Of a stretch of 64,000 bases of DNA, positions 1 to 64,000 are shown piece after piece. The stretch is from a virus, in the IMG/VR virus record IMGVR_UViG_3300023174_000124, positions 20,860 to 84,859 of that record, one strand, 5' to 3'. The position numbers and the translations under genes are program-made. The notes beneath the pieces are model-generated. The model saw only the letters and a list, made by a program, of their open reading frames with translations, was not told where the DNA came from and made no database searches. How positions within the stretch are numbered: position 1 is the stretch's first letter; the number at the start of each line of letters is the position of its first letter.

Positions 1-88
1 TCATAGCTTTAGTCCTAAGTACAAATTTCTTGTTTTTAGAACTAAAGCTAGATCCTGTCATATCGGGTTTTATATTTATAGCCATCAT
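1..88 (-). CDS. 5' part of a gene running off the window edge (MMAINIKPDMTGSSFSSKNKKFVLRTKAM...)
   Basis: ATG overlaps the TAA of the 88..1464 gene (TAATG coupling); frame stays open to position 1; translated by hand. Confidence 0.55.
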   Translation of the reverse strand, partial: MMAINIKPDMTGSSFSSKNKKFVLRTKAM

Positions 89-1464
89 TAACCTCCACTA
101 TTATGGTTTTCCCATACAGCTGTTCTACCTCTAAGTAAATGATCCTTAGAAATATCTTGTCTTCCTGTTTCCATTGGAATTGCTGAATCGGGTTCTGTTT
201 GATATGGAGCATCACCTCTAGGATTATAAGTATCTCTAATAGGTTGATATGTGTATTTAGTCTTTTGCCATGTTATAGGTACACCATCCATAGGAACTTG
301 ATACCTTATATCTGTGACATCAAGATAACCTAAATTAAAGTGTTGTTGTAAAACATTACCTCTAGCATTAGGTCTTCTTACGGGCCCGATACTATATCTG
401 TCATTATTTTGTTTAACTAGAAAATCTCTTTGTTGAACAATAGGACTAGGACCGATATAGGTTTCATAGGAGTGTTCTTTTCTACGACCTTGAACAGATT
501 GACTAATTCGTCTTTCTGCATCATCAGGTGCTATAATTATATCATAGGGACCATCATAACCACCTTCTATACCTGTACCGAAACAAATAATACACCTAGA
601 ATCAGGTTGTTTAGCATATATAAGAGTTCTTCTATTAAAATCCCTACAAGCACAAGGAATACCTACAATCTTTTTTAAGAATAATCTAACTCTTTCACCA
701 CCTTGTTCTAAAGCCCATTGGTTTCTTCTAATCCCCTCTCGCCACATCCAATCTACTTTTTCTATTTCTATATCACTAAAAGGAACAGCATAGTTTATAG
801 GTGTTTCCTGTAAGCCACCTGATATAGGGTCTTCAGCTACTGTAGTTATTCTGTAATAGGTGTTTTTATCTAAGAAATAACCTAGTCTATCTGAATGACT
901 ATAAGCGAGGTATGTAATGGTGACGACACTATTTTCATTTATAATAAGATCAGGTGTAGTGGTGCTATTTATAGGGTCTAATTTATAACCTTGACTAAGT
1001 GTAACTTCACCTGTTTGTCCTACAATATAAGCCACAGGTGTAATACGACCATCTACTTTAACAATAACATCACGACCTGAACTTGTAGGTTCGATAGCAC
1101 TACCTATACGAGCAATAGGGTATTTAGTTTGAAAGGTATAAGTTCCATTTTCTTGATATTTAGATATCCAATGGGTTACTACCTCATCATATTGCATTTC
1201 AGTAAGGCTAACATCTCTATAATATTCACCACCTATAGGGGTTTGATTTATTCTTTTATAGGGACCTCTATCTGAAGTATTTGATCTATAAATATTCACC
1301 CCACGAATAACCCACCCTTCGTTTTGGTGAATATAAGAAGGACTTTCCCACCTTAAGTCTATAACACCTTTTATAAAGGGTGAAAGAGCAGATGTATTTT
1401 TAGGTGGTATAGGATAAGGTGATCTAGATAATTCCCAACCTGCAGTCATATTTAATCTCCCCAT
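88..1464 (-). CDS. Putative virion neck/head-closure protein with N-terminal FN3/Ig-like region
   Basis: LRW...GVNIYRS and YYRITTV are FN3-like; C-terminal GERVRLFLKK..CxC..CxxCFGTGxxGGY segment resembles neck proteins of large myoviruses; near the adaptor gene. Confidence 0.5.
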   Translation of the reverse strand: MGRLNMTAGWELSRSPYPIPPKNTSALSPFIKGVIDLRWESPSYIHQNEGWVIRGVNIYRSNTSDRGPYKRINQTPIGGEYYRDVSLTEMQYDEVVTHWISKYQENGTYTFQTKYPIARIGSAIEPTSSGRDVIVKVDGRITPVAYIVGQTGEVTLSQGYKLDPINSTTTPDLIINENSVVTITYLAYSHSDRLGYFLDKNTYYRITTVAEDPISGGLQETPINYAVPFSDIEIEKVDWMWREGIRRNQWALEQGGERVRLFLKKIVGIPCACRDFNRRTLIYAKQPDSRCIICFGTGIEGGYDGPYDIIIAPDDAERRISQSVQGRRKEHSYETYIGPSPIVQQRDFLVKQNNDRYSIGPVRRPNARGNVLQQHFNLGYLDVTDIRYQVPMDGVPITWQKTKYTYQPIRDTYNPRGDAPYQTEPDSAIPMETGRQDISKDHLLRGRTAVWENHNSGG

Positions 1465-1512
1465 ATAAAGTATATGATATATAAGGTGATTTTATAAAGG
1501 ATAAAAATAAAC

Positions 1513-1541
1513 TTGACAGCTCTCTATTATCTATATATAAT
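1513..1541 (+). promoter_or_regulatory. Consensus sigma70 promoter with no downstream sense gene
   Basis: TTGACA (1513-1518), 17 bp spacer, TATAAT (1536-1541). Confidence 0.7.
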
Positions 1542-1630
1542 ATATTCTGTATATAATATATATTCTGTTATATAGAAAATATAACCAAGTTCTATATATA
1601 AATATTATGTTCTATATATAACTATATTAT
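1535..1630. repeat. AT-rich direct/inverted repeat block
   Basis: atataata(ta)tattctgt x2 (1535-1568); gttctatatataa x2 (1589-1601, 1609-1621); inverted tatatagaa at 1569-1577. Confidence 0.7.
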
Positions 1631-1662
1631 GCTCTTCTAGAAAACATAACTTATATTCTGAT

Positions 1663-2790
1663 CTATAATCTCTTTAAGAGAGATAAAATCTCTGATCTAA
1701 GGTCTTTATTGTTATAAGCCACCTTAATAGCATAAGTTATAAGGTGAGCTTTCTTATTTGTAGGTGATTTATTTGTAGGTGAAGGACTCTTAAAATTATC
1801 TCTTAAAGCATAAACATGATCTGCACCAGGTGTAACTAAAACTCTTTTACCTTGATCCTCATATTCTTTAATTTTCTTAATTATATTCTTACCCCTAAAG
1901 TCATTAGCATAATCCATAAGTTGAGATATCTTCTGTTCAGGTTTATTATAATCTCTAGGAAAAGTTAAAGCATATAATTTTTGAGCATCCTTTTTATTCT
2001 TAGGTGGGAATTTACCATCATAGCCATTATCTTTTAAAAATTTCTCACCCTCTTCTTGCATCTCTTTAGGTAATTCATTAAACCATTCCATCTCTTCTTT
2101 AATGTTATTCCCATGCCCTATATTTAAAGCTAATTGTAAAGTCATTCTCTCAGCTTCAGTAGTGCCTAAATCTTCTTTCATAGCTTTAGCAACAGCTGAG
2201 TTAGCCATACCTAATTGGTTATCTTTACCATCCCAAGTATCTGCTTTACCTCCTGCTTCTAAAACTAAATTCCCTACAAGTTCTTGTTCTCCACCTTCGG
2301 GATAATTATCTCCATCTCCCTGACCTCCTTCACCTAAGAAAACAATTTCTTTACCATCTTTTTTAGCTTGTTCTATAAAGTCTTTAACATTAGGTAATAA
2401 ACTCTTCTCTATCCAATCTTTAGAATCATCATCTAAGTGTTTAGTTCCTAGTAATTGACTACCTTGTGGAGTAGTAGCCATATAATTCTTTTTATATACT
2501 TCAGGGTTTTTAAATGACTCTTCTATTTCTTCATTAGAAAGTTGATTTTTATAGTCAGCTTTGATGTCTTTTAAATCTAATTTCTTTTTAGGTTTTTCTT
2601 TCTTAGTGGTTTCTTTTTTAGACTTCTCCCACTTGTCCCAATATTGTTTTAAAATTTGTTTATGACTGTCAAATTCTTCAGGTCTTAAAGATTTAAGTTT
2701 CACTTTATTTTTAGTTTCAGGGTTTATAACAGTTTCATTCTCAACAGCTTTCCAAAACTCATTAACATTGTCTTTTGAAAATTTCAACAT
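1663..2790 (-). CDS. Hypothetical protein, probable internal virion cargo (C-terminal AIKVAYNNKDLR tag)
   Basis: 375 aa; AAGGAG RBS; N-terminal INPETKNKVKL motif; C-terminal tag after KKA. Confidence 0.75.
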   Translation of the reverse strand: MLKFSKDNVNEFWKAVENETVINPETKNKVKLKSLRPEEFDSHKQILKQYWDKWEKSKKETTKKEKPKKKLDLKDIKADYKNQLSNEEIEESFKNPEVYKKNYMATTPQGSQLLGTKHLDDDSKDWIEKSLLPNVKDFIEQAKKDGKEIVFLGEGGQGDGDNYPEGGEQELVGNLVLEAGGKADTWDGKDNQLGMANSAVAKAMKEDLGTTEAERMTLQLALNIGHGNNIKEEMEWFNELPKEMQEEGEKFLKDNGYDGKFPPKNKKDAQKLYALTFPRDYNKPEQKISQLMDYANDFRGKNIIKKIKEYEDQGKRVLVTPGADHVYALRDNFKSPSPTNKSPTNKKAHLITYAIKVAYNNKDLRSEILSLLKRL

Positions 2791-2848
2791 AGCAAGACTC
2801 CTTATTTAATATAATATAAGCTATAAACTTCTTACAAAGGATTTCATT

Positions 2849-4480
2849 ATGAAGTTAGCTACAAATAATCTCTTCTTTCTTGTTAAAGAAGAAGCTCCTC
2901 AAGATAATAAATTAGCTGTTGTCGGAGACAGAGAATACAAAGTCTGTATTGGTGAGAATATCGTATTAGGTGGTAATAAAGATTTTTATTACATCTCAGC
3001 TGTAAATCCTAAAATCTATTCTTATAAAGAGATCAATAAGACTGTTTATGATTCTCTTACAGAGGAAGAAGAATTAGATAGATATTTAACTATCGCTTTC
3101 TCAAGGGTGTTTTTCTCATTAGGTGATTTTTATAATGCAAGAGATACTCTTTATAGAGGTCTAGATCGTGTTTTAATTTCTCGTTTTAAAGATGCAACAA
3201 CAACTAAAGAAGTAATTGTAGCACTTGATCATATTGATGCTTTTCTTTTAAAGAGAAAGCCTAATATTCCCTTTGTGAAAAATCCTGGTCAAATTCCATC
3301 ATGTGATTTAAATACACTCTTTACAGAGATGAAAAAAGCTCGTGCAATGGTAGATATCGTTCAATTAAATAAGATTTATTTGAGAAAATCACCAAGTAAG
3401 AAATATGGTACTTTAGATCCTGAGGGTAATTTCATTCCTTGCTTTTATGAAACAAGGAGTATTACTAAAGAATGGGCAACTTTTGTAAATCATGAATTTA
3501 CTCGTAATGGTGAATTTAATATCTCTCTTAAAGAGAATGTCGTCTTATATCATAATATTTTGAATACAGAGGTAAATCAAGTTGCAGGTATTCCTCTTAA
3601 TTTACAATCTTATAAGTCATATAATCTTTATGATAAAGAAGGGTGTAGAATCAAGACACTATTAGTAAGAGTAGATAATAATTATTTAGATGAATTTGAA
3701 TTGAAGACAGGTTTAAATTATGACTTTTTTGAAGAGGGTCCGCATACAGACCATTTCATGTTTGAAATCAATGTAGAGGATACACCTGTTATATCGGATG
3801 TAGTATATGCGGACACTAATCCTAAAAGACTTATTGCTTTAACAATAACTACAGATTTGTTAAGAGGATTGTTAAAAGAGAATAAAGCAACATCTTATAC
3901 AGATGAACAGATTAAAGAATTGGCTAAGTGTTATATAACACCATCAATGAATTTTAGCCCTCCATCTATAGTAGATAAGACAATTAGTTCACCCAATACC
4001 TCTAGTAAAGTAGATTTTGGTTCAAAAGAATTGAATGTCTTAACAGGTGATTTTAAATCAGGTAATTTTTATTTAGATCGTAGGTTTAAAGTAGACGGTG
4101 TAGAGAAGTTATCTTTACCTATGTTATTAGATAGTAATTTTGATATGTTTTCTTTAACAGAGAAAGTTTTAGGAGCAAGAGCTAAAGTAGATAGTGCTGA
4201 ATCTCTTGTTATAGGAGTATATAAGTATCTTTTCAATTTAAGTGAAGATAAAGGTATTCTAGGAGAATATATAGAAGATCGTTTAAAACAAGCACTCTTA
4301 AAGAAAGACCTTGTAGTTTTAAATCATATTCAAAAAGAGTATAACAAAGAACTAGATAGTTTATATGAGAGTACTTATATACCTATAATTATAGGAAAGA
4401 AGTTAAATGGTATAGATTATGAGAGGGTGTTAAATAAGGATTTAGATAATACAGATTATTTATATGAGATTAAGAGTTAG
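2849..4480 (+). CDS. Hypothetical protein (543 aa)
   Basis: Long ORF with AAGGA RBS; no recognised motif. Confidence 0.75.
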   Translation: MKLATNNLFFLVKEEAPQDNKLAVVGDREYKVCIGENIVLGGNKDFYYISAVNPKIYSYKEINKTVYDSLTEEEELDRYLTIAFSRVFFSLGDFYNARDTLYRGLDRVLISRFKDATTTKEVIVALDHIDAFLLKRKPNIPFVKNPGQIPSCDLNTLFTEMKKARAMVDIVQLNKIYLRKSPSKKYGTLDPEGNFIPCFYETRSITKEWATFVNHEFTRNGEFNISLKENVVLYHNILNTEVNQVAGIPLNLQSYKSYNLYDKEGCRIKTLLVRVDNNYLDEFELKTGLNYDFFEEGPHTDHFMFEINVEDTPVISDVVYADTNPKRLIALTITTDLLRGLLKENKATSYTDEQIKELAKCYITPSMNFSPPSIVDKTISSPNTSSKVDFGSKELNVLTGDFKSGNFYLDRRFKVDGVEKLSLPMLLDSNFDMFSLTEKVLGARAKVDSAESLVIGVYKYLFNLSEDKGILGEYIEDRLKQALLKKDLVVLNHIQKEYNKELDSLYESTYIPIIIGKKLNGIDYERVLNKDLDNTDYLYEIKS

Positions 4481-4736
4481 GTGTAACGATACGACCATCT
4501 TCTAAAATTTGAAAAGGTGAGTCTTCGGATAGATCAAATTGCATTTTAACTAATTTGAGTAGGCTTTGAGCTTTTTCTTCATTAGCATCAACATCAGCAA
4601 GAAGTCTTGCTTTTTTAACTTCTAAAGCACCGATTTGATTAACAAGTTGAACAGCAGTTTGCTTTAATTCATTGAATTGTGCAAGTTGCTTTTCAGATAG
4701 ATTGCCTACGACTTTGAGATTAGATTGTTCGGACAT
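4470..4736 (-). CDS. Small coiled-coil hypothetical protein
   Basis: AAGGAG RBS; heptad-like central helix; GGTATAGT -10-like box upstream. Confidence 0.75.
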   Translation of the reverse strand: MSEQSNLKVVGNLSEKQLAQFNELKQTAVQLVNQIGALEVKKARLLADVDANEEKAQSLLKLVKMQFDLSEDSPFQILEDGRIVTPNS

Positions 4737-4775
4737 GATATAAACTCCTTTGAGGTTTTTTTATACTATACCAAC

Positions 4776-5165
4776 TTAGAGTTTCTTTTTATCTACAATT
4801 TCATGGTGAGCTTTTTCGATAGCTTTTTTAAGTCTTACTCTTGATTTAATATCTCTAGCTTTATTATTCAAGTTTAGAGTTTCTTTTTTAATTTTATCTA
4901 GTATTAGAGGGTCTACTTTTTTATCTTTAGGTTTAATCATACACATGAAATTTTCTCTATTATTAAACCTCTTAAAGACTATATTGTTTTCTTCAAATAG
5001 TTTCTTTTTCTCAAAATTAAGTTTAATATCTTCAAGTTTTAATTTAGAGGGTATGTTTATTTCTATTTGTTTAGGTTTTTCAAATTGAGAGACGATAAAC
5101 AATCCGATATACAAGAAAAAACTAAGCATTGTATATACAAAAGAAGTGTGAGATTCACTTAACAT
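4776..5165 (-). CDS. Membrane-anchored hypothetical protein
   Basis: N-terminal hydrophobic segment then Lys-rich tail; overlaps upstream gene. Confidence 0.6.
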   Translation of the reverse strand: MLSESHTSFVYTMLSFFLYIGLFIVSQFEKPKQIEINIPSKLKLEDIKLNFEKKKLFEENNIVFKRFNNRENFMCMIKPKDKKVDPLILDKIKKETLNLNNKARDIKSRVRLKKAIEKAHHEIVDKKKL

Positions 5166-5388
5166 GATACTTCACCTTTACTAGACTTAGTAAGTCTTCA
5201 GATAGAAGTTCTGTATCTTTAGATTTATTTAGAACATCTTTATTAAGTAAAGAAGTATTTTGATTATATAATTCTATTTCTTCCATTTTTAGTTTAGGTA
5301 CATCAGTCTCTTTTTCGGGAGATACAGAGGTACTGACTAAAACAATAACAAAAGATACCGATATAATTGTTAAGTCATTGATTATCAT
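5155..5388 (-). CDS. Small membrane protein
   Basis: N-terminal TM (LTIISVSFVIVLVS); PKLKMEEI echoes SKLKLEDI in the neighbouring gene. Confidence 0.6.
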   Translation of the reverse strand: MIINDLTIISVSFVIVLVSTSVSPEKETDVPKLKMEEIELYNQNTSLLNKDVLNKSKDTELLSEDLLSLVKVKYHVK

Positions 5389-5392
5389 TTGA

Positions 5393-5707
5393 TCATTCTC
5401 CCTTAATGAGAATATTTTGTATATCTACAAGATTTTTTTGAACATTATCTATATTCTTTTCTATATCTTTAATACTCTGTCTTGATTGTGCATCTTGAAT
5501 AGCATCACTGTTTATTTCTTTTTTGATTTCGTAAACTTGGTAGTCAATTCTTTGGATTTGATTTTGTAGGGTATAGAGTTTTGTATTAATAACAGCATTT
5601 TCAACAGAGATACTATTAAGCCAATATAAGAGGGGAATGACAGTAGCAGACAGTCCCTTATAAATCCAAGACATTATCTTTTCTATTTGTTCTGATGAAA
5701 ATTGCAT
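5393..5707 (-). CDS. TM plus coiled-coil protein (holin/spanin-like architecture possible)
   Basis: One N-terminal TM followed by a long coiled coil. Confidence 0.55.
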   Translation of the reverse strand: MQFSSEQIEKIMSWIYKGLSATVIPLLYWLNSISVENAVINTKLYTLQNQIQRIDYQVYEIKKEINSDAIQDAQSRQSIKDIEKNIDNVQKNLVDIQNILIKGE

Positions 5708-5724
5708 TTTATTATTCTTTCTTA

Positions 5725-6612
5725 TTATATAAAGTTTCTAGGGGATAGGACACCACGACCGACAGCAGGACCGAATGCAGATCTAACACCGATACCATAT
5801 TTAGGTTGGACAAGACCTCTGATGATTTTAGTAGTTCTAGCTTTCATTTCAGTAGCAGTTTGCCATTGGCTTTCAGCAGCACTCTTTAAGCCCTCGTATT
5901 TAGAAGATTTATCTATATTTAGAGAGATACCTCCTATAGAATAATCAAATTCATCAACAATCCAATTAGCTTGTAGAGCCATAGCGGCGAATACAATAGC
6001 ACCTTGTAATATAGGTGTTCTCCAAGCAGGTTTTTGATTGACTAGAACTTCTACTGTACGGTAATTTTCAGTTTCAGGTGGCATCATATTCCACCAGTCT
6101 AAAGCTCTTTCTATATATTCCATTAACTCATAATCTTCCCATACTTGACCAAAGACTCTATTATATTGACCTACAACAGCTTCAGCTTCAGGTGGTCTGA
6201 AATGGTAAAATTTATCAGGGTTTTGGTCTCTTAAAAGTATTCTGAGTTTATCTACCATAGACTTCATAGCTTCAGACATACCGTAGCTTACAATAGAGTC
6301 ATTAGTGACAACACCAAATTCTTGAACTACATTTTGAACAGGACTATTAACAAGTTCCCTAATTGCCCATTTTATTCTATAAGTACCAAAGGAAGCAGTG
6401 GCAGGTATTCTAAGAGAAGCATAATATTCACCGACAGCAGGATTTTCGGGTATTCTAGCAGGGTCGCCTATGAGAACATCTACTTGGTTATCAGAGAAAT
6501 AGATAGCATAGGTTATATCTGCAGCATTAGCGACATTACCACTACTATTAGTCAAGAAGAGGTCTAAATCTCCACGACTAAGGGTTTGTCCTCTTTTAAA
6601 AACTACACTCAT
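5725..6612 (-). CDS. Putative head-tail adaptor with N-terminal Ig-like domain
   Basis: N-terminal beta-sandwich pattern (GEYYA..GTYRIKW); helical C-terminal half (LRILLRD..FDYSIGGISLNIDKS) typical of adaptor proteins. Confidence 0.55.
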   Translation of the reverse strand: MSVVFKRGQTLSRGDLDLFLTNSSGNVANAADITYAIYFSDNQVDVLIGDPARIPENPAVGEYYASLRIPATASFGTYRIKWAIRELVNSPVQNVVQEFGVVTNDSIVSYGMSEAMKSMVDKLRILLRDQNPDKFYHFRPPEAEAVVGQYNRVFGQVWEDYELMEYIERALDWWNMMPPETENYRTVEVLVNQKPAWRTPILQGAIVFAAMALQANWIVDEFDYSIGGISLNIDKSSKYEGLKSAAESQWQTATEMKARTTKIIRGLVQPKYGIGVRSAFGPAVGRGVLSPRNFI

Positions 6613-6627
6613 TTTAATACTCGCTAT

Positions 6628-7731
6628 TTATGATTTATATATATTGCTATTCATAAATAGATTAATTCTTTTTCTAATACTCGCCACTCTTAAATTTGGA
6701 AATAAAACCTTAGCTTTACCGAGTAATTCGGGTAGGACTGACCTTGTTCCAAAACCTAATATGAAACCTATAACTTCAGCAAAGTTTTCAAATGGGTTTT
6801 GATTACCATATTCAGATACAGGTGATTTATGATATTTATATTTACTAAGTTGTCCTTTTGTTCTAGTCAAAAGTGTAGGTGAGTATAAATCTTGAATAGA
6901 AATTATTTGTACATATCTTCTAGGGTCTTCTTGTTTTATTCTTTTTAAGAAAGAAGATAATGTTTCATAATCATCCATATCATATAGTAATTCTTGTACC
7001 ACATCGCCATCAATACCTTTATTAAATTCACCTTCCCAATATTTTCTAGCTTTCTCATTGAAAATCTCAAAATAGATATAATGTGCCATTTCATGTGCTA
7101 GTGTTTTAACATAGATAGAAATATTTTTAGTGCCATAGTCTTCTTTACTTCTAGCTATGTTGATATTTATTTCTTTACTACCTAAGAAAAAACTAGCATA
7201 AGCATCAGATATGTGAAAATCACTAAAGGTAAATACTAAGGGGATTTTATGTTTTAGTAATTCAGGTAAGTGATGTTTAGCTCTTTTCTCATATACACTT
7301 ATGATTGTAGATATGAGTTCATAGTCATCATTATTTTGTAAGTCATAAGTAATAACATCAAATCCTTTAATTTTAAATTTTTGTTTTTTTCTAGTTTTAG
7401 GGTTAGGAAGGTCATCTTCTTCTATATTACTTAGTAGGACTACATCTTTAGGGTTTATGTTAAAAGAATCTTGGAGAATCGCCCTTTCCATCTTCTCTAC
7501 GACAACTCGGTCTTCGATTATATTATCATCATATCCATAATCCAAATAGGATAGGATTTCTTTCATAATACTTAGTGTATGTAATAAGTCAGCTTTTTCG
7601 GAAGCTAAGAATTTATTAACAAGGATAGCATCTTGGAGTTCAGGGTATCTTGTTTTATAAAGGAAGAAAGCATTATAGTAGTGTGTGTAGTCTTTTATAA
7701 ATTGTTTTTGTAACACGATTACCTCTTTCAA
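6628..7731 (-). CDS. Zinc metallopeptidase (HExxH; lethal-factor/MtfA-like)
   Basis: LAHEMAHY plus downstream SEYGxxNPxENFAE third-ligand motif. Confidence 0.75.
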   Translation of the reverse strand: MKEVIVLQKQFIKDYTHYYNAFFLYKTRYPELQDAILVNKFLASEKADLLHTLSIMKEILSYLDYGYDDNIIEDRVVVEKMERAILQDSFNINPKDVVLLSNIEEDDLPNPKTRKKQKFKIKGFDVITYDLQNNDDYELISTIISVYEKRAKHHLPELLKHKIPLVFTFSDFHISDAYASFFLGSKEININIARSKEDYGTKNISIYVKTLAHEMAHYIYFEIFNEKARKYWEGEFNKGIDGDVVQELLYDMDDYETLSSFLKRIKQEDPRRYVQIISIQDLYSPTLLTRTKGQLSKYKYHKSPVSEYGNQNPFENFAEVIGFILGFGTRSVLPELLGKAKVLFPNLRVASIRKRINLFMNSNIYKS

Positions 7732-7799
7732 TAAATAATTTATCTATTATCTCTTTATATAAAGATATAGATGATAAAAAACATTCAAGGAGATATACT

Positions 7800-8360
7800 A
7801 TGTCATATGGTATTATTTTAAGAGTTACCCATGCTGGTTTAAATAATTCTTCAGTTTACATTCCTGACACCCATGATGGTAAAGATGCTAATGGTCGTGT
7901 ACAAAATCAAAAATCACCACAATATGTACCTGTTGGTGGTCATGTAGATATGGTTTTCACAGATCAAATTGCCTTTTCTTTTGAACAAGGTGGTATTCGT
8001 GGTTTGATTAATGAAGGTTATATTACCACACAATTTATTATTGGTAGTACAACAGGAGTATCTGCTTTAGATACCACTATTAATAATATGACTAAGAGTG
8101 CTTTAGGTGCTTTTTCTAAAGTTACTGTAAATGTTGCTAATGGTAATCATACTTCTATAACAGTACCTTTTGCAAATGCTAAATTAGTAGCAGGTGCGAT
8201 TGTTTTAGTTACTATGGATATCCCTGCAGCTAATGTTGCTGTAGCTATCACTCCATATATCAAAACAATTAATGCAGGGGTATCTATTGTTTTGGGTTGT
8301 GATGTCACTTGTACAGGTGCTCAAAATATCGACTTTAATGTTGCTGTAATTTCTGCTTAA
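7800..8360 (+). CDS. Putative virion decoration/appendage protein (paralogous N-domain with 9207)
   Basis: AAGGAG RBS; DTHDGKDANGRV..QYVPVGG matches DIHDGKDQNGRV..QYVPANG. Confidence 0.6.
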   Translation: MSYGIILRVTHAGLNNSSVYIPDTHDGKDANGRVQNQKSPQYVPVGGHVDMVFTDQIAFSFEQGGIRGLINEGYITTQFIIGSTTGVSALDTTINNMTKSALGAFSKVTVNVANGNHTSITVPFANAKLVAGAIVLVTMDIPAANVAVAITPYIKTINAGVSIVLGCDVTCTGAQNIDFNVAVISA

Positions 8361-8415
8361 TAATTTTTAAATATAAATCCTATTTAATATTATAGTCTTA
8401 GATAGGGTTTTTCAA

Positions 8416-9159
8416 ATGACCATTCATTATCAAAATAATAAAGTAGCTGTTAAAGTTGCAAGTGATGCCACTACTTATACTTTAACAAAATCTGATAGCA
8501 TCTATGTAGGTTATAGTGGTCAAACTATTAACTTACCTGCACCATCATCTGTTTTAGGTTCTAGATATGTGATTAAAGCACCTAGTAATATTTCATCTAC
8601 TATTACTGTTAATGCTTCTACTAATAGTTCTACTATTGATGGTTTAAATTCTTATCTCATGTATGATAAGAATGATACTTTAGAAGTAGTAGCTACAAGT
8701 AGTGGTTGGGTGAGAGTCAGTAACAGTGCTTCTTATATTTGCACAGGTAGGTTATCAGGTGATCAAACAATTACAAGTAGTGAAGATAACATTATTCACT
8801 TTCAAAATAATCAAACATTATCACTAGATCCTTTGAGCTGGTGGAATAATAGTACTTATAAATATCAGCCTACATTACCAGGGTATTATAATATCTGTTA
8901 TAGTGTATGGTTTGCAGCAGGTGCTTCTTCTTTAAACCAAATGAATATACAAATAAGAAAAGGACTAGATTCTGTTGCTATAACTCAATCACCTATTCCA
9001 ACATCTACAGGTGGGTCTTTATTTGCATCAAGCATCACCTATTTAAATGGTTCTACTGACTATATTCAATTTACAGCATATAGTTCTAATCCTACTTCTC
9101 ATGTAGTACAAGGTAGTGGGGCTAGTAATGGTACATATTTCACTGCGATTAAAGTTTAA
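8416..9159 (+). CDS. Putative fibre/receptor-binding protein with C1q/TNF-like C-terminal domain
   Basis: TINLPAP..TIDG fibre motif; YQPTLPGYYNI..YLNGSTDYIQF is C1q-like; Ser/Thr rich. Confidence 0.6.
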   Translation: MTIHYQNNKVAVKVASDATTYTLTKSDSIYVGYSGQTINLPAPSSVLGSRYVIKAPSNISSTITVNASTNSSTIDGLNSYLMYDKNDTLEVVATSSGWVRVSNSASYICTGRLSGDQTITSSEDNIIHFQNNQTLSLDPLSWWNNSTYKYQPTLPGYYNICYSVWFAAGASSLNQMNIQIRKGLDSVAITQSPIPTSTGGSLFASSITYLNGSTDYIQFTAYSSNPTSHVVQGSGASNGTYFTAIKV

Positions 9160-9206
9160 TATTGATTAAATAGGTAACTCTTTATAAACACAAGGAGTTA
9201 TCAAAA

Positions 9207-10370
9207 ATGGCAAATTCATTATCTTTAAGAATTACTAATATCGGATCTTCATCTTCAATATATATAAGTGATATACATGATGGTAAAGATCAAAATGGTC
9301 GTGTCAATAATCGTAAACCATATCAATATGTACCAGCTAATGGTTCAGTAGTAGTGTTATTTACAGAACAAGTGAAGTATAGTTATGAGAATGGTGCAAT
9401 AAGATCATTTATAGATCAAGGTTTAATTGAGACCTTTTTTGTTATGGGGGAAGTAAATCTCTTAAGTACAGATGAAGATGGCAGTTATAAACTCAATGTG
9501 TCTTATGAAGGTAATACTTTTTATTTGAGAGATAACACTAATAGTGATGTTGGTACAAATATTAATGTAAAAGCAGGTAATTCTGTAGATGAAACAGGTG
9601 GAGACATTCAACTACAAGGTGGGAACTCGGACAATAATAATGGTGGTTATATAGGATTGACAGGTGGTGAAGGAACAAATGGTGGTACTGTGACCATATA
9701 TGGTGGTCGAGGTAGTACAGGAACTGCAGGTAATATTACTTTAGCAGCAGGGGATAAACCTACAGGTAATGGTGGTAGTGTAAATATATATGGGGGTCCT
9801 GCTTGGGTAGCAGGTGCAGAAGCAGGTGGTGTGAATATATATGGAGGTAATTCTATTACCACAGGTGAAGCTAGTATTAGTGGTTCAATTTTAATAGAAG
9901 CAGGTGGTATCGGTAATCCTGGTGTAGGTGGTTGGGTAAATACAGGTGGGGATGTCACAATTAAATCAGGTTTAGGGAATGGTGGTGGTCATAGTTCAGG
10001 TGATGTTATATTAGAACCTGTAGCTGGAGCAGGTGGTGCAAGTGATGGTAAAGTAGTCATTAAAAACTATGATGATGGTATCTTAGTGGTTTCGGGAGAA
10101 GATGTTATATCAAGTCCTTATGGTAGATTAGCATTTGTTATTAATGATGGGCAACATGGTACAAGTGTTGTATTAAATAGTAGTTTAATAACAGCAACAA
10201 GTCCTATTCTTGTAACAGTAGAATATCCTGAAGTATTAAATTTAACATTAGATAAAGCACCATATATAGCATCAAGAGTAAATGGTGTTAGTGCAACGAT
10301 TAAATTTGATTTAAATAATCAGAGTGGTGCACAAAGAACTTGTGCGATAAATTATATGATACTTGTTTAA
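9207..10370 (+). CDS. Glycine-rich fibre-like virion protein
   Basis: Repeated GG(D/S/T)V(N/T)IxGG units; N-domain shared with 7800. Confidence 0.65.
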   Translation: MANSLSLRITNIGSSSSIYISDIHDGKDQNGRVNNRKPYQYVPANGSVVVLFTEQVKYSYENGAIRSFIDQGLIETFFVMGEVNLLSTDEDGSYKLNVSYEGNTFYLRDNTNSDVGTNINVKAGNSVDETGGDIQLQGGNSDNNNGGYIGLTGGEGTNGGTVTIYGGRGSTGTAGNITLAAGDKPTGNGGSVNIYGGPAWVAGAEAGGVNIYGGNSITTGEASISGSILIEAGGIGNPGVGGWVNTGGDVTIKSGLGNGGGHSSGDVILEPVAGAGGASDGKVVIKNYDDGILVVSGEDVISSPYGRLAFVINDGQHGTSVVLNSSLITATSPILVTVEYPEVLNLTLDKAPYIASRVNGVSATIKFDLNNQSGAQRTCAINYMILV

Positions 10371-10372
10371 TA

Positions 10373-10843
10373 TTATTTCTTTTCCAAAAAGAGAATACTG
10401 TTATTTAAGAATTTAGGTAGCTCTCTATGAAGTTTATCTTTCACACCTTTTGCACCATATAGACTAGCAATATCCATTTCTTCTGATTTGCCAAATCTAG
10501 CAGTACCTTCTTTGAAGTATAATGCAATACTTACTGACATAGAAAAATTTCCACGATCTTCTGAATCATCTTGGAAATGTGCTATAAATTTCCAAGTATT
10601 AACAGGTTGTCTTGAAAACTCTGTTTGTGCAGGTAAAGAAAAAAGAATAATAACGGTATGTTCTTCTTTACCATATTTATTTTTCATACCTTCATCAAAT
10701 TTAATAATACTACCACCAATGTCTTTAACAGCATCTTTTAAACCTTGTTTAAAATTTGCCACTGCAGGTTTTAATAATGACTCTAAAAAAGCTATTCTTT
10801 TTTCAAGTTGTGCGATTTTGATTTCTGTTGCATTACGGTACAT
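10373..10843 (-). CDS. Hypothetical protein
   Basis: AAGGAG RBS; starts MYRNA-TEIKIAQLEKRIA. Confidence 0.7.
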   Translation of the reverse strand: MYRNATEIKIAQLEKRIAFLESLLKPAVANFKQGLKDAVKDIGGSIIKFDEGMKNKYGKEEHTVIILFSLPAQTEFSRQPVNTWKFIAHFQDDSEDRGNFSMSVSIALYFKEGTARFGKSEEMDIASLYGAKGVKDKLHRELPKFLNNSILFLEKK

Positions 10844-10894
10844 AATGACTCCTTTTTAAAATGAGATTTATACTTAAGGATAAGTATAAATGTT

Positions 10895-11326
10895 TTATTT
10901 AACACCATTTACAGCATCATCTGCTGTAAATTGATCTTTAGTTCCACCATCATATGACTTGGCAAAACCTTTTTCAATCATCAATTCACTTAAAGTCTTA
11001 GGTGCAGGTTGCCATTGGTCATCTAATGTCCAAATATCAGCCAAAGCACGACCATATTTATCAGGTTTATGACTCTTTAAGAGGACTTTCTTATCAAGAG
11101 CTTGTTCTCTGATAAAATCTCTACTAGCAATAGCGAGTTTCTTAACTGATTCATCTTCTGATTTCATTTCAGCAGTATCAATACCCATAAGACGAACTTT
11201 AGTTCTAATAGTTAAACTAAAACCAAGATCAATAGTAACTGTTAAAGTATCACCATCATATACTTCTAAAACATCAGCATAGTAAGTATAAGGTGAAGGG
11301 GGTAAGGTAGCTTTCTTTTTAGCCAT
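10895..11326 (-). CDS. Thermonuclease (SNase-like) family nuclease
   Basis: VYDGDT, VRLMGIDTAE, DKYGRALA, GFAKSYDGG motifs. Confidence 0.9.
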   Translation of the reverse strand: MAKKKATLPPSPYTYYADVLEVYDGDTLTVTIDLGFSLTIRTKVRLMGIDTAEMKSEDESVKKLAIASRDFIREQALDKKVLLKSHKPDKYGRALADIWTLDDQWQPAPKTLSELMIEKGFAKSYDGGTKDQFTADDAVNGVK

Positions 11327-11335
11327 GATATATTC

Positions 11336-11635
11336 TCAACTTTCAAGTAAGTGTTTATATGCTTCGTCAATAAGGAGAGCAGCATTATCAAGATTTCTAA
11401 GTGCTGTCTTAATATGTTCGTTAGAGTCTTCTTGTGAAATATTAATTCCACCTACATTAGTTTGTAATAAACTACCTGGTCCACTATAACCTAAAGAATT
11501 TCTAATTTGCATAAGGCTTAATTTCATTTGATAGACTTTAGCGATAGCTTCTTTAACATCTTTGGTCTTAGCTTTTTTAAGCATTGCTTTCTTGATAAAA
11601 TATTGCTTATTCATAATATCTCTCCTTATAAACAT
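11336..11635 (-). CDS. Hypothetical protein (likely start MNKQ; IKKAMLKKA tag)
   Basis: GGAG precedes the internal Met; shared N-terminal motif. Confidence 0.65.
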   Translation of the reverse strand: MFIRRDIMNKQYFIKKAMLKKAKTKDVKEAIAKVYQMKLSLMQIRNSLGYSGPGSLLQTNVGGINISQEDSNEHIKTALRNLDNAALLIDEAYKHLLES

Positions 11636-11647
11636 ATGAGATATAAA

Positions 11648-11962
11648 CTATTTAATAATAGCAAATTGTTGTCTAAATACTTCAATAGGACTATTAGAAC
11701 TTCTTCTAATAGCCCATTCTACAAAATGATCTCCTACAACAAATCCTGTACTAAATTTCTCACCAACATAATAATAACCTACACTGTCTTTAATAGGTAC
11801 TCTTTCAGACATACCCACACGATATTTACCTTTATTTTTATCATCAGCATAAAAACTATAAGTGATGCTATAAGGGTCAAAAGGTCTATTTTTATCATCA
11901 GTAATGATAATCTTTAAGTCCCATTTATTAGGTGTGTCACCTTGTTTAAATATTACAGCCAT
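11648..11962 (-). CDS. Ig-like structural protein, paralog of the 5725 N-domain
   Basis: MAVIFKQG..DLKI..ITYSFY..VGYYY vs MSVVFKRG..DLDL..ITYAIY..VGEYY. Confidence 0.7.
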   Translation of the reverse strand: MAVIFKQGDTPNKWDLKIIITDDKNRPFDPYSITYSFYADDKNKGKYRVGMSERVPIKDSVGYYYVGEKFSTGFVVGDHFVEWAIRRSSNSPIEVFRQQFAIIK

Positions 11963-11989
11963 TTTCTATCTCCTCTATATTGAGATAGA

Positions 11990-12139
11990 TTATAAACCTT
12001 TTAGAAATTCCTCTTTTGTTTCTTTAGTATAACCTAAAGCAAAAGCAATATCCCATAATAGTAGTAGTTCATCGGTGCTTAGACCTTGTTTAACAATAGT
12101 CTTGTTTTCCATAAGTTCTTTAATAGCGAGGACAAACAT
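11990..12139 (-). CDS. Small 49-aa protein missing from the ORF track (MFVLAIKELMENK...EEFLKGL)
   Basis: Hand-translated; starts right after the stop of 12141 and fills the gap to the next promoter region. Confidence 0.55.
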   Translation of the reverse strand: MFVLAIKELMENKTIVKQGLSTDELLLLWDIAFALGYTKETKEEFLKGL

Positions 12140-12140
12140 A

Positions 12141-12449
12141 TTAATCTTCTAAGCCATGTTTTTTAAGAAACTTATAAAGTTCTTTTTTAAATGTTTTTAC
12201 ATTTTCATCAGTGACTTCATCAGGCTTAAAACATAGTTGCTTGTTTTTAGAAATAACGCCATCATCAATGTTAATTCTTTTAATTTTAAATCTTGTTTGA
12301 CCCTTGCTATTAAAGTAGTATTTAACATAGACTTGGTTTAAGAAATTCAATTTACCTTTTTCTTTTAATTTAGGAATAGCGTCTTCAGTGCAAGGTAGCA
12401 TTTCTCTAAGGCAGTCAAATATAGGTTGCATTTTAGGATTAAGTTCCAT
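12141..12449 (-). CDS. Hypothetical protein
   Basis: AAGGA RBS; upstream TGTATAAT box. Confidence 0.7.
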   Translation of the reverse strand: MELNPKMQPIFDCLREMLPCTEDAIPKLKEKGKLNFLNQVYVKYYFNSKGQTRFKIKRINIDDGVISKNKQLCFKPDEVTDENVKTFKKELYKFLKKHGLED

Positions 12450-12481
12450 GTGTATATCCTTTGAATGAAAGTTTCAAAGTA

Positions 12482-12811
12482 TTATACAAAACTTACTTTC
12501 ATACCACGAACAGAATCTATATTAATTGTATATTCTCTTACAAGTCTTTCATCTGCCATATTAGTAGCACTAACTCTTATATATAGAGTATAACCTGCAG
12601 TGCTTTCAGGGATAGTAATAGAAGCCGTCCATGAAGAAGGTTCATCTTCATCGAGGACTTCCATAGCTTGATTAACAAGGAGATTGTTAATAGAGCCATC
12701 ATCATTAAATTTATAGAGTGTATAAACAGCATCTTGGACGAGGATGGGAATACCTTCAGCAGTGGTGAAGAAAACATTATGTGAATAGACATCACCTTCA
12801 TAAATAGCCAT
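12482..12811 (-). CDS. Ig-like small structural protein
   Basis: Beta-rich; distant similarity to 11648 and the 5725 N-domain. Confidence 0.55.
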   Translation of the reverse strand: MAIYEGDVYSHNVFFTTAEGIPILVQDAVYTLYKFNDDGSINNLLVNQAMEVLDEDEPSSWTASITIPESTAGYTLYIRVSATNMADERLVREYTINIDSVRGMKVSFV

Positions 12812-12812
12812 A

Positions 12813-13058
12813 TTATTCTCCGTCTTTACACATATGTGTTAATGCTTTCATAGATCGTATTTCATCAACGAAAGTGAGAGCAGGAACGAGAGCACTTCTG
12901 TTGAAGTATTCTTTTTTAAGTTCTTTAATAGTACCAGAGTCATTGAAAATGAAAAATATTTTTTTACCTTCGACTTCAGTACCTAAAAGAGGAACACCGA
13001 CCGTCTTTAAGAAAGAGGCGAAATATAAGTCGGAGGTTTTATATTTTTCAGTGTTCAT
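12813..13058 (-). CDS. DUF5659-like protein
   Basis: YKTSDLYFASFL..G..L...KIFFIF pattern. Confidence 0.6.
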   Translation of the reverse strand: MNTEKYKTSDLYFASFLKTVGVPLLGTEVEGKKIFFIFNDSGTIKELKKEYFNRSALVPALTFVDEIRSMKALTHMCKDGE

Positions 13059-13264
13059 TTTTGGATACTCTTAACTTGGTCTATAATTTGTTTAGTCTTT
13101 TTGCTTTCTGTGTTATAGACAATTTGATTATCTTTCCATTCAGCAACTTGTTCTCCCCATGTAGCGAGGAGTTTAAGACCATCAGAAACAAAGCATCTAG
13201 ATTCAGATGTAGTTTTATTGAAAAATGCTTGGATAACCTTTTTATCAGCGAGATTCAATTTCAT
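13055..13264 (-). CDS. Small hypothetical protein
   Basis: In operon; ATGA overlap with next gene. Confidence 0.65.
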   Translation of the reverse strand: MKLNLADKKVIQAFFNKTTSESRCFVSDGLKLLATWGEQVAEWKDNQIVYNTESKKTKQIIDQVKSIQK

Positions 13265-13281
13265 AAGATTAAAAATCCTTA

Positions 13282-14013
13282 TTAGGCATTTGGATTGTAA
13301 ACAGTACCGTCACTGTTATAGATAGCGATACAGTTATTAGCAACACCCTTATAGGTGAAGTTATCGGACAACATAACAGACAAAGCACCTTTAGCAGCAG
13401 ATACAGCAATATCACTAGCTAAGACACGATTATTCTTTTCACCTGAGAAGTAATCATCAATATCAATAACAGCGATAGGTGTAAAGATACCATCAGCATT
13501 TTGGACTTGATGACTTGCAGGAAGAGAGAAAACAGCACCTGTTAGAATAGCGAGAATATCAGCAAGTCTAGCAGTAGAAGATCTAAGACCGATACCATTA
13601 AGATCACCACCAGCAGTATTTGCTTGAATGATAGCATTAAGAGCAGCAGTAGTAAGAGTATTGCTTGTTTGCATACGAGCGATAATAGCGAGAGCGATAG
13701 CATTAGCTTCACTAGCGGTAAGTGCATGGTCATCATCAGTTAAAATATCAACATCTGGACCATCAAAGAAAGCACCACCAACGGTAGCGATAAGATAAGC
13801 AGCAAGACCACTAACATTATTTCTAATAGTTCTAGTATTACCATTAGAAGAAGTAGCAACGGTACTATTAGCAGGTTGTGTTAAATAGAAAGGACCCTGA
13901 GGATAAGCATCAATAACAGGGTTAAATTGAGAAGGGTTAGGAAACAAATCTCTAATTTGAAGAGTAGCATTAGGAATGTCATCTCTTGTAACAGTAATAT
14001 AAACGATAGCCAT
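13282..14013 (-). CDS. Putative virion structural protein (paralog of 14032)
   Basis: Ala-rich; RDDI..LQIxDL, YPQGPxYL, GLxAY and C-terminal CxxxYxxDGTV shared. Confidence 0.65.
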   Translation of the reverse strand: MAIVYITVTRDDIPNATLQIRDLFPNPSQFNPVIDAYPQGPFYLTQPANSTVATSSNGNTRTIRNNVSGLAAYLIATVGGAFFDGPDVDILTDDDHALTASEANAIALAIIARMQTSNTLTTAALNAIIQANTAGGDLNGIGLRSSTARLADILAILTGAVFSLPASHQVQNADGIFTPIAVIDIDDYFSGEKNNRVLASDIAVSAAKGALSVMLSDNFTYKGVANNCIAIYNSDGTVYNPNA

Positions 14014-14031
14014 TTTCTATATCTCCTATGA

Positions 14032-14766
14032 TTAAATATCGGCACTAGTGAAAACAGTGCCATCATTAAGATAGATGACACATAAAGGGTTACCATTCCC
14101 ATTAGCTGGGTGGTTAATACCATTTGGATTAACTTCTTGAAGAGAAGGAGTTCTATCAGCACCATAGGAATTAACCACATTGGTGTATTGATATAATTGA
14201 CCTGAAGCAAGACTTTCAACCCAAGCAGTATCTCCTGTTACAAGTCTTCTATCACCTGGAATAGGAAAATTAGAAGAACCTATAAGTAGAGGAACATGGA
14301 CACCACCATCTTCAATAGTGGTATTGGCAGAAACTACAAATTTCTCGCCAGATAATATCTTGATGAGATTTTCAACATCATCCCCATAATGATAATCTCC
14401 GTTAATATCTGCTTGTAAATCTGCTTCGAGGTTATCGAGGTCTTCAGCTGCATATGCTTTATTTACAATATATTCAGCAACTTCAATAGCTTGAGCTAAA
14501 GTTAAAGATGCACCATCATTATCCACTTGTGTAAGAACATAAGCAGTAAGACCTGTGGTTTGGAGAGCGATTTTAATATCGCCTCCAACTGATTTTAATC
14601 TTGGAGCAAGTCTTCCATAACTATTTACATCAATAGGTCTAAGATAGATAGGTCCTTGAGGATAAGGCTCAATGTGGCTTCTAGCTTGAGATTTATTGAA
14701 GTATAAGTCAGTAATCTGGACAGAACCTGCTTGAATATCATCTCTACGGACAACAATATAAGGCAT
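14032..14766 (-). CDS. Putative virion structural protein (paralog of 13282)
   Basis: Same conserved blocks; AGGAG RBS. Confidence 0.65.
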   Translation of the reverse strand: MPYIVVRRDDIQAGSVQITDLYFNKSQARSHIEPYPQGPIYLRPIDVNSYGRLAPRLKSVGGDIKIALQTTGLTAYVLTQVDNDGASLTLAQAIEVAEYIVNKAYAAEDLDNLEADLQADINGDYHYGDDVENLIKILSGEKFVVSANTTIEDGGVHVPLLIGSSNFPIPGDRRLVTGDTAWVESLASGQLYQYTNVVNSYGADRTPSLQEVNPNGINHPANGNGNPLCVIYLNDGTVFTSADI

Positions 14767-14829
14767 TTGAGAACTCCTATTATACTTATTACTAATACAT
14801 TAAAATATATAAATAAAATAAACTCTTTA

Positions 14830-15567
14830 TTAAGAGTGATTAACCATAGCCATTCTTACAGAGAATCTGACTTCACCTACAGTGCCACCCTCAGTAGCAG
14901 TAGGACTACAACCTACAATAATTTCAGGAGCACCACCACCTGTTAAACTGACTTCACTATAAGGTCTAATAATAGTAGGGTTTAGACCTGGATGGAAAGT
15001 AGTATATAATTCTTGGTCAGGGTCAAGATTAGTGATATTGATTGTATGAGAGAAGTAAGGAAGCATAATATCCATACAACCTGCACCCATAGTATCAGGT
15101 TCGGAAGCTAGGATAGGAGCATTACCTGTAAATGTAAAAATAGGGTGAGCAGTGGTGAAGAAATCGTAAGGAGGGACAGCAATAATCGGACCCCATTCGG
15201 AATAAGTAGTAGGGTTATGTTTATATCTACCTCTTAGGCGAACGAATAAAGATTCACCATCGGAAGGGATTCTAGTATCACCTGCGACATAAGTAGTAGC
15301 ATAGTCACCAAGATCAAAAACAAAACGAGTATTGTTTCTTTTAGATTCTTCAGGTTGTATTCTAGTAGTTTCAATAGCAGGTGATTGAAAAGAACCTCCG
15401 ACTCTGACTTCAAACATTAATCTAGGAGCATTAAAAGCAGTATTGACATTACTAGCACCTGAAACTTGAACGATATCAAAACCTCTGAGTAATTCATTAC
15501 GAATACTCATATCAATAAGACCTTTAGAACGATAATTAAAACTAGCGGCTAATCTACCTCTGGACAT
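14830..15567 (-). CDS. Putative structural protein (beta-rich)
   Basis: AAGGAG RBS; composition and context. Confidence 0.55.
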   Translation of the reverse strand: MSRGRLAASFNYRSKGLIDMSIRNELLRGFDIVQVSGASNVNTAFNAPRLMFEVRVGGSFQSPAIETTRIQPEESKRNNTRFVFDLGDYATTYVAGDTRIPSDGESLFVRLRGRYKHNPTTYSEWGPIIAVPPYDFFTTAHPIFTFTGNAPILASEPDTMGAGCMDIMLPYFSHTINITNLDPDQELYTTFHPGLNPTIIRPYSEVSLTGGGAPEIIVGCSPTATEGGTVGEVRFSVRMAMVNHS

Positions 15568-15627
15568 AGAAATTCTCCTTAAAACATAATTGTATATATA
15601 TAGATATTATATAAATCAATTAAGGTC

Positions 15628-16011
15628 TTATTTGCTTTCTTTTTTCACTAGGTCATTATAGCTTTCAGTATTTTTACCTTTAGATTTAGCTAATTTTTGA
15701 GCATCTGACCAGGAATCTACTCTTTCACCATCGACATTGGGGACTAGAGTGACCCCTGGTGCTTCTTTTTTCATTTCATCTTGTTTAATGGTAGCTTTGC
15801 TTCTCCGAGCTTCCATTTGTTTTTTAATACGGCTATTTTTATCACCCCAATCATCGCCTTTAAACATAACTTGGGGCATAGCAGGTATTTTATTACATAT
15901 AGTATCTGGACCACAATCTAAACACACTTCAGGTGTAGAAGATTCTGACATTTTTTTAGTGACTTCAAATTCTAAATCGCACTTAGGGCATTGATATACA
16001 TAAGTAGGCAT
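15628..16011 (-). CDS. FmdB-family zinc-ribbon protein
   Basis: MPTYVYQCPKC..FE..CLDCG..FKGDDW. Confidence 0.85.
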   Translation of the reverse strand: MPTYVYQCPKCDLEFEVTKKMSESSTPEVCLDCGPDTICNKIPAMPQVMFKGDDWGDKNSRIKKQMEARRSKATIKQDEMKKEAPGVTLVPNVDGERVDSWSDAQKLAKSKGKNTESYNDLVKKESK

Positions 16012-16038
16012 AAGATAAACTCCTTTTTGTTAATCACA

Positions 16039-16329
16039 CTATACCGATTTTATTTTTTTTAAAACAGCATAAGTATGTTTACATAATCTGTTTTCACCTT
16101 CAGGGTCAGTCTTTTTAGGTTTAGTAGCAGTGCCTTGAGGTGAACCTAATAAATACCCGTCTGTTTTTGCATGATACTCACAACCTTGATATACCCAGAA
16201 CCCACAAGTACAATTTATAAAGATATTCTTATCTTGATCTACCTCTAAATTAACCTTTTCATCACCTATAGAAAATGTATTTTTAGTACCTCTGCCTTTA
16301 TATTCTCCCTCAACATCTAAAACTTTGCT
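16039..16329 (-). CDS. SWIM zinc-finger domain without own start; -1 frame continuation of 16317..17315
   Basis: Hand translation: SKVLDVEG...INCTCGFWVYQGCEYHA...RLCKHTYAVLKKIKSV*; in-frame TGA at 16342-16344, no ATG; joined by A10 run at 16329-16338. Confidence 0.75.
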   Translation of the reverse strand, partial: SKVLDVEGEYKGRGTKNTFSIGDEKVNLEVDQDKNIFINCTCGFWVYQGCEYHAKTDGYLLGSPQGTATKPKKTDPEGENRLCKHTYAVLKKIKSV

Positions 16330-17315
16330 TTTTTTTTTACTTCAGGATTAAGACCTGACAAGATTTCTTTTTTAAGCATAGCTGTTCTAATCATTTGAGA
16401 AGCTAATCTTTTAGATGGTGGGATATAGTCTTTAATGCCATATTCTAGGGTGTCTACTATATCCATATCAAAAGTCCCATCTTCTTTAATACCTGTATAT
16501 TTGATAACGGACAGCTCACACTTAGGTTTTTTAACATTGTTATTTTTGTAGTATCCTAAGAATTTAACTTTTCTAGGAATGAGATAGAGATACATTTTTT
16601 TATTACTTAAATCCATAACGACTTGAGAAGTGGATTTCATATCTACTTTTTCTTTACTATCTCTTACCATATTTAAAGGATTAAAGGGGTCTTTACCTAC
16701 ACGATATCCATATACTGTGGGTGCTACATCTTCAACATATTGAACTTCTTTTAATTTACGGATAGCTCTATTTCTTCTCATAACAGAACTGTCTCTTTTA
16801 ATCCCTTCTTGATAACCTGCTTCTTCATGATTAATACCATGATTAGTTCTTACATGGATACCACCATTTCTAAGGGTTTTAACAACACAGCCATGTTCTT
16901 TAGTGAGTTCAATAGATTTAGTGGTAGTGCCATCAGATATAAAAGTATGACCTGTTAAGCCACCGAGATAATCACAAATGACACTAACTGCTTCATCTAA
17001 AGTTTTTTGTTGGAGAGCTTTGAGAACTTTTTTAGGGTCTTTGTTTAGGATAACTATTTTAGGGTTAGTGACTCTATTTTTTTCTTTTTCATCATCATTA
17101 ACTGAGAGAGCTGCATTTACAATACCGATACCATATTCATTCATGCCTTCAGTCCACCCTGTGAGTTCATCTTTATAATAAAGAATTTCAACACCATTAA
17201 TAACTTCATGGTAGACTTTCAAAGGGGGCAAGTAATTTCTATCTCTATTTTTAAATAGTACACGACTACCACCCCACTCACCAGTCGCTATAATACAAGC
17301 TTCTTTATTCATCAT
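16317..17315 (-). CDS. Ntn-hydrolase (C45/choloylglycine hydrolase/NAAA-like)
   Basis: CIIA near N-terminus, KNRDR, EGMNEYGI, RTNH motifs. Confidence 0.75.
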   Translation of the reverse strand: MMNKEACIIATGEWGGSRVLFKNRDRNYLPPLKVYHEVINGVEILYYKDELTGWTEGMNEYGIGIVNAALSVNDDEKEKNRVTNPKIVILNKDPKKVLKALQQKTLDEAVSVICDYLGGLTGHTFISDGTTTKSIELTKEHGCVVKTLRNGGIHVRTNHGINHEEAGYQEGIKRDSSVMRRNRAIRKLKEVQYVEDVAPTVYGYRVGKDPFNPLNMVRDSKEKVDMKSTSQVVMDLSNKKMYLYLIPRKVKFLGYYKNNNVKKPKCELSVIKYTGIKEDGTFDMDIVDTLEYGIKDYIPPSKRLASQMIRTAMLKKEILSGLNPEVKKKAKF

Positions 17316-17362
17316 TTTATTAAACTCACTTTATAAACACTAATCTCTAAAACTATATTCAT

Positions 17363-17785
17363 TTATAAAGAATTTATATAAGCATCTATAAGGTTCTTTT
17401 TATCAAACCCATAAATATCATACCATAACATTATTTCTTCAAAATAATCACAATCTGGTTCATTTTGAATATGACTTATAGCAATATAAGTAAATGCTTC
17501 ACCATAAGGTGTTTGAAATTTCATTTTCTTATACCTATTGGGGTATCCTTCTATTCTATCTAAGTTATGTATATCTATATAAGGAATATCCCAAAGTATA
17601 CCTTCAACATAATAGTTTTTATAAGGGATAATAGTAGAAGCACCTCTTCCATGATGTTTTGATGAGACCCCAATAAAACAAATATGGTAGTTATTAAGTT
17701 TATAAACACCTTTGTTTTTAGCTAAGGGGCATCTCTTTAAAAACTTATTTTGATCTATATTAGCCCCATATGCGAAATATAGCAT
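17363..17785 (-). CDS. Gamma-glutamylcyclotransferase (AIG2-like)
   Basis: YFAYGAN, VEGILW, LDRIEGYP..Y motifs. Confidence 0.85.
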   Translation of the reverse strand: MLYFAYGANIDQNKFLKRCPLAKNKGVYKLNNYHICFIGVSSKHHGRGASTIIPYKNYYVEGILWDIPYIDIHNLDRIEGYPNRYKKMKFQTPYGEAFTYIAISHIQNEPDCDYFEEIMLWYDIYGFDKKNLIDAYINSL

Positions 17786-17787
17786 TT

Positions 17788-18783
17788 TTAGATACCTTCT
17801 TGAACATAAAGACCTAAGTTATACTCACATTCAAAAGCAGTTCTAATTAAATTCAATCTAGCAGTTCTACTTTTAGTAAGACTCATGTTCATTATATTTA
17901 ATAATCTTTGTTTTTCTTTATCATCAGCTCTTAGTTTTTGTAGGTAATTAGCAGCACTTTCTCCATATTTATATCTATCACTTAACCACTTAGATAAATC
18001 TATAGTACTTTCTGATATATCTAACAAGGTAGCTAAGATTTTAGGTAAGACATTTGTGCCTGTATATTTAATAGCTTCTAATAGAAATTTGCCCCCAAAT
18101 TGAAGACCTTTCAATAGAAGTTCACCTGCTTGACCTAGACCTTTAAGGAGCATTTTTCCACCTTCTATTAAAACAGGAGTTCCTACTTCTATTGTTTTGT
18201 TTATACCTATAACAAGCCATTTATAACTAGTAGCTAATACTTTGCCTAGTATCACCCCTAAGTTTTTTATTTTCTTTAATCCTGAATTAAGTATTTTTTT
18301 AGCTTTTTTAGGGTTTTTATAGATGAGGTAAGTAATAATAAAAGCTACAATAAAACCTATAGCCCAGGGAGCATAAGCGGTTAGAGTAGCAATAAAAGGA
18401 GTTTGGTGGGCATTTTTTTGAAAGTGTTGAATTAGGGTCTTTTGTAAATCAGGTGGAAGACTGTCTATTAGTTTCTCGACTATTTTTTCATTTCCTTCTT
18501 GAGTCAATTTTGCCATTTCACTAGGACTTATATTTTCTTTAATTATATGATTAATATGAGAAACATTTAATTTGAGAGATTCAGACACAACAAATTCAGA
18601 AGCAAATTTATTGCTATAGTCTTTTCCAATTTCAGATACCCAAAACATTTCATCTGCTGAGTCAAGAGAGGATTTTTTAAAACTATTGTGAATATACCCA
18701 TATTGTAAACTAGCTTTTCTTAACTTATCTCCATTAGGTAGGTTGTAAGATTCCTTGATAAGTGTTCTTAGTATTTTGCTCAT
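17788..18783 (-). CDS. Membrane-segment-containing hypothetical protein
   Basis: TM WAIGFIVAFIITYLIY; LLKG repeats; terminal LIKESY/LIRTAF motifs. Confidence 0.7.
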   Translation of the reverse strand: MSKILRTLIKESYNLPNGDKLRKASLQYGYIHNSFKKSSLDSADEMFWVSEIGKDYSNKFASEFVVSESLKLNVSHINHIIKENISPSEMAKLTQEGNEKIVEKLIDSLPPDLQKTLIQHFQKNAHQTPFIATLTAYAPWAIGFIVAFIITYLIYKNPKKAKKILNSGLKKIKNLGVILGKVLATSYKWLVIGINKTIEVGTPVLIEGGKMLLKGLGQAGELLLKGLQFGGKFLLEAIKYTGTNVLPKILATLLDISESTIDLSKWLSDRYKYGESAANYLQKLRADDKEKQRLLNIMNMSLTKSRTARLNLIRTAFECEYNLGLYVQEGI

Positions 18784-19663
18784 TATTACTAACTCCTATG
18801 TATTTTAGTATAGGTTTAATAATAGAGAAAATAAAATTTTTAATCTTCTTGTAAGACCACCCAATAAGTCTAAATAAGTCATTAATAAGAGCAAAGAAAC
18901 CCCCACCTGCCATAAGTATTATTTTCTTAGGCACACTCCCCCTAGCTCTATTACTGCCAAATAAGAATAACATAACAAGTTGAGCAAGATATTGTTTTGT
19001 AGTCATTTCTGTGGATGCCCAAGCAGCTAGATACATAGGCAAAGTTATTTTTGTAGCTATGAGATTAAGTAAGAATGGGATAGCTACTATAACTAATGCT
19101 AGTTTCCTATCATTAAGATCAACAACATAATTTAAACTATCTTTGATAACTTCCGACCCTGGTATTAAAGACATGACATCTCTAGTTTTACCTTGAAGTA
19201 GTTCTTTTTTAGTAGGTTTAGTAAATAGGATACCTGTTTTTTTCTTAAGTTCACTAGTGCTGTCTGCTACTAGGATTTCAAACAAGTAATGAATTAAGTC
19301 TGATGTGTCGGTGAATTTTTTTAAGGTGTCTCTAAATTTCTCTGCAAATTCCGTTTTAGGTTCTCTAAAACCTTCTTCTTCTATATAGTCTAAGAAAGCA
19401 GGGAAATTTAGATTAACAGACCCATCACCTTTTGTCTCAAACGCTTCCCAAGCACCTGAGAAAAACTCATATGCACCTGAACCTAATAACTTATCAAGAT
19501 CGAATTTTTTAATAAAAGAATTTGCCCATACCTCTAAAAGTTTCTCTTTCATCTTAAAAGGAATGGACTTAGATAAGACTTCTTGTTCAGCTAAAGTCAT
19601 ATCCTTATTTTCAAAGGCTCTTCTTATCATAGCTCTTTGAATATAAGCTCTTTTATTTAACAT
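18734..19663 (-). CDS. Multi-TM hypothetical protein
   Basis: C-terminal hydrophobic segments; N-terminal RAYIQRAMIRRA. Confidence 0.7.
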   Translation of the reverse strand: MLNKRAYIQRAMIRRAFENKDMTLAEQEVLSKSIPFKMKEKLLEVWANSFIKKFDLDKLLGSGAYEFFSGAWEAFETKGDGSVNLNFPAFLDYIEEEGFREPKTEFAEKFRDTLKKFTDTSDLIHYLFEILVADSTSELKKKTGILFTKPTKKELLQGKTRDVMSLIPGSEVIKDSLNYVVDLNDRKLALVIVAIPFLLNLIATKITLPMYLAAWASTEMTTKQYLAQLVMLFLFGSNRARGSVPKKIILMAGGGFFALINDLFRLIGWSYKKIKNFIFSIIKPILKYIGVSNNEQNTKNTYQGILQPT

Positions 19664-20658
19664 AATCTTTCCTCAAGCATTCTATAAAACACTGGATTAT
19701 ATGAAGCAAGTTTTATAGCTTCGGATAAAACTTCTTGTTTTCTATCAAATAGAGATAAGGTTTTATTCTTAGCCCAGTCATATCCTTTAGAGATATTTAG
19801 AGAGAGGTCTTTAAGAACATCAGATATTTTATTGTAGGCTAATTTCAGGTGAGGAATTAATCTAGCAATAAGAACAGCTGGGATAACTGTAGTCGCAATA
19901 CCAAATTTTTTAACAAGATTGGCTGTTGTATCGACATCTGTTAAAATCGCCATCAATAATATACTACCTATCATAGGCATTAAATGTAAAAGAACACCTA
20001 CTACAGGAGCACCGAATAAAAACACTTTTACAAGAATGACTTTACTTAAAGCAAAAAGACCATTAACAGCAAAAAATTTAGTGTTGTCTAAAAATAAGAA
20101 TGCCTCATTAGAAGATTCTGTTAGGTCTATACTTTTTTCTATTTGTTTATTCATTAGAGATTCTTGTTTTAAAATATCTCTTACTTCCAATAAAGACACT
20201 TTTGTCAAGGATGCAATTTCTTCTGGAGTTTTAGCAGCTATTAATTGACTTGTGAATCTAAATAAAGAATAGATGTCTTTACGATTCACAAAAGTATTTA
20301 AGATTTGAACAATAGCTTTTTGAATGATGTTTACAGGTTTTTTTAATTTGGCACTTACAATGTTTTTACCATTAAAAAGTCCTTTTTCTACTATATAGTT
20401 TTTAACAATATCTACATTCTCTCTTACTGTAGAAGTTACATCATTTTTTACTTGATCTAGGTGAGCAACTAAAACATCAAATTTTAATTTTTCTTGTTTC
20501 TCTTCAGGTAGAGATTCGATTAACTCAGGTGTAATATCCATAGCATTAGCTTGTTTAGTGTTTAAACACATTAAACAAGCTCTTCTAAGGTTTTCCCCAC
20601 CTTTAACTTTGAAACTCATTCTATACAAATCAGAGATAATATTCGCTTTATTTTTCAT
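19657..20658 (-). CDS. Multi-TM hypothetical protein; paralog of the C-terminal two-thirds of 20655
   Basis: Near-identical N- and C-terminal blocks at protein and DNA level. Confidence 0.75.
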   Translation of the reverse strand: MKNKANIISDLYRMSFKVKGGENLRRACLMCLNTKQANAMDITPELIESLPEEKQEKLKFDVLVAHLDQVKNDVTSTVRENVDIVKNYIVEKGLFNGKNIVSAKLKKPVNIIQKAIVQILNTFVNRKDIYSLFRFTSQLIAAKTPEEIASLTKVSLLEVRDILKQESLMNKQIEKSIDLTESSNEAFLFLDNTKFFAVNGLFALSKVILVKVFLFGAPVVGVLLHLMPMIGSILLMAILTDVDTTANLVKKFGIATTVIPAVLIARLIPHLKLAYNKISDVLKDLSLNISKGYDWAKNKTLSLFDRKQEVLSEAIKLASYNPVFYRMLEERLC

Positions 20659-21620
20659 AATCTTTCCTCAAGCATTCTATAAAACACTGGATTATATGAA
20701 GCAAGTTTTATAGCTTCACTTAAAACTTCTTGTTTTCTATCAAATAGGGACATAGTTTTATTTTTAGCCCAATCGTAACCTTTAGAAATATTTAGAGCTA
20801 TGTCTTTAAACACATCAGAGATTTTATTGTAGGCTAATTTTAGGTGTGGGATTAATCTAGCAATAAGAACAGCTGGTATGACAGAGGTTGCGATACCCAT
20901 TTTTTTTAAGAAATTAGCTGTTGTTTTAGAGTCTGTTAAGATAGTCATTAATAGAATAACAATAAGGACAGGAACTAGGTGCATTAAAGCACCTGTAATA
21001 GTAGCCCCTAGAAACACGACTTGTATTAAGACTACTTTAAGTAAACTCATAGAACAATTAACAGCAAAAAATTTTAAATCATCCATACCCATAATAAAAG
21101 AAACCATTTTTTCACTTTTTTCACCTAAGCTATTTAAAGGTATCTCTTTTTGTATTTCTGAAACAGGCACTTTGATTAAGTTAGCTACTTCTTCAGGTGT
21201 GTCTGCTGCTATTAAAGCACTCGTAAATTTTAACAAAGAATAAGGGTCTTTTTTTTGAGCAAAAGAATTTAAGATTTGAATAGTAGCTTTTTGTTGAATA
21301 TTAACAGGTTTTTTTAGTTTCATACTCAAAAGGTTTTTACCATTAAAAAGACCTTTTTCATCTAAATAGGATTTGATAATATTAATGCTCATCCCAATTT
21401 TAGAACTTATGTCATTTTTTACTTGATCTAGGTGGGCTACTAAAACATCAAATTTTAATTTTTCTTGTTTCTCTTCAGGTAGAGACTCAATTAATTCAGG
21501 TGTGATAGTCATAGCACTAGCTTGTTTAGTGTTTAAACACATTAAACAAGCTCTTCTAAGGTTTTCCCCACCTTTAACTTTGAAGCTCATTTTATATAAA
21601 TCTAGTATAAGATTTGCTTT
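19661..21620. repeat. About 1-kb tandem duplication
   Basis: cataatctttcctcaagcattctataaaacactggattatatgaagcaag at 19661 and 20656; tttaaacacattaaacaagctcttctaaggttttccccacc near 20561 and 21532. Confidence 0.85.
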
Positions 21621-22079
21621 CTTTTTCTTAGCGAGACTCATTTTAATTTCTTCCTCGTTTTCTTTCTTCCATTTTTTCCATTTAGCATATGAAGGACTAT
21701 TAGGTTTACTAGGGTCATGTCCCCAGTTTCTTAATGAGATTTCCCATTTACTCATACCTGTAGAACCAACAGGTTTACCAGGATTTCCACCGAGCATACG
21801 ACCATTAAACCCATTTTCTTGACTAGCATTATCAAAATCTTGTGCAGACCAATCTTCAAATGGTTTATCTTTTCTTCTCTTAATACGATGAAAGGAATCA
21901 TAACCTGATTGTATTTTCCCATTTTGTTTAGCTTCTTCTCTATTTAAAGATGCTTCAAGATGGTCAGGGTCTTTGCCCCAATCTTTTAATTCTTTTTCAG
22001 ACATATTGATAAGACTCTTCCACTTATCATATATCTCTTTTTTTTCATCATCAGATCGTTCTTTAGCGATGTGTTTCAT
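20655..22079 (-). CDS. DUF3140-like domain fused to multi-TM domain
   Basis: WKSLINMSEKELKDW...SLRNWGHDP (DUF3140-like), then KKKKA junction and a 19657-like unit. Confidence 0.7.
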   Translation of the reverse strand: MKHIAKERSDDEKKEIYDKWKSLINMSEKELKDWGKDPDHLEASLNREEAKQNGKIQSGYDSFHRIKRRKDKPFEDWSAQDFDNASQENGFNGRMLGGNPGKPVGSTGMSKWEISLRNWGHDPSKPNSPSYAKWKKWKKENEEEIKMSLAKKKKANLILDLYKMSFKVKGGENLRRACLMCLNTKQASAMTITPELIESLPEEKQEKLKFDVLVAHLDQVKNDISSKIGMSINIIKSYLDEKGLFNGKNLLSMKLKKPVNIQQKATIQILNSFAQKKDPYSLLKFTSALIAADTPEEVANLIKVPVSEIQKEIPLNSLGEKSEKMVSFIMGMDDLKFFAVNCSMSLLKVVLIQVVFLGATITGALMHLVPVLIVILLMTILTDSKTTANFLKKMGIATSVIPAVLIARLIPHLKLAYNKISDVFKDIALNISKGYDWAKNKTMSLFDRKQEVLSEAIKLASYNPVFYRMLEERL

Positions 22080-22126
22080 GAAGACCTCATTCGTTATCTA
22101 TAAGAATGAGACATATAAAAGAAAAA

Positions 22127-25100
22127 TCAAATGTGATTAAGAATAATATTTTTGATTTCAGGCTTAGAAGATAAAGCTATTTTGATAAGTTTATTTTTTA
22201 TAGATGCTTGTTTTTGTTGTGTCATCTTTTGCATCTGTTTCTTTAGTATCATCATATCTACTTTAGTTTTTCTTAACTCCAATTTATCTTTTCGAGCTTC
22301 AATCTCTTTATCTCTTTCTTTATTCTTTTCTAATCTTCCTTTTTTCTTATCTTCTAAGTATTTCTCTTTATCAAATTCTAAGTTATCATTGAAATAAGGT
22401 TTAAGTTCTTCAAAATCACTCTCTTCAAATTTACTCATTTCTCTAATCTTTTGTTTGATTTGTTCTTTCTTATCTTCTTTAGAAGTAATATAAATACTAG
22501 CTTTCTTATTTGTCTTTGCTTGTTGTTTATATTCTTTTTTAGCATCTTCATATTGTTCTATGACTTGATCTGTATATTCTTCATCATAGGGGTTATTTTT
22601 ACTTTTTGCCTTTTTATATGCACTAAGTAATTTTTTAAAATCTAAGGTGTCTGTTTTTTTCCTTCCTGTACTTAAAGTGCCTACAATATCCCAAGTTCTA
22701 TCTCCAAAGTATTGGGTCATACTCAAATCTTCTTTGCTTGGTTTTTCCTCTTCCTTGACTTTTTTATCTGAAGAAGGTTCGGTCTTCTTTTGTGGTTTTT
22801 TATTTTTTAAACTTTGTAAGAGTATTCTAGCTGCAAATACAGCTTCATCATCGTCTGGTATCTCACTAAATAGTTTACGATTATTATTAACAAAATCTAC
22901 ACTTTCTTCTTCTATTTCTTCATCAGTTAATTTCTTTTTCTTTTTCTTTATCGTCTTCTTCATCTTCTCTTCTATTTTATCTTGTTTTTCTTCACTTAAT
23001 TCATCTAACACCATTTCTTGAAAATGTAAGTCTATTCCCTCTTCTTCACTAAGTTCTTCATCATGTTGTTTAGAGATATTTTTTATTCTTGTGGTTAATT
23101 CCTTTTGTTTATCTTTTATTTGTTTCTTATGTTCATTATCTGTGTTTTTCATAGTATCTTCGTGACTTGAATATTCTTGTGTCTTTTTAGCATTATATTC
23201 ATTTTCAGCATCTATTTTAGATTGATTATAATCCTCATCTGCTTTTGTTTTAGCTAATGCCGTTTCATCTTCTAATTGTTTAAGAGCTTTTTCTTTTGCT
23301 TTTTCTTTATTCGTTATCTCTATAGGTTTCTTTTGTAAGCTATTTAAAGACTTAGTTAAACTTGTATTCTTTTTTTGGGCATCTGGGTTATTGTTAATAA
23401 TTTCTTTTCTTTTTTCTTCTAGGGATTTCAAGTCCTTTTGTTTTTCTTCTTCTTTTAATTTTTCACCCTCATCACCTTGATATTTAGGGTCAAGAGCAAG
23501 AACTAAATACTTTTCATCTATTTTCTTTTGTTCTCCTTCCACATCTAATTCATTTTTGATGATTTCATTTATTTCTTTATCACCTTCTTCTTTTCTTTTT
23601 TTGACTCTTGTTTCATGATCAGAATTTAATTTTGCTATATCTTGAGCTACACCTTCTTCAATTTTCTTTTTCTCAGTTTCATAGTGAGTGTCTATATCTT
23701 TCTTTTTATTAGTATAGGTATCTTCAATTTCTTTTTGTTTAGTAGCATGACTATCATCAATATCTTTGATCTTTTTAGTATGTTCTTCATTTAAAGAAGT
23801 CTTTTTCTTTTCATGTTCTTCGACAAGTTTATTCTTTTCTTCTTCATGTTCTTTATATACTTGTTCTTTTACTTCTTTAGCATCTGCTTCTAATTCACCC
23901 GATAGGGATTTCTTCAAGCCATCTAAAGTTTTAGCTGCCCATGCTTGTTTAGCGGGATTAGAAGAGTCTTCTGCCAAATCATATACTTCTTCTATTGTAT
24001 ATTTATTACCTGTATCGTCTTTAATTTTGAGAGGTTTTCCACCTTCTTGTTCAGGTTTGAATAAGGCTTCTATTTGTTCTCTTTGTTTTTGTTGAGTGAT
24101 AGTTTTCTTTTTTATATCTTCATCATATTCTTTTTCTATGCTTTTTAATTTCTCTTTAGCCCAAGCACTATCATCAGGGTCTTTTGATTTAGACATCTCT
24201 ACTATTTGATCATAAGAGATAGGAGGAGCATCAAATAAAGTATCATCTTTGTATTGTTTAGTAGATGCAAATTCTTTAATTTGTTCTTTTTTATCTTTAT
24301 CTAGTTTTAGTTTTTTAAAAGAATCTAAGGCATTATCTCCTCTTTCTAAAAGAAGTTTCTCATCTGTATCTAATTCTTTGTTTAAAACCTTACCTAGCAA
24401 ATCTGTGTCTTTCTCTGTTATCTTTCCATTCATGAACTCTTTAGTTATCTGTCTTTTTAAACTATCTTCGATGTTTTTATCTTTTAGAAATTCATTTGCT
24501 TTGTTTAAAATTTCAATCTTTGATTCATCTCTAGCTATGTCTTCATAGTTAACACCTAATTTTTTAGCCTTATCCATTAGTTCTTTGTGTTTTTCAAATT
24601 CTTCTTTAAAATCCTCTGCTTCACCTACATAGCTATTTTGATCTTCTTCTGTAATCTTTTTTCCGTTACCACCTAAAGTTAAAGATACTAATTTTTCAAA
24701 GTCTCTGTCTTTTAACTTACCTTTGAGACTAGCCATTTCATTTATTAGATTAGGACTTAAAGGAGTACTTACACCTTTAGGTAAATGTTCTTTTAACAAA
24801 TCTTCAGTATGCTTTATATCTTTTACTTTATTTAAAACATCAAGAACTTCTTTTCTTTTATCACCATAAAGATCTTCTTTAGTGAGACCTTTCTCTTCTA
24901 AGTATTCCTTAGTTTTTTCAGAATCAATAATATCTTTTCCAAATTTAAGACTGTCTGTCATATTTTGGAATGTTTCCATCATCCCTTTAAACCAACCTTT
25001 TTTCTTGGGTTCTGAAGGAGTTTCTAATTCTTCTATTCTCTCTTCATAGTAATCACCATAATAATTTTGAGGGTTTTCTACTGTTTCAGACACCATCTCT

Positions 25101-26335
25101 GCGGTTGCAACTACTATTGCAACTGTCTCACGATTAGCACCATTTTCTTTTAATTCTTCTACTATTTCTGTTTGTATTGGACCAGGAAGGTTATTTACGA
25201 CTGTATTAATATTCTCAAGTGTGGGGTTTTCTCTTACACTCTTGGCACTTTCATTTAATACTTTACTGATATCTTCAGGGACATGAAAGTAAGCCTCTTC
25301 ATCATCATTCCATTTTATATCTTTTTCAATATTATCAAAGACTTCTGGCATTATATCTTCAAAGTCAAGAAGTTCTTCTTCCATCTCATCATAAGTGTCT
25401 TTAGTTCTACTAGCAAAAGTAGCATTAATTTGTTGTTTAGTTTCTTGAGCTTGTTTCTTTTCTTCTTCATCTAATGCTTTTAGTTTTTGTTCATGCTCTT
25501 CTTTTTCTTTTTTCTCTTCTTTTCTATTTTCAATAACACCATCACCTACTTCTTCAGCATTAGGTACACCTAAATTTTCAAACATATCTGTAACCGTACC
25601 TGCTAAAGTTCCATAAGCAGTATCTTCTATTTCTTGTTCTTGTTGTTCCTCAGGTAAATCTACAATCTCATCTACTTTAGTGTCTATTTTTTCTTCTAGT
25701 TCTTGAGATTTTTGTTCAGCTATACTTTGAGGTGAACCTTCAACAGCTTTTTCTTTAGGTTGTTCTATTGTTGTTTCTTCACCTCCTTCTTCCTTACCCT
25801 TTTCTTTTCCTTTTTCACCAGTTTCTTTTTCATATGTTTGGGTAATACGATCCATAAATTCTTTTAGTATATTTTTAGAATCTTCAAAGTAGGGGTCGTT
25901 TTTATTAGTAGCATGGTTTAGGATAGTGGATATAGCAACTTCTTTTTGAGCATTAGGATTATCTTTTAAAGCAGGGTTCTTTATTTTTTGTTTGCCTAAT
26001 TCGGATTTAAGATATGTTTGGAGACCGAAATTACTATAGGTTTCATTTTTAGCTGCATCATAAACATTTTGGGGGATAGTAGAGGGTGCTTTCTTTTTTT
26101 GAGCTTGACCTTCAGCTATTGCTTTATCCATACTTTTATAAGTACCTTTAGTAGCAGCTAGTTTTTCTATATAAGGCAAAATGTCTTTTCTCATACTAGG
26201 ATTGAAATAAGCAATCTTGACAAGACCTTTAATTAAATGTTCTTTGTTATTACTATCAACAATATTAATAATATCTTTTCTTAAATTAGGGTTTTGATAT
26301 GCAATTTTAATAAGTGATTTTTTAATGTCGTTCAT
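22127..26335 (-). CDS. Large Lys/Glu-rich coiled-coil protein, probable internal head/ejection protein
   Basis: 1402 aa; two N-terminal and one C-terminal LIKIA tags. Confidence 0.75.
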   Translation of the reverse strand: MNDIKKSLIKIAYQNPNLRKDIINIVDSNNKEHLIKGLVKIAYFNPSMRKDILPYIEKLAATKGTYKSMDKAIAEGQAQKKKAPSTIPQNVYDAAKNETYSNFGLQTYLKSELGKQKIKNPALKDNPNAQKEVAISTILNHATNKNDPYFEDSKNILKEFMDRITQTYEKETGEKGKEKGKEEGGEETTIEQPKEKAVEGSPQSIAEQKSQELEEKIDTKVDEIVDLPEEQQEQEIEDTAYGTLAGTVTDMFENLGVPNAEEVGDGVIENRKEEKKEKEEHEQKLKALDEEEKKQAQETKQQINATFASRTKDTYDEMEEELLDFEDIMPEVFDNIEKDIKWNDDEEAYFHVPEDISKVLNESAKSVRENPTLENINTVVNNLPGPIQTEIVEELKENGANRETVAIVVATAEMVSETVENPQNYYGDYYEERIEELETPSEPKKKGWFKGMMETFQNMTDSLKFGKDIIDSEKTKEYLEEKGLTKEDLYGDKRKEVLDVLNKVKDIKHTEDLLKEHLPKGVSTPLSPNLINEMASLKGKLKDRDFEKLVSLTLGGNGKKITEEDQNSYVGEAEDFKEEFEKHKELMDKAKKLGVNYEDIARDESKIEILNKANEFLKDKNIEDSLKRQITKEFMNGKITEKDTDLLGKVLNKELDTDEKLLLERGDNALDSFKKLKLDKDKKEQIKEFASTKQYKDDTLFDAPPISYDQIVEMSKSKDPDDSAWAKEKLKSIEKEYDEDIKKKTITQQKQREQIEALFKPEQEGGKPLKIKDDTGNKYTIEEVYDLAEDSSNPAKQAWAAKTLDGLKKSLSGELEADAKEVKEQVYKEHEEEKNKLVEEHEKKKTSLNEEHTKKIKDIDDSHATKQKEIEDTYTNKKKDIDTHYETEKKKIEEGVAQDIAKLNSDHETRVKKRKEEGDKEINEIIKNELDVEGEQKKIDEKYLVLALDPKYQGDEGEKLKEEEKQKDLKSLEEKRKEIINNNPDAQKKNTSLTKSLNSLQKKPIEITNKEKAKEKALKQLEDETALAKTKADEDYNQSKIDAENEYNAKKTQEYSSHEDTMKNTDNEHKKQIKDKQKELTTRIKNISKQHDEELSEEEGIDLHFQEMVLDELSEEKQDKIEEKMKKTIKKKKKKLTDEEIEEESVDFVNNNRKLFSEIPDDDEAVFAARILLQSLKNKKPQKKTEPSSDKKVKEEEKPSKEDLSMTQYFGDRTWDIVGTLSTGRKKTDTLDFKKLLSAYKKAKSKNNPYDEEYTDQVIEQYEDAKKEYKQQAKTNKKASIYITSKEDKKEQIKQKIREMSKFEESDFEELKPYFNDNLEFDKEKYLEDKKKGRLEKNKERDKEIEARKDKLELRKTKVDMMILKKQMQKMTQQKQASIKNKLIKIALSSKPEIKNIILNHI

Positions 26336-26387
26336 AAAGACCTTCCTATATTCATACTATCTTTATACAAGTATGATTATAGAAAGT

Positions 26388-28529
26388 TTATTTAAGCAAT
26401 AATTTTAAAATTTGACTTCTTTTATCAGGATTATAATAAGCGAGTTTAATCAAAGATTCTCTACTAAGACTAGCTTTTTTCTTGGTGCTTTCTTCTGAGT
26501 TTAATAACTTACCTAATTCAGATACCCCTTTCATAATCTCTTCTAATTTCCCTTCGTCAAATTTCCCATCAGTACTTACAGATTTAAAAAGTTCTATAAT
26601 TGTAGGGTCTACTGTCAATGCACTTTCAAATTTATCTTTAACGATCTTATTTATTTCTTTGTCTTGGTCAGCACCTTTCTTATTTATCTTGCTCTTTAAT
26701 CTCTTCCATTCAGATACTGCCCAATCGTGATGTTTATGAGTAGAGTCCCCAAATATTTTCTTTAAAGTGTTAAATTTAATTATTCTACCTTCTGGGTTTT
26801 CCCAAGTTTCGTTCTTATATTTATCTTCCATGCTTTCTTGTTCTTTTCTAATTTTACTAATAGCCTCTAAAACTGTTTTTGCATCTTCGGAAGAAATACC
26901 TGAGTCTGATTTAGTAGTAGTTCTTTTCTTTTTGTTTATAGGCGCTTTAGGTTCTCTTTTCTTTTTAGTTTGTTTCATTAGGTCTTCTTGAACATCGTTT
27001 ACTTCATCGAATGACATTAAAGCCAAATCCCTCTCCAAATCGGATTCAGTCTTATCTTGAATTGTGGACATATCTAATTGTCCTCTTTGTCTTAAAATCC
27101 TATCTTCTTTTTCTTTTTCGCTTTCTTCTTCACCTAATTCTTCTGGTCCTTCAATAGTGTGTCTTAGGTCTTTTAATTTATTAGTTGCCCAACTATCTCC
27201 TTCTTCTTCCATATCTATCATTTCTTTAACGGTAATTCTTTTTCCATCGGGTGTTTTAAATTTTTTATTCTTAGTTTCTTGGAGTAATAGCTTTTCACGA
27301 GTATATTTAGCCCCCATATATTCTTTCTTTTTTTCTTCAAGAATTTTTTTGGCTCTTTCTTTTTCTTCGATGTCTCCATCTTGAGAAATATCTAACAATT
27401 CTTTGATTGTTAAATCATCGCCTAAAATATCATCATCAAAAGTCTCGTCTTTAAAAAATTCTTTAATCCCCTCATTAGTGGCTTCTTCTTTACCTATGTC
27501 TTCATATTTTCTTTCTCTCTCTAATTTTTTAACTAACTCTTCTTTTTTCTTATTAAATTCTTCTTTGAGTTTAGCTCTTTTTTCACCTTCAGGTGTGTTC
27601 TTATAGTTTTGATATACTCTATAAGATAAAGCAAGACCTGCACCAATAACAAAAGGAGATGCAACTAAAGCGGTAGCACCACTTACAATACTACTAAGTA
27701 TACCACCTGTCGCAACAGCTTTAGCTCCTACCGCAACAACAGGAGCAACAGCTTTAGCTCCTACAGCAACAGGAGCAACAGCAACAGGAGCTACAGCAGA
27801 ACCTCCTCCTAAAAGACCTCCCACTGAAGAAGCTATCTGAGCAAAGAGACCTACACCTGCTATTTCTTTTGCACCAATATTTTTAGGTGCAGATGGCTTT
27901 AAAACATTTGCAAGTTTATCCAAACCCATTTCTTCAAAAGTTTTACTTAAGGCTTTTTTCACCCCTGTACCTAATAAACCTTCTGATGCTTTCTTAAATT
28001 CTTGATCAACTAATCCTGTTGCTTTCTTTATTCTTTCTCTATAGACTTCTTCTTGAGCAGGTCTTAGTTTTTCATCTAAGTATGCTTCAAACTCTGCCCT
28101 ATCTTTAGGATTAGTAATATCTTTACCTGCACCCTTAAATTTTTTAATTTCAGATTCTACTTCTCCCTTTAATTTCTTAACTATCTTATTTTGTATCTTT
28201 GTGTCTCCACCACCTTCACTTGCACCTTCTTGTTTTTTATATTCTTCCGTCACCTTCTTTACAATAGCCTTAGCCCACATCTTATCTTGAGTGGCTAATT
28301 CCATTACACGATCCAAACCGATTAAATTACTTGTTTCAGGGTTCTTCCATTTTCTATCCCCTGCAAATTGTTTCAATTTGTTTGTTGAATTGTCTGCTAC
28401 TATTCTCATAGCAGCATATCTTAAATCAGGATTTAAATAAGCAACTCTAATGAGTTTCTTATCCATCTCACTTAAAGGGCGAGATAGAACTAGTTGCTTA
28501 TCTTCATCTATTGTGCCTTTATATGTCAT
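26388..28529 (-). CDS. Probable internal head/ejection protein with hydrophobic Gly/Ala hairpin
   Basis: Tags at both ends (LIRVAYLNPDLR; LIKLAYYNPDKR); AVAPV repeats and TM-like segment. Confidence 0.75.
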   Translation of the reverse strand: MTYKGTIDEDKQLVLSRPLSEMDKKLIRVAYLNPDLRYAAMRIVADNSTNKLKQFAGDRKWKNPETSNLIGLDRVMELATQDKMWAKAIVKKVTEEYKKQEGASEGGGDTKIQNKIVKKLKGEVESEIKKFKGAGKDITNPKDRAEFEAYLDEKLRPAQEEVYRERIKKATGLVDQEFKKASEGLLGTGVKKALSKTFEEMGLDKLANVLKPSAPKNIGAKEIAGVGLFAQIASSVGGLLGGGSAVAPVAVAPVAVGAKAVAPVVAVGAKAVATGGILSSIVSGATALVASPFVIGAGLALSYRVYQNYKNTPEGEKRAKLKEEFNKKKEELVKKLERERKYEDIGKEEATNEGIKEFFKDETFDDDILGDDLTIKELLDISQDGDIEEKERAKKILEEKKKEYMGAKYTREKLLLQETKNKKFKTPDGKRITVKEMIDMEEEGDSWATNKLKDLRHTIEGPEELGEEESEKEKEDRILRQRGQLDMSTIQDKTESDLERDLALMSFDEVNDVQEDLMKQTKKKREPKAPINKKKRTTTKSDSGISSEDAKTVLEAISKIRKEQESMEDKYKNETWENPEGRIIKFNTLKKIFGDSTHKHHDWAVSEWKRLKSKINKKGADQDKEINKIVKDKFESALTVDPTIIELFKSVSTDGKFDEGKLEEIMKGVSELGKLLNSEESTKKKASLSRESLIKLAYYNPDKRSQILKLLLK

Positions 28530-28533
28530 TTTT

Positions 28534-29010
28534 TTATCCTTTTAATACTTCTTTAGCAAGTTCTATGGGATAACTTTCAAGTATCATTTTAGAGTATGGA
28601 CAATTCACTTCTTTTAAGTGAGTTTCTAAGAAGGGAATGTGATCTCTATTCTTACTATAAAGATTACAAGCAACTTCACCTGATTTCAAGGTTAAGTCAT
28701 TTATAGCCTTTAAACAAGCCTTAACTAAATTAGGTTTAAATCCTAAAACACCACCATATAATTTAGTTGGCTTGTCAAACATTACACACCCTCTAACTAA
28801 TGCTTGAGAATATGGACACCCTGTTACTTTTGCTTTATGCTTAAAAAAAGTTCCAGCTTCAGGATGCTTTAATTCTAAGGTACGAGAGATATCAGTCATA
28901 TATCTTTCAAGTTTTTTAGTAGCTGTGCTAACATCGTTTTGTACAGCTTTAGTAAAACCATACATACCATTAGCAGCAACCCTATTTAACATCGCTGTTC
29001 TGTTATACAT
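28534..29010 (-). CDS. Hypothetical protein with internal two-fold repeat
   Basis: YGF..CPYS and LGF..CPYS halves; starts RTA..RVA. Confidence 0.7.
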   Translation of the reverse strand: MYNRTAMLNRVAANGMYGFTKAVQNDVSTATKKLERYMTDISRTLELKHPEAGTFFKHKAKVTGCPYSQALVRGCVMFDKPTKLYGGVLGFKPNLVKACLKAINDLTLKSGEVACNLYSKNRDHIPFLETHLKEVNCPYSKMILESYPIELAKEVLKG

Positions 29011-29012
29011 GA

Positions 29013-29834
29013 TTATTTATGTCCTCCATAATAAAAATAAGAAGCTAAATCACCTAAGATTTGATGAGCATGAGCAATCTTACTCTCTACCCAATCTTCC
29101 ATAGGCATACCACTCTGTATTTTATCTCCTAAAACACCTAACATATCTTGCATTTCACTGATATGTTGTACACTCATATAATTACCATCTACATCAGCTT
29201 GTTGTTCAGAAGCATATCTTCTTAAACCTCTTGCTTTAGAACGACATTCTAAAGCTTTAGATTGTAATGCTGTAATTTTATCTCTTACTAGATTTGTTGC
29301 TTCATATAAAGCACTAATCCCATTCTTTACAGCAGATGCCAAATCTTCACTAATTACACCATGACTTAATAATGTATCTACATCTTGAGTGTCTAATGCT
29401 GATTCTAAAGAAGAAGCCATTTCTTCACATTGGTCAGCTTGAGTTAATAAGTCTTCCATAGACAAATTATAATCAAGACTTCCTAATAAATCATCAGCCA
29501 ATTTACCTTCTTTACTCGCTGTTAAATATCTTTGTTTCAACTTAGCTAATCTAATATATCTAGCTGTCTTAACAGGTTCTACTTTACCTTCATTGATTTC
29601 TTTAATCTTACCTGCATTACCCTCCCATGCTTTAGCTGCTTCAGGATTTCCATGTTCTTTAAGATATTTAGGAACATTTACTTTCTTGCCTGTTTCAAAA
29701 CGACCATATAATTCTTCAGCATCTATTTCATCTGCATATAATTCGGACAAGTCTTGTTCTTCATAAGAACCATAATCATGTCTCATCATTAAAGGTTGTG
29801 TTAAACTAGCTCTTCTACGATTACTATTTCTCAT
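29013..29834 (-). CDS. Modular hypothetical protein
   Basis: Several short modules separated by [KR]xA; C-terminal MEDWVESKI helix module. Confidence 0.7.
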   Translation of the reverse strand: MRNSNRRRASLTQPLMMRHDYGSYEEQDLSELYADEIDAEELYGRFETGKKVNVPKYLKEHGNPEAAKAWEGNAGKIKEINEGKVEPVKTARYIRLAKLKQRYLTASKEGKLADDLLGSLDYNLSMEDLLTQADQCEEMASSLESALDTQDVDTLLSHGVISEDLASAVKNGISALYEATNLVRDKITALQSKALECRSKARGLRRYASEQQADVDGNYMSVQHISEMQDMLGVLGDKIQSGMPMEDWVESKIAHAHQILGDLASYFYYGGHK

Positions 29835-30079
29835 TTTATTTTTCTCCTTTGTTCAGCTTCTTCTTGTGCTGATTCAAAGTCTTCAAAGATGTAAGGGTTT
29901 CTTTTATAAATAGCTCCTATATCACCTATTTTCATAAATAAAATAAATTTTATAAAGGAGCTAAAATGTATGATGTTATGAACATCACTTGAACTTAGAG
30001 CATCTAAAACTAACCAAAATTCACTATTTAAGTTAATTTTATTCTTATGTGGCTTAAAAAATAAACCACATATCTTCAC
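29831..30079 (-). CDS. Small hypothetical protein
   Basis: GTG start abutting upstream stop; ATGA overlap downstream. Confidence 0.5.
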   Translation of the reverse strand: MKICGLFFKPHKNKINLNSEFWLVLDALSSSDVHNIIHFSSFIKFILFMKIGDIGAIYKRNPYIFEDFESAQEEAEQRRKIK

Positions 30080-30640
30080 TTAAAATCTTCTCTTTCTAAG
30101 TGAAGCCATTACTTGACGACCCTCAGGAGTGATTTCATTATCTACCATAAGAGCAGACCTACGAATTAAATATCCATTGTATTTTTCATACCACTTACTA
30201 TAAAATTCTTTACCATCGACTATTCTTACTGTTTCTTCAGGGTCAGGTATATTTGAGTCTGCTACATATACATCATACCCACCACCCTCTTTACCTACAA
30301 CATCAAATATTAAAGAAGCATGACTCCATTCACGACCTTCTGGGTTCCACCCAATAAGTACAGGTTTACCTGCATCTGTCCATTCTTTAACTTGCTTTAA
30401 TGTTGCAGGTGTAACTAAAGTCCCTCTACAACCATAATGTTGAACACAAGCTAATACTGATTCCCAAGATGCTCCTGTCATTGGTCTCGCACCTATAACT
30501 TCATTCACCTCATCTTCATTACATTTAACACCTAAAGCATTTAATGCCATAGCTGTTGATGCAGCTACACATGAAAATTGTGTTCTTTGTCTGATCGGAT
30601 TCACATTAGCTTTCGCTATTCTTCTATTAAACCCATACAT
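30080..30640 (-). CDS. Papain-like cysteine peptidase (C39-like)
   Basis: QRTQFSC (Gln, catalytic Cys), WSHA (His), VADS (Asp). Confidence 0.8.
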   Translation of the reverse strand: MYGFNRRIAKANVNPIRQRTQFSCVAASTAMALNALGVKCNEDEVNEVIGARPMTGASWESVLACVQHYGCRGTLVTPATLKQVKEWTDAGKPVLIGWNPEGREWSHASLIFDVVGKEGGGYDVYVADSNIPDPEETVRIVDGKEFYSKWYEKYNGYLIRRSALMVDNEITPEGRQVMASLRKRRF

Positions 30641-30698
30641 CTTTATATGCTCCTGTAATAAGTTCTTTTTACCTTATAGAAAAATTATTAAAACACTA

Positions 30699-30727
30699 TT
30701 GACAACACTGGGCTTTGTGTGTATAAT
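30699..30727 (+). promoter_or_regulatory. Consensus sigma70 (early) promoter
   Basis: TTGACA-17-TATAAT upstream of AAGGAG and ORF 30759. Confidence 0.85.
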
Positions 30728-30758
30728 ACAAACATACTAACCCTAAAGGAGTCAAACA

Positions 30759-31751
30759 ATGAAGTTAGTAAATAAGATAGCGATAGAAATGTTTGTCATC
30801 GCAAGTAAAACAGATTACCCATTCCTTAGAGATACCTTGTTGCCTAAACTAACAGAAGAATGTGGTGTCCCTATTCTAGTTAATGGTTTTATCTCAATAG
30901 AAGATAAAGAAGCCCTTACCCCACCAAATAGCACAGGTGCTATTTTAATAGCTACTGAAAATACAAAATTACCCTTGTCTTTAAATAAACTAGTTTCAAG
31001 TTCTATTTTGTCTTTATCTGTTCCTGCGATCTTCACCACCACAAGAGACCCTGTTGTTTTAAAGGAAGAGATTTTTGAAGCCTTCCCACCTTTTAGTATA
31101 TATGCTGAAACTGCCAAAGCACTAAAAAAAGGAATACTCCCATCAGCCTTTACTTTTGAAAGTTTTAAAAATCTCCTATTAGAAAATAGAGATTTACTCT
31201 TTAAATTTTTTCCTCTCTCAGAAGATCAATTAAATCCTAATACCAATAAGAAAAAACAAGGTAAATACAAAGAAAACATGGATTTACTTGTTAAGTTTGT
31301 TGAACAAAAAGTACAAGAGTTATGTTCACCTACACTTGTTCTAACTCCTCATTTACTTTTACAATATTTTAAAGATGTTTTCTCATTCTTAAATGAAAAT
31401 CCAAATGATACTTTTACAATAGAGTTTATGAAAACTTGGTTACATGGTGTTCATTTAACATACCCTGAAAAAGATATGTCTTTTTATGAAATGCTTTTCA
31501 CTGATCACTTTCAGTGTGAGATTCCTCTTATATATAGAGAATATTTAAATGATCTACTACCTAAAGTAGTTAATGAGACCCCTATTGATGATACTAAGAG
31601 TATTGAATTTGATACCTTTAACATTTCTTATACTCATGGGGTTTCTCTTTCAATTAAAGAAGTTATCTCATCTAGCTTAAAAACTAATGGATCAATTTCT
31701 ATTGATTCCCTAGAAAATAATAAAATTATCAATTTGCTATTGACAGAATAG
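30759..31751 (+). CDS. Early hypothetical protein
   Basis: Promoter and RBS; C-terminal about 55 aa similar to the 31806 C-terminus. Confidence 0.75.
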   Translation: MKLVNKIAIEMFVIASKTDYPFLRDTLLPKLTEECGVPILVNGFISIEDKEALTPPNSTGAILIATENTKLPLSLNKLVSSSILSLSVPAIFTTTRDPVVLKEEIFEAFPPFSIYAETAKALKKGILPSAFTFESFKNLLLENRDLLFKFFPLSEDQLNPNTNKKKQGKYKENMDLLVKFVEQKVQELCSPTLVLTPHLLLQYFKDVFSFLNENPNDTFTIEFMKTWLHGVHLTYPEKDMSFYEMLFTDHFQCEIPLIYREYLNDLLPKVVNETPIDDTKSIEFDTFNISYTHGVSLSIKEVISSSLKTNGSISIDSLENNKIINLLLTE

Positions 31752-31773
31752 CCTAGAAATGATACAAACACAC
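31740..31773 (+). promoter_or_regulatory. TTGACA box plus copy of the 15-bp motif
   Basis: TTGACA at 31740; atgatacaaacacac at 31759-31773. Confidence 0.5.
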
Positions 31774-31805
31774 TAAATGCGTACCCTTAAAAAAAAGGAC
31801 AAAAA

Positions 31806-33104
31806 ATGAAAGACGATCAAATAGCAACAATGCTAATGAGAGCTAATGAAAACACTGTGGTATTAAGTCAACACAGAGCGATAACTGAATCTTATAATGC
31901 TATCAAAGAAGCAGAAGATAAGTTAAAAAAAGAGAATAAGATTAAAACCTTTGTAGTCGGTGGACATCATCCTTTAATTAGAGATACATGGTTGCCACAA
32001 ATGAGTGAACAGATTGGTTTAAATTTTGTTATGGTAGGGCATAAACTACCAGCAAGAAGAGCAGTAGGGTTTATGCCTGATTGTACTGAATTTGTTTTCT
32101 TAATGAAAGACATGGCAAGTCATGCACTCAGAAATTGGGCAAAAAAAGAAGCTCAGAAATTAAACATTCCTATGCTTGAAACTACTCAAAAAGTTTTAAA
32201 TGCAGTGGAAGATTTTAAGAACTGGTCTACTCGTATGTATGATTTAGGTCAAGAATTGAAAAAACAAAAAGCGATTGCTATCCAAGAAGCATTAGAAAGA
32301 GGGGAAGCAGTGCCTGAAACAGTTAAAGATAATGGCAACTATCTCTATTATGATACTTTCAAATCCCTAGTAGATAATAATATCTATTCTTTTTTCCCTT
32401 ATCATTCCTCTGATGATAAAGAAAATAGAGATTTTTGGTTTGATAAAATTAGAGAGAGCTTAGGTTCTTCTTATACCTACTATATTGACGAACTTGAAGA
32501 ATATATGGATAAGTATTTAACTGAAATCCGTAAAAAGTGTCCTCTTTCTCTCAAATCTAAATGGGTGTATTCCTTCTTTGATGATAAAAACCTTGATCCT
32601 GAAAACCTTAAAAACCCTTCAAGGGTCAATAATTCTTTCAAAGTTATTTTCAATACTCGTTTACCTGATGAATTGAGAAAAGAAGTTTCCGATTTACTTC
32701 ACCTACTACATGGCAGTGATACCCCCCCTGTTGTTGTAGAGGAGGCTCAAGTTCAAGAAACCACAGCTGTTGTAGAACAAACACAAGTAGAAGTTGTTGA
32801 ACAGCCTAAACCTATTGAACCACCTAAACCTATTGAACCACCTAAACCTGTTGAACCACCTAAACCTGTTGAACCACCTAAACCTGTTGAGACTAAGGTT
32901 ATTATTGAACAACCTAAAGTTGTTGAAAATGAAGAAAGAACTATCTCTTTCACTGATTTAAGCCTTACCTTAAAGAAAGGCTCTCAAATTCTACTTAAAC
33001 AAGTTAAAGCTAATAAGCTAGATTTGACACAATCTCAAGGATTAGATGTTTCAATAGATAAAGTTGAAGATGGTATCTTATATAATGTGTTAATTAAATA
33101 CTAA
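31806..33104 (+). CDS. DUF2325-like domain protein with Pro-rich linker
   Basis: VVGGH..VFLMKDMASH..AKKEAQKLNIP; (PKPxEP)n linker. Confidence 0.65.
   Translation: MKDDQIATMLMRANENTVVLSQHRAITESYNAIKEAEDKLKKENKIKTFVVGGHHPLIRDTWLPQMSEQIGLNFVMVGHKLPARRAVGFMPDCTEFVFLMKDMASHALRNWAKKEAQKLNIPMLETTQKVLNAVEDFKNWSTRMYDLGQELKKQKAIAIQEALERGEAVPETVKDNGNYLYYDTFKSLVDNNIYSFFPYHSSDDKENRDFWFDKIRESLGSSYTYYIDELEEYMDKYLTEIRKKCPLSLKSKWVYSFFDDKNLDPENLKNPSRVNNSFKVIFNTRLPDELRKEVSDLLHLLHGSDTPPVVVEEAQVQETTAVVEQTQVEVVEQPKPIEPPKPIEPPKPVEPPKPVEPPKPVETKVIIEQPKVVENEERTISFTDLSLTLKKGSQILLKQVKANKLDLTQSQGLDVSIDKVEDGILYNVLIKY
32805..32891 (+). repeat. 18-bp tandem repeat x4.8 encoding PKP(I/V)EP
   Basis: cctaaacct(a/g)ttgaacca units. 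Confidence 0.95.
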
Positions 33105-33340
33105 ACTTTCTTTTTCTTACGACCTTTAAAATATTGGCTAGGTCTCATATGACAATGCTCTGATTTAGGATTTGAATATTTACAATAGATGCTCCAAGAC
33201 ACTGCCCATGCTTTACCTACATCATAACCTTTATCTATAAGTAATTTAGCTTTTTCTTCTACTTCTTTAGGTAAATTTTTAGCTTGTTTTTTCAACATCG
33301 CTAAACGAATCATCTTTAACTTTTCAGCTTGTGTAAACAT
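33101..33340 (-). CDS. Small basic protein (IRLAMLKKQA tag)
   Basis: AWAVSWSIYCK..SEHC module. Confidence 0.7.
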   Translation of the reverse strand: MFTQAEKLKMIRLAMLKKQAKNLPKEVEEKAKLLIDKGYDVGKAWAVSWSIYCKYSNPKSEHCHMRPSQYFKGRKKKKV

Positions 33341-33390
33341 TTAGATAGCCTTTCATATTTGTATTCTATATAAGCTATCTTATAAACAAA

Positions 33391-33966
33391 TTATACCTTA
33401 CGAGATTTCTTTCTCCATTCCCACCTATCATTCTTCATCTTATTTTCTCTTTGGTGTAAATCGTATGCTTTATTCTTTTGTAAAGCATTTAATTTCATAT
33501 TCCCTTCAACAGTCAAATCACCTGTGTCTTTATCTTGTCTACGAGAAGTAAGACCAATTGTTTGTGGCATAAGAGATTTAATCAACTTAGGGTCAATAGC
33601 ATTAATAGATATATCCCATACCATTTCTAATTGAACACCTTGACATACACTTAAAGGTTTACCATCATAATCACAAGGTAGCTTTTGTCTAAATAGACTA
33701 ATACCTGATCTTGTTTTTAATTCTAATTCAAAAAACCATACAGGCATAGGAGCTTCAGGTCTATCAAATGCCATAGTAAAATATAAGTGTAGGTTCTTAT
33801 CACCGAAAGTAGCTCTACACTGATGTACAATACCCCATTCATGAATAAGAATATATAAGTCATTTGATTCCACAAGGCGACTGATAAATTCTCTTTCAAT
33901 TTCAGTAAGGGGGATATATAAAGATAGGGCATTACCACCACCGAATATATTAGTATCTTGACTCAT
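33391..33966 (-). CDS. Hypothetical protein
   Basis: 191 aa; ATGA overlap with upstream gene. Confidence 0.7.
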   Translation of the reverse strand: MSQDTNIFGGGNALSLYIPLTEIEREFISRLVESNDLYILIHEWGIVHQCRATFGDKNLHLYFTMAFDRPEAPMPVWFFELELKTRSGISLFRQKLPCDYDGKPLSVCQGVQLEMVWDISINAIDPKLIKSLMPQTIGLTSRRQDKDTGDLTVEGNMKLNALQKNKAYDLHQRENKMKNDRWEWRKKSRKV

Positions 33967-34220
33967 TTCTTTTTACCTTTTTTGTCATGTACTTCTAAAT
34001 CTTCTTCTATTTCACCTAGACAAGCATCTTTATCTTTAAAACAAGTATTAGAACAATCGCCACAGACTTTAAATGCTTCACCTTCTCTTAATTTCTTTTT
34101 ATCGGCAGGTAAAGCACAATATTCTAAACAAGTTCTAATCTCATCATGTGTAGGATACTTGTTTTCTTGAGCATATAATAAGGTGAAACATAAGAGTGAA
34201 AGTATAAAGAGATATTTCAT
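33963..34220 (-). CDS. Small Cys-rich exported protein (start likely 34220)
   Basis: AGGAG before MKYLFILSLLCFTLLYA signal peptide; six Cys in the mature part. Confidence 0.65.
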   Translation of the reverse strand: MKYLFILSLLCFTLLYAQENKYPTHDEIRTCLEYCALPADKKKLREGEAFKVCGDCSNTCFKDKDACLGEIEEDLEVHDKKGKKK

Positions 34221-34292
34221 TTTAGCTCCTATTGATTGTATAATGAATTTATATACACTATACAAGTATAAATACACAAATGGAGTAATAAA

Positions 34293-34481
34293 ATGGCTAT
34301 GATGAGAACAGGTTCACCTGCTAGTGCTATTAACACAGAAACAATTAGGGGTTATCAAGATGGTTTAGCAGGGAAACATGAACCACCTACAGAAGCAACA
34401 GCACTAGAATTTTATACTAAGGGACATAATTTAGGTAAAGATGTAAAAGAAGGTAAAGCACAACCACCAGCATGGGCATAA
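34293..34481 (+). CDS. Small hypothetical protein
   Basis: GGAG RBS; GYQDG..YTKG pattern. Confidence 0.65.
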   Translation: MAMMRTGSPASAINTETIRGYQDGLAGKHEPPTEATALEFYTKGHNLGKDVKEGKAQPPAWA

Positions 34482-34524
34482 TATAATATATCTCAGTATT
34501 TCTTGCTGAGAGGATAAATTCTAT

Positions 34525-35211
34525 ATGTATGAATGGTTAGAAGAAATTTTATCTACCATGTTTGTAAGTCCTACCCATTATGCTTACTTAAAATCTCGTG
34601 GTGTAGATGAAAATACAGGTATCTTATTTCATACCTTTGATCCTAATAAAATTAAAATCAATATCCCTTGCCAAAGATTTGTTAATAACTTTGGTGCTAG
34701 AGGTGAGAGATTAAAAGACCACCTTATTATACCTGTGTCTTGTCCTAGAAATAAAATCATAGGATTTGAAGCTAGAACTTGGGACACAGAAGGTAATAAG
34801 AGAGTTCATAAATATATGTTAGATCGTAGCCAATGGCTACCTACTCTTATTAATTCTCATAAAGTAGTTGAGTCTTTATGGAATGGTGATGATATTTATG
34901 TAGTAGAAGGTATCTTTGATTTAGTAGCTTTACAAAAAGCTATTTTACCTCCTCATACAGTATGCTCTACAATGAGAGCAGGTATGGATGAAAATACGAT
35001 TAAACTCTTTGAGAGATTTTATACACCTATGTCATCTATTTATATGTGTTATGATAATGATGAAGCAGGTAAATCTAAATCTCAAGAAGTAGTAAGGAAG
35101 TTAAGTAAATTAGGTATGAGGATTTTTGAATGTAAATATAGGGGTAAAGACCCTAATGATTTATGGACAAGAGAGGGTCTTGAAGGGTTGAATAAATACT
35201 TTATGTTTTAA
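34525..35211 (+). CDS. DnaG-type primase catalytic (Toprim) subunit lacking zinc-binding domain
   Basis: YLKSRG, IIGFEAR, VVEGIFD, YDNDEAG, KDPND. Confidence 0.85.
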   Translation: MYEWLEEILSTMFVSPTHYAYLKSRGVDENTGILFHTFDPNKIKINIPCQRFVNNFGARGERLKDHLIIPVSCPRNKIIGFEARTWDTEGNKRVHKYMLDRSQWLPTLINSHKVVESLWNGDDIYVVEGIFDLVALQKAILPPHTVCSTMRAGMDENTIKLFERFYTPMSSIYMCYDNDEAGKSKSQEVVRKLSKLGMRIFECKYRGKDPNDLWTREGLEGLNKYFMF

Positions 35212-35237
35212 TCTCCTTATATGAGGAGAGATTAAAT

Positions 35238-36083
35238 ATGAATACACAAATTAGAATAAGATATGCTTGTTATATAGCAATAAAAAACACACCTTTAAAG
35301 AAGAGTGCAAATATAGTAAGAAGAGAATTGAATATAAATACACTTGAGGTTTTTGGAAAGCATATAGTAAAGACAGCAGGGTTTGGGTCTTTATCTATTA
35401 AACTTAAACAATTATATGAGGGTTTTCAAAATATGCCTGAATATTGGAATAAGTTTAAAGAGATGATAGGAATGACAGCAGTATCTACATGGGAACAGAT
35501 TAAAGAATTTGATAAGAAATTTGGTGCTTTTTTAGAGATGGGGAAATTAAAACTTAAATATTTAGGTTCTAAATTAAAAAGAGAGTCTGAATTATTGTCA
35601 ATATTTATGAAAGTGTATAGTGATATTCCTTCTTTTACTACTTTATTAGATTCTCTAGTAGAGAAATTGCCTATAAAAGTACAAGCTATACTTAAAGGGG
35701 TAGGTAAAAAAGTAAAACCTTTTGCAAAATTTTTAGATGATCTTTTAAGTCGTAGTGCAACATTAAAAGCCTTGTCTGTACCTATTAAGGCTTACATTTA
35801 TTGGAAGATATGGGTGAGTGTTACTGAAATTTCTTGGAATATTGTAGGTATTATAAAAGGTATGTTAGGTATGATTTCTTGGGAAGAATTATTAGATTCT
35901 TTACCTGAATCAGGTGTAGGCTACTTATTAACTCTCTTATTCCCTGACTTACCTGGTGGTTTAATTTTAAAGTCTTTGCAAATAGGTTGGAATATATTAT
36001 TACCAGCTGCCATAACATTCCAAATGTATTGGCTATATAAAAATGGGTATGTAGATAAAAATTTAAATCCTATTAACCAATAG
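35238..36083 (+). CDS. Membrane protein
   Basis: GAGGAG RBS; C-terminal hydrophobic segments; KSA/KTA near N-terminus. Confidence 0.7.
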   Translation: MNTQIRIRYACYIAIKNTPLKKSANIVRRELNINTLEVFGKHIVKTAGFGSLSIKLKQLYEGFQNMPEYWNKFKEMIGMTAVSTWEQIKEFDKKFGAFLEMGKLKLKYLGSKLKRESELLSIFMKVYSDIPSFTTLLDSLVEKLPIKVQAILKGVGKKVKPFAKFLDDLLSRSATLKALSVPIKAYIYWKIWVSVTEISWNIVGIIKGMLGMISWEELLDSLPESGVGYLLTLLFPDLPGGLILKSLQIGWNILLPAAITFQMYWLYKNGYVDKNLNPINQ

Positions 36084-38358
36084 CTAAATTTTGACCTCTT
36101 GGTATCATAGTCGCTAAGAATGGTGTTCCTGTTATAGGATTTATATCACTCCCACACATAATAGGACCCACTGAAGCACCTGGACTTAATAATGTAATAG
36201 CTGTCCCTCTTAATAGGAGTGCTGCAGGTGTTGTTATACTTACACCTGCATTACCTATAATAGTTGTAAGACCTGCTAATGCTGTTATATTAACATTACC
36301 TACTACTGCTGTATGGGATATACCTGCAGGTGAAATAGAACTAATATTACCATTGGCTGTTTGTGTTATAGTCCCCACACCTACTGTTTGTGTTATTGCA
36401 CCTGTAGGTATTGTCGTTATATCATTTAAGTTAGTTAAAGCGATTGTATTCCTAGTCCCTGCTGTATATGTAGTTTGATCTACAATACCTGGTCCACCTA
36501 TAATCTTAACATCTCTAGGTGGTACAAGAGGATTTAAAGAACTAAAAGCAGAACTTTGTCCCCCCATAACAGTCTGTTTCATTGTATTTGTCTTTATACT
36601 TACAGATTCACCACTATTAATATCAAAATTACTCTGACTTGAGAAAGATAAAGCACTCGCATTTCTTAATCTCACTGAAGGAGCATCTAATACAATCACA
36701 TCACTTGACTTTAATGCTATACTCCCTTTACCCTCTAAGACTATACTATTTCCACCACCATCACCTTTAAAAGTCCCACCTGCAAACATATAGATACTAT
36801 TTCTATTACTCTTAATATCTAAACTACCATCTCCACTTATACTTAATCCTGTACCATATAGAATATCAGTTCCACCTAAGACTTCTAGTCCTAAACCACC
36901 TTCTACTTTAAGTTTAGCACCTAATTCTTCTCTTGTGCCTATATACCCTCTAAAAGCACCACCTTTAGTAAAACCCATATATGTAGGAGCATCTTCACCT
37001 ATAATAGGTTTTATTCTAAATAAAGTAGCTAGGTGGTTTTCTATAGGTAAGTCAGTAGCATCGTCTATAAACCCAAAATCATTTGAATATAAAGGTTTCC
37101 CATATAGCTTTTTACCACCATCAGTAAAAGCATCATTACCTACAACAGTACCTAAAACCCATTCTATATAAGGAGCTTTATCTGAAGCTCCTCTTTCATT
37201 AGGTATTCGGTCTATATCCATACCATCAGTTTGTTCAGTGACAGGTAAAGTACCATCTGTGGTATGATTTAATTCAATACGATATTCGGTAGTAGCTTGA
37301 GTAAAAGTCTTTTTACCTTCAACATCATATCTAAGAATAGCTTTACCACCATAGACATTAAAATCAATTTCTGAACTTGTCTTTAGATTTTCATCTATAA
37401 GGTTAGCTGAGTACATTAACTTATAGGGGTCTATGAATGTAGGAAGATTTTGACCTACATCGTTTTCAAAAGCAGATTTACTGTTTAAACTACCTTTTCT
37501 AAATAAAGGGTGGGGTTGGTAGCTGTCTGTACTATTATCTGCTTTTAAATCAAATTGGGTGATAGGTTTACCTGCTGAGTCAAGTTGAGTAGGGCTGTCC
37601 CAAGCACGACCATCAGAGATAAGATCATAGGGGATAATTCTAGCATCTCTTTGAACCATCCCACCATAAATTCTAGCACCACTCATAGCATGGAATTGTT
37701 GGAGTGATCTAACAACAAGAGCTTGATCTTGGTCTCTTAATCTGATTTCATTAGCTCTTCTATTAGATAATAAGACACCTTCGTCTAGGACAAGATCAGA
37801 GCCTTGAGAAGAAGAAGCACCGATATTACCAGGTTCATAGTGTCTCATTTTATGACGGATACGGTTAATAGTGCCGTCTAGGATTTTTCTATCTTTGGGG
37901 TTATTTAAAAGACCCTCTTCTTCATTAAATGCTTGAGTAGGAATCCATTCATGACCGAGATAGTGTGCTTTGGGAAGCCAAGCGAGAATAGCAGGTCTTT
38001 TATTACCTGCAGCACCTGTAGAGTCGATAACAAACCAACCGACAACACACATATCACCTACTTCAGGAATAGCACCGAGAAAGTGTCTTGAGCCTATACT
38101 AGGGAAGAGTAATTCAACACCATCATAAATAGGTTCTTCTTTTTCACCTTCAAGAACTTTAATAGTGCATCTAAATTCTTCCCAATTGATAGATTGTATT
38201 TTAGCAGTACCTAAAGAAAGAGCTGACCAGCCTGTACTAGGATTATTAGGTCTAGTTAAACTACTCTTAAATTCAGATTTCATTTGACCTTTATCCATTT
38301 TATTTAGTTCCTTTCTTTTCAGTCCACAGAATACCACTACCTGTAAACACATCTCCAC
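36073..38358 (-). CDS. Baseplate spike/hub (gp5/VgrG-like); start probably the internal MDKG
   Basis: OB-fold-like PEVGDMCVVGW; Gly/Thr/Ile-rich beta-helix-like C-terminus; tail context. Confidence 0.6.
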   Translation of the reverse strand: MEMCLQVVVFCGLKRKELNKMDKGQMKSEFKSSLTRPNNPSTGWSALSLGTAKIQSINWEEFRCTIKVLEGEKEEPIYDGVELLFPSIGSRHFLGAIPEVGDMCVVGWFVIDSTGAAGNKRPAILAWLPKAHYLGHEWIPTQAFNEEEGLLNNPKDRKILDGTINRIRHKMRHYEPGNIGASSSQGSDLVLDEGVLLSNRRANEIRLRDQDQALVVRSLQQFHAMSGARIYGGMVQRDARIIPYDLISDGRAWDSPTQLDSAGKPITQFDLKADNSTDSYQPHPLFRKGSLNSKSAFENDVGQNLPTFIDPYKLMYSANLIDENLKTSSEIDFNVYGGKAILRYDVEGKKTFTQATTEYRIELNHTTDGTLPVTEQTDGMDIDRIPNERGASDKAPYIEWVLGTVVGNDAFTDGGKKLYGKPLYSNDFGFIDDATDLPIENHLATLFRIKPIIGEDAPTYMGFTKGGAFRGYIGTREELGAKLKVEGGLGLEVLGGTDILYGTGLSISGDGSLDIKSNRNSIYMFAGGTFKGDGGGNSIVLEGKGSIALKSSDVIVLDAPSVRLRNASALSFSSQSNFDINSGESVSIKTNTMKQTVMGGQSSAFSSLNPLVPPRDVKIIGGPGIVDQTTYTAGTRNTIALTNLNDITTIPTGAITQTVGVGTITQTANGNISSISPAGISHTAVVGNVNITALAGLTTIIGNAGVSITTPAALLLRGTAITLLSPGASVGPIMCGSDINPITGTPFLATMIPRGQNLAIG

Positions 38359-41300
38359 TAGATTCTAAAGCAGCTTTTTCTAATGCTGATTTTTCTTTTT
38401 GATCTATTGCTTCTAAATTAGAAGAATAGGTTTCAGTAAGAGTTCGTAATCTATCTGTAGCTGTATTAGTATTATTTAAAATTCTATTTATGTTAGTATC
38501 AAGAGTACTCTTAAAAGAAGAGAGATTTGTTTCACTGAGTTCCTCTGCACCTCTATAATTATCTTGATCTATCTTCCATTCAATACCTTTTTCTATCATT
38601 ACATCATGTAATTTTTGAGAGAAGGTATCATGTTCAGCACCACTAAAATCTAATTTAACATAAGGTGTGTTATATTCCGTTAGGTTTTCTAAATCTAAAT
38701 CTGAATCATAACCTCTACATTGACAAACAGACCCACTATTTTTAATACCACCTGGAGCTATTTGATTAAGTGCTTTGGGGACATTACTAGCGACTACATA
38801 TTTATTCGTTTCTGATTCACTTAAAATTCTATTTGTTAAACCTGACATAAATGCTTCTCTAATAGCTTCACTTGTATTTTCTTTAGGTTTTTCAAAACCT
38901 GTGCTATTAAATATAACATCTCTTTCTTCAGGAGACATATTAACAAATTTATCAGCAGATGAACCTAACACTTCTTGGATTTCTTTTGTATCTTTTGTGT
39001 TTTTAAGTATCTTATACAGACTTTCAATTTCTGCTGTGCCTAATAATCTAGTAAAGTCTTGTTCTACTAAAGACATATAAGTACCATTTACTTTTAAATC
39101 TAAACCTCTACCATATGCTTGAAAACCATATACTTCATAACCTTCTTCATCGGAGACAGGGAATACCATACTCTTTTTTGTCTTTTTAGTGAAAGAACTA
39201 TTAAGAGTACTAGGATTAACCCCATCCTTTTTCAAATTTATAGGATTACCTTTAGCATTAAGTGCTGTTATGGTTTCATTTAGTTTTTGATATTCTATTT
39301 GAGAATTTTCAAGTTCGGATGGTGTTCTTTGTGCAGGAGTTTTAGCTGTTAAATCAAAATAGGCTTTATGTCCTTTTTCAATAGCAGTCCATAGGTTACC
39401 TGCAGCATATTGTATTTGTTTATATAATTCATTTCTAAATGCTGTACTTTGAACATCTTCTTCAACAATAGCAGGTGGTGGAATAAGGAAGTTTTCTCTA
39501 ACTCTATATACAAATCTAATTTCAGTCACAGACCTTGTTCTATTTAAAACACCTTGACTATGAGGTTTAAGGGTATTATCTATCCCTTTAACAGGTGGAT
39601 ATTCTCCTGAATCTCCTGAGGTATTCCCTTCTAGGGTTTTAAAATTCCCTTGTCCATTTACAGGTGGTTCTTGGCATAAAGTTATATGTTTACCATATTT
39701 ATCTTCAAGTTTGCCAACAACAATAATATCACCTACTCTAATATCTTCACCACTTAAATTTTTACCATTCTGCCATTCCATTCTATATAAAGCACTAGTA
39801 GTGTCATCTTTTTTATCTGACACAGTAAACCCACCTAATCCCCCTTGATATAATCTTGTTGTAGAAGGGAATAGGCTTTTAATTAGGTTTATATCTGTAA
39901 CAAAATTTTGATAACAAAAAGCTGCAAATGACCCACACCATTCATTATCTAAGGCTTTATTTCCATTCTTCCATGCTTCAAGGTCTTCCCATGACTTATT
40001 AACAGTGAAAGTACTTCCGAATATAGCTTGAAAGTAATTACTATCTATATATTCATTACCTGCATTTAAAATAGCATATTCAGGGTTATTCACAGCATTA
40101 GCTCCCCCTCTTGCTTTCATCCATTCATATTTAGTGGGATGAAACCATTCAAAAGCAAGTCCTCTTTGAAACTCTTGATAAGCAATATCTATTATTTGAC
40201 TTGCTACTATATCTGTATTTTTAAGAGGTGCTTTTTTGCTCTCTTGTACAACACCATTAGGGGCAAATAATTTAGCAGGGTCTTTAATTAAATCTTTTAC
40301 ATCATTAGGAATACTAGGATTTGCTATTATAAGAGATACATCTAATAACTTAGCTATCAATTCTTCTGTTGGGCTTGAATTTCTTATATTTTTATAACTA
40401 GCTTCTTTAATAAAGTTCTCAATAAAATCATTCCTAGTGACAACTTTATTCGACCTATAAAAATCAGCAGGAACATCTATATAGATTTCTTCTTTTTTGT
40501 TTTTATCTACTTTTACAAAAACTTCATGTTCTTGAAAAGTTAGAGATGTAATTTCATTAGTAGCAATTACTTCAGTTTTTTTAGTAAAAGAGTTTTTTAC
40601 TTTAAGACCTGCTTTAGGAAAATCTTGAGTAAATACTACTGTATCGCCATCTCCACTAGGATCAGGTTTTACAATATTGATTTTATTTCCATTAAAACGA
40701 TCTTCGGATGTTCTTAGTAGTCTTTCACCTACACTTACAATTTCATTACTTTGTACATCAAATGCAATTTCAGTAGCACCTTGCATTTTAGGGTCAGGGT
40801 GAGAACTACTATAATATCTAAAATAACCTGGGACATGAGGTGAGAAAGCATTTTTTTTATTAGAAAGTAATTCTAAAATACTAGCAGTACTTCCCATACC
40901 TGTAGATGTTTCATTTGCTCTTTGTTTGTTTATTCTAACCGCATTGATTAAATCTAATAATGTTAAAGCAGGTAATTGTCCTTCAGGTGGGTTTAATAAA
41001 GTTCTTTCATATTCTTCATTATAAATAAAACTTACATTTTCTGATTGGTCTTGGGCTCTAGTTTCTACATTAGTGAGATTATTATAAGCCTTTTCCATAT
41101 TGTCTTTTACTTGTTGTTGTTCTTCTGCCTTTTGATCAGGTGATAGTTTTTTATTCTTTTTACTTACAGCTGATTGTAAGTCTTTTTGATACTCTGTGTT
41201 TATACTAGAAATATCTTTTTGCCCTTGACTAATATCTTTACCTGATATTGTCCCTATTTGTTGTGGTGCACCATCATCAACAGGATTAAGCACTACAAAT

Positions 41301-43360
41301 TTAGCATTCTCATCAAAGATGTCTTCAACACTATCGGGAGCTAAAGATAAAACCTTTAAATTCATAGCTTCTACAATAAGCATATTTTTAAAGTGAGGTT
41401 TATCTATTTCAAGAGTTTCAGTACCCATATAAAAGAAATTAGGGTCTATACGAGTCATATCAAGACCCATAACAACATTAGGAAAACCTGTTACTTTATA
41501 TTTAATTTCATTTTCTAAACCTGTAGTGCCTACAATCTCTTCTTTCTTTTTAAGATATTTAGAACCTTTATAGGTATTTATAAGGTCAACAGCTCTACTA
41601 GGGTCATCTTTATAAGAAACATTTTCATCACCTGGTGGCATAAATCTTTTTCTTCTAGCTTTAATTTCTATTGTAGTGCTACAAGAAGATCCATAACTAA
41701 AATCGTGAGATACAGATGTGACATAATAGAAACAGTCTATATGTTCTATATATACAGGGTAGCCAGGTTTAATTTCAGGTCGGAGGGTGATAGAAACGGA
41801 AGCTGTTTCGGCTTCTTGGTTTTGTCTATCTAATTCAGCGGCGGCATAATAGAAAGCAGAAGTAGTGTTAGTATGTATATTACTATCTATATCTAAAGGT
41901 CTCCACCCATATTTAGCGACAAGTTTATAATCTATATAGGTGGATTTAGGTGCTACAAATTCATCATCTACAACACCATTAATGTTTTTAAAGTTAACAC
42001 CTTTAACCACAGCATAAGTATACTGAGGTTCTTTAACAGAGAAGTTCATACTAATAATATCTTCGGGTTTAAGAACATAAACTCTACTAGCTTTGGTGTT
42101 AAGATTATATAAAGGTGGTTTAAAAACTAAATCGCCATCTACATCTTGATAAAATTCAAAATTGGCTTTTTCGGCAACAGTAGAAGCGATTTGTTGTTTA
42201 GTTTCATAAGTAGATTCCCACATATTAATACTAGCTAAATTACCTATATCTAAAACATACGCTTGCATATCTGATGTGAGAGAACCCCTACCACTTTCTG
42301 AGGTAGCATTTACTTCAATAATATCAGGACCTCTTTCTAAAATTTGAGAACTTGTACCTGCTCCATTAATTCTTACAATATTTCTTTGTCTAAATAGATT
42401 AGCACCACTTGCCCCATTGGCAGTTCCTGTTTGAGATTGGGCTCTATTTACAGTTTTTAAACTATCTGAGACCATTTTACTTGTGGAAGCACCTCCATAA
42501 TAAACTTGTTCTAGACTAGAAAACAATCTGCCTGAAGTACCGTGCATTCTTAAACCATACATACCTTGAGAGAATCTTCGTTCCCAATATCTAAGACTTA
42601 AACTGAAAGCATCTTGCTTACCTACACGAGCATTAACATTTGTCTTTTTATTAAGACCTGCAACAATACCTTGAGCAGACCCACCTGAATCTCTATATAA
42701 TTTATAGATAATTTGGTGGGGTGTCATACCTGTAAAAATATGACCATTCATTTGAACTTGTCCAGGTGATTCACTAGGTCTAGCTGCCATAGATGCAGTA
42801 TTTGTATCTATATGTTGATATTGCCAAAAATGAAGTAAATTATTACAACTAAAAGAACCATTATAAAACCCACCACTATAAGCATAACTTATAGATGTCA
42901 CTACACCATGAAAAACAGGATAATAAGGTTTCATTTTCAAATCTTTAAGATTATAACTCTCATCTTCATATTCTACTATCTCATTAGCATTTAATTCTTT
43001 AACATCAAATACACCACGAATATAAACATTTACTTCAAGACCAGGTGTAATAAGAAAAGCACCATCTTTAAAGATACTATCTCCATGATGTTTAGGTATA
43101 GAAAAGTTAATAGTAGAATCACCACTACTAGAATCTACACCTGCACCTGCTGAAACAGATGTTATATAAGGTTGAAAATCTATTCTATTATTACAATCTT
43201 TACAACCTACAAGAGAAGTATCCCCATTTATATAAACGAGAGCATCAGGTGAATAAGATAAGACTTTTCTAAAATTGGGTTTCCATAAACCAACATAAGG
43301 TCTATCTAGTATTTTACCTGTAGTGGTAGCACTATTACCACCTTTAACACTGATAGTCAT
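38300..43360 (-). CDS. Baseplate hub / tail-associated lysin with CHAP-like domain
   Basis: FEFYQDVDGDLVFKPP and LRPEIKPGYPVYI..YYVTSVSH hub motifs; EWCGSF..HITL..TLEGNT CHAP motif. Confidence 0.7.
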   Translation of the reverse strand: MTISVKGGNSATTTGKILDRPYVGLWKPNFRKVLSYSPDALVYINGDTSLVGCKDCNNRIDFQPYITSVSAGAGVDSSSGDSTINFSIPKHHGDSIFKDGAFLITPGLEVNVYIRGVFDVKELNANEIVEYEDESYNLKDLKMKPYYPVFHGVVTSISYAYSGGFYNGSFSCNNLLHFWQYQHIDTNTASMAARPSESPGQVQMNGHIFTGMTPHQIIYKLYRDSGGSAQGIVAGLNKKTNVNARVGKQDAFSLSLRYWERRFSQGMYGLRMHGTSGRLFSSLEQVYYGGASTSKMVSDSLKTVNRAQSQTGTANGASGANLFRQRNIVRINGAGTSSQILERGPDIIEVNATSESGRGSLTSDMQAYVLDIGNLASINMWESTYETKQQIASTVAEKANFEFYQDVDGDLVFKPPLYNLNTKASRVYVLKPEDIISMNFSVKEPQYTYAVVKGVNFKNINGVVDDEFVAPKSTYIDYKLVAKYGWRPLDIDSNIHTNTTSAFYYAAAELDRQNQEAETASVSITLRPEIKPGYPVYIEHIDCFYYVTSVSHDFSYGSSCSTTIEIKARRKRFMPPGDENVSYKDDPSRAVDLINTYKGSKYLKKKEEIVGTTGLENEIKYKVTGFPNVVMGLDMTRIDPNFFYMGTETLEIDKPHFKNMLIVEAMNLKVLSLAPDSVEDIFDENAKFVVLNPVDDGAPQQIGTISGKDISQGQKDISSINTEYQKDLQSAVSKKNKKLSPDQKAEEQQQVKDNMEKAYNNLTNVETRAQDQSENVSFIYNEEYERTLLNPPEGQLPALTLLDLINAVRINKQRANETSTGMGSTASILELLSNKKNAFSPHVPGYFRYYSSSHPDPKMQGATEIAFDVQSNEIVSVGERLLRTSEDRFNGNKINIVKPDPSGDGDTVVFTQDFPKAGLKVKNSFTKKTEVIATNEITSLTFQEHEVFVKVDKNKKEEIYIDVPADFYRSNKVVTRNDFIENFIKEASYKNIRNSSPTEELIAKLLDVSLIIANPSIPNDVKDLIKDPAKLFAPNGVVQESKKAPLKNTDIVASQIIDIAYQEFQRGLAFEWFHPTKYEWMKARGGANAVNNPEYAILNAGNEYIDSNYFQAIFGSTFTVNKSWEDLEAWKNGNKALDNEWCGSFAAFCYQNFVTDINLIKSLFPSTTRLYQGGLGGFTVSDKKDDTTSALYRMEWQNGKNLSGEDIRVGDIIVVGKLEDKYGKHITLCQEPPVNGQGNFKTLEGNTSGDSGEYPPVKGIDNTLKPHSQGVLNRTRSVTEIRFVYRVRENFLIPPPAIVEEDVQSTAFRNELYKQIQYAAGNLWTAIEKGHKAYFDLTAKTPAQRTPSELENSQIEYQKLNETITALNAKGNPINLKKDGVNPSTLNSSFTKKTKKSMVFPVSDEEGYEVYGFQAYGRGLDLKVNGTYMSLVEQDFTRLLGTAEIESLYKILKNTKDTKEIQEVLGSSADKFVNMSPEERDVIFNSTGFEKPKENTSEAIREAFMSGLTNRILSESETNKYVVASNVPKALNQIAPGGIKNSGSVCQCRGYDSDLDLENLTEYNTPYVKLDFSGAEHDTFSQKLHDVMIEKGIEWKIDQDNYRGAEELSETNLSSFKSTLDTNINRILNNTNTATDRLRTLTETYSSNLEAIDQKEKSALEKAALESSGDVFTGSGILWTEKKGTK

Positions 43361-44431
43361 TTAGCTTACTCCTGATTTAATAAGGTTGTTTAAAGGTGTG
43401 ATATTTATAGGTTGACCTGTATATGCTTTAGCATCTGCAGGTGAGTATAAAGAATTTGTAACATTTCGTGTTTCAAAATAATCCATTTGTAGAATTTCAA
43501 AACCCATTTCAAAATCTATACCACCATTAGCTTGTTCTGTAGCTATACTCCAGTTAAAAGAGTTAATATGCCCTGTATATCGAGTACCATCATATTCTAT
43601 AACATGATACCCTACTTGGTGTATCATTTCAGTTCTACCTAATCTATCTCTAATAGTAGCACCATTCTTAAATAAAGCTAATAGGTTCATAAGTTGTCTA
43701 TAAGAAGCACTATCTTTTCTACTTGTATGGTGCAACCCTCTTGATTTTTTAGGGTCTACATTATCAGAGATATAAGGACCCACTTTACAACTTAAAGTCA
43801 TAGTAGGCACATCTTCACCCCATGCTTGATATATATAACCTACTCTTGTTGTATCTTGATATGCTTGTATCTTGTTATATTGAATAGTCATATTTTGGGG
43901 GTTAATGAGAAGAGTAATGGGAGGTAAGTCTTTTAATTGTTTGTATTGATCAAGAATATCGAGAGCAACTAATCTGTCATTTAAGTATGTAGGAAGAGTC
44001 ATAAACCTAGTATCTTCTGTTCTATTAGAAGTAGGTGGTCCTGCAATACTACTAATAGTAGCACCGAATAAGTTATTGGGGTTTAGTTTAAGGTAAGATC
44101 TATTTTTAACAGGTGAAGCAAAAGGTGCACTTTTAACAATTTTGTCTTGTATGAGTTTATCTTTTTCGGTGTTAGTTAGAGCTTGAATAATATTAGGTGG
44201 TTCGGCATATATAACAAAGGGAGCATAACCTCTCAATAAAGCATTAGAAGTATCGACAGGGAAAGCACCGACTTCATCATCGGGGTAGAGTTGAAAGAGT
44301 TCGCCTGTGGCGAGTTCTACAAAGGGGAGAGTTTGTAGGTAATCAGGTGTTTTAGCCATATATAAAATCCTTATACGATTTGGGTTCTGATACCATGAAC
44401 TTCTCTTTCGACTTGGAAACCGAGAGAGCAT
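43361..44431 (-). CDS. Baseplate/tail-tube-initiator-like protein
   Basis: LLINPQNMTIQY..YQAWGED..YTGHINSF pattern; context. Confidence 0.55.
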   Translation of the reverse strand: MLSRFPSRKRSSWYQNPNRIRILYMAKTPDYLQTLPFVELATGELFQLYPDDEVGAFPVDTSNALLRGYAPFVIYAEPPNIIQALTNTEKDKLIQDKIVKSAPFASPVKNRSYLKLNPNNLFGATISSIAGPPTSNRTEDTRFMTLPTYLNDRLVALDILDQYKQLKDLPPITLLINPQNMTIQYNKIQAYQDTTRVGYIYQAWGEDVPTMTLSCKVGPYISDNVDPKKSRGLHHTSRKDSASYRQLMNLLALFKNGATIRDRLGRTEMIHQVGYHVIEYDGTRYTGHINSFNWSIATEQANGGIDFEMGFEILQMDYFETRNVTNSLYSPADAKAYTGQPINITPLNNLIKSGVS

Positions 44432-44979
44432 TTAAACAAGTGAGGTGCTTCAGCACTATCTGCAACAGAGAAGTTTTGAAACCAACCGAACCAAACCCCA
44501 CCATCAAAAGACATTTTAATACGACCTGTAACAACAATATTGCCATTACGGTCATAGAAAGCACCATTGTTATGGAAGAGAGCTAATAAGTCTAGGTATT
44601 GTTGGTAGCCTATGGTATCTCGTCTAGTATGACCTTGATCAATACCACCTACTTTAGGGACAGGGCCTGAAGTAGCGACAAGACCTCTTTGTTTATGTAT
44701 AAAACCACCTGTAGTAGCTGCTAGGGTGATAGTGATAGGTTTATCTGCCCAGTGTTCTTCAATCCATCCACCCATAGTTTGTTGTCGTTCGATAGATTTC
44801 TCATAGGATATAGAAATATCTTGGACATTAGCATGGAGAACCATACGGTAGTCATTAACACCATCTGATAGTAGAGAAGTTTGACCATCAGGGGCGATAA
44901 TATCAAATATAATAGGTCTAACACCTCTCCCCCCAAAGTCATCATTAGGGGAAGCAATAATAGGTTGGATATAAGCCAT
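44371..44979 (-). CDS. Baseplate/tail-tube-initiator-like protein (paralog of 43361)
   Basis: QTMGGWIEEHW..LLALFHNNG..FGWFQNF; follows tape measure. Confidence 0.55.
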   Translation of the reverse strand: MAYIQPIIASPNDDFGGRGVRPIIFDIIAPDGQTSLLSDGVNDYRMVLHANVQDISISYEKSIERQQTMGGWIEEHWADKPITITLAATTGGFIHKQRGLVATSGPVPKVGGIDQGHTRRDTIGYQQYLDLLALFHNNGAFYDRNGNIVVTGRIKMSFDGGVWFGWFQNFSVADSAEAPHLFKCSLGFQVEREVHGIRTQIV

Positions 44980-47900
44980 TATCTACCTCCTTGAGTAACA
45001 ACACCTGCTGATTGCATAGCTTTTTTAACGACTTCAAAGATACGAGCTTCGTCACCACCATTAATATTGATAGTAACACTACCTGCACCTTTACCTTTCA
45101 TATATTGGTCAATAGCACCACCTGGTTTCATAGCAACAACATCGTCTTTAGAATCGAGTTTGAAAGCCCCTTTACTAGAAATGAGGAGGTCTTGAACGGG
45201 TGTAGGTTGTGGTGGGGTTACAAGTGGTGCAGTAGGCGTTGCACCACCTACTGCATCTACATATTGCAAAAGGCTTTCTGGTGACCAACCACTACCTATT
45301 TGTGAATATCCATATGCAGATTCTAGTTTCTTTTTAAAATCTTCACTTTGAATATTAGTGCCTTTGCTTTGAGCAAATTTAGTAAAAGCCTCTTCAAACT
45401 CTTTTTTCTTTTCTTCTTTTTGTTTTTTAATTAAATCATCATTAGCTGCTTTTTGTTGCTCTTCATTCCATTTCTTATATTGAGTGGATTGAGCTAGTTC
45501 CTCTAATCTAGCTTTTTCATCTTTTTTAATAGAATCTGAACTAAGAGCATCTATAGATGCTTTAGCACTTTCGGCAATGATTTTATTTTCTTCTTTTTTT
45601 TTCTCTGCCTCTTCGTCTGCTTTTTTCGCCTCTTCGGCATCTTTATCTGCTTTTTTTGATGCATCTAGTTTGGAGATGGCGGACTGACTTTCACTACCAA
45701 ATCGTTTAGCTTTAGCTTCTTCAAGTTGTTGTTTAAGTTTGCTTTCACGGTCAGCTAAATTTTTGTCTAATGGTAAACCTGTAAGAGGGTCTCTTGTTGC
45801 ATTTTTAGTCAATTTTAATTGGTTTTCTAATTGCTTTTTTTCTTCCTCAAAAGCAGACCCCCCACCTCCTCCACTTTCAAGCTCTTTTAATTTTCGTGAA
45901 TATAGATTATCCCCTCCTCCTAGTCTCTCGCTTTCTTTTTTTAGTTTTTCTCTAGCTTGAAGTTCTGCAACAGCCCACCCACCAGGCATTGCTTGTTCAA
46001 CAGCAGCATATTTCGCTTTTTCGTCTCCTTCAGTTGATTCAAAAATAGATTTTGCAGACTCATATCTAGCAATATTTTTAGCTGTACCGACATCACTAAC
46101 CCCTACGCCTCTAAAAGCCCTAGATGTTCCTTGTAGGTATTCTATCTCAGTTTGTCTTCCTTTTAAACCTGCTTCCGCATCTTCTAATTTCTTTTTTAAA
46201 TCTGCCTTCTTTGTAGGGTCTTTTTCGGCATTAACTTGTTTTTTAAGATCATTTACATAATTTTTATCCTCTGATCTTTGTTTTTCTAATTCACGGATTT
46301 CATTTTTTAATTTTTCTTGTTCTTGAATTTTCTTTTCTCTATCTGTCCCACCTGATAACCAAGAGAAAATCCAAGAAGTATAATCACCTAGAAAGTCTAG
46401 TTTTTCTTTAAGGATAGTAGCAATTACATCACTAGAAGAAACAGTAGCATCAATACTTTCTTGTAAAAGGTCTTCTTGTGTTTTTTGGTGATTTTCCATA
46501 TCTTCAGGTTTTTGGAATTGTTCAGGAAAAGACTGAATAAAGTCGGTGAGAGAATTTATAGCGAGACCTGTAGATGAAGCAATTAATTGATTGCCCTTTA
46601 TCTCCATACCTTTAGCTTTTAAGTCTGCTTCTATTTTATCTTTTTCTGTTTGATCTGTAGTTTCCCTATATTTTTTAACTAACTCATTTGCACTAAGATA
46701 ATCCCCTCTACTTCTTTCCATAAGGTCTCTCATGGCTTCAGCAGTCTCTCCAAATTCATCTTCTAATAATTTTTGATTGACTTCAGAAGTTAAATCTATT
46801 TTAGCGAGTTCCTCAGGGGTAAGACTTAGAAAATTAAATTTACTTGCTCTCATAGCTAAATTACCCCCCATACTTACTTTACCTAATGCTTGAGTTTGAG
46901 CACCTATTGTTCCACCTCTAGCACCTTGAGCGATACTAATTAAGTCTTGTAAGGTATTAGCAACATCTGCACCTTGTTTTGTCCTTACCTCACCTAAGAA
47001 TTTTGCTCTATCTTCAATACTCATTTTAGAGAGTTTTGTTATTTGTTCCTTATTCCCTTCGGTGAGAGATTTAATATCCACACCTATCTTCGTAAATAGT
47101 TCTTGTATCTCTTTACCTTGTTCTCCTCCATAAATACCCCCTTTTCCTCCTTTACCAAATAAGCTAATAGATTTAGTAAGGGCTTCTCTTTCTAAGATTT
47201 TTTTTGTATCTCTTTGACCTACTTTAAAAACATCTGTGTATTTTTCTTGAAAAGATTTACCCTCATAACCTTGTTTAGCTTCTTCAAATAATTTCTCACC
47301 TTTCTTACCCATAAGTTTTTTAAGTTTGAGGAATAAAGTCCCTGCTTCAGCAACACGACCGTTCATAGAATTAACTTCATTAGTGACACCAATAATAGTA
47401 CTAAAGAATTTTTTATTACTATAACCTGCTTGGGTGGCAGCATCTCTAATACTATCAAAAGCATTTTTAATGTTTTTCATGTCTTCAGCATCATCTAAAG
47501 TTTTACCTAAATTAGTATGTAATGTTTCAACATGGCTTGTTGCTTCATCCATACTAAGACCAAAAACAGTAGATATGGTTTTTAATTCTTTCATTACACC
47601 TATTGCACCACTTAATTGTTCTTTAATACTAGCTCCTGCTGGTGCCATTTCTTTTAAAGTAATATTAGCTTCTTGTAAGCTAATTAAAGTGGATCTTACT
47701 TCATCTGCTCCCATACCCATTTCTGTTAAATTTGTATAATCTAACATACCTTTTCTTAAGACATTTAAATTTTCATGTAAGCTATCTGTTCCTTTAGACA
47801 TATAATCTAAAGCACCACCACCTTCGAGAATTTGTTTATTAAAGTCTTTTTGTTCTTTTTCGGCTGACATTAAAGTTTCGGCAATAGATACGAGTGTACC

Positions 47901-48740
47901 TATGGGACCCATAGCTTTAGTAATCATACTACCCATACCTGATAAAGTTCTACCTAAACGACCTCCACCTATAGCTTCAATAGTAGCACCAACTTTTTCA
48001 AAACTTTCACCTATACTTTTAGCTCCTCTACCTAAATCCCCAAGAGAACTCATTTTAGAAATTTCAGTTAAATGAGTATCTATCCCACCAAGTGCTTCTT
48101 CTAGACCTTTAAAAGATTTTTCTCCTAATTTACCTGTTTTCTTAAATGTCTCATCTACTTTAGACATTCTTTCATTATAAAGTTTTTCTTCATCTTTGAT
48201 ACTTTCTTGTAATATCTTATTCTTTCTACCATTTTGTTTTTCAAATTCATCAACAGCTTCTTTCTGAAGAGCTATATGTTTTTTTACCTCTTCTTCTTCT
48301 TTCTTAAGAGCTTTTTCTTTAAGTTTGATCTCTCCTTGTATTCGCTTTCGATCTGAAGCATCAGCCTCTTCTTCCGTTTTTTGTAAATCTTTTATCTCTT
48401 CTTTTAGGTCTTGTATATTCCTAGCGGTTGTACTTATGTTTAGAGAATGCTCTTTTACTGTTTCATTATAATTTCTTTGAATCTCTTCGATTTTCTCAAA
48501 TTCTTTTTGCAGATATTTAAAAGCAGGTTGATATTTTTTAGCAATGATCTCCGATGCTTTACTATTTGCATCATTTGCTTTTTTTACAGCTTCTGCATTT
48601 TTTCTTTGTTCTTGTGTTAAATCATCTATGTTAGCAGTTAAGTACTTTATAGCTTTGCCTAATTCATTTAATTGGGTAACATTCTTTTTAGCACTATCTG
48701 TACTTCCCCCTATACTAAAACCACCTCTACTTTTTGCCAT
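44979..48740 (-). CDS. Tape measure protein
   Basis: 1253 aa helical; after tube and chaperones; C-terminal TININGGD..VKKA typical. Confidence 0.75.
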   Translation of the reverse strand: MAKSRGGFSIGGSTDSAKKNVTQLNELGKAIKYLTANIDDLTQEQRKNAEAVKKANDANSKASEIIAKKYQPAFKYLQKEFEKIEEIQRNYNETVKEHSLNISTTARNIQDLKEEIKDLQKTEEEADASDRKRIQGEIKLKEKALKKEEEEVKKHIALQKEAVDEFEKQNGRKNKILQESIKDEEKLYNERMSKVDETFKKTGKLGEKSFKGLEEALGGIDTHLTEISKMSSLGDLGRGAKSIGESFEKVGATIEAIGGGRLGRTLSGMGSMITKAMGPIGTLVSIAETLMSAEKEQKDFNKQILEGGGALDYMSKGTDSLHENLNVLRKGMLDYTNLTEMGMGADEVRSTLISLQEANITLKEMAPAGASIKEQLSGAIGVMKELKTISTVFGLSMDEATSHVETLHTNLGKTLDDAEDMKNIKNAFDSIRDAATQAGYSNKKFFSTIIGVTNEVNSMNGRVAEAGTLFLKLKKLMGKKGEKLFEEAKQGYEGKSFQEKYTDVFKVGQRDTKKILEREALTKSISLFGKGGKGGIYGGEQGKEIQELFTKIGVDIKSLTEGNKEQITKLSKMSIEDRAKFLGEVRTKQGADVANTLQDLISIAQGARGGTIGAQTQALGKVSMGGNLAMRASKFNFLSLTPEELAKIDLTSEVNQKLLEDEFGETAEAMRDLMERSRGDYLSANELVKKYRETTDQTEKDKIEADLKAKGMEIKGNQLIASSTGLAINSLTDFIQSFPEQFQKPEDMENHQKTQEDLLQESIDATVSSSDVIATILKEKLDFLGDYTSWIFSWLSGGTDREKKIQEQEKLKNEIRELEKQRSEDKNYVNDLKKQVNAEKDPTKKADLKKKLEDAEAGLKGRQTEIEYLQGTSRAFRGVGVSDVGTAKNIARYESAKSIFESTEGDEKAKYAAVEQAMPGGWAVAELQAREKLKKESERLGGGDNLYSRKLKELESGGGGGSAFEEEKKQLENQLKLTKNATRDPLTGLPLDKNLADRESKLKQQLEEAKAKRFGSESQSAISKLDASKKADKDAEEAKKADEEAEKKKEENKIIAESAKASIDALSSDSIKKDEKARLEELAQSTQYKKWNEEQQKAANDDLIKKQKEEKKKEFEEAFTKFAQSKGTNIQSEDFKKKLESAYGYSQIGSGWSPESLLQYVDAVGGATPTAPLVTPPQPTPVQDLLISSKGAFKLDSKDDVVAMKPGGAIDQYMKGKGAGSVTININGGDEARIFEVVKKAMQSAGVVTQGGR

Positions 48741-48744
48741 TTTA

Positions 48745-49854
48745 TTACTCCATTGAAGGTCGTCTATTAGCTATTTTATCCATTAAAGAAGGTTCAGTGT
48801 AGTTTCCTTTAACTTCACCGTCTTCTATGGTTAAATTGCCTGTTGTTGTTGGTTTCATAAAGAAGTTTTCTATAACAGATTTATTACCCTCATTTATAGT
48901 TGGTGCTTGAAATATATCTTTCTTAACTCTACTTCTTATTTGTTCTTCTGTTAATCCTATTAAACTCATACCTGTTACAACATTCTCTAATTCTGCCCTC
49001 TTCTCTCTATTTCTCTTTTTCATCTCTTCAGCTTGTCTTTTCATTTCATTTACTGTGTTTTGTACTTCTTCTTTATGTTCTCTTACTGCCCTATCATGTT
49101 CATCTTCTTCACCTGCTACCCATTTTCTCATTTCTTCTTTTAATTCATCAGCTGATTTTGATCTGTTATAGTTTTTTTGTTGTACATACTTTTTCTTAGA
49201 TGGGTCTTCTAATGCTCCCTTTTTAGCCATCTCTATAATTTCTTCTCTTCTATCCATTTCAGATTTATCTTTAGCTTTCCATTTCTTTTGTACTGACTCG
49301 ACACCTTTAGCATTACTTGCCGATGCTATAAAAAATGCCTTTTCCCAGTCTCTATCCGATTCTAATCTTTCATCTTCGGCTTCATTCCATATCACCCAGG
49401 ATAATTGAAGATTATTAATATCTTCTAATTTATAAGAAGTGAAAAGACTTCTTGCTTTCCATGCTTTCCATAAATATCTTGATTCGTCAGTATAACAAAA
49501 GGCTTCGAGGTATTTATTAGCTTTGGTGGCGGTATACATGAGGTAGTCCGCATAGACCCTCAATTTGTCTAAAACACTAAAACAATATGAATTTATAAAC
49601 GATTCATATAATTCAAAATATAAATTTCTAGTATCTATTCCTGAAATAGATACTATACACTTACATAATAAAATGAGCTTCTTTTCTATTAAATTTGAAG
49701 AAAACTCATCTGACCAATCTAATAATTGTAGATTGGGGTTTTTAATTTTTATAGAAACATCATTTAATTTAAAAGATTTACTTAAGTGTCCTGTTTCTAT
49801 AATTTCTCTAATGTGTTGAAAGCAATCAGACATAAAATCATACCGACTCTTCAA
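48745..49854 (-). CDS. Putative tail assembly chaperone II
   Basis: Position between chaperone and tape measure; charged helical tail. Confidence 0.5.
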   Translation of the reverse strand: MKSRYDFMSDCFQHIREIIETGHLSKSFKLNDVSIKIKNPNLQLLDWSDEFSSNLIEKKLILLCKCIVSISGIDTRNLYFELYESFINSYCFSVLDKLRVYADYLMYTATKANKYLEAFCYTDESRYLWKAWKARSLFTSYKLEDINNLQLSWVIWNEAEDERLESDRDWEKAFFIASASNAKGVESVQKKWKAKDKSEMDRREEIIEMAKKGALEDPSKKKYVQQKNYNRSKSADELKEEMRKWVAGEEDEHDRAVREHKEEVQNTVNEMKRQAEEMKKRNREKRAELENVVTGMSLIGLTEEQIRSRVKKDIFQAPTINEGNKSVIENFFMKPTTTGNLTIEDGEVKGNYTEPSLMDKIANRRPSME

Positions 49855-50461
49855 CCTTCTTTAATTGACCTGATAACGAATCTTGTCCTTTAACCTTGAG
49901 TATGTTATTCGTACTCTTAGCTACATTCTCATCTAGTTTTTGACTCTCTTTTTGCATTTTTAATTGATGTATTCTTTTTTCAAGAGAATCAATTTCTACA
50001 TCAAGATTCACCGAATCAGGTTTTAAAAGTTTATTTGTTTTCTCTTCAACTTCTTCTGTCAATTTACTCATTTCTTCAAAAACTTTACCTAAGAGTATTC
50101 TAGGTAAGTCTTCTATCATAATAGCAACAGCTTCTTGTCTTGGTATAGAAACAGGAATACCATTTTCTAAAATTTCACCTGTTTCTACTTTATCTATATT
50201 TCTAAGATCAATATTATTGATCTGAATAATAGCACGACTTAAAGTTTCTTTTCTTACTTCATCTACAAATTCAAGTGTAGTGACATCTTCTTGTCTTGAT
50301 AAATCAGAAATGATTTTTTGTAATTCAGATTCTTCTTTAGGTGTGAGAGTTTTAATAGTAATACTATTTTCACCTAAAGATACGATTTTCTCTTGATAAC
50401 CAGCATTTGTAATTTTATTCATAGCTGATTTAAGTTGATTTAATGATATAGTCATATACAT
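49838..50461 (-). CDS. Putative tail assembly chaperone
   Basis: ITIKTLTPKEE..ETLSRAIIQIN pattern; directly after tube gene. Confidence 0.55.
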   Translation of the reverse strand: MYMTISLNQLKSAMNKITNAGYQEKIVSLGENSITIKTLTPKEESELQKIISDLSRQEDVTTLEFVDEVRKETLSRAIIQINNIDLRNIDKVETGEILENGIPVSIPRQEAVAIMIEDLPRILLGKVFEEMSKLTEEVEEKTNKLLKPDSVNLDVEIDSLEKRIHQLKMQKESQKLDENVAKSTNNILKVKGQDSLSGQLKKVEESV

Positions 50462-50503
50462 AATCTCCGTTTATTGTTAAAGGGTCGTCACCCGTTTTAT
50501 CTA

Positions 50504-51292
50504 TTAGGCTAAGTTAGTTACACCTGTAGTAACTCTTGAACCTGAAGCTGAAGCTGCAGTTCTAGTTCTTACACTATTACCACGACCACCTGTAGCAAGA
50601 AATTCTCCATAGGTGGTGAATAAGTCATGTACATCTGTTATACCAAGACTTGCACTTTCACTTAATATACCACCTTCTGCTGATCTTTCAGGCATATCTA
50701 TACTATGTAACCAACAACCTTCATAAAAAGTAATCAATGCTTTATGTGTTTGTGCGTAAGGATTACCTGCATCGTCTTTCTTTTCTACATTGGTAACATT
50801 TTGAGAAGAAAAGTCAATATTTACTAAACCATCAGCTGTTGAGTCACTTGCTAAATCATCAGCAATAAATGTAAATACCATTTGTTCTTCAATATCAAAG
50901 GGCCAGCGAGTGTGCATTACTGAACGAACAGGACCATCTACACCACCAGCAAAACCTAATGATTGAAATAAATTACTTACATACATCAAAGTTCTACCTA
51001 TTGTAGCTGAATACTCACCTGTTACACCAGGTACACGATCAGCAATAATATCTCCAAAACCGATACCTCTTATAATTTCAGTACTTCTCTCACCTGCAGA
51101 GGGTGCAAATGAACTAACTACACCTAATTGGTATCTTTGTCCAGCTACACCTTTATAGGTAGGGGTTAATAATCTTACTTTTTGACTTAATACTGCACGA
51201 GAATCAGGAGACATACCAAACTTGTATATTTCTGATGACCCTTGTGCATTCATGGGGTTATTGGCTTGTGGATTTTGATCTAAATTAGCCAT
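50504..51292 (-). CDS. Tail tube protein (start likely 51292, MANLD)
   Basis: AGGAG RBS before the internal Met; IRGIG..VPG..PFDIEE..YEGCW tube pattern. Confidence 0.65.
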   Translation of the reverse strand: MANLDQNPQANNPMNAQGSSEIYKFGMSPDSRAVLSQKVRLLTPTYKGVAGQRYQLGVVSSFAPSAGERSTEIIRGIGFGDIIADRVPGVTGEYSATIGRTLMYVSNLFQSLGFAGGVDGPVRSVMHTRWPFDIEEQMVFTFIADDLASDSTADGLVNIDFSSQNVTNVEKKDDAGNPYAQTHKALITFYEGCWLHSIDMPERSAEGGILSESASLGITDVHDLFTTYGEFLATGGRGNSVRTRTAASASGSRVTTGVTNLA

Positions 51293-51377
51293 TTTTCTAC
51301 TCCTATAAAAGAAATTCACATATATATACACTAATAATTTATAGATAAATTATATATAGTATATAGGAGTTCTTATT

Positions 51378-51881
51378 ATGCTTACAAAAAATGAAAAATC
51401 TTGGGGTGGTTATTCCACCAGCCCCCTCCCCACTAGAAATGCTGACACTGCTCTAGAATCATCCGACAATATCTCTTTTCTCTTAGATATTTATCAAGAT
51501 ATAGAAAAATCAGATCCCTTATATGGTGAAGATATTGTAAATGCTTTAATGAAAAAAGAGTTTAAAAAAGCTCTACACCTAGCTAAAAACCCTAACACTA
51601 TAAAATTTGTCACCTCAGCAATAGAACTAAACTCTAATAGTAATAAATTAAGATTAGCTAAAAATGAACTTGTGTGTAAACTTATCACCCTAGATATAAA
51701 AAACCAAATTCATTTTTATGACCCTATGAATAACACCATTGTCTTAGCTTATCTTAATAAAGGTAAATTCGATGATGCTTTTAATAGCACTGACAATGAA
51801 CAAGTTAAAGAAATTGTTCTCGGTGTTAAAAAACAATACGAAAAAGAAATCAAAAATCTAAAAAGGCTACTTGAAAAATGA
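51378..51881 (+). CDS. Hypothetical protein
   Basis: AGGAG RBS. Confidence 0.7.
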   Translation: MLTKNEKSWGGYSTSPLPTRNADTALESSDNISFLLDIYQDIEKSDPLYGEDIVNALMKKEFKKALHLAKNPNTIKFVTSAIELNSNSNKLRLAKNELVCKLITLDIKNQIHFYDPMNNTIVLAYLNKGKFDDAFNSTDNEQVKEIVLGVKKQYEKEIKNLKRLLEK

Positions 51882-52333
51882 TAAATGACATTCATAGAGT
51901 TCTTGATATATCTGTGAAAATGGCTTTCCATAAATTAGAAGATAGCTTTCTTGAACTCGAATCTCCTAGAATTACCCAACATGGTATTCGTAAACTATAT
52001 ATAAAAGAATACCCTTTTGCCTATAGAGATAAAATTTCTCTTTATAGGAATGTTTCTATCATCTCTTTACATTATGCTGATGAGATGCCTAAAAGATTAG
52101 ATGAGATTACCGATTTTGAAGAATATGTAGCTACTAAAGGAATTACAGAATTTATAAAATGGCTTAATAGAACTTGGTCTAAAGTTCTATTTGAAAAAAT
52201 CTTTTCTATGGTAGATGAAAATGTTATTGAATATCAAAAGGTTATGGATAGCATAAGACACTCTAATTTACCTTGTGCTACAAATTATGCTAATATTTTA
52301 GATACTATTTTTAGTCTTAATCATATAATATAA
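51878..52333 (+). CDS. Hypothetical protein
   Basis: ATGA overlap. Confidence 0.7.
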   Translation: MINDIHRVLDISVKMAFHKLEDSFLELESPRITQHGIRKLYIKEYPFAYRDKISLYRNVSIISLHYADEMPKRLDEITDFEEYVATKGITEFIKWLNRTWSKVLFEKIFSMVDENVIEYQKVMDSIRHSNLPCATNYANILDTIFSLNHII

Positions 52334-52391
52334 GTATAAACACTTTCATTGTGGGTGTGTTTGTATCATTTATAAATCAATAAGGACAGGT

Positions 52392-54569
52392 ATGAGTTAT
52401 TTAGATGACCCAAAGCTACAACAGACGATAGCTAAATTAAGAGAAATTAGAACAAGAGAAGAATTAAAAGCACCAGCTAGTAAGATCTTAAGAACCACTA
52501 TGCCTAATGGTAAACCTTTAACTCTCAGAAACTATCAAGTTCAAGGTATTATGCACCTCCTAGCTATGCCTAGATTCGTTCTTGGCGATGATACCGGGCT
52601 TGGCAAGTGTGTGACAGGCGATACTCTTATTAAGACAAGTAAGGGTTTACTTGAAATTTCAAGTCTCAACCCTAATATCACAGAAGCAGACACCTTTGCT
52701 CCTTTACAAGAACCCTTAGATGTGATTGTAAGGGGAGAAAAAAGACCTATAAAGAGTTTTTATTATGGTGGTGTAAAACCTACTATTAAAATTCAAACAA
52801 GATATGGCTATGAAATTGAAGGGTCACAAGTTCACCCCGTCTTAGTCCGTCAAAAAGACGGCACGGAACAATGGGTGAGATTATCTGAAGTTAAAGAAGG
52901 CGATTTCATTTGTATTGATAAGTGTCCTAACCCTTTCTTTAAAGAAACACCCTATACTTCTATACAAACAGAAAAAGAAGCTAAGACACAACAAATCATT
53001 TTACTTTCTCATGGTTTAGTCTCTTTTAGAGATGGTTTAAATGTCTTTAGTATACAAGAAACAGATACTAATCATTATTTTTATGACCCTATTGTTAAAA
53101 TAGAATCCTCTGAAAAAGAAGTTTTTGATATTGAAGTAGACCACCCTGAGCATTCCTTTGTAGGTAATGGTATCACTAGCCATAACACTTTGCAGACGAT
53201 TTCTGCCTTAAGCTACCTATGGGATAAATACCCTGAAACACCTGTTGTCATTATGACTACTAAATCTGCACTTAATCAATGGGCAAGTGAATTTGATAAA
53301 TTCACCACAGGTGTTAAATGCTTTGTTATCAGTGGCACTAAAGCTAAAAGACAAAAAGTCTATGATGAGTTCTTTGCCTATACAGGTCTTAAAGCTCTGA
53401 TTATGGGTTATAGAACTGCTTGTATGGACTTCGATATCCTACAAAACTTAAAAGGTCATGTTCAAGTCTTTGATGAAGCTACTGCCTTTAAGAATGAAAC
53501 TACACAAGTTCACCAAGTTTGTGCTCACCTTAGTGGTGCTGCTCAAAAAGTATGGTCTCTCTCTGCTACTATTATTAAAAATAGACTTATGGAAGCATGG
53601 GCTATTTATAGAGTTACTGTCCCAGGTCTTATGCCTAGTAAAAATGTCTTTATGTCTAACTATTGTATCTGTGTAGATAAACAAATAGGTAGAAAGAGAA
53701 TTAAATTCGTTGTAGGTCATAGAAAATCAGATATTGAAGCTTTTAGAATTAAAATCGACCCTTTCTTTATCGGTAGACCTAAACATGAAGTAGCTCATGA
53801 ATTACCACCTTTAACCACTAAGAGAATTGAAGCTCCTTTATCGGATGTTCAAATCTCTAAGTATAAAGAAGCACTTAGTGGTATTTTAGAAAAGTATGAT
53901 CCTACTACAGGTGAAATGACAGAAAAAGAAGTAACTAAACTTACAGCTGTTATGTATTGTCAACAAATTGTAAACCATCCTGAACTTGTAGATGTTAAAG
54001 GCGATAGTGGTAAATTAGAAATTCTAATGGAATTACTAGAAGAAGAATTTGATGGTGAGAAAGTCATTATTTTCTCTAGGTTTAGAAAGATGATTGATAT
54101 TCTCGATAGGGAACTTTCAGCTAAGGGGATTAAGTGTGTAAGAATTACAGGTGGAGAGAAAGATGATGAGAGAAAGAAATCTCAAGAGTCTTTCCAAGAT
54201 GAAAAATCAGATGTTAGAGTGGTGTTGATTACAATGGCGGCGGCAGAAGGTGTTAATCTCCAACTTGCTAAAGCTACTATTTTCTATGATAGTCCCTGGT
54301 CAGCAGGTGATTACCTACAAATTATCGGTCGTATGATTCGTATCGGTAGTATTCATGATCGTGTATACTGTTATCACTTAGTATGTCCTAAGACAGTAGA
54401 TGACAGAGTTATGAAAGCCTTACATAATAAAATGGATTTAATTGAAAATGTTTTAGGAAAAAGGCTCAAGAACGATGAGGAATCAGATAAAATAATAGGT
54501 GTATCAGAGAACGAATTGAAAGATATTTTCAATGATTTAGTAGAGGATGCTAAAGAAAATGCCAGATAA
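52392..54569 (+). CDS. SNF2-family helicase/ATPase containing an intein
   Basis: LRNYQ, DDTGLGK/T, DEAT, KVIIFSRF, EGVNLQ, QIIGRMIRIG. Confidence 0.92.
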   Translation: MSYLDDPKLQQTIAKLREIRTREELKAPASKILRTTMPNGKPLTLRNYQVQGIMHLLAMPRFVLGDDTGLGKCVTGDTLIKTSKGLLEISSLNPNITEADTFAPLQEPLDVIVRGEKRPIKSFYYGGVKPTIKIQTRYGYEIEGSQVHPVLVRQKDGTEQWVRLSEVKEGDFICIDKCPNPFFKETPYTSIQTEKEAKTQQIILLSHGLVSFRDGLNVFSIQETDTNHYFYDPIVKIESSEKEVFDIEVDHPEHSFVGNGITSHNTLQTISALSYLWDKYPETPVVIMTTKSALNQWASEFDKFTTGVKCFVISGTKAKRQKVYDEFFAYTGLKALIMGYRTACMDFDILQNLKGHVQVFDEATAFKNETTQVHQVCAHLSGAAQKVWSLSATIIKNRLMEAWAIYRVTVPGLMPSKNVFMSNYCICVDKQIGRKRIKFVVGHRKSDIEAFRIKIDPFFIGRPKHEVAHELPPLTTKRIEAPLSDVQISKYKEALSGILEKYDPTTGEMTEKEVTKLTAVMYCQQIVNHPELVDVKGDSGKLEILMELLEEEFDGEKVIIFSRFRKMIDILDRELSAKGIKCVRITGGEKDDERKKSQESFQDEKSDVRVVLITMAAAEGVNLQLAKATIFYDSPWSAGDYLQIIGRMIRIGSIHDRVYCYHLVCPKTVDDRVMKALHNKMDLIENVLGKRLKNDEESDKIIGVSENELKDIFNDLVEDAKENAR
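52608..53186 (+). mobile_element. Intein (193 aa) in the Walker A motif
   Basis: GK|CVTGDT...HPV...VFDIEV..HSFVGNGITSHN|T. Confidence 0.92.
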
Positions 54570-55257
54570 GAACTGTCCTAAATGTAAAGGTTATGGCTTT
54601 GTTATAACAGAAGAAACCTATATGGGAACACCTTTAACTCAACCTTGTATCTGTATGCTTAAAGAAGCCTTAAAGCTACAATGTGAGAGAGCATGGAAAG
54701 ATTTATCTCAAGTACCAGTAGATCGTAAAAGTCCGATGATTGGTAAATTGAAAGAAAGTCTTAGAATGGTAGCAAGTCAATCTAACCTAGCTACACACCT
54801 TAGAACAGCTATCTTAAGTGAAAGAAACCCTAGTCTTTCTATTAGGGTAGTGTCCGATGCTACATTAGTGAGTGCATGGTTATCTAATGTAAGTGAAGAT
54901 AATAAGGTAGACCCTGATCTCGTAAGAGATATAAATGTTCGTGGGTTAGAAGATTTAGCAGAATCACCTGATTTACTTATAGTGAGATTAGGTGTAAAGA
55001 GAGCTAGAAATTCGGCTACAAGTGAAGTGTTAATTGAAACAATAGAATTAAGACAACATTTGAATAAAGCGACATGGATTATAGAAGAACCTAATAAACC
55101 TTTGAAAGAAGGACACTTGGCATGGTCTTCAGCATTAGAAGAGATGCTAGAGGGTTGGAAAATCTATAATGTAACAGGATTGGATTCCTTCCCTACAACA
55201 ACAGCAAAGAAACCTAATTTAAACCTATCACAAGATTTTAAGAAAGTTCAATTATGA
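54547..55257 (+). CDS. DnaC-like helicase loader (Zn finger plus degenerate AAA+)
   Basis: CPKCKGYG..PCIC; PDLLIVRLG..EVLIETIELR..KATWI; directly upstream of DnaB; no Walker A seen. Confidence 0.55.
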   Translation: MLKKMPDKNCPKCKGYGFVITEETYMGTPLTQPCICMLKEALKLQCERAWKDLSQVPVDRKSPMIGKLKESLRMVASQSNLATHLRTAILSERNPSLSIRVVSDATLVSAWLSNVSEDNKVDPDLVRDINVRGLEDLAESPDLLIVRLGVKRARNSATSEVLIETIELRQHLNKATWIIEEPNKPLKEGHLAWSSALEEMLEGWKIYNVTGLDSFPTTTAKKPNLNLSQDFKKVQL

Positions 55258-56777
55258 AAATCCTAAGAAGTGTTATACCTGACACAAGAGTGGGGGATGA
55301 TCCCTTACAAATGCAAGTGAATTATAGTGTATTGAGAGATAGTATATATGTCTTTGATACAAAAGAAGATAATGAGATTTGGGATTATGTAAAAACCTTT
55401 ATGGCTAATCATGGGCATTTACCTGATCAAGATACTCTAGTAAAGAACTTTGAAGCTAAGACAGAGTTAGAAGTAGCTGACAGAGTAAGAGTATTAACAG
55501 CAGTTAAACCTGTATATAAGGGTGATTTTGTATCTGAACTTGAATTACAAGTAGAAGCAGTAAGAGTAAGGCGATTACTTCAAGTTATGAATGAAGCTAA
55601 AGACATCGTTCGTTCAGGTGTAGAGATTAAAGAAAAAGGTAAAAAGAGAGTTTTAAAAGGACCTCGTGATGCAAGTCGCTATCTATCAAATAGCCTTGTA
55701 GATATTTTAACACCTACATTCGGTTCTCGTATAGGTGGTGAAGCGATGTCTGATATTTCTGATTTGAAAGATCAATATCAGAAAGCACAAGCATCAGGTA
55801 AAGAAATTCTTCCTATCAGTGGACTTAAACCTATTGATGATGCTTTAGGTGGGTTTAGAAAGAAAGAGTTATATTTACTTGCAGGATTTACAGGACATAT
55901 GAAATCCAAGAGTGCTTTGAATTTTGTATATAACCAAGCTGTAATGAGTGTGGTGAATACAAATACTTTATATTTCAGTTTAGAAATGCACTATGATCAA
56001 TGCCGTAGAGCAATTCATACAATTCATTCAATGCACCCTAAATTTAGACCACAGAGAATAGCATTAGGTTTACAAGACCCTACAAGTCCTGTAGATTTTG
56101 GTATTGACCCTGTTAAGTTGAGAAATGGGTGTTTAACACCTGAAGAATACACCTTTTATTTTGATTATGTCCTACCTGACTTAGAAGAGGGAAAGAATAA
56201 AGGGACTTATGGGTCAATTCATTTTGAGGGTGATAATCCAGATAGTTTTGATTTCACAGTAGAAGATTTGAAAGCTAAAGCTGAGATTTATGCACAGAAA
56301 GAAAAGATAGACTTAATAGTAGTAGATCATGCTTTGTTATTGGCGAGTCGTAATAAGTATAGTTCAACCACAGAGAAGTTGAATGAAGTAATTAGAGATT
56401 TGAAGAGAATGGCTATGAATTTCAATCGTGGTCAAGGTATACCTGTCTTGTGTTTATTTCAAATCAGTCGTGAAGGTTATACTCATGCTTTAAAGAATAA
56501 GGGTGAATATCACTTAACACACTTGTCTTATGCAAATGAAGCCGAGAGAAGTGCAGATGTTGTAATAGCGAATTGGTTTGGAGATGATATGAGATCACAG
56601 AATTGTATACAATATCAGTGTTTAAAGAGTAGAGATCAAGCACCCTTCCCCACTTTTCAATCAAATATAGCATTTCCTACAGGTAAGATTTATAGTCCTA
56701 GTAGTTTACCTATAATGAGCATTAATAAGAGAACTGGTAATCAGTTAGCAGATGATCCTTTAAGTGATGTGTTATAG
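55254..56777 (+). CDS. dnaB: DnaB-like replicative helicase
   Basis: GFTGHMKS, FSLEM, IVVDH, FQISR, AERSADVV. Confidence 0.85.
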   Translation: MKILRSVIPDTRVGDDPLQMQVNYSVLRDSIYVFDTKEDNEIWDYVKTFMANHGHLPDQDTLVKNFEAKTELEVADRVRVLTAVKPVYKGDFVSELELQVEAVRVRRLLQVMNEAKDIVRSGVEIKEKGKKRVLKGPRDASRYLSNSLVDILTPTFGSRIGGEAMSDISDLKDQYQKAQASGKEILPISGLKPIDDALGGFRKKELYLLAGFTGHMKSKSALNFVYNQAVMSVVNTNTLYFSLEMHYDQCRRAIHTIHSMHPKFRPQRIALGLQDPTSPVDFGIDPVKLRNGCLTPEEYTFYFDYVLPDLEEGKNKGTYGSIHFEGDNPDSFDFTVEDLKAKAEIYAQKEKIDLIVVDHALLLASRNKYSSTTEKLNEVIRDLKRMAMNFNRGQGIPVLCLFQISREGYTHALKNKGEYHLTHLSYANEAERSADVVIANWFGDDMRSQNCIQYQCLKSRDQAPFPTFQSNIAFPTGKIYSPSSLPIMSINKRTGNQLADDPLSDVL

Positions 56778-56780
56778 AAA

Positions 56781-57041
56781 ATGAATAAACAAGGAAGAGA
56801 CCTTTATATAATAGAGTGTGAGGGTACAAATTTAATAAAGATAGGCAGGACTAATAATCCTAAATTAAGATTAGCGAATTTACAATCGGGATGTCCTTAT
56901 AGACTATCTATTTTAGTAGTCTTAAAAGGTGAAGGGCATAGAGAAAAAGAAATCCATAAACATTTAAGTCCTTTTTTGCATGACAGAGAATGGTTTAAAA
57001 AAGAGGGTTTAAAGTATATTCCTTTAAGCCTAAAACTATAA
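56781..57041 (+). CDS. GIY-YIG/T5orf172-like protein
   Basis: LYII..IKIGRT.NP..RL..LQSG..EKEIH..REWF. Confidence 0.8.
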   Translation: MNKQGRDLYIIECEGTNLIKIGRTNNPKLRLANLQSGCPYRLSILVVLKGEGHREKEIHKHLSPFLHDREWFKKEGLKYIPLSLKL

Positions 57042-57077
57042 TATAGGTATGTTTGTATAATAAGGAAGTGATTATAA

Positions 57078-57608
57078 ATGAGTATAAGATCAGATAGGAT
57101 AAAGAAGGCAGTACCTTTAGATAAGTTATTAAAGGATTATGGTTATGATATATATTTGAATGGGTCGGATCAGCAATTTAAGTGTGATTTGCATGGTAGT
57201 GGTAGAGATAATAAACCAAGTGCGAGATATTATCATAGTACACAGACATGGTATTGTTTTGCTTGTGGTAAGGTGAGAGATGTAATCTCAACAACAATGG
57301 AAAAGGGAGGGTTAGAGTATAATGATGCTTGTAGGTATTTAGAGAAAAGATATGATATAGGAGAGTGGGTAGAAAAGAAATCTATATTAGATAATGAAGA
57401 GAGATATGAAATAGAAGAGAATATAGATTGGCAGAAGAGGGTGGTAGTGAGATTAAAATCTTTGGTGAAAGATAGATTAATAAGTTTGGATGCTTCGTTA
57501 AAATTTTGGGAAGCGATTGATATTTTAATGGTAAATAATAATACTGAAGAGAGTAAATGGAAAAATATATTTGATAAGTTAGAGAGTATAGCAAATGATA
57601 GAAGATGA
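57078..57608 (+). CDS. CHC2 zinc-finger (primase zinc-binding) protein
   Basis: CDLH..DNKPS..WYCFACG..DVI..Y.DA..YL. Confidence 0.85.
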   Translation: MSIRSDRIKKAVPLDKLLKDYGYDIYLNGSDQQFKCDLHGSGRDNKPSARYYHSTQTWYCFACGKVRDVISTTMEKGGLEYNDACRYLEKRYDIGEWVEKKSILDNEERYEIEENIDWQKRVVVRLKSLVKDRLISLDASLKFWEAIDILMVNNNTEESKWKNIFDKLESIANDRR

Positions 57609-57951
57609 CGATTTACCTCCAGTGAGAGAAGATTTGATGGAGGAAGAATTATTTCAATGGGTTTTAACACAACTATGTTCAGCCTATTTTAGTGGGGAGT
57701 CTGAGTTAGAAACACAAACACAAGCTTTTAACTTATGGTTAAAGTTAGGTGATTTATTGAATGTATTTCATTTTTTACCTTATCATAAGGCGATAGTGTT
57801 AGAAGATACGAATATAGAAGACAGACCTATCTTAGCTTATATGCTAACAACGAATAAAGAAGTGTTAGAAGATTTAACAGAAGAAATAAATGACAAGGTA
57901 GTGGAGAAGTTATCTGAAAGTATAGAAGAAAGAAAGAAGAAATACTCATGA
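57595..57951 (+). CDS. Hypothetical acidic protein
   Basis: Overlapping operon gene. Confidence 0.7.
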   Translation: MIEDDDLPPVREDLMEEELFQWVLTQLCSAYFSGESELETQTQAFNLWLKLGDLLNVFHFLPYHKAIVLEDTNIEDRPILAYMLTTNKEVLEDLTEEINDKVVEKLSESIEERKKKYS

Positions 57952-58379
57952 TGTATCGAGAGAATGGGTTTATATTTATACATATAACAGACAAGTCATA
58001 TGGTAATCCTAAGATAGCGAGGATATTACAGAGAGATGAGCATGATAGTTGGGGTGAGTATAAAACATTAGAGGGAACAGAGATAGGTGATTTAATAGGA
58101 TTGGTTAAGGAATCTGATGTCGATAGGGCGATGAGGGGAGATGCAAGTGGGGTGATGAAATCGGGGGTGAGAGAACCTAAAGGGTGTTTAAAGAAGATAA
58201 AGAGGAATAGTGTATGTGAAGATAGTAAGACTTGTTTAGCCTATGATGAGAGTAAATGTGATTTTAAATTAAGAGGGTGTCCTGATTGTTTTGTGGTAGG
58301 GGGTGATTTAGGGGAATTAGAAAAGAGGGTGATAGATGCTTGGAGAAAAGGCTATATGGTGGTGAGGGTTATTTTTTAG
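57948..58379 (+). CDS. Hypothetical Cys-containing protein
   Basis: Six Cys in the C-terminal half; ATGA overlap. Confidence 0.7.
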   Translation: MMYRENGFIFIHITDKSYGNPKIARILQRDEHDSWGEYKTLEGTEIGDLIGLVKESDVDRAMRGDASGVMKSGVREPKGCLKKIKRNSVCEDSKTCLAYDESKCDFKLRGCPDCFVVGGDLGELEKRVIDAWRKGYMVVRVIF

Positions 58380-59436
58380 CTTTAGCTTTATTAGATTCCC
58401 GAATTAATTCTTCTACGAACTCTTCGGATTGGAATATTTTTTCAGCTTCAACTTGGTTTTGAAGTTGTTTTTTTAGCATACGGATATTAACAAGTTGAGA
58501 TGGGGTATCATCTTCAGCAGCTAATTTCTTATTTGAAGATTCAAAGAAAGAATTTAATTTTCCATTTTCATAAGAACCATTTTCATTCTTTTTGAAACCC
58601 ACTGAAGTTAGGGCTTTTTCAATACCTGGTTTTACTTTCTCTTTATATTCTTTTTCAATTTTTTCTATTTCTCCAAGAGCTTTTTCAGGAGACATTTTAC
58701 CTTTAAAGATAGAATCTTCAATATCAGAGACTTTTTTAGCATACTCTTTATTGATTTTATTGGGAGTGTATTTTCCTAAGAGAATATCCATAGACACATC
58801 TGAGATGTCTTCTTTTTCTTCTATTTTCTTTTTTCCTCTATTCTCTAGTGCTTTTTTGGCAACAACAGTGGTTGCAGAAGCTAATACGACACTTGCTAAA
58901 CTCACACCTAAACCTGCACCTCCCGTTGCAAGACCTAGTGTAGCTAGAAAAATAGGTTTAGTTACAAGATAAGTAGACATCCCTGCAAGATTGCGAGAGA
59001 AACTTGTTCTGTCGTTAATTACTTTTGCTGCACCTTTAACTTCTTTAGGTAGTTCTTTCATTTCACTTGTGAAATTAATATTTCTCGTCACAAAATCAAC
59101 TTTAGAAGCAATTTGATCTCTTTGTTTTTTTTCTTCTTCTGCGGATTCCGCAAAACCTTCATTAAAAGTAGATTTTAATTTAGTGGATTTTTGTTTAATT
59201 TTAGCAAGAATATCACCTTTAAGTTTTTTATCTTCAGGTGAAAGTTCTTTTTTTGCCTCACTTTTAGAGTTCTCTTTAACCGAGTGATTCTTGGGGTCCG
59301 CATTCGGATGGTCTTTAAGATATTGTTGAAGTTCTTCTTTAGAAGAGAACTCCATAGCACTTTTAATCATGGGGATTAAAATAGGTCTTAGAGATGGATT
59401 ATTATAAGCTAATTTCACAGCATATTTTTTAGACAT
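58369..59436 (-). CDS. Probable internal virion protein with Gly-rich hydrophobic hairpin
   Basis: N-terminal AVKLAYNNPSLRPIL tag; LATLGLATGGAGLGVSLASVVLA. Confidence 0.75.
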   Translation of the reverse strand: MSKKYAVKLAYNNPSLRPILIPMIKSAMEFSSKEELQQYLKDHPNADPKNHSVKENSKSEAKKELSPEDKKLKGDILAKIKQKSTKLKSTFNEGFAESAEEEKKQRDQIASKVDFVTRNINFTSEMKELPKEVKGAAKVINDRTSFSRNLAGMSTYLVTKPIFLATLGLATGGAGLGVSLASVVLASATTVVAKKALENRGKKKIEEKEDISDVSMDILLGKYTPNKINKEYAKKVSDIEDSIFKGKMSPEKALGEIEKIEKEYKEKVKPGIEKALTSVGFKKNENGSYENGKLNSFFESSNKKLAAEDDTPSQLVNIRMLKKQLQNQVEAEKIFQSEEFVEELIRESNKAKAKK

Positions 59437-59442
59437 AGTAAG

Positions 59443-59495
59443 TATCCTTTTTTTCTTTTATATGAAAGACTTTTATATAAAAGAAAAAAAGGATA
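59443..59495. repeat. 21-bp perfect inverted repeat between divergent genes
   Basis: TATCCTTTTTTTCTTTTATAT (59443-59463) / ATATAAAAGAAAAAAAGGATA (59475-59495). Confidence 0.92.
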
Positions 59496-59501
59496 TCAAA
59501 A

Positions 59502-59708
59502 ATGTATCGTAGGTTCGCTCAAGATCAAAAATTAACCTTACAAAAGGTTTCTGATGCTAGATCTTATTTAATGATGTTAGTAAGTTCCTTGATGGAATTA
59601 CAAAAAGTACAAAAAGAATCAAGTCTTTCTATATCTGTTGATATAGATATGGCTATCAATGAACTCGCTCTATTAGATGAAGCTTTAGAAGAAACACAAG
59701 GAAAATAA
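59502..59708 (+). CDS. Small helical protein
   Basis: AAGGA RBS; starts MYRRFA. Confidence 0.65.
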   Translation: MYRRFAQDQKLTLQKVSDARSYLMMLVSSLMELQKVQKESSLSISVDIDMAINELALLDEALEETQGK

Positions 59709-59709
59709 G

Positions 59710-60360
59710 ATGAATAAAGATGCAGGTTTAGTGGATAATCCACTTTTACTACCCACTTTGTTGGGAGTTATTAAGTTATATCAGAGTTTAAACAAAAATT
59801 TAAGTCCTCAAATAATAAAGCAATATAACATTTTATTTTCTGCAGCAGAAGATAGTGTTATGAAATACGATGAGAATTTTAGTTTAAAAGGAGATGAAGG
59901 CATAGACATTAAAGTTGTCAGTATGTTGAAACTTGCTTTATTAAACTTAAAAAGATTTAATGCTATATTAGAAGATTTTCAAGAAGTATCTCAAACAGGA
60001 TATTCCATCTATACCGAATTAACAAAAAGAAAAAGATTTGCATCTAATCAAATCCCTTTATTAGAACAATCTTTAAAGAGAATGGTGAACTTATACGATA
60101 TGATTTCAGACGATCAAATCTTTAGTGAACCTAATCTTAGAAAGTTAAAAACTAATTGTACTAAATTATCAAATTTTCTTGAACCTCATATAGAAGTAGC
60201 AAATGAAAATTTAAGTTTCTTTTTTGAAGATAGTGCAAGTTTAATAGGGGATTTAAATGTTGCTTTAAATTCTATTGACCGAAAACAACCAGGTATGTTT
60301 ATTGTGTCTTATCAAGCTATGGAAATGCTTGAAGATTTAAAAAGTAAAATCTTTATGTAG
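59710..60360 (+). CDS. Hypothetical helical protein
   Basis: Starts MNKDA; internal KRFA splits two halves. Confidence 0.7.
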   Translation: MNKDAGLVDNPLLLPTLLGVIKLYQSLNKNLSPQIIKQYNILFSAAEDSVMKYDENFSLKGDEGIDIKVVSMLKLALLNLKRFNAILEDFQEVSQTGYSIYTELTKRKRFASNQIPLLEQSLKRMVNLYDMISDDQIFSEPNLRKLKTNCTKLSNFLEPHIEVANENLSFFFEDSASLIGDLNVALNSIDRKQPGMFIVSYQAMEMLEDLKSKIFM

Positions 60361-63300
60361 TATATTTTTCTTTAAGTCTCTTTTTGGTGATGTCTTTAGT
60401 CAATTCAAAAGAAGTTTTATCTAATGGTTTCTTACCCTTAAAGGTCTTTTGAATATCTTTATTTTTAAAACTTTTTAACTTTTTTTTGTCTATTTCTTGT
60501 TTTAAAGTTAATCCTATAATAGAAACTTTCATTTGTTGTAGTAAAGGTGTTTTATTTTCTTCTTCACTTGCCATTTTGAAATGTCTCTTATGTTTTTCTA
60601 ATCCTTCTACTTGTTCACTTTCTTCATCTCTCCTACCTTGTAAGTATAGGCTTCTAAACATAGCGACTTTAGTTATCATTTCATATTCTTTGTGAATATC
60701 GTGCATTTCTTTAATTACTTGTTCTCTATTATTACTTTCATCATAAACACTATGCCCTTCTTCTTCTGCTTCTTTTGCTTTTTCATAAAGTTCTTCCATC
60801 TCTTCTAATTCTTTTTTGTCTATATTTTTCTTTTTTAAGAGTTTTATAATTTTATCTACTTGACCTTCTCTTAAATCAGCAAGAGCTTCTATTTTACCTT
60901 TTTTAAGTTTTTCACATAAGGGTTTATAATTATCATCTCTTGTGAGAATGGTATAGAACTTAGAATTTTCACTAAAAAGTTGTTTAGCTTTAGAGGATGC
61001 TTCTTTTCTTTTTACTCCTCTAAGTTCAGCTGTAATAGGAACTTCTTTTTTATTTTTTCCATAAAACATACCCTCTTCTTCTATAGTAGTAGTCTGACCT
61101 CTATATTTATCAGCCCATTGTTCATCTGTTAATAATGAGTCTTCTAGTATTTGTATTCTCTTTCTATATTTTTCTTCTAATTCTTTGGGTGTTTTGTCTT
61201 CATTATATAATTCTTGGATGAGTTTTTCTTTGGGGTCATCAAATAGAGCATAGTATTTTTCTTCAAAAAAACTTTCAATAAATTCACCTGCTAGGTACAT
61301 CGAACCTGCTTTGATAACACCACCTGCAAGATTACCTACTTGGTCAGCCAAGAAATCTACGGATTCATGGTCAGCTAAAAAACTGAGCCCTCCCATTTTA
61401 TCTGCTATACTACTACTTAAATCAGAGATTGAATTGAGTCCTTCACTTAGGAGATGAGAGCCTTTTAAAAAGTAATCCATAACATCGCCAATTTTACCTG
61501 CTTTATGAAGTTCATCTATCATAGAAGCTATTAATTTAGGTTGTTCTTTACTTGCCATCTCTAATAAAGATGCAATATTCCCTGTCTTTCCTAATTGTTT
61601 ACTTAAAAATTCCGTTGCTAGTTTCTCAATCTCTGAATTACCAATAAGGGCAGAACCTAGTTCTTTAACACCCTTTGAAATACCTATTGTACTCAAATCT
61701 ATTACTCTATCTGGAATTTTTTCACCTAAAAAATCACTAACAGGTTTCTCTAAAGACCCCATAATAGATGATCGAATAACATCATATAAAATATTTCCTT
61801 TATTTCCAGCTGACATCTCATTAAGTGAAGATATCATTTCTTCTTTCTTTTCTTCTAATTTTTTTACTGCAAGTTCTCTTTTCTTTTTAGCTTGTTCCGA
61901 TAATTTAGATATCATTCCATCTTGTGCTATTTGAGAATCAGAACCTAAATCAGATTCACTTTCAAGCGACTCTTTTTTAAAAGCATCTTTTAATGATGCC
62001 ATAAGTACTTTTGAAGTCTTCCTATTACTATCTCTTACTTCTTTATTTACATTTTGTACATATTTCTCATCTAAATAACTATCTATCTCGCTTATAAAAT
62101 TTGATATGTCAGGGACAAGACCTAAAGATACTCGATCAAATATTTCTTCAATCTCATACTTACCTAGCTTATGTTCTTTTTCAGATTGTTTTTTTGCAAG
62201 TCCCTTAAGAATAGCTTCTCTTTTTTCTATTAGTCTTTCTTTTTCATCTTCATCTGATGTTCTTTTTATCTCTTGACTAATATCAAAAACTTCATTTATT
62301 TTTTTCTTTAAATAGTCTTTCTCTTTTTTCTTAAGTTCTAAGAAAGAATCTTTAGCATTATATTCTGTTTTTATAGAATCATCTAAAGAAGATAATATGT
62401 GAGTATCTCCACTTAATAATGTTTCACCTTGACTTTCTATCGCGGCTATTACTAATTGCTGTTTTTGTTTTTCTTCTTCATCTTCAAGATTTTGAATTAC
62501 CTTTTCTACTCTTTCTTTTTCTTCATTCAAAATATAATTTTCTTGTGTCTTTTTTTTATTGAGGAGTCTCTTTATTTTTAATTTAATCCGTTTTTTTTCT
62601 AATGCTCCCATATCATCAGTTATTTTTGACCTAAGATTTTCAATCTCTCTTCCATTTTCACTTAAAGTATCAAAAATCTTTAAATCTATATCTTCTATAT
62701 GCTTTTTATTAACCAATTTTTCAAATTGTTCTTCTACTACACTTTCTTTCTCTGTTTCTTCCGCTTCAGTAAAAGAATCTACCATCTCCTTATAACTTTT
62801 TTTAATACTCTTTTTGTTGTATGCCATATTTGACCACTCAGTGGCTCTTATTAGAGAACTTGCCCACTGCTCCTTCACTTCCACCATTTTCTTACTTCCT
62901 CCTAGAATACTTCCTAAAATAGAATCTCCTATTTTTTTTACTCCTGATAGCTCTTCATATCCTGCAACATTATTCATTCTATTTTGAACCACTTCGGACA
63001 TCTTACTCACTGTTTTCTCTAAAACCATATTTACAGCTTCTTCATCTTCTTCACTCAAATCTAATTTCTTCACAAATAACTCACCATCTATTTCTTGTAT
63101 ACTTCTCTCCATATAATCTATTATTCTATCCACTTTCATATTTATTCTTTTTTCTCTTATTTGATTAAATTTTTTCTTATCTTGTCTTTTACCCTGTTCT
63201 ATTTCTTTTTCTTTCAAAGACTCTTCGGTCTCTTTTTTCTCTTTATCTACCTTGTCATAATCTTCTTTAAATTCAGGGTATAACTTTTGAACCAATTTCG

Positions 63301-63904
63301 TAGCATCATTTTTTAACTTATTATTTCCTGAATTATAATAAGATTGATAAGTTGAAAATAATACTTCTTTCCCTTCCTCTCTCAATGAAGGATACTTTTT
63401 CTCCCCATACTTATTCTTATGCCAATCTATCATTAAATCCCATGTCTTTCTTGGTATGTTCCCTTTCTCTACAGATTCTCTTTCTTCAGCATACGCTTTC
63501 TTTAATATTCCCAATAAAGATTTTCTTAATCCTTTATTCTCATAAGCTATCTTTATTAAATCCTCCAAAGGAATTTCCATATTGTCTTTTTGAAATTCTA
63601 CATATGCTCTCTTTATAACTCCCTTAGCTTCTTTTTTAACTTCCACATCTTTACTTTTATAGTAGTTAATATAAGTATCAAACCCCACTTTCTTACCTTC
63701 TAAGAATAAACTAGGATACTTTAAATTACCACCATACTTCTCTTTGTGCCATTCACCTAATTTCTTCAAGACCCCTCCACTAAACTCCTCTCTACTTAAA
63801 GCCTTCTTATAATTAGTTTTTATTATAGGCAATAAATACTCTCTTGATTCTTTATTCTCAAAAGCATATTTAATCATTTTTCTTATTAAATTACGACTGC
63901 TCAT
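60353..63904 (-). CDS. Large Lys/Glu-rich protein, probable internal head/ejection protein
   Basis: Duplicated N-terminal unit (tag plus WHKxKYG..KYPSL..EGK); 1183 aa. Confidence 0.75.
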   Translation of the reverse strand: MSSRNLIRKMIKYAFENKESREYLLPIIKTNYKKALSREEFSGGVLKKLGEWHKEKYGGNLKYPSLFLEGKKVGFDTYINYYKSKDVEVKKEAKGVIKRAYVEFQKDNMEIPLEDLIKIAYENKGLRKSLLGILKKAYAEERESVEKGNIPRKTWDLMIDWHKNKYGEKKYPSLREEGKEVLFSTYQSYYNSGNNKLKNDATKLVQKLYPEFKEDYDKVDKEKKETEESLKEKEIEQGKRQDKKKFNQIREKRINMKVDRIIDYMERSIQEIDGELFVKKLDLSEEDEEAVNMVLEKTVSKMSEVVQNRMNNVAGYEELSGVKKIGDSILGSILGGSKKMVEVKEQWASSLIRATEWSNMAYNKKSIKKSYKEMVDSFTEAEETEKESVVEEQFEKLVNKKHIEDIDLKIFDTLSENGREIENLRSKITDDMGALEKKRIKLKIKRLLNKKKTQENYILNEEKERVEKVIQNLEDEEEKQKQQLVIAAIESQGETLLSGDTHILSSLDDSIKTEYNAKDSFLELKKKEKDYLKKKINEVFDISQEIKRTSDEDEKERLIEKREAILKGLAKKQSEKEHKLGKYEIEEIFDRVSLGLVPDISNFISEIDSYLDEKYVQNVNKEVRDSNRKTSKVLMASLKDAFKKESLESESDLGSDSQIAQDGMISKLSEQAKKKRELAVKKLEEKKEEMISSLNEMSAGNKGNILYDVIRSSIMGSLEKPVSDFLGEKIPDRVIDLSTIGISKGVKELGSALIGNSEIEKLATEFLSKQLGKTGNIASLLEMASKEQPKLIASMIDELHKAGKIGDVMDYFLKGSHLLSEGLNSISDLSSSIADKMGGLSFLADHESVDFLADQVGNLAGGVIKAGSMYLAGEFIESFFEEKYYALFDDPKEKLIQELYNEDKTPKELEEKYRKRIQILEDSLLTDEQWADKYRGQTTTIEEEGMFYGKNKKEVPITAELRGVKRKEASSKAKQLFSENSKFYTILTRDDNYKPLCEKLKKGKIEALADLREGQVDKIIKLLKKKNIDKKELEEMEELYEKAKEAEEEGHSVYDESNNREQVIKEMHDIHKEYEMITKVAMFRSLYLQGRRDEESEQVEGLEKHKRHFKMASEEENKTPLLQQMKVSIIGLTLKQEIDKKKLKSFKNKDIQKTFKGKKPLDKTSFELTKDITKKRLKEKYTT

Positions 63905-64000
63905 TTATCTTATACCTCTATCTACTACTATATAAAGATAGATATAAAAGACTTAATTAAAGATATGTGCTTGACTCTCACCATATGCCATATTACTAAT

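Follow-up and report, generated by a model that had tools for sequence, protein, structure and literature searches.

In bacteriophage T4, the internal proteins IPI-III and Alt share a capsid-targeting sequence (CTS), a peptide of about 10 residues that is strictly N-terminal and is removed after a Glu by the prohead protease. The cargo-loading peptides of encapsulins are portable and terminal as well, and address unrelated proteins to one partner, the interior of an HK97-fold shell; the genes of encapsulin cargo usually adjoin the shell gene. Both encapsulin targeting peptides and the T4 CTS are already in use for engineered cargo loading. The scaffolding protein of phage P22 carries a C-terminal helix-turn-helix domain that binds the coat protein. 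Hardly any huge phages have been cultured, and the majority of their genes are without known function.

The window analysed here, a stretch of 64,000 nt within an 84.9-kb viral record, corresponds to roughly 27% of a huge phage of myovirus-like type with a genomic GC content of 31%. Eight strong copies of a peptide tag of about 23–25 residues are spread over five otherwise unrelated proteins of the window, all encoded on the minus strand, to which the coordinates of carriers and copies below refer. In this low-GC phage the tag has the form [LIVA][IV][KR]xAYxN[PK]xxRxxIL, while the consensus in relatives is LRxxLIRLA[H/Y]xNPELRxxLLPLL. With a profile made from 23 copies, all of other phages (the window-free profile), the 84.9-kb record was scanned entire as 1,302 six-frame segments. 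The top eight matches were exactly these eight copies (iE 2.7e-7 to 0.09), and the next match had an iE of 4.2.

The 375-aa carrier (1663..2790), which is K/E-rich and without known family, ends in a C-terminal copy, …YAIKVAYNNKDLRSEILSLLKRL-stop (1669..1746; iE 1.9e-10, and 0.013 with the window-free profile). All further values are from the window-free profile. The 1402-aa carrier (22127..26335; 32% K+E, without known family) has two N-terminal copies, at residues ~8–27 (26240..26329; iE 4.8e-4) and ~38–57 (26150..26239; iE 1.1e-3). The 713-aa carrier (26388..28529), with three Gly/Ala-rich hydrophobic segments, bears a tag at each end, one at residues ~26–45 (28383..28469; iE 5.2e-4) and one running to the stop codon (26391..26465; iE 3.8e-4). 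In the 355-aa carrier (58369..59436), the tag at residues 4–26 (59347..59436; iE 2.7e-7) is followed by a second conserved module, AMEFSSKEELQQYLKDHPNADPKNHSV (59272..59358), whose conservation exceeds the tag's own, then by a linker and by a body containing a single hydrophobic segment. The 1183-aa carrier (60353..63904; 29% K+E, without known family) has a first, N-terminal copy that is the weakest of the eight (63806..63892; iE 0.09) and a second at residues 113–140 (63485..63568; iE 2.7e-3), the one copy in the window that lies farther than 40 aa from an end of its protein.

Distances from copy to nearest terminus are 2, 7, 37, 25, 1, 5, 9 and 115 aa; seven of the eight copies thus lie 1–37 aa from a terminus, and five are within 60 aa of the N-end. 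When each copy was re-placed randomly within its own protein, a summed distance this small was seen in 0 of 200,000 trials (P < 1e-4; P(max) 8e-5), confirming the terminal enrichment. Codon choice differs at 84 of the 235 positions where the window copies have identical amino acids, which excludes a repeated DNA element; the tag is conserved at the protein level and kept by selection. BLAST of carrier against carrier, covering the nine carriers originally proposed, aligned the tag regions (21–34 aa), and the remaining matches were a paralogy between the 19657 and 20655 proteins and a weak (24%) match of 22127 to 60353. The same motif occurs on unrelated proteins and at either end, as had been claimed. 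Profile searches of the window and record also bore out the statement that tail and replication genes lack it: the genes for sheath, polymerase, helicase and primase and the tail-like genes are all free of copies.

None of the five weaker copies listed beside the strong ones is significant: the C-terminal LIKIALSSKPEIKNII of the 22127 protein gave domain iE values of 86 and 43, AIKLASYNP of the 19657 and 20655 proteins 1.7–20, and LIKESYN of the 17788 protein 0.09 with a variant profile. The genes at 17788, 18734, 19657 and 20655 (17788..22079) encode four adjoining basic proteins with hydrophobic segments, whose tag-like ends are doubtful and statistically unsupported.

The window carriers have a pI above 9 and Gly/Ala-rich hydrophobic segments, a combination often found in ejection proteins. 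The five hold no recognisable domains, and searches of PDB sequences, the ESM Atlas, Pfam and PHROGs gave no match to the carrier bodies. Searches for homologues of the 20655 and 26388 proteins in 5 and 6 related records gave none. The gene of the 375-aa carrier is immediately upstream of a conserved 458-aa gene, and it was considered as a core scaffold gene preceding that of the major capsid protein (MCP), but LR745208.1, a related 485-kb genome, has no counterpart at that place. The 458-aa neighbour, the candidate MCP in that reading, is conserved, has a zinc-binding motif and is syntenic with the sheath gene.

The tag is portable far beyond the window, as both metagenome clusters and related records demonstrate. 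Among metagenome protein clusters, 3,574 representatives match it at E ≤ 1e-3, and homologous copies are found by the thousand in phages of 50–60% GC. A strict DNA pattern of the tag matched 13 times, on 10 viral contigs measuring 52–485 kb, and not once in 185,579 prokaryote genomes; the tag is restricted to phages. Within a GenBank phage set of 50,697 records it was present in one uncultured and 0 cultured phages, and for this reason purified virions have yielded no known carrier. Searches of Pfam, PHROGs and the PDB gave no entry matching the tag, the literature searched holds no description of it, and none of the Pfam LPD families matches it.

Related records carry 2–16 copies each. Across eight of them, 41 of 56 copies are N-terminal, 7 C-terminal and 8 internal, and the tag is terminal in 31 of the 32 single-copy carriers. 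The same tag is carried by unrelated bodies and is mostly terminal. The stricter claim that it occurs only near termini holds in the window but fails elsewhere, since of 341 copies counted in the top 150 multi-copy proteins, 161 are over 30 aa away from each end; 35 of these 150 proteins have a tag at both ends. Internal copies in relatives mark the module borders of multi-module proteins. Tagged genes are mostly scattered, and adjoin replication genes as often as structural genes.

Most carriers are small single-domain proteins. Some in relatives have GNAT (P0013 among them), WGR, pentapeptide-repeat, DUF2958 or Fusello-VP2-like DNA-binding domains. In one related protein of 1238 aa, ParB-like domains alternate with tags; there are two ParB-like regions, the match falling below the Pfam cut-off (22.3 vs 23.6 bits). 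Some of the carriers in relatives look like polyvalent or ejected proteins. Packaging of polyvalent phage proteins is argued in passages of Iyer et al. 2017 (PMC5512222), and some carriers in relatives string together effector-type domains (ParB-like, GNAT, WGR, DUF2958) of a sort for which packaging and injection are predicted; however, those passages do not mention the tag, and the majority of carriers are small and single-domain. At the other extreme are proteins made up almost wholly of tags and charged linkers, such as P0132 (two tags), P0023 and P0021 (three tags each), and a 115-aa protein (L017:2543-2890) with a tag at either end.

The 485-kb genome LR745208.1 has 11 carriers with one tag each, 10 at the N-end and one internal, and 10 of the 11 tagged proteins begin M(T)TLRSKLIRLAH…. 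These tags share 80% amino-acid identity, with different codons at 563 of 1,014 identical residues, while the carrier bodies show no evident similarity outside the tag when compared by eye. The tagged genes span 15–433 kb, and two of the 11 are within ~8 kb of the MCP gene (phrog_2522, E 2e-47). One of them encodes 134 aa and is situated between a protease-like gene and the MCP gene; a second tagged gene is ~6 kb off. The head modules of G003 and G005 contain no tagged gene, that of LR745208.1 being missing there, and the conserved head genes (protease, 430-aa, 220-aa and MCP) have no tag.

Lineages differ in their tags. One related phage, G004, uses a variant dialect of the LPxGSxERR type instead of the NPELR type, and six closer relatives have neither type, in a search run with a positive control. 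Among these six is a 316-kb record, G010, rated 100% complete. Four small proteins of G010 beginning MFTQRQRLSRLASLRK… were considered as a third dialect in the tag-free lineage; a profile built from the four matched no further protein in the complete record, and two of the set are paralogues, so they represent a local family and not a genome-wide tag. The clade MCP is an HK97-family protein. G010 encodes a closely similar MCP from the clade's own MCP family, scoring 622 bits with the profile of that family. Since a complete tag-free relative has a same-family MCP, the tag is unnecessary for building the capsid, and the MCP does not track it. Nor could co-variation of the MCP with tag dialect be upheld: the G004 MCP is still 83–85% identical to the MCPs of main-tag phages, which are themselves 89–92% identical, in a comparison that covers few genomes, too few for a conclusion, and leaves out G003.

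The predicted fold of the tag consists of two helices, the first of them short, joined by a turn at N-P. For the 58369 protein, the AF2 model has helices at residues 3–12 and 14–29 with a break at N-P (pLDDT 62–69), followed by a low-confidence stretch at 51–65. The 63-aa, two-tag P0132, modelled by AF2 from its single sequence, has predicted helices at 6–16/18–29 and 37–50/55–62, four in all (mean pLDDT 85, pTM 0.64, five models 80–85). In the flanks of 341 copies a preference for K-x-A is weak, with K at 43% and A at 35%. Relatives possess a protease-like head gene. The [KR]xA separator noted earlier amounts to this preference and nothing stronger.

Among the described systems, the T4 CTS is a close parallel. 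Here too, one phage puts a common short peptide on unrelated, fast-evolving accessory proteins, the tags are near-identical between carriers with different bodies, and placement is mostly N-terminal (41/56 in the eight related records). The tag differs from it in several ways: it has ~23 residues in two predicted helices, occurs also at C-ends and between modules, has no defined cut site in its 341 flanks of the kind known for the T4 CTS, and bears no sequence likeness to that peptide. Packaging is proven for T4 and proposed for the tag. Encapsulin cargo-loading peptides are similar in being portable terminal peptides that address unrelated proteins to one partner, and the HK97 fold of that partner has its counterpart in the HK97-family MCP of the clade; however, the tagged genes are scattered, with two of 11 within ~8 kb of the MCP in LR745208.1, and the tagged head-module gene of that genome has no equivalent in G003 or G005. 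Like the coat-binding domain of P22 scaffolding protein, the tag is predicted to form a basic helix-turn-helix of small size and terminal position, and tag-only proteins, being multivalent, would be akin to minimal scaffolds. The two genes beside the MCP that occupy the place of a scaffold gene (430 aa, 220 aa) are untagged, though, and tag-free relatives make their capsid from a same-family MCP.

One clade of uncultured huge phages attaches the tag to the N-end, C-end or module borders of fast-evolving accessory proteins, several with charged, probably flexible sequence by the tag. In the mechanism proposed here, one shared partner would read all tags; that the tag is an address read by a common partner is very probable. 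More specifically, this partner might be part of the assembling head, in the prohead core or the shell interior, and tagged proteins would be packaged in the capsid and exit together with the DNA, like T4 internal proteins with their CTS. Capsid loading is the leading, still unproven, reading, and its evidence is circumstantial: a tagged gene inside the head module of LR745208.1, carriers that resemble polyvalent or ejected proteins, and the restriction of the tag to phages. Against it stand the untagged core head proteins and the tag-free relatives whose MCP belongs to the same family. The entire statement, a portable docking peptide with a common partner in the assembling head and the capsid as destination, is put forward tentatively, at slightly less than even confidence. 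A wider version is somewhat more speculative: a genome-wide address system with lineage dialects (NPELR, LPxGSxERR, none) and a co-evolving reader, loading the capsid with a changing arsenal of enzymes and of DNA-binding and membrane-active proteins for co-injection.

Terminal placement would equally suit a tag that docks on a hub outside the virion, such as a chaperone, an unfoldase, a protease adaptor of host or phage, a membrane site or a replication compartment, as adaptor- and degron-type peptides are typically terminal. The tag would then decide where accessory proteins are placed, when they act or how they are turned over, and would not serve their packaging. The frequent position of tagged genes beside replication or early-looking genes fits such a hub, as does the independence of tag and MCP. 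Yet the 23 conserved residues in two predicted helices far exceed known degron needs, and it is difficult to see proteins that hold nothing but tags and linkers as substrates. ClpX encoded by the phage was rejected as reader: its zinc finger, PF06689, was detected in 0 of 5 records, including the 485-kb genome, against 11 of 14 known genomes in a control; a ClpX of the host may still be the reader. Docking on a non-virion hub is on this evidence unlikely.

The tag-only proteins, together with the 35 proteins tagged at both ends, suggest another arrangement, in which tags bind each other. Two helical hairpins would form a four-helix bundle (the P0132 model, mean pLDDT 85, has four helices), and multi-tag proteins with charged spacers would cross-link single-tag clients into an inner head body or a cytoplasmic factory. 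AF2, however, tends to pack amphipathic helices of a single chain anyway, and the P0132 model has no significant Foldseek neighbour (best E 5.7). The carriers of LR745208.1 are all single-tag, so tag self-binding could yield dimers at most. Self-binding is judged rather improbable, although it can coexist with capsid loading.

A gene for a C39-like cysteine peptidase (30080-30640; Pfam Peptidase_C39_2, E 8.6e-8) heads the minus-strand gene string that contains the tagged 713-aa and 1402-aa genes, and in G005 tagged genes form a cluster 3 kb away from its homologue, so that the tag might be a leader or propeptide cut by this enzyme, by analogy with double-glycine bacteriocin leaders. This is highly improbable. 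Unlike substrates of C39 peptidases, the tags have no adjoining Gly-Gly (absent from the sequence logo of 341 copies), C-terminal and internal copies do not suit a leader, and the peptidase is equally conserved (75–76% identity) in six of six tag-free records, by which it was rejected as a tag-specific processor. A chance match, low-complexity artefact or DNA repeat, as K/E-rich carriers and the biased composition of a 31% GC genome could produce, can be dismissed in view of the different codons at 36% of identical residues, the independent profile that puts exactly the eight copies on top, and the 3,574 clusters with their thousands of homologous copies in phages of 50–60% GC.

If the tag is a shared label, it would sort part of the dark proteome of huge phages into one functional class, even where the role of each single protein is obscure, and would provide a handle for finding the machinery acting on those proteins. 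Should its destination be the capsid, as in the preferred reading, it would constitute a natural modular protein-packaging system in a very large viral head, comparable to the T4 CTS and encapsulin targeting peptides. Its independence of terminus and of protein body could then make it an off-the-shelf packaging tag for protein delivery. For finding the reader by comparative genomics, a natural experiment is offered by the dialects and by the sister lineage that has no tag.

The sequence CTTTATAWA was considered as a shared promoter for the tagged genes and rejected, its sites occurring elsewhere as well, with no specificity for these genes. It is found 17 times, against 7.2 expected.

Eight strong copies of a peptide tag of about 23 aa are present in the window, as the original prediction had stated: one at the C-terminal end of a 375-aa protein (1663-2790), two at the N-terminal end of a 1402-aa protein (22127-26335), one at each end of a 713-aa protein (26388-28529), one at the N-terminal end of a 355-aa protein (58369-59436), and two at residues 9 and 115 of a 1183-aa protein (60353-63904). 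A six-frame search of the whole record with a profile of these eight found nothing else notable, the next match being the N-terminal end of 18734-19663 (whole-protein E 0.05). As this test is circular, a second profile was built without window sequences, from 23 copies in other phages only, and searched against 1,302 six-frame segments of the whole record. Its eight best matches were exactly the eight window copies (iE 2.7e-7 to 0.09), and the ninth had an iE of 4.2. The weaker copies also proposed, at the C-terminal end of 22127, in 19657 and 20655 (AIKLASYNP) and in 17788 (LIKESYN), were without statistical support in the profile searches.

Protein identity among the window copies is 42% and DNA identity 54%, and 84 of the 235 same-residue positions use differing codons, showing that conservation acts on the peptide and is not that of a DNA repeat. 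In LR745208.1, a related uncultured 485-kb phage, the tags share 80% protein identity, with differing codons at 563 of 1,014 identical residues. The tag is under strong protein-level selection.

The copies lie 2, 7, 37, 25, 1, 5, 9 and 115 residues from the closer end of their protein. When copies were placed at random within their own proteins, none of 200,000 trials gave a sum so small, and the maximum distance was so small in 8e-5 of trials, bearing out the proposed terminal enrichment. The carrier bodies were said to be dissimilar. BLAST among the nine named proteins matched tag regions (21-34 aa) and otherwise only two pairs: 22127 and 60353, weakly similar (24%) in their N-terminal parts, and two tandem paralogues on the minus strand (19657-20658 and 20655-22079), 69% identical over 331 aa. 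The C-terminal ends of the latter are near-identical, as is the DNA upstream of the next gene. A supposed [KR]xA separator between tag and body was visible as a weak preference in the flank and no more. Six of the nine carriers or candidates are basic with Gly/Ala-rich hydrophobic segments, and the other three contain 26-32% Lys+Glu.

Homologues of the 58369 protein retain the N-terminal tag, and more distant ones have a variant at that end, …LIRLASSLPxGSxERRAILAGL…. With the eight window copies as query, five related IMG/VR records (74-288 kb) yielded 2, 9, 7, 0 and 16 matches. The consensus in relatives, where GC is 50-60%, is LRxxLIRLA[H/Y]xNPELRxxLLPLL; the window version (K for R, I for L, Y for H) looks like this peptide in a low-GC form. 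Searching 1.84 billion representative proteins with a 31-copy profile gave 3,574 matches at E<=1e-3, of which 284 reached E<=1e-10. Ten of these were looked up: all came from metagenome sources, none from NCBI, and the only source name was 'hypothetical protein' (2/10). A strict degenerate DNA pattern of the canonical tag had no match in 185,579 bacterial and archaeal genomes, and 13 matches in 10 viral contigs of 52-485 kb. Among GenBank phages the tag occurs in one record only, LR745208.1. Nothing resembling it was found in Pfam, PHROGs or PDB, and searches of the published literature returned no description of it. The tag is restricted to one group of huge phages.

LR745208.1 has 11 carriers with one tag each, and their bodies (119-588 aa) have no evident likeness, by eye, outside the tag. 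An ATG lies 2-4 codons ahead of LRSK… in 10 of the 11, so that these proteins start M(T)TLRSKLIRLAH…. In eight related records, 43 proteins hold 56 copies. N-terminal copies number 41, counting those with a Met up to 8 residues before the tag even where the longest ORF extends further; 7 are C-terminal and 8 internal. Where a protein has a single copy, it is terminal in 31 of 32 cases. The best 150 of the 3,574 matches are all multi-copy proteins, with 341 copies in total: 116 begin no more than 15 aa from the N-terminus, 51 finish no more than 10 aa from the C-terminus, and 161 are over 30 aa away from either end. One or more terminal copies occur in 132 of the 150. Internal copies are located at module borders, as in a 1238-aa protein where ParB-like regions alternate with tags and a second conserved module. 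No known domain was detected in 106 of 117 carriers scanned; domains in the remainder include GNAT, WGR, pentapeptide-repeat, DUF2958, DUF7717, zinc-ribbon and Fusello-VP2-like DNA-binding domains.

The second module (…EFSSKEELxxYLKDHPNADPKNHSV…; 59272-59358, minus strand, and loci L004 and L008-L014) is also portable. In the 58369 family it comes after the tag and is the more conserved of the two, at 76-97% identity versus 22-78% for the tag; it has no Pfam family match. It occurs in 17 of the best 150 tagged proteins, directly after the tag in 15, and also inside 2805-aa proteins. In an AF2 model of the 58369 family (alignment of nine sequences, mean pLDDT 64), the tag forms helices at residues 3-12 and 14-29, separated by a break at N-P; the second-module helix, low-confidence residues 51-65 and the body follow. 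Some proteins are nearly tag-only, with charged linkers between the tags, among them P0023 (three tags) and P0132 (63 aa, two tags). The single-sequence AF2 model of P0132 has four helices (mean pLDDT 85, pTM 0.64), and a structure search returned no significant neighbour. The tag is a portable helix-turn-helix label, usually at one end of accessory proteins that evolve fast and are unrelated to one another.

The clade is defined by a 290-aa HK97-family major capsid protein (MCP; loci L044:10139-11011, L043:9769-10644 and L038:7919-8794), with more than 2,000 clusters (90% identity) at E<=1e-10 on contigs up to 527 kb. Identity to the query is 90% or more in the best 120 matches listed. This MCP is unusually invariant; other core proteins are just 40-60% identical between the same phages. 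A further clade marker is a very conserved 458-aa protein (88-1464, minus strand) with an invariant CxC…CxxC-GxG motif, for which 907 homologues reach E<=1e-5; they are 45-97% identical and come from contigs as large as 518 kb. Pfam, PHROGs and the PDB gave no match to this protein, and its gene is syntenic with the sheath gene in LR745208.1. A C39-like (papain-fold) peptidase (30080-30640, minus strand) is a core gene of the clade: homologues 50-76% identical occur in 10 of 11 related records searched, tag-bearing or tag-free, with no match in G002 (36% complete).

No NPELR-type tag was found in the 288-kb record G004. The variant dialect occurs there 12 times, in most cases as MPKSLTASDRSxLIKLASSLxKGSxERKAILAGLKK at residue 8, and a single G004 protein carries it at both ends. 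The variant was not found in LR745208.1, and G008, another virus record, has both dialects. Both dialects, and any homologue of the tagged 713-aa protein, are missing from six closer relatives of the window's phage (70% identity in the 458-aa protein), one of them a 316-kb record with a completeness rating of 100%; the same tag search recovered 8/8 copies in the window's own record. Two of the six, including the complete one (622 bits to the family profile), carry the same-family MCP; the other four, all fragments, gave no match to it. All six carry the peptidase, at 75-76% identity. In the complete 316-kb tag-free record (locus L077, G010:C1:149800-152400), four small genes begin MFTQRQRLSRLASLRKSRLASLRK…, and a profile found only those four in the whole record.

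We infer that a single common partner reads the tag. The leading proposal, that tagged proteins would be loaded into the capsid by means of it, is tentative, somewhat short of an even chance. It shares its logic with the T4 capsid-targeting sequence; a tagged gene lies between a protease-like gene and the MCP gene in LR745208.1; the tag's distribution is phage-only; and some carriers look polyvalent, DNA-binding or membrane-active, as would be expected if they were packaged and ejected. Iyer et al. 2017 (PMC5512222) argue for the packaging of phage proteins of this kind. Against capsid loading, core head genes are without the tag, the tagged head-module gene of LR745208.1 is not conserved in the related records G003 or G005, and tagged genes are mostly scattered; the tag is also dispensable for building the clade's capsid, and it varies while the MCP hardly changes. 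Docking on a non-virion hub is a somewhat unlikely alternative, and self-association of tags, which is compatible with capsid loading, is unlikely. It is very improbable that the tag is a leader for the C39-like peptidase. An artefact is scarcely credible, with an independent profile ranking exactly the eight window copies on top and codons differing at identical residues.

The window (~31% GC) covers bases 20860-84859 of a single virus record of 84,859 bases with a CheckV completeness of 27%, and a 272,726-base contig encodes proteins identical to those of the window, indicating that the record is a fragment of a huge phage. Family searches found no capsid, portal or terminase genes in this 84.9-kb fragment, and most window proteins have no Pfam or PHROG family match. 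A family-A DNA polymerase is encoded just outside the window, as is a giant tail-sheath protein of 1615 aa (L001, G000:C1:13772-18619; phrog_2839, E 2e-30), with a sheath-family match confined to the last ~350 residues and a 1665-aa homologue, 41% identical, in LR745208.1. Window genes include a DnaB-like helicase and, on the plus strand, an SNF2-family helicase (52392-54569) interrupted at residues 120-265 by an intein (Pfam Intein_splicing, E 2e-10). The primase appears to be split into two plus-strand genes 22 kb apart, encoding the Toprim catalytic part (34525-35211) and the CHC2 zinc-ribbon part (57078-57608).

On the minus strand, three adjacent genes for acidic proteins of ~244 aa (13282-15567) neighbour a zinc-ribbon gene (15628-16011); the homologous string of G003 has an additional tagged gene, of 149 aa, separating the zinc-ribbon gene from the first acidic gene. 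Sigma-70-like TTGACA…TATAAT sequences, seen by eye in the divergent intergenic region (30641-30758, 31752-31805), face plus-strand genes 30759-33104. The sequence CTTTATAWA occurs 17 times in the window (7.2 expected; none of 100 shuffles reached 17), and several of the sites, at 1491, 7753/7756, 9180 and 63929, are just upstream of genes. It is perhaps one element of a promoter in this phage.
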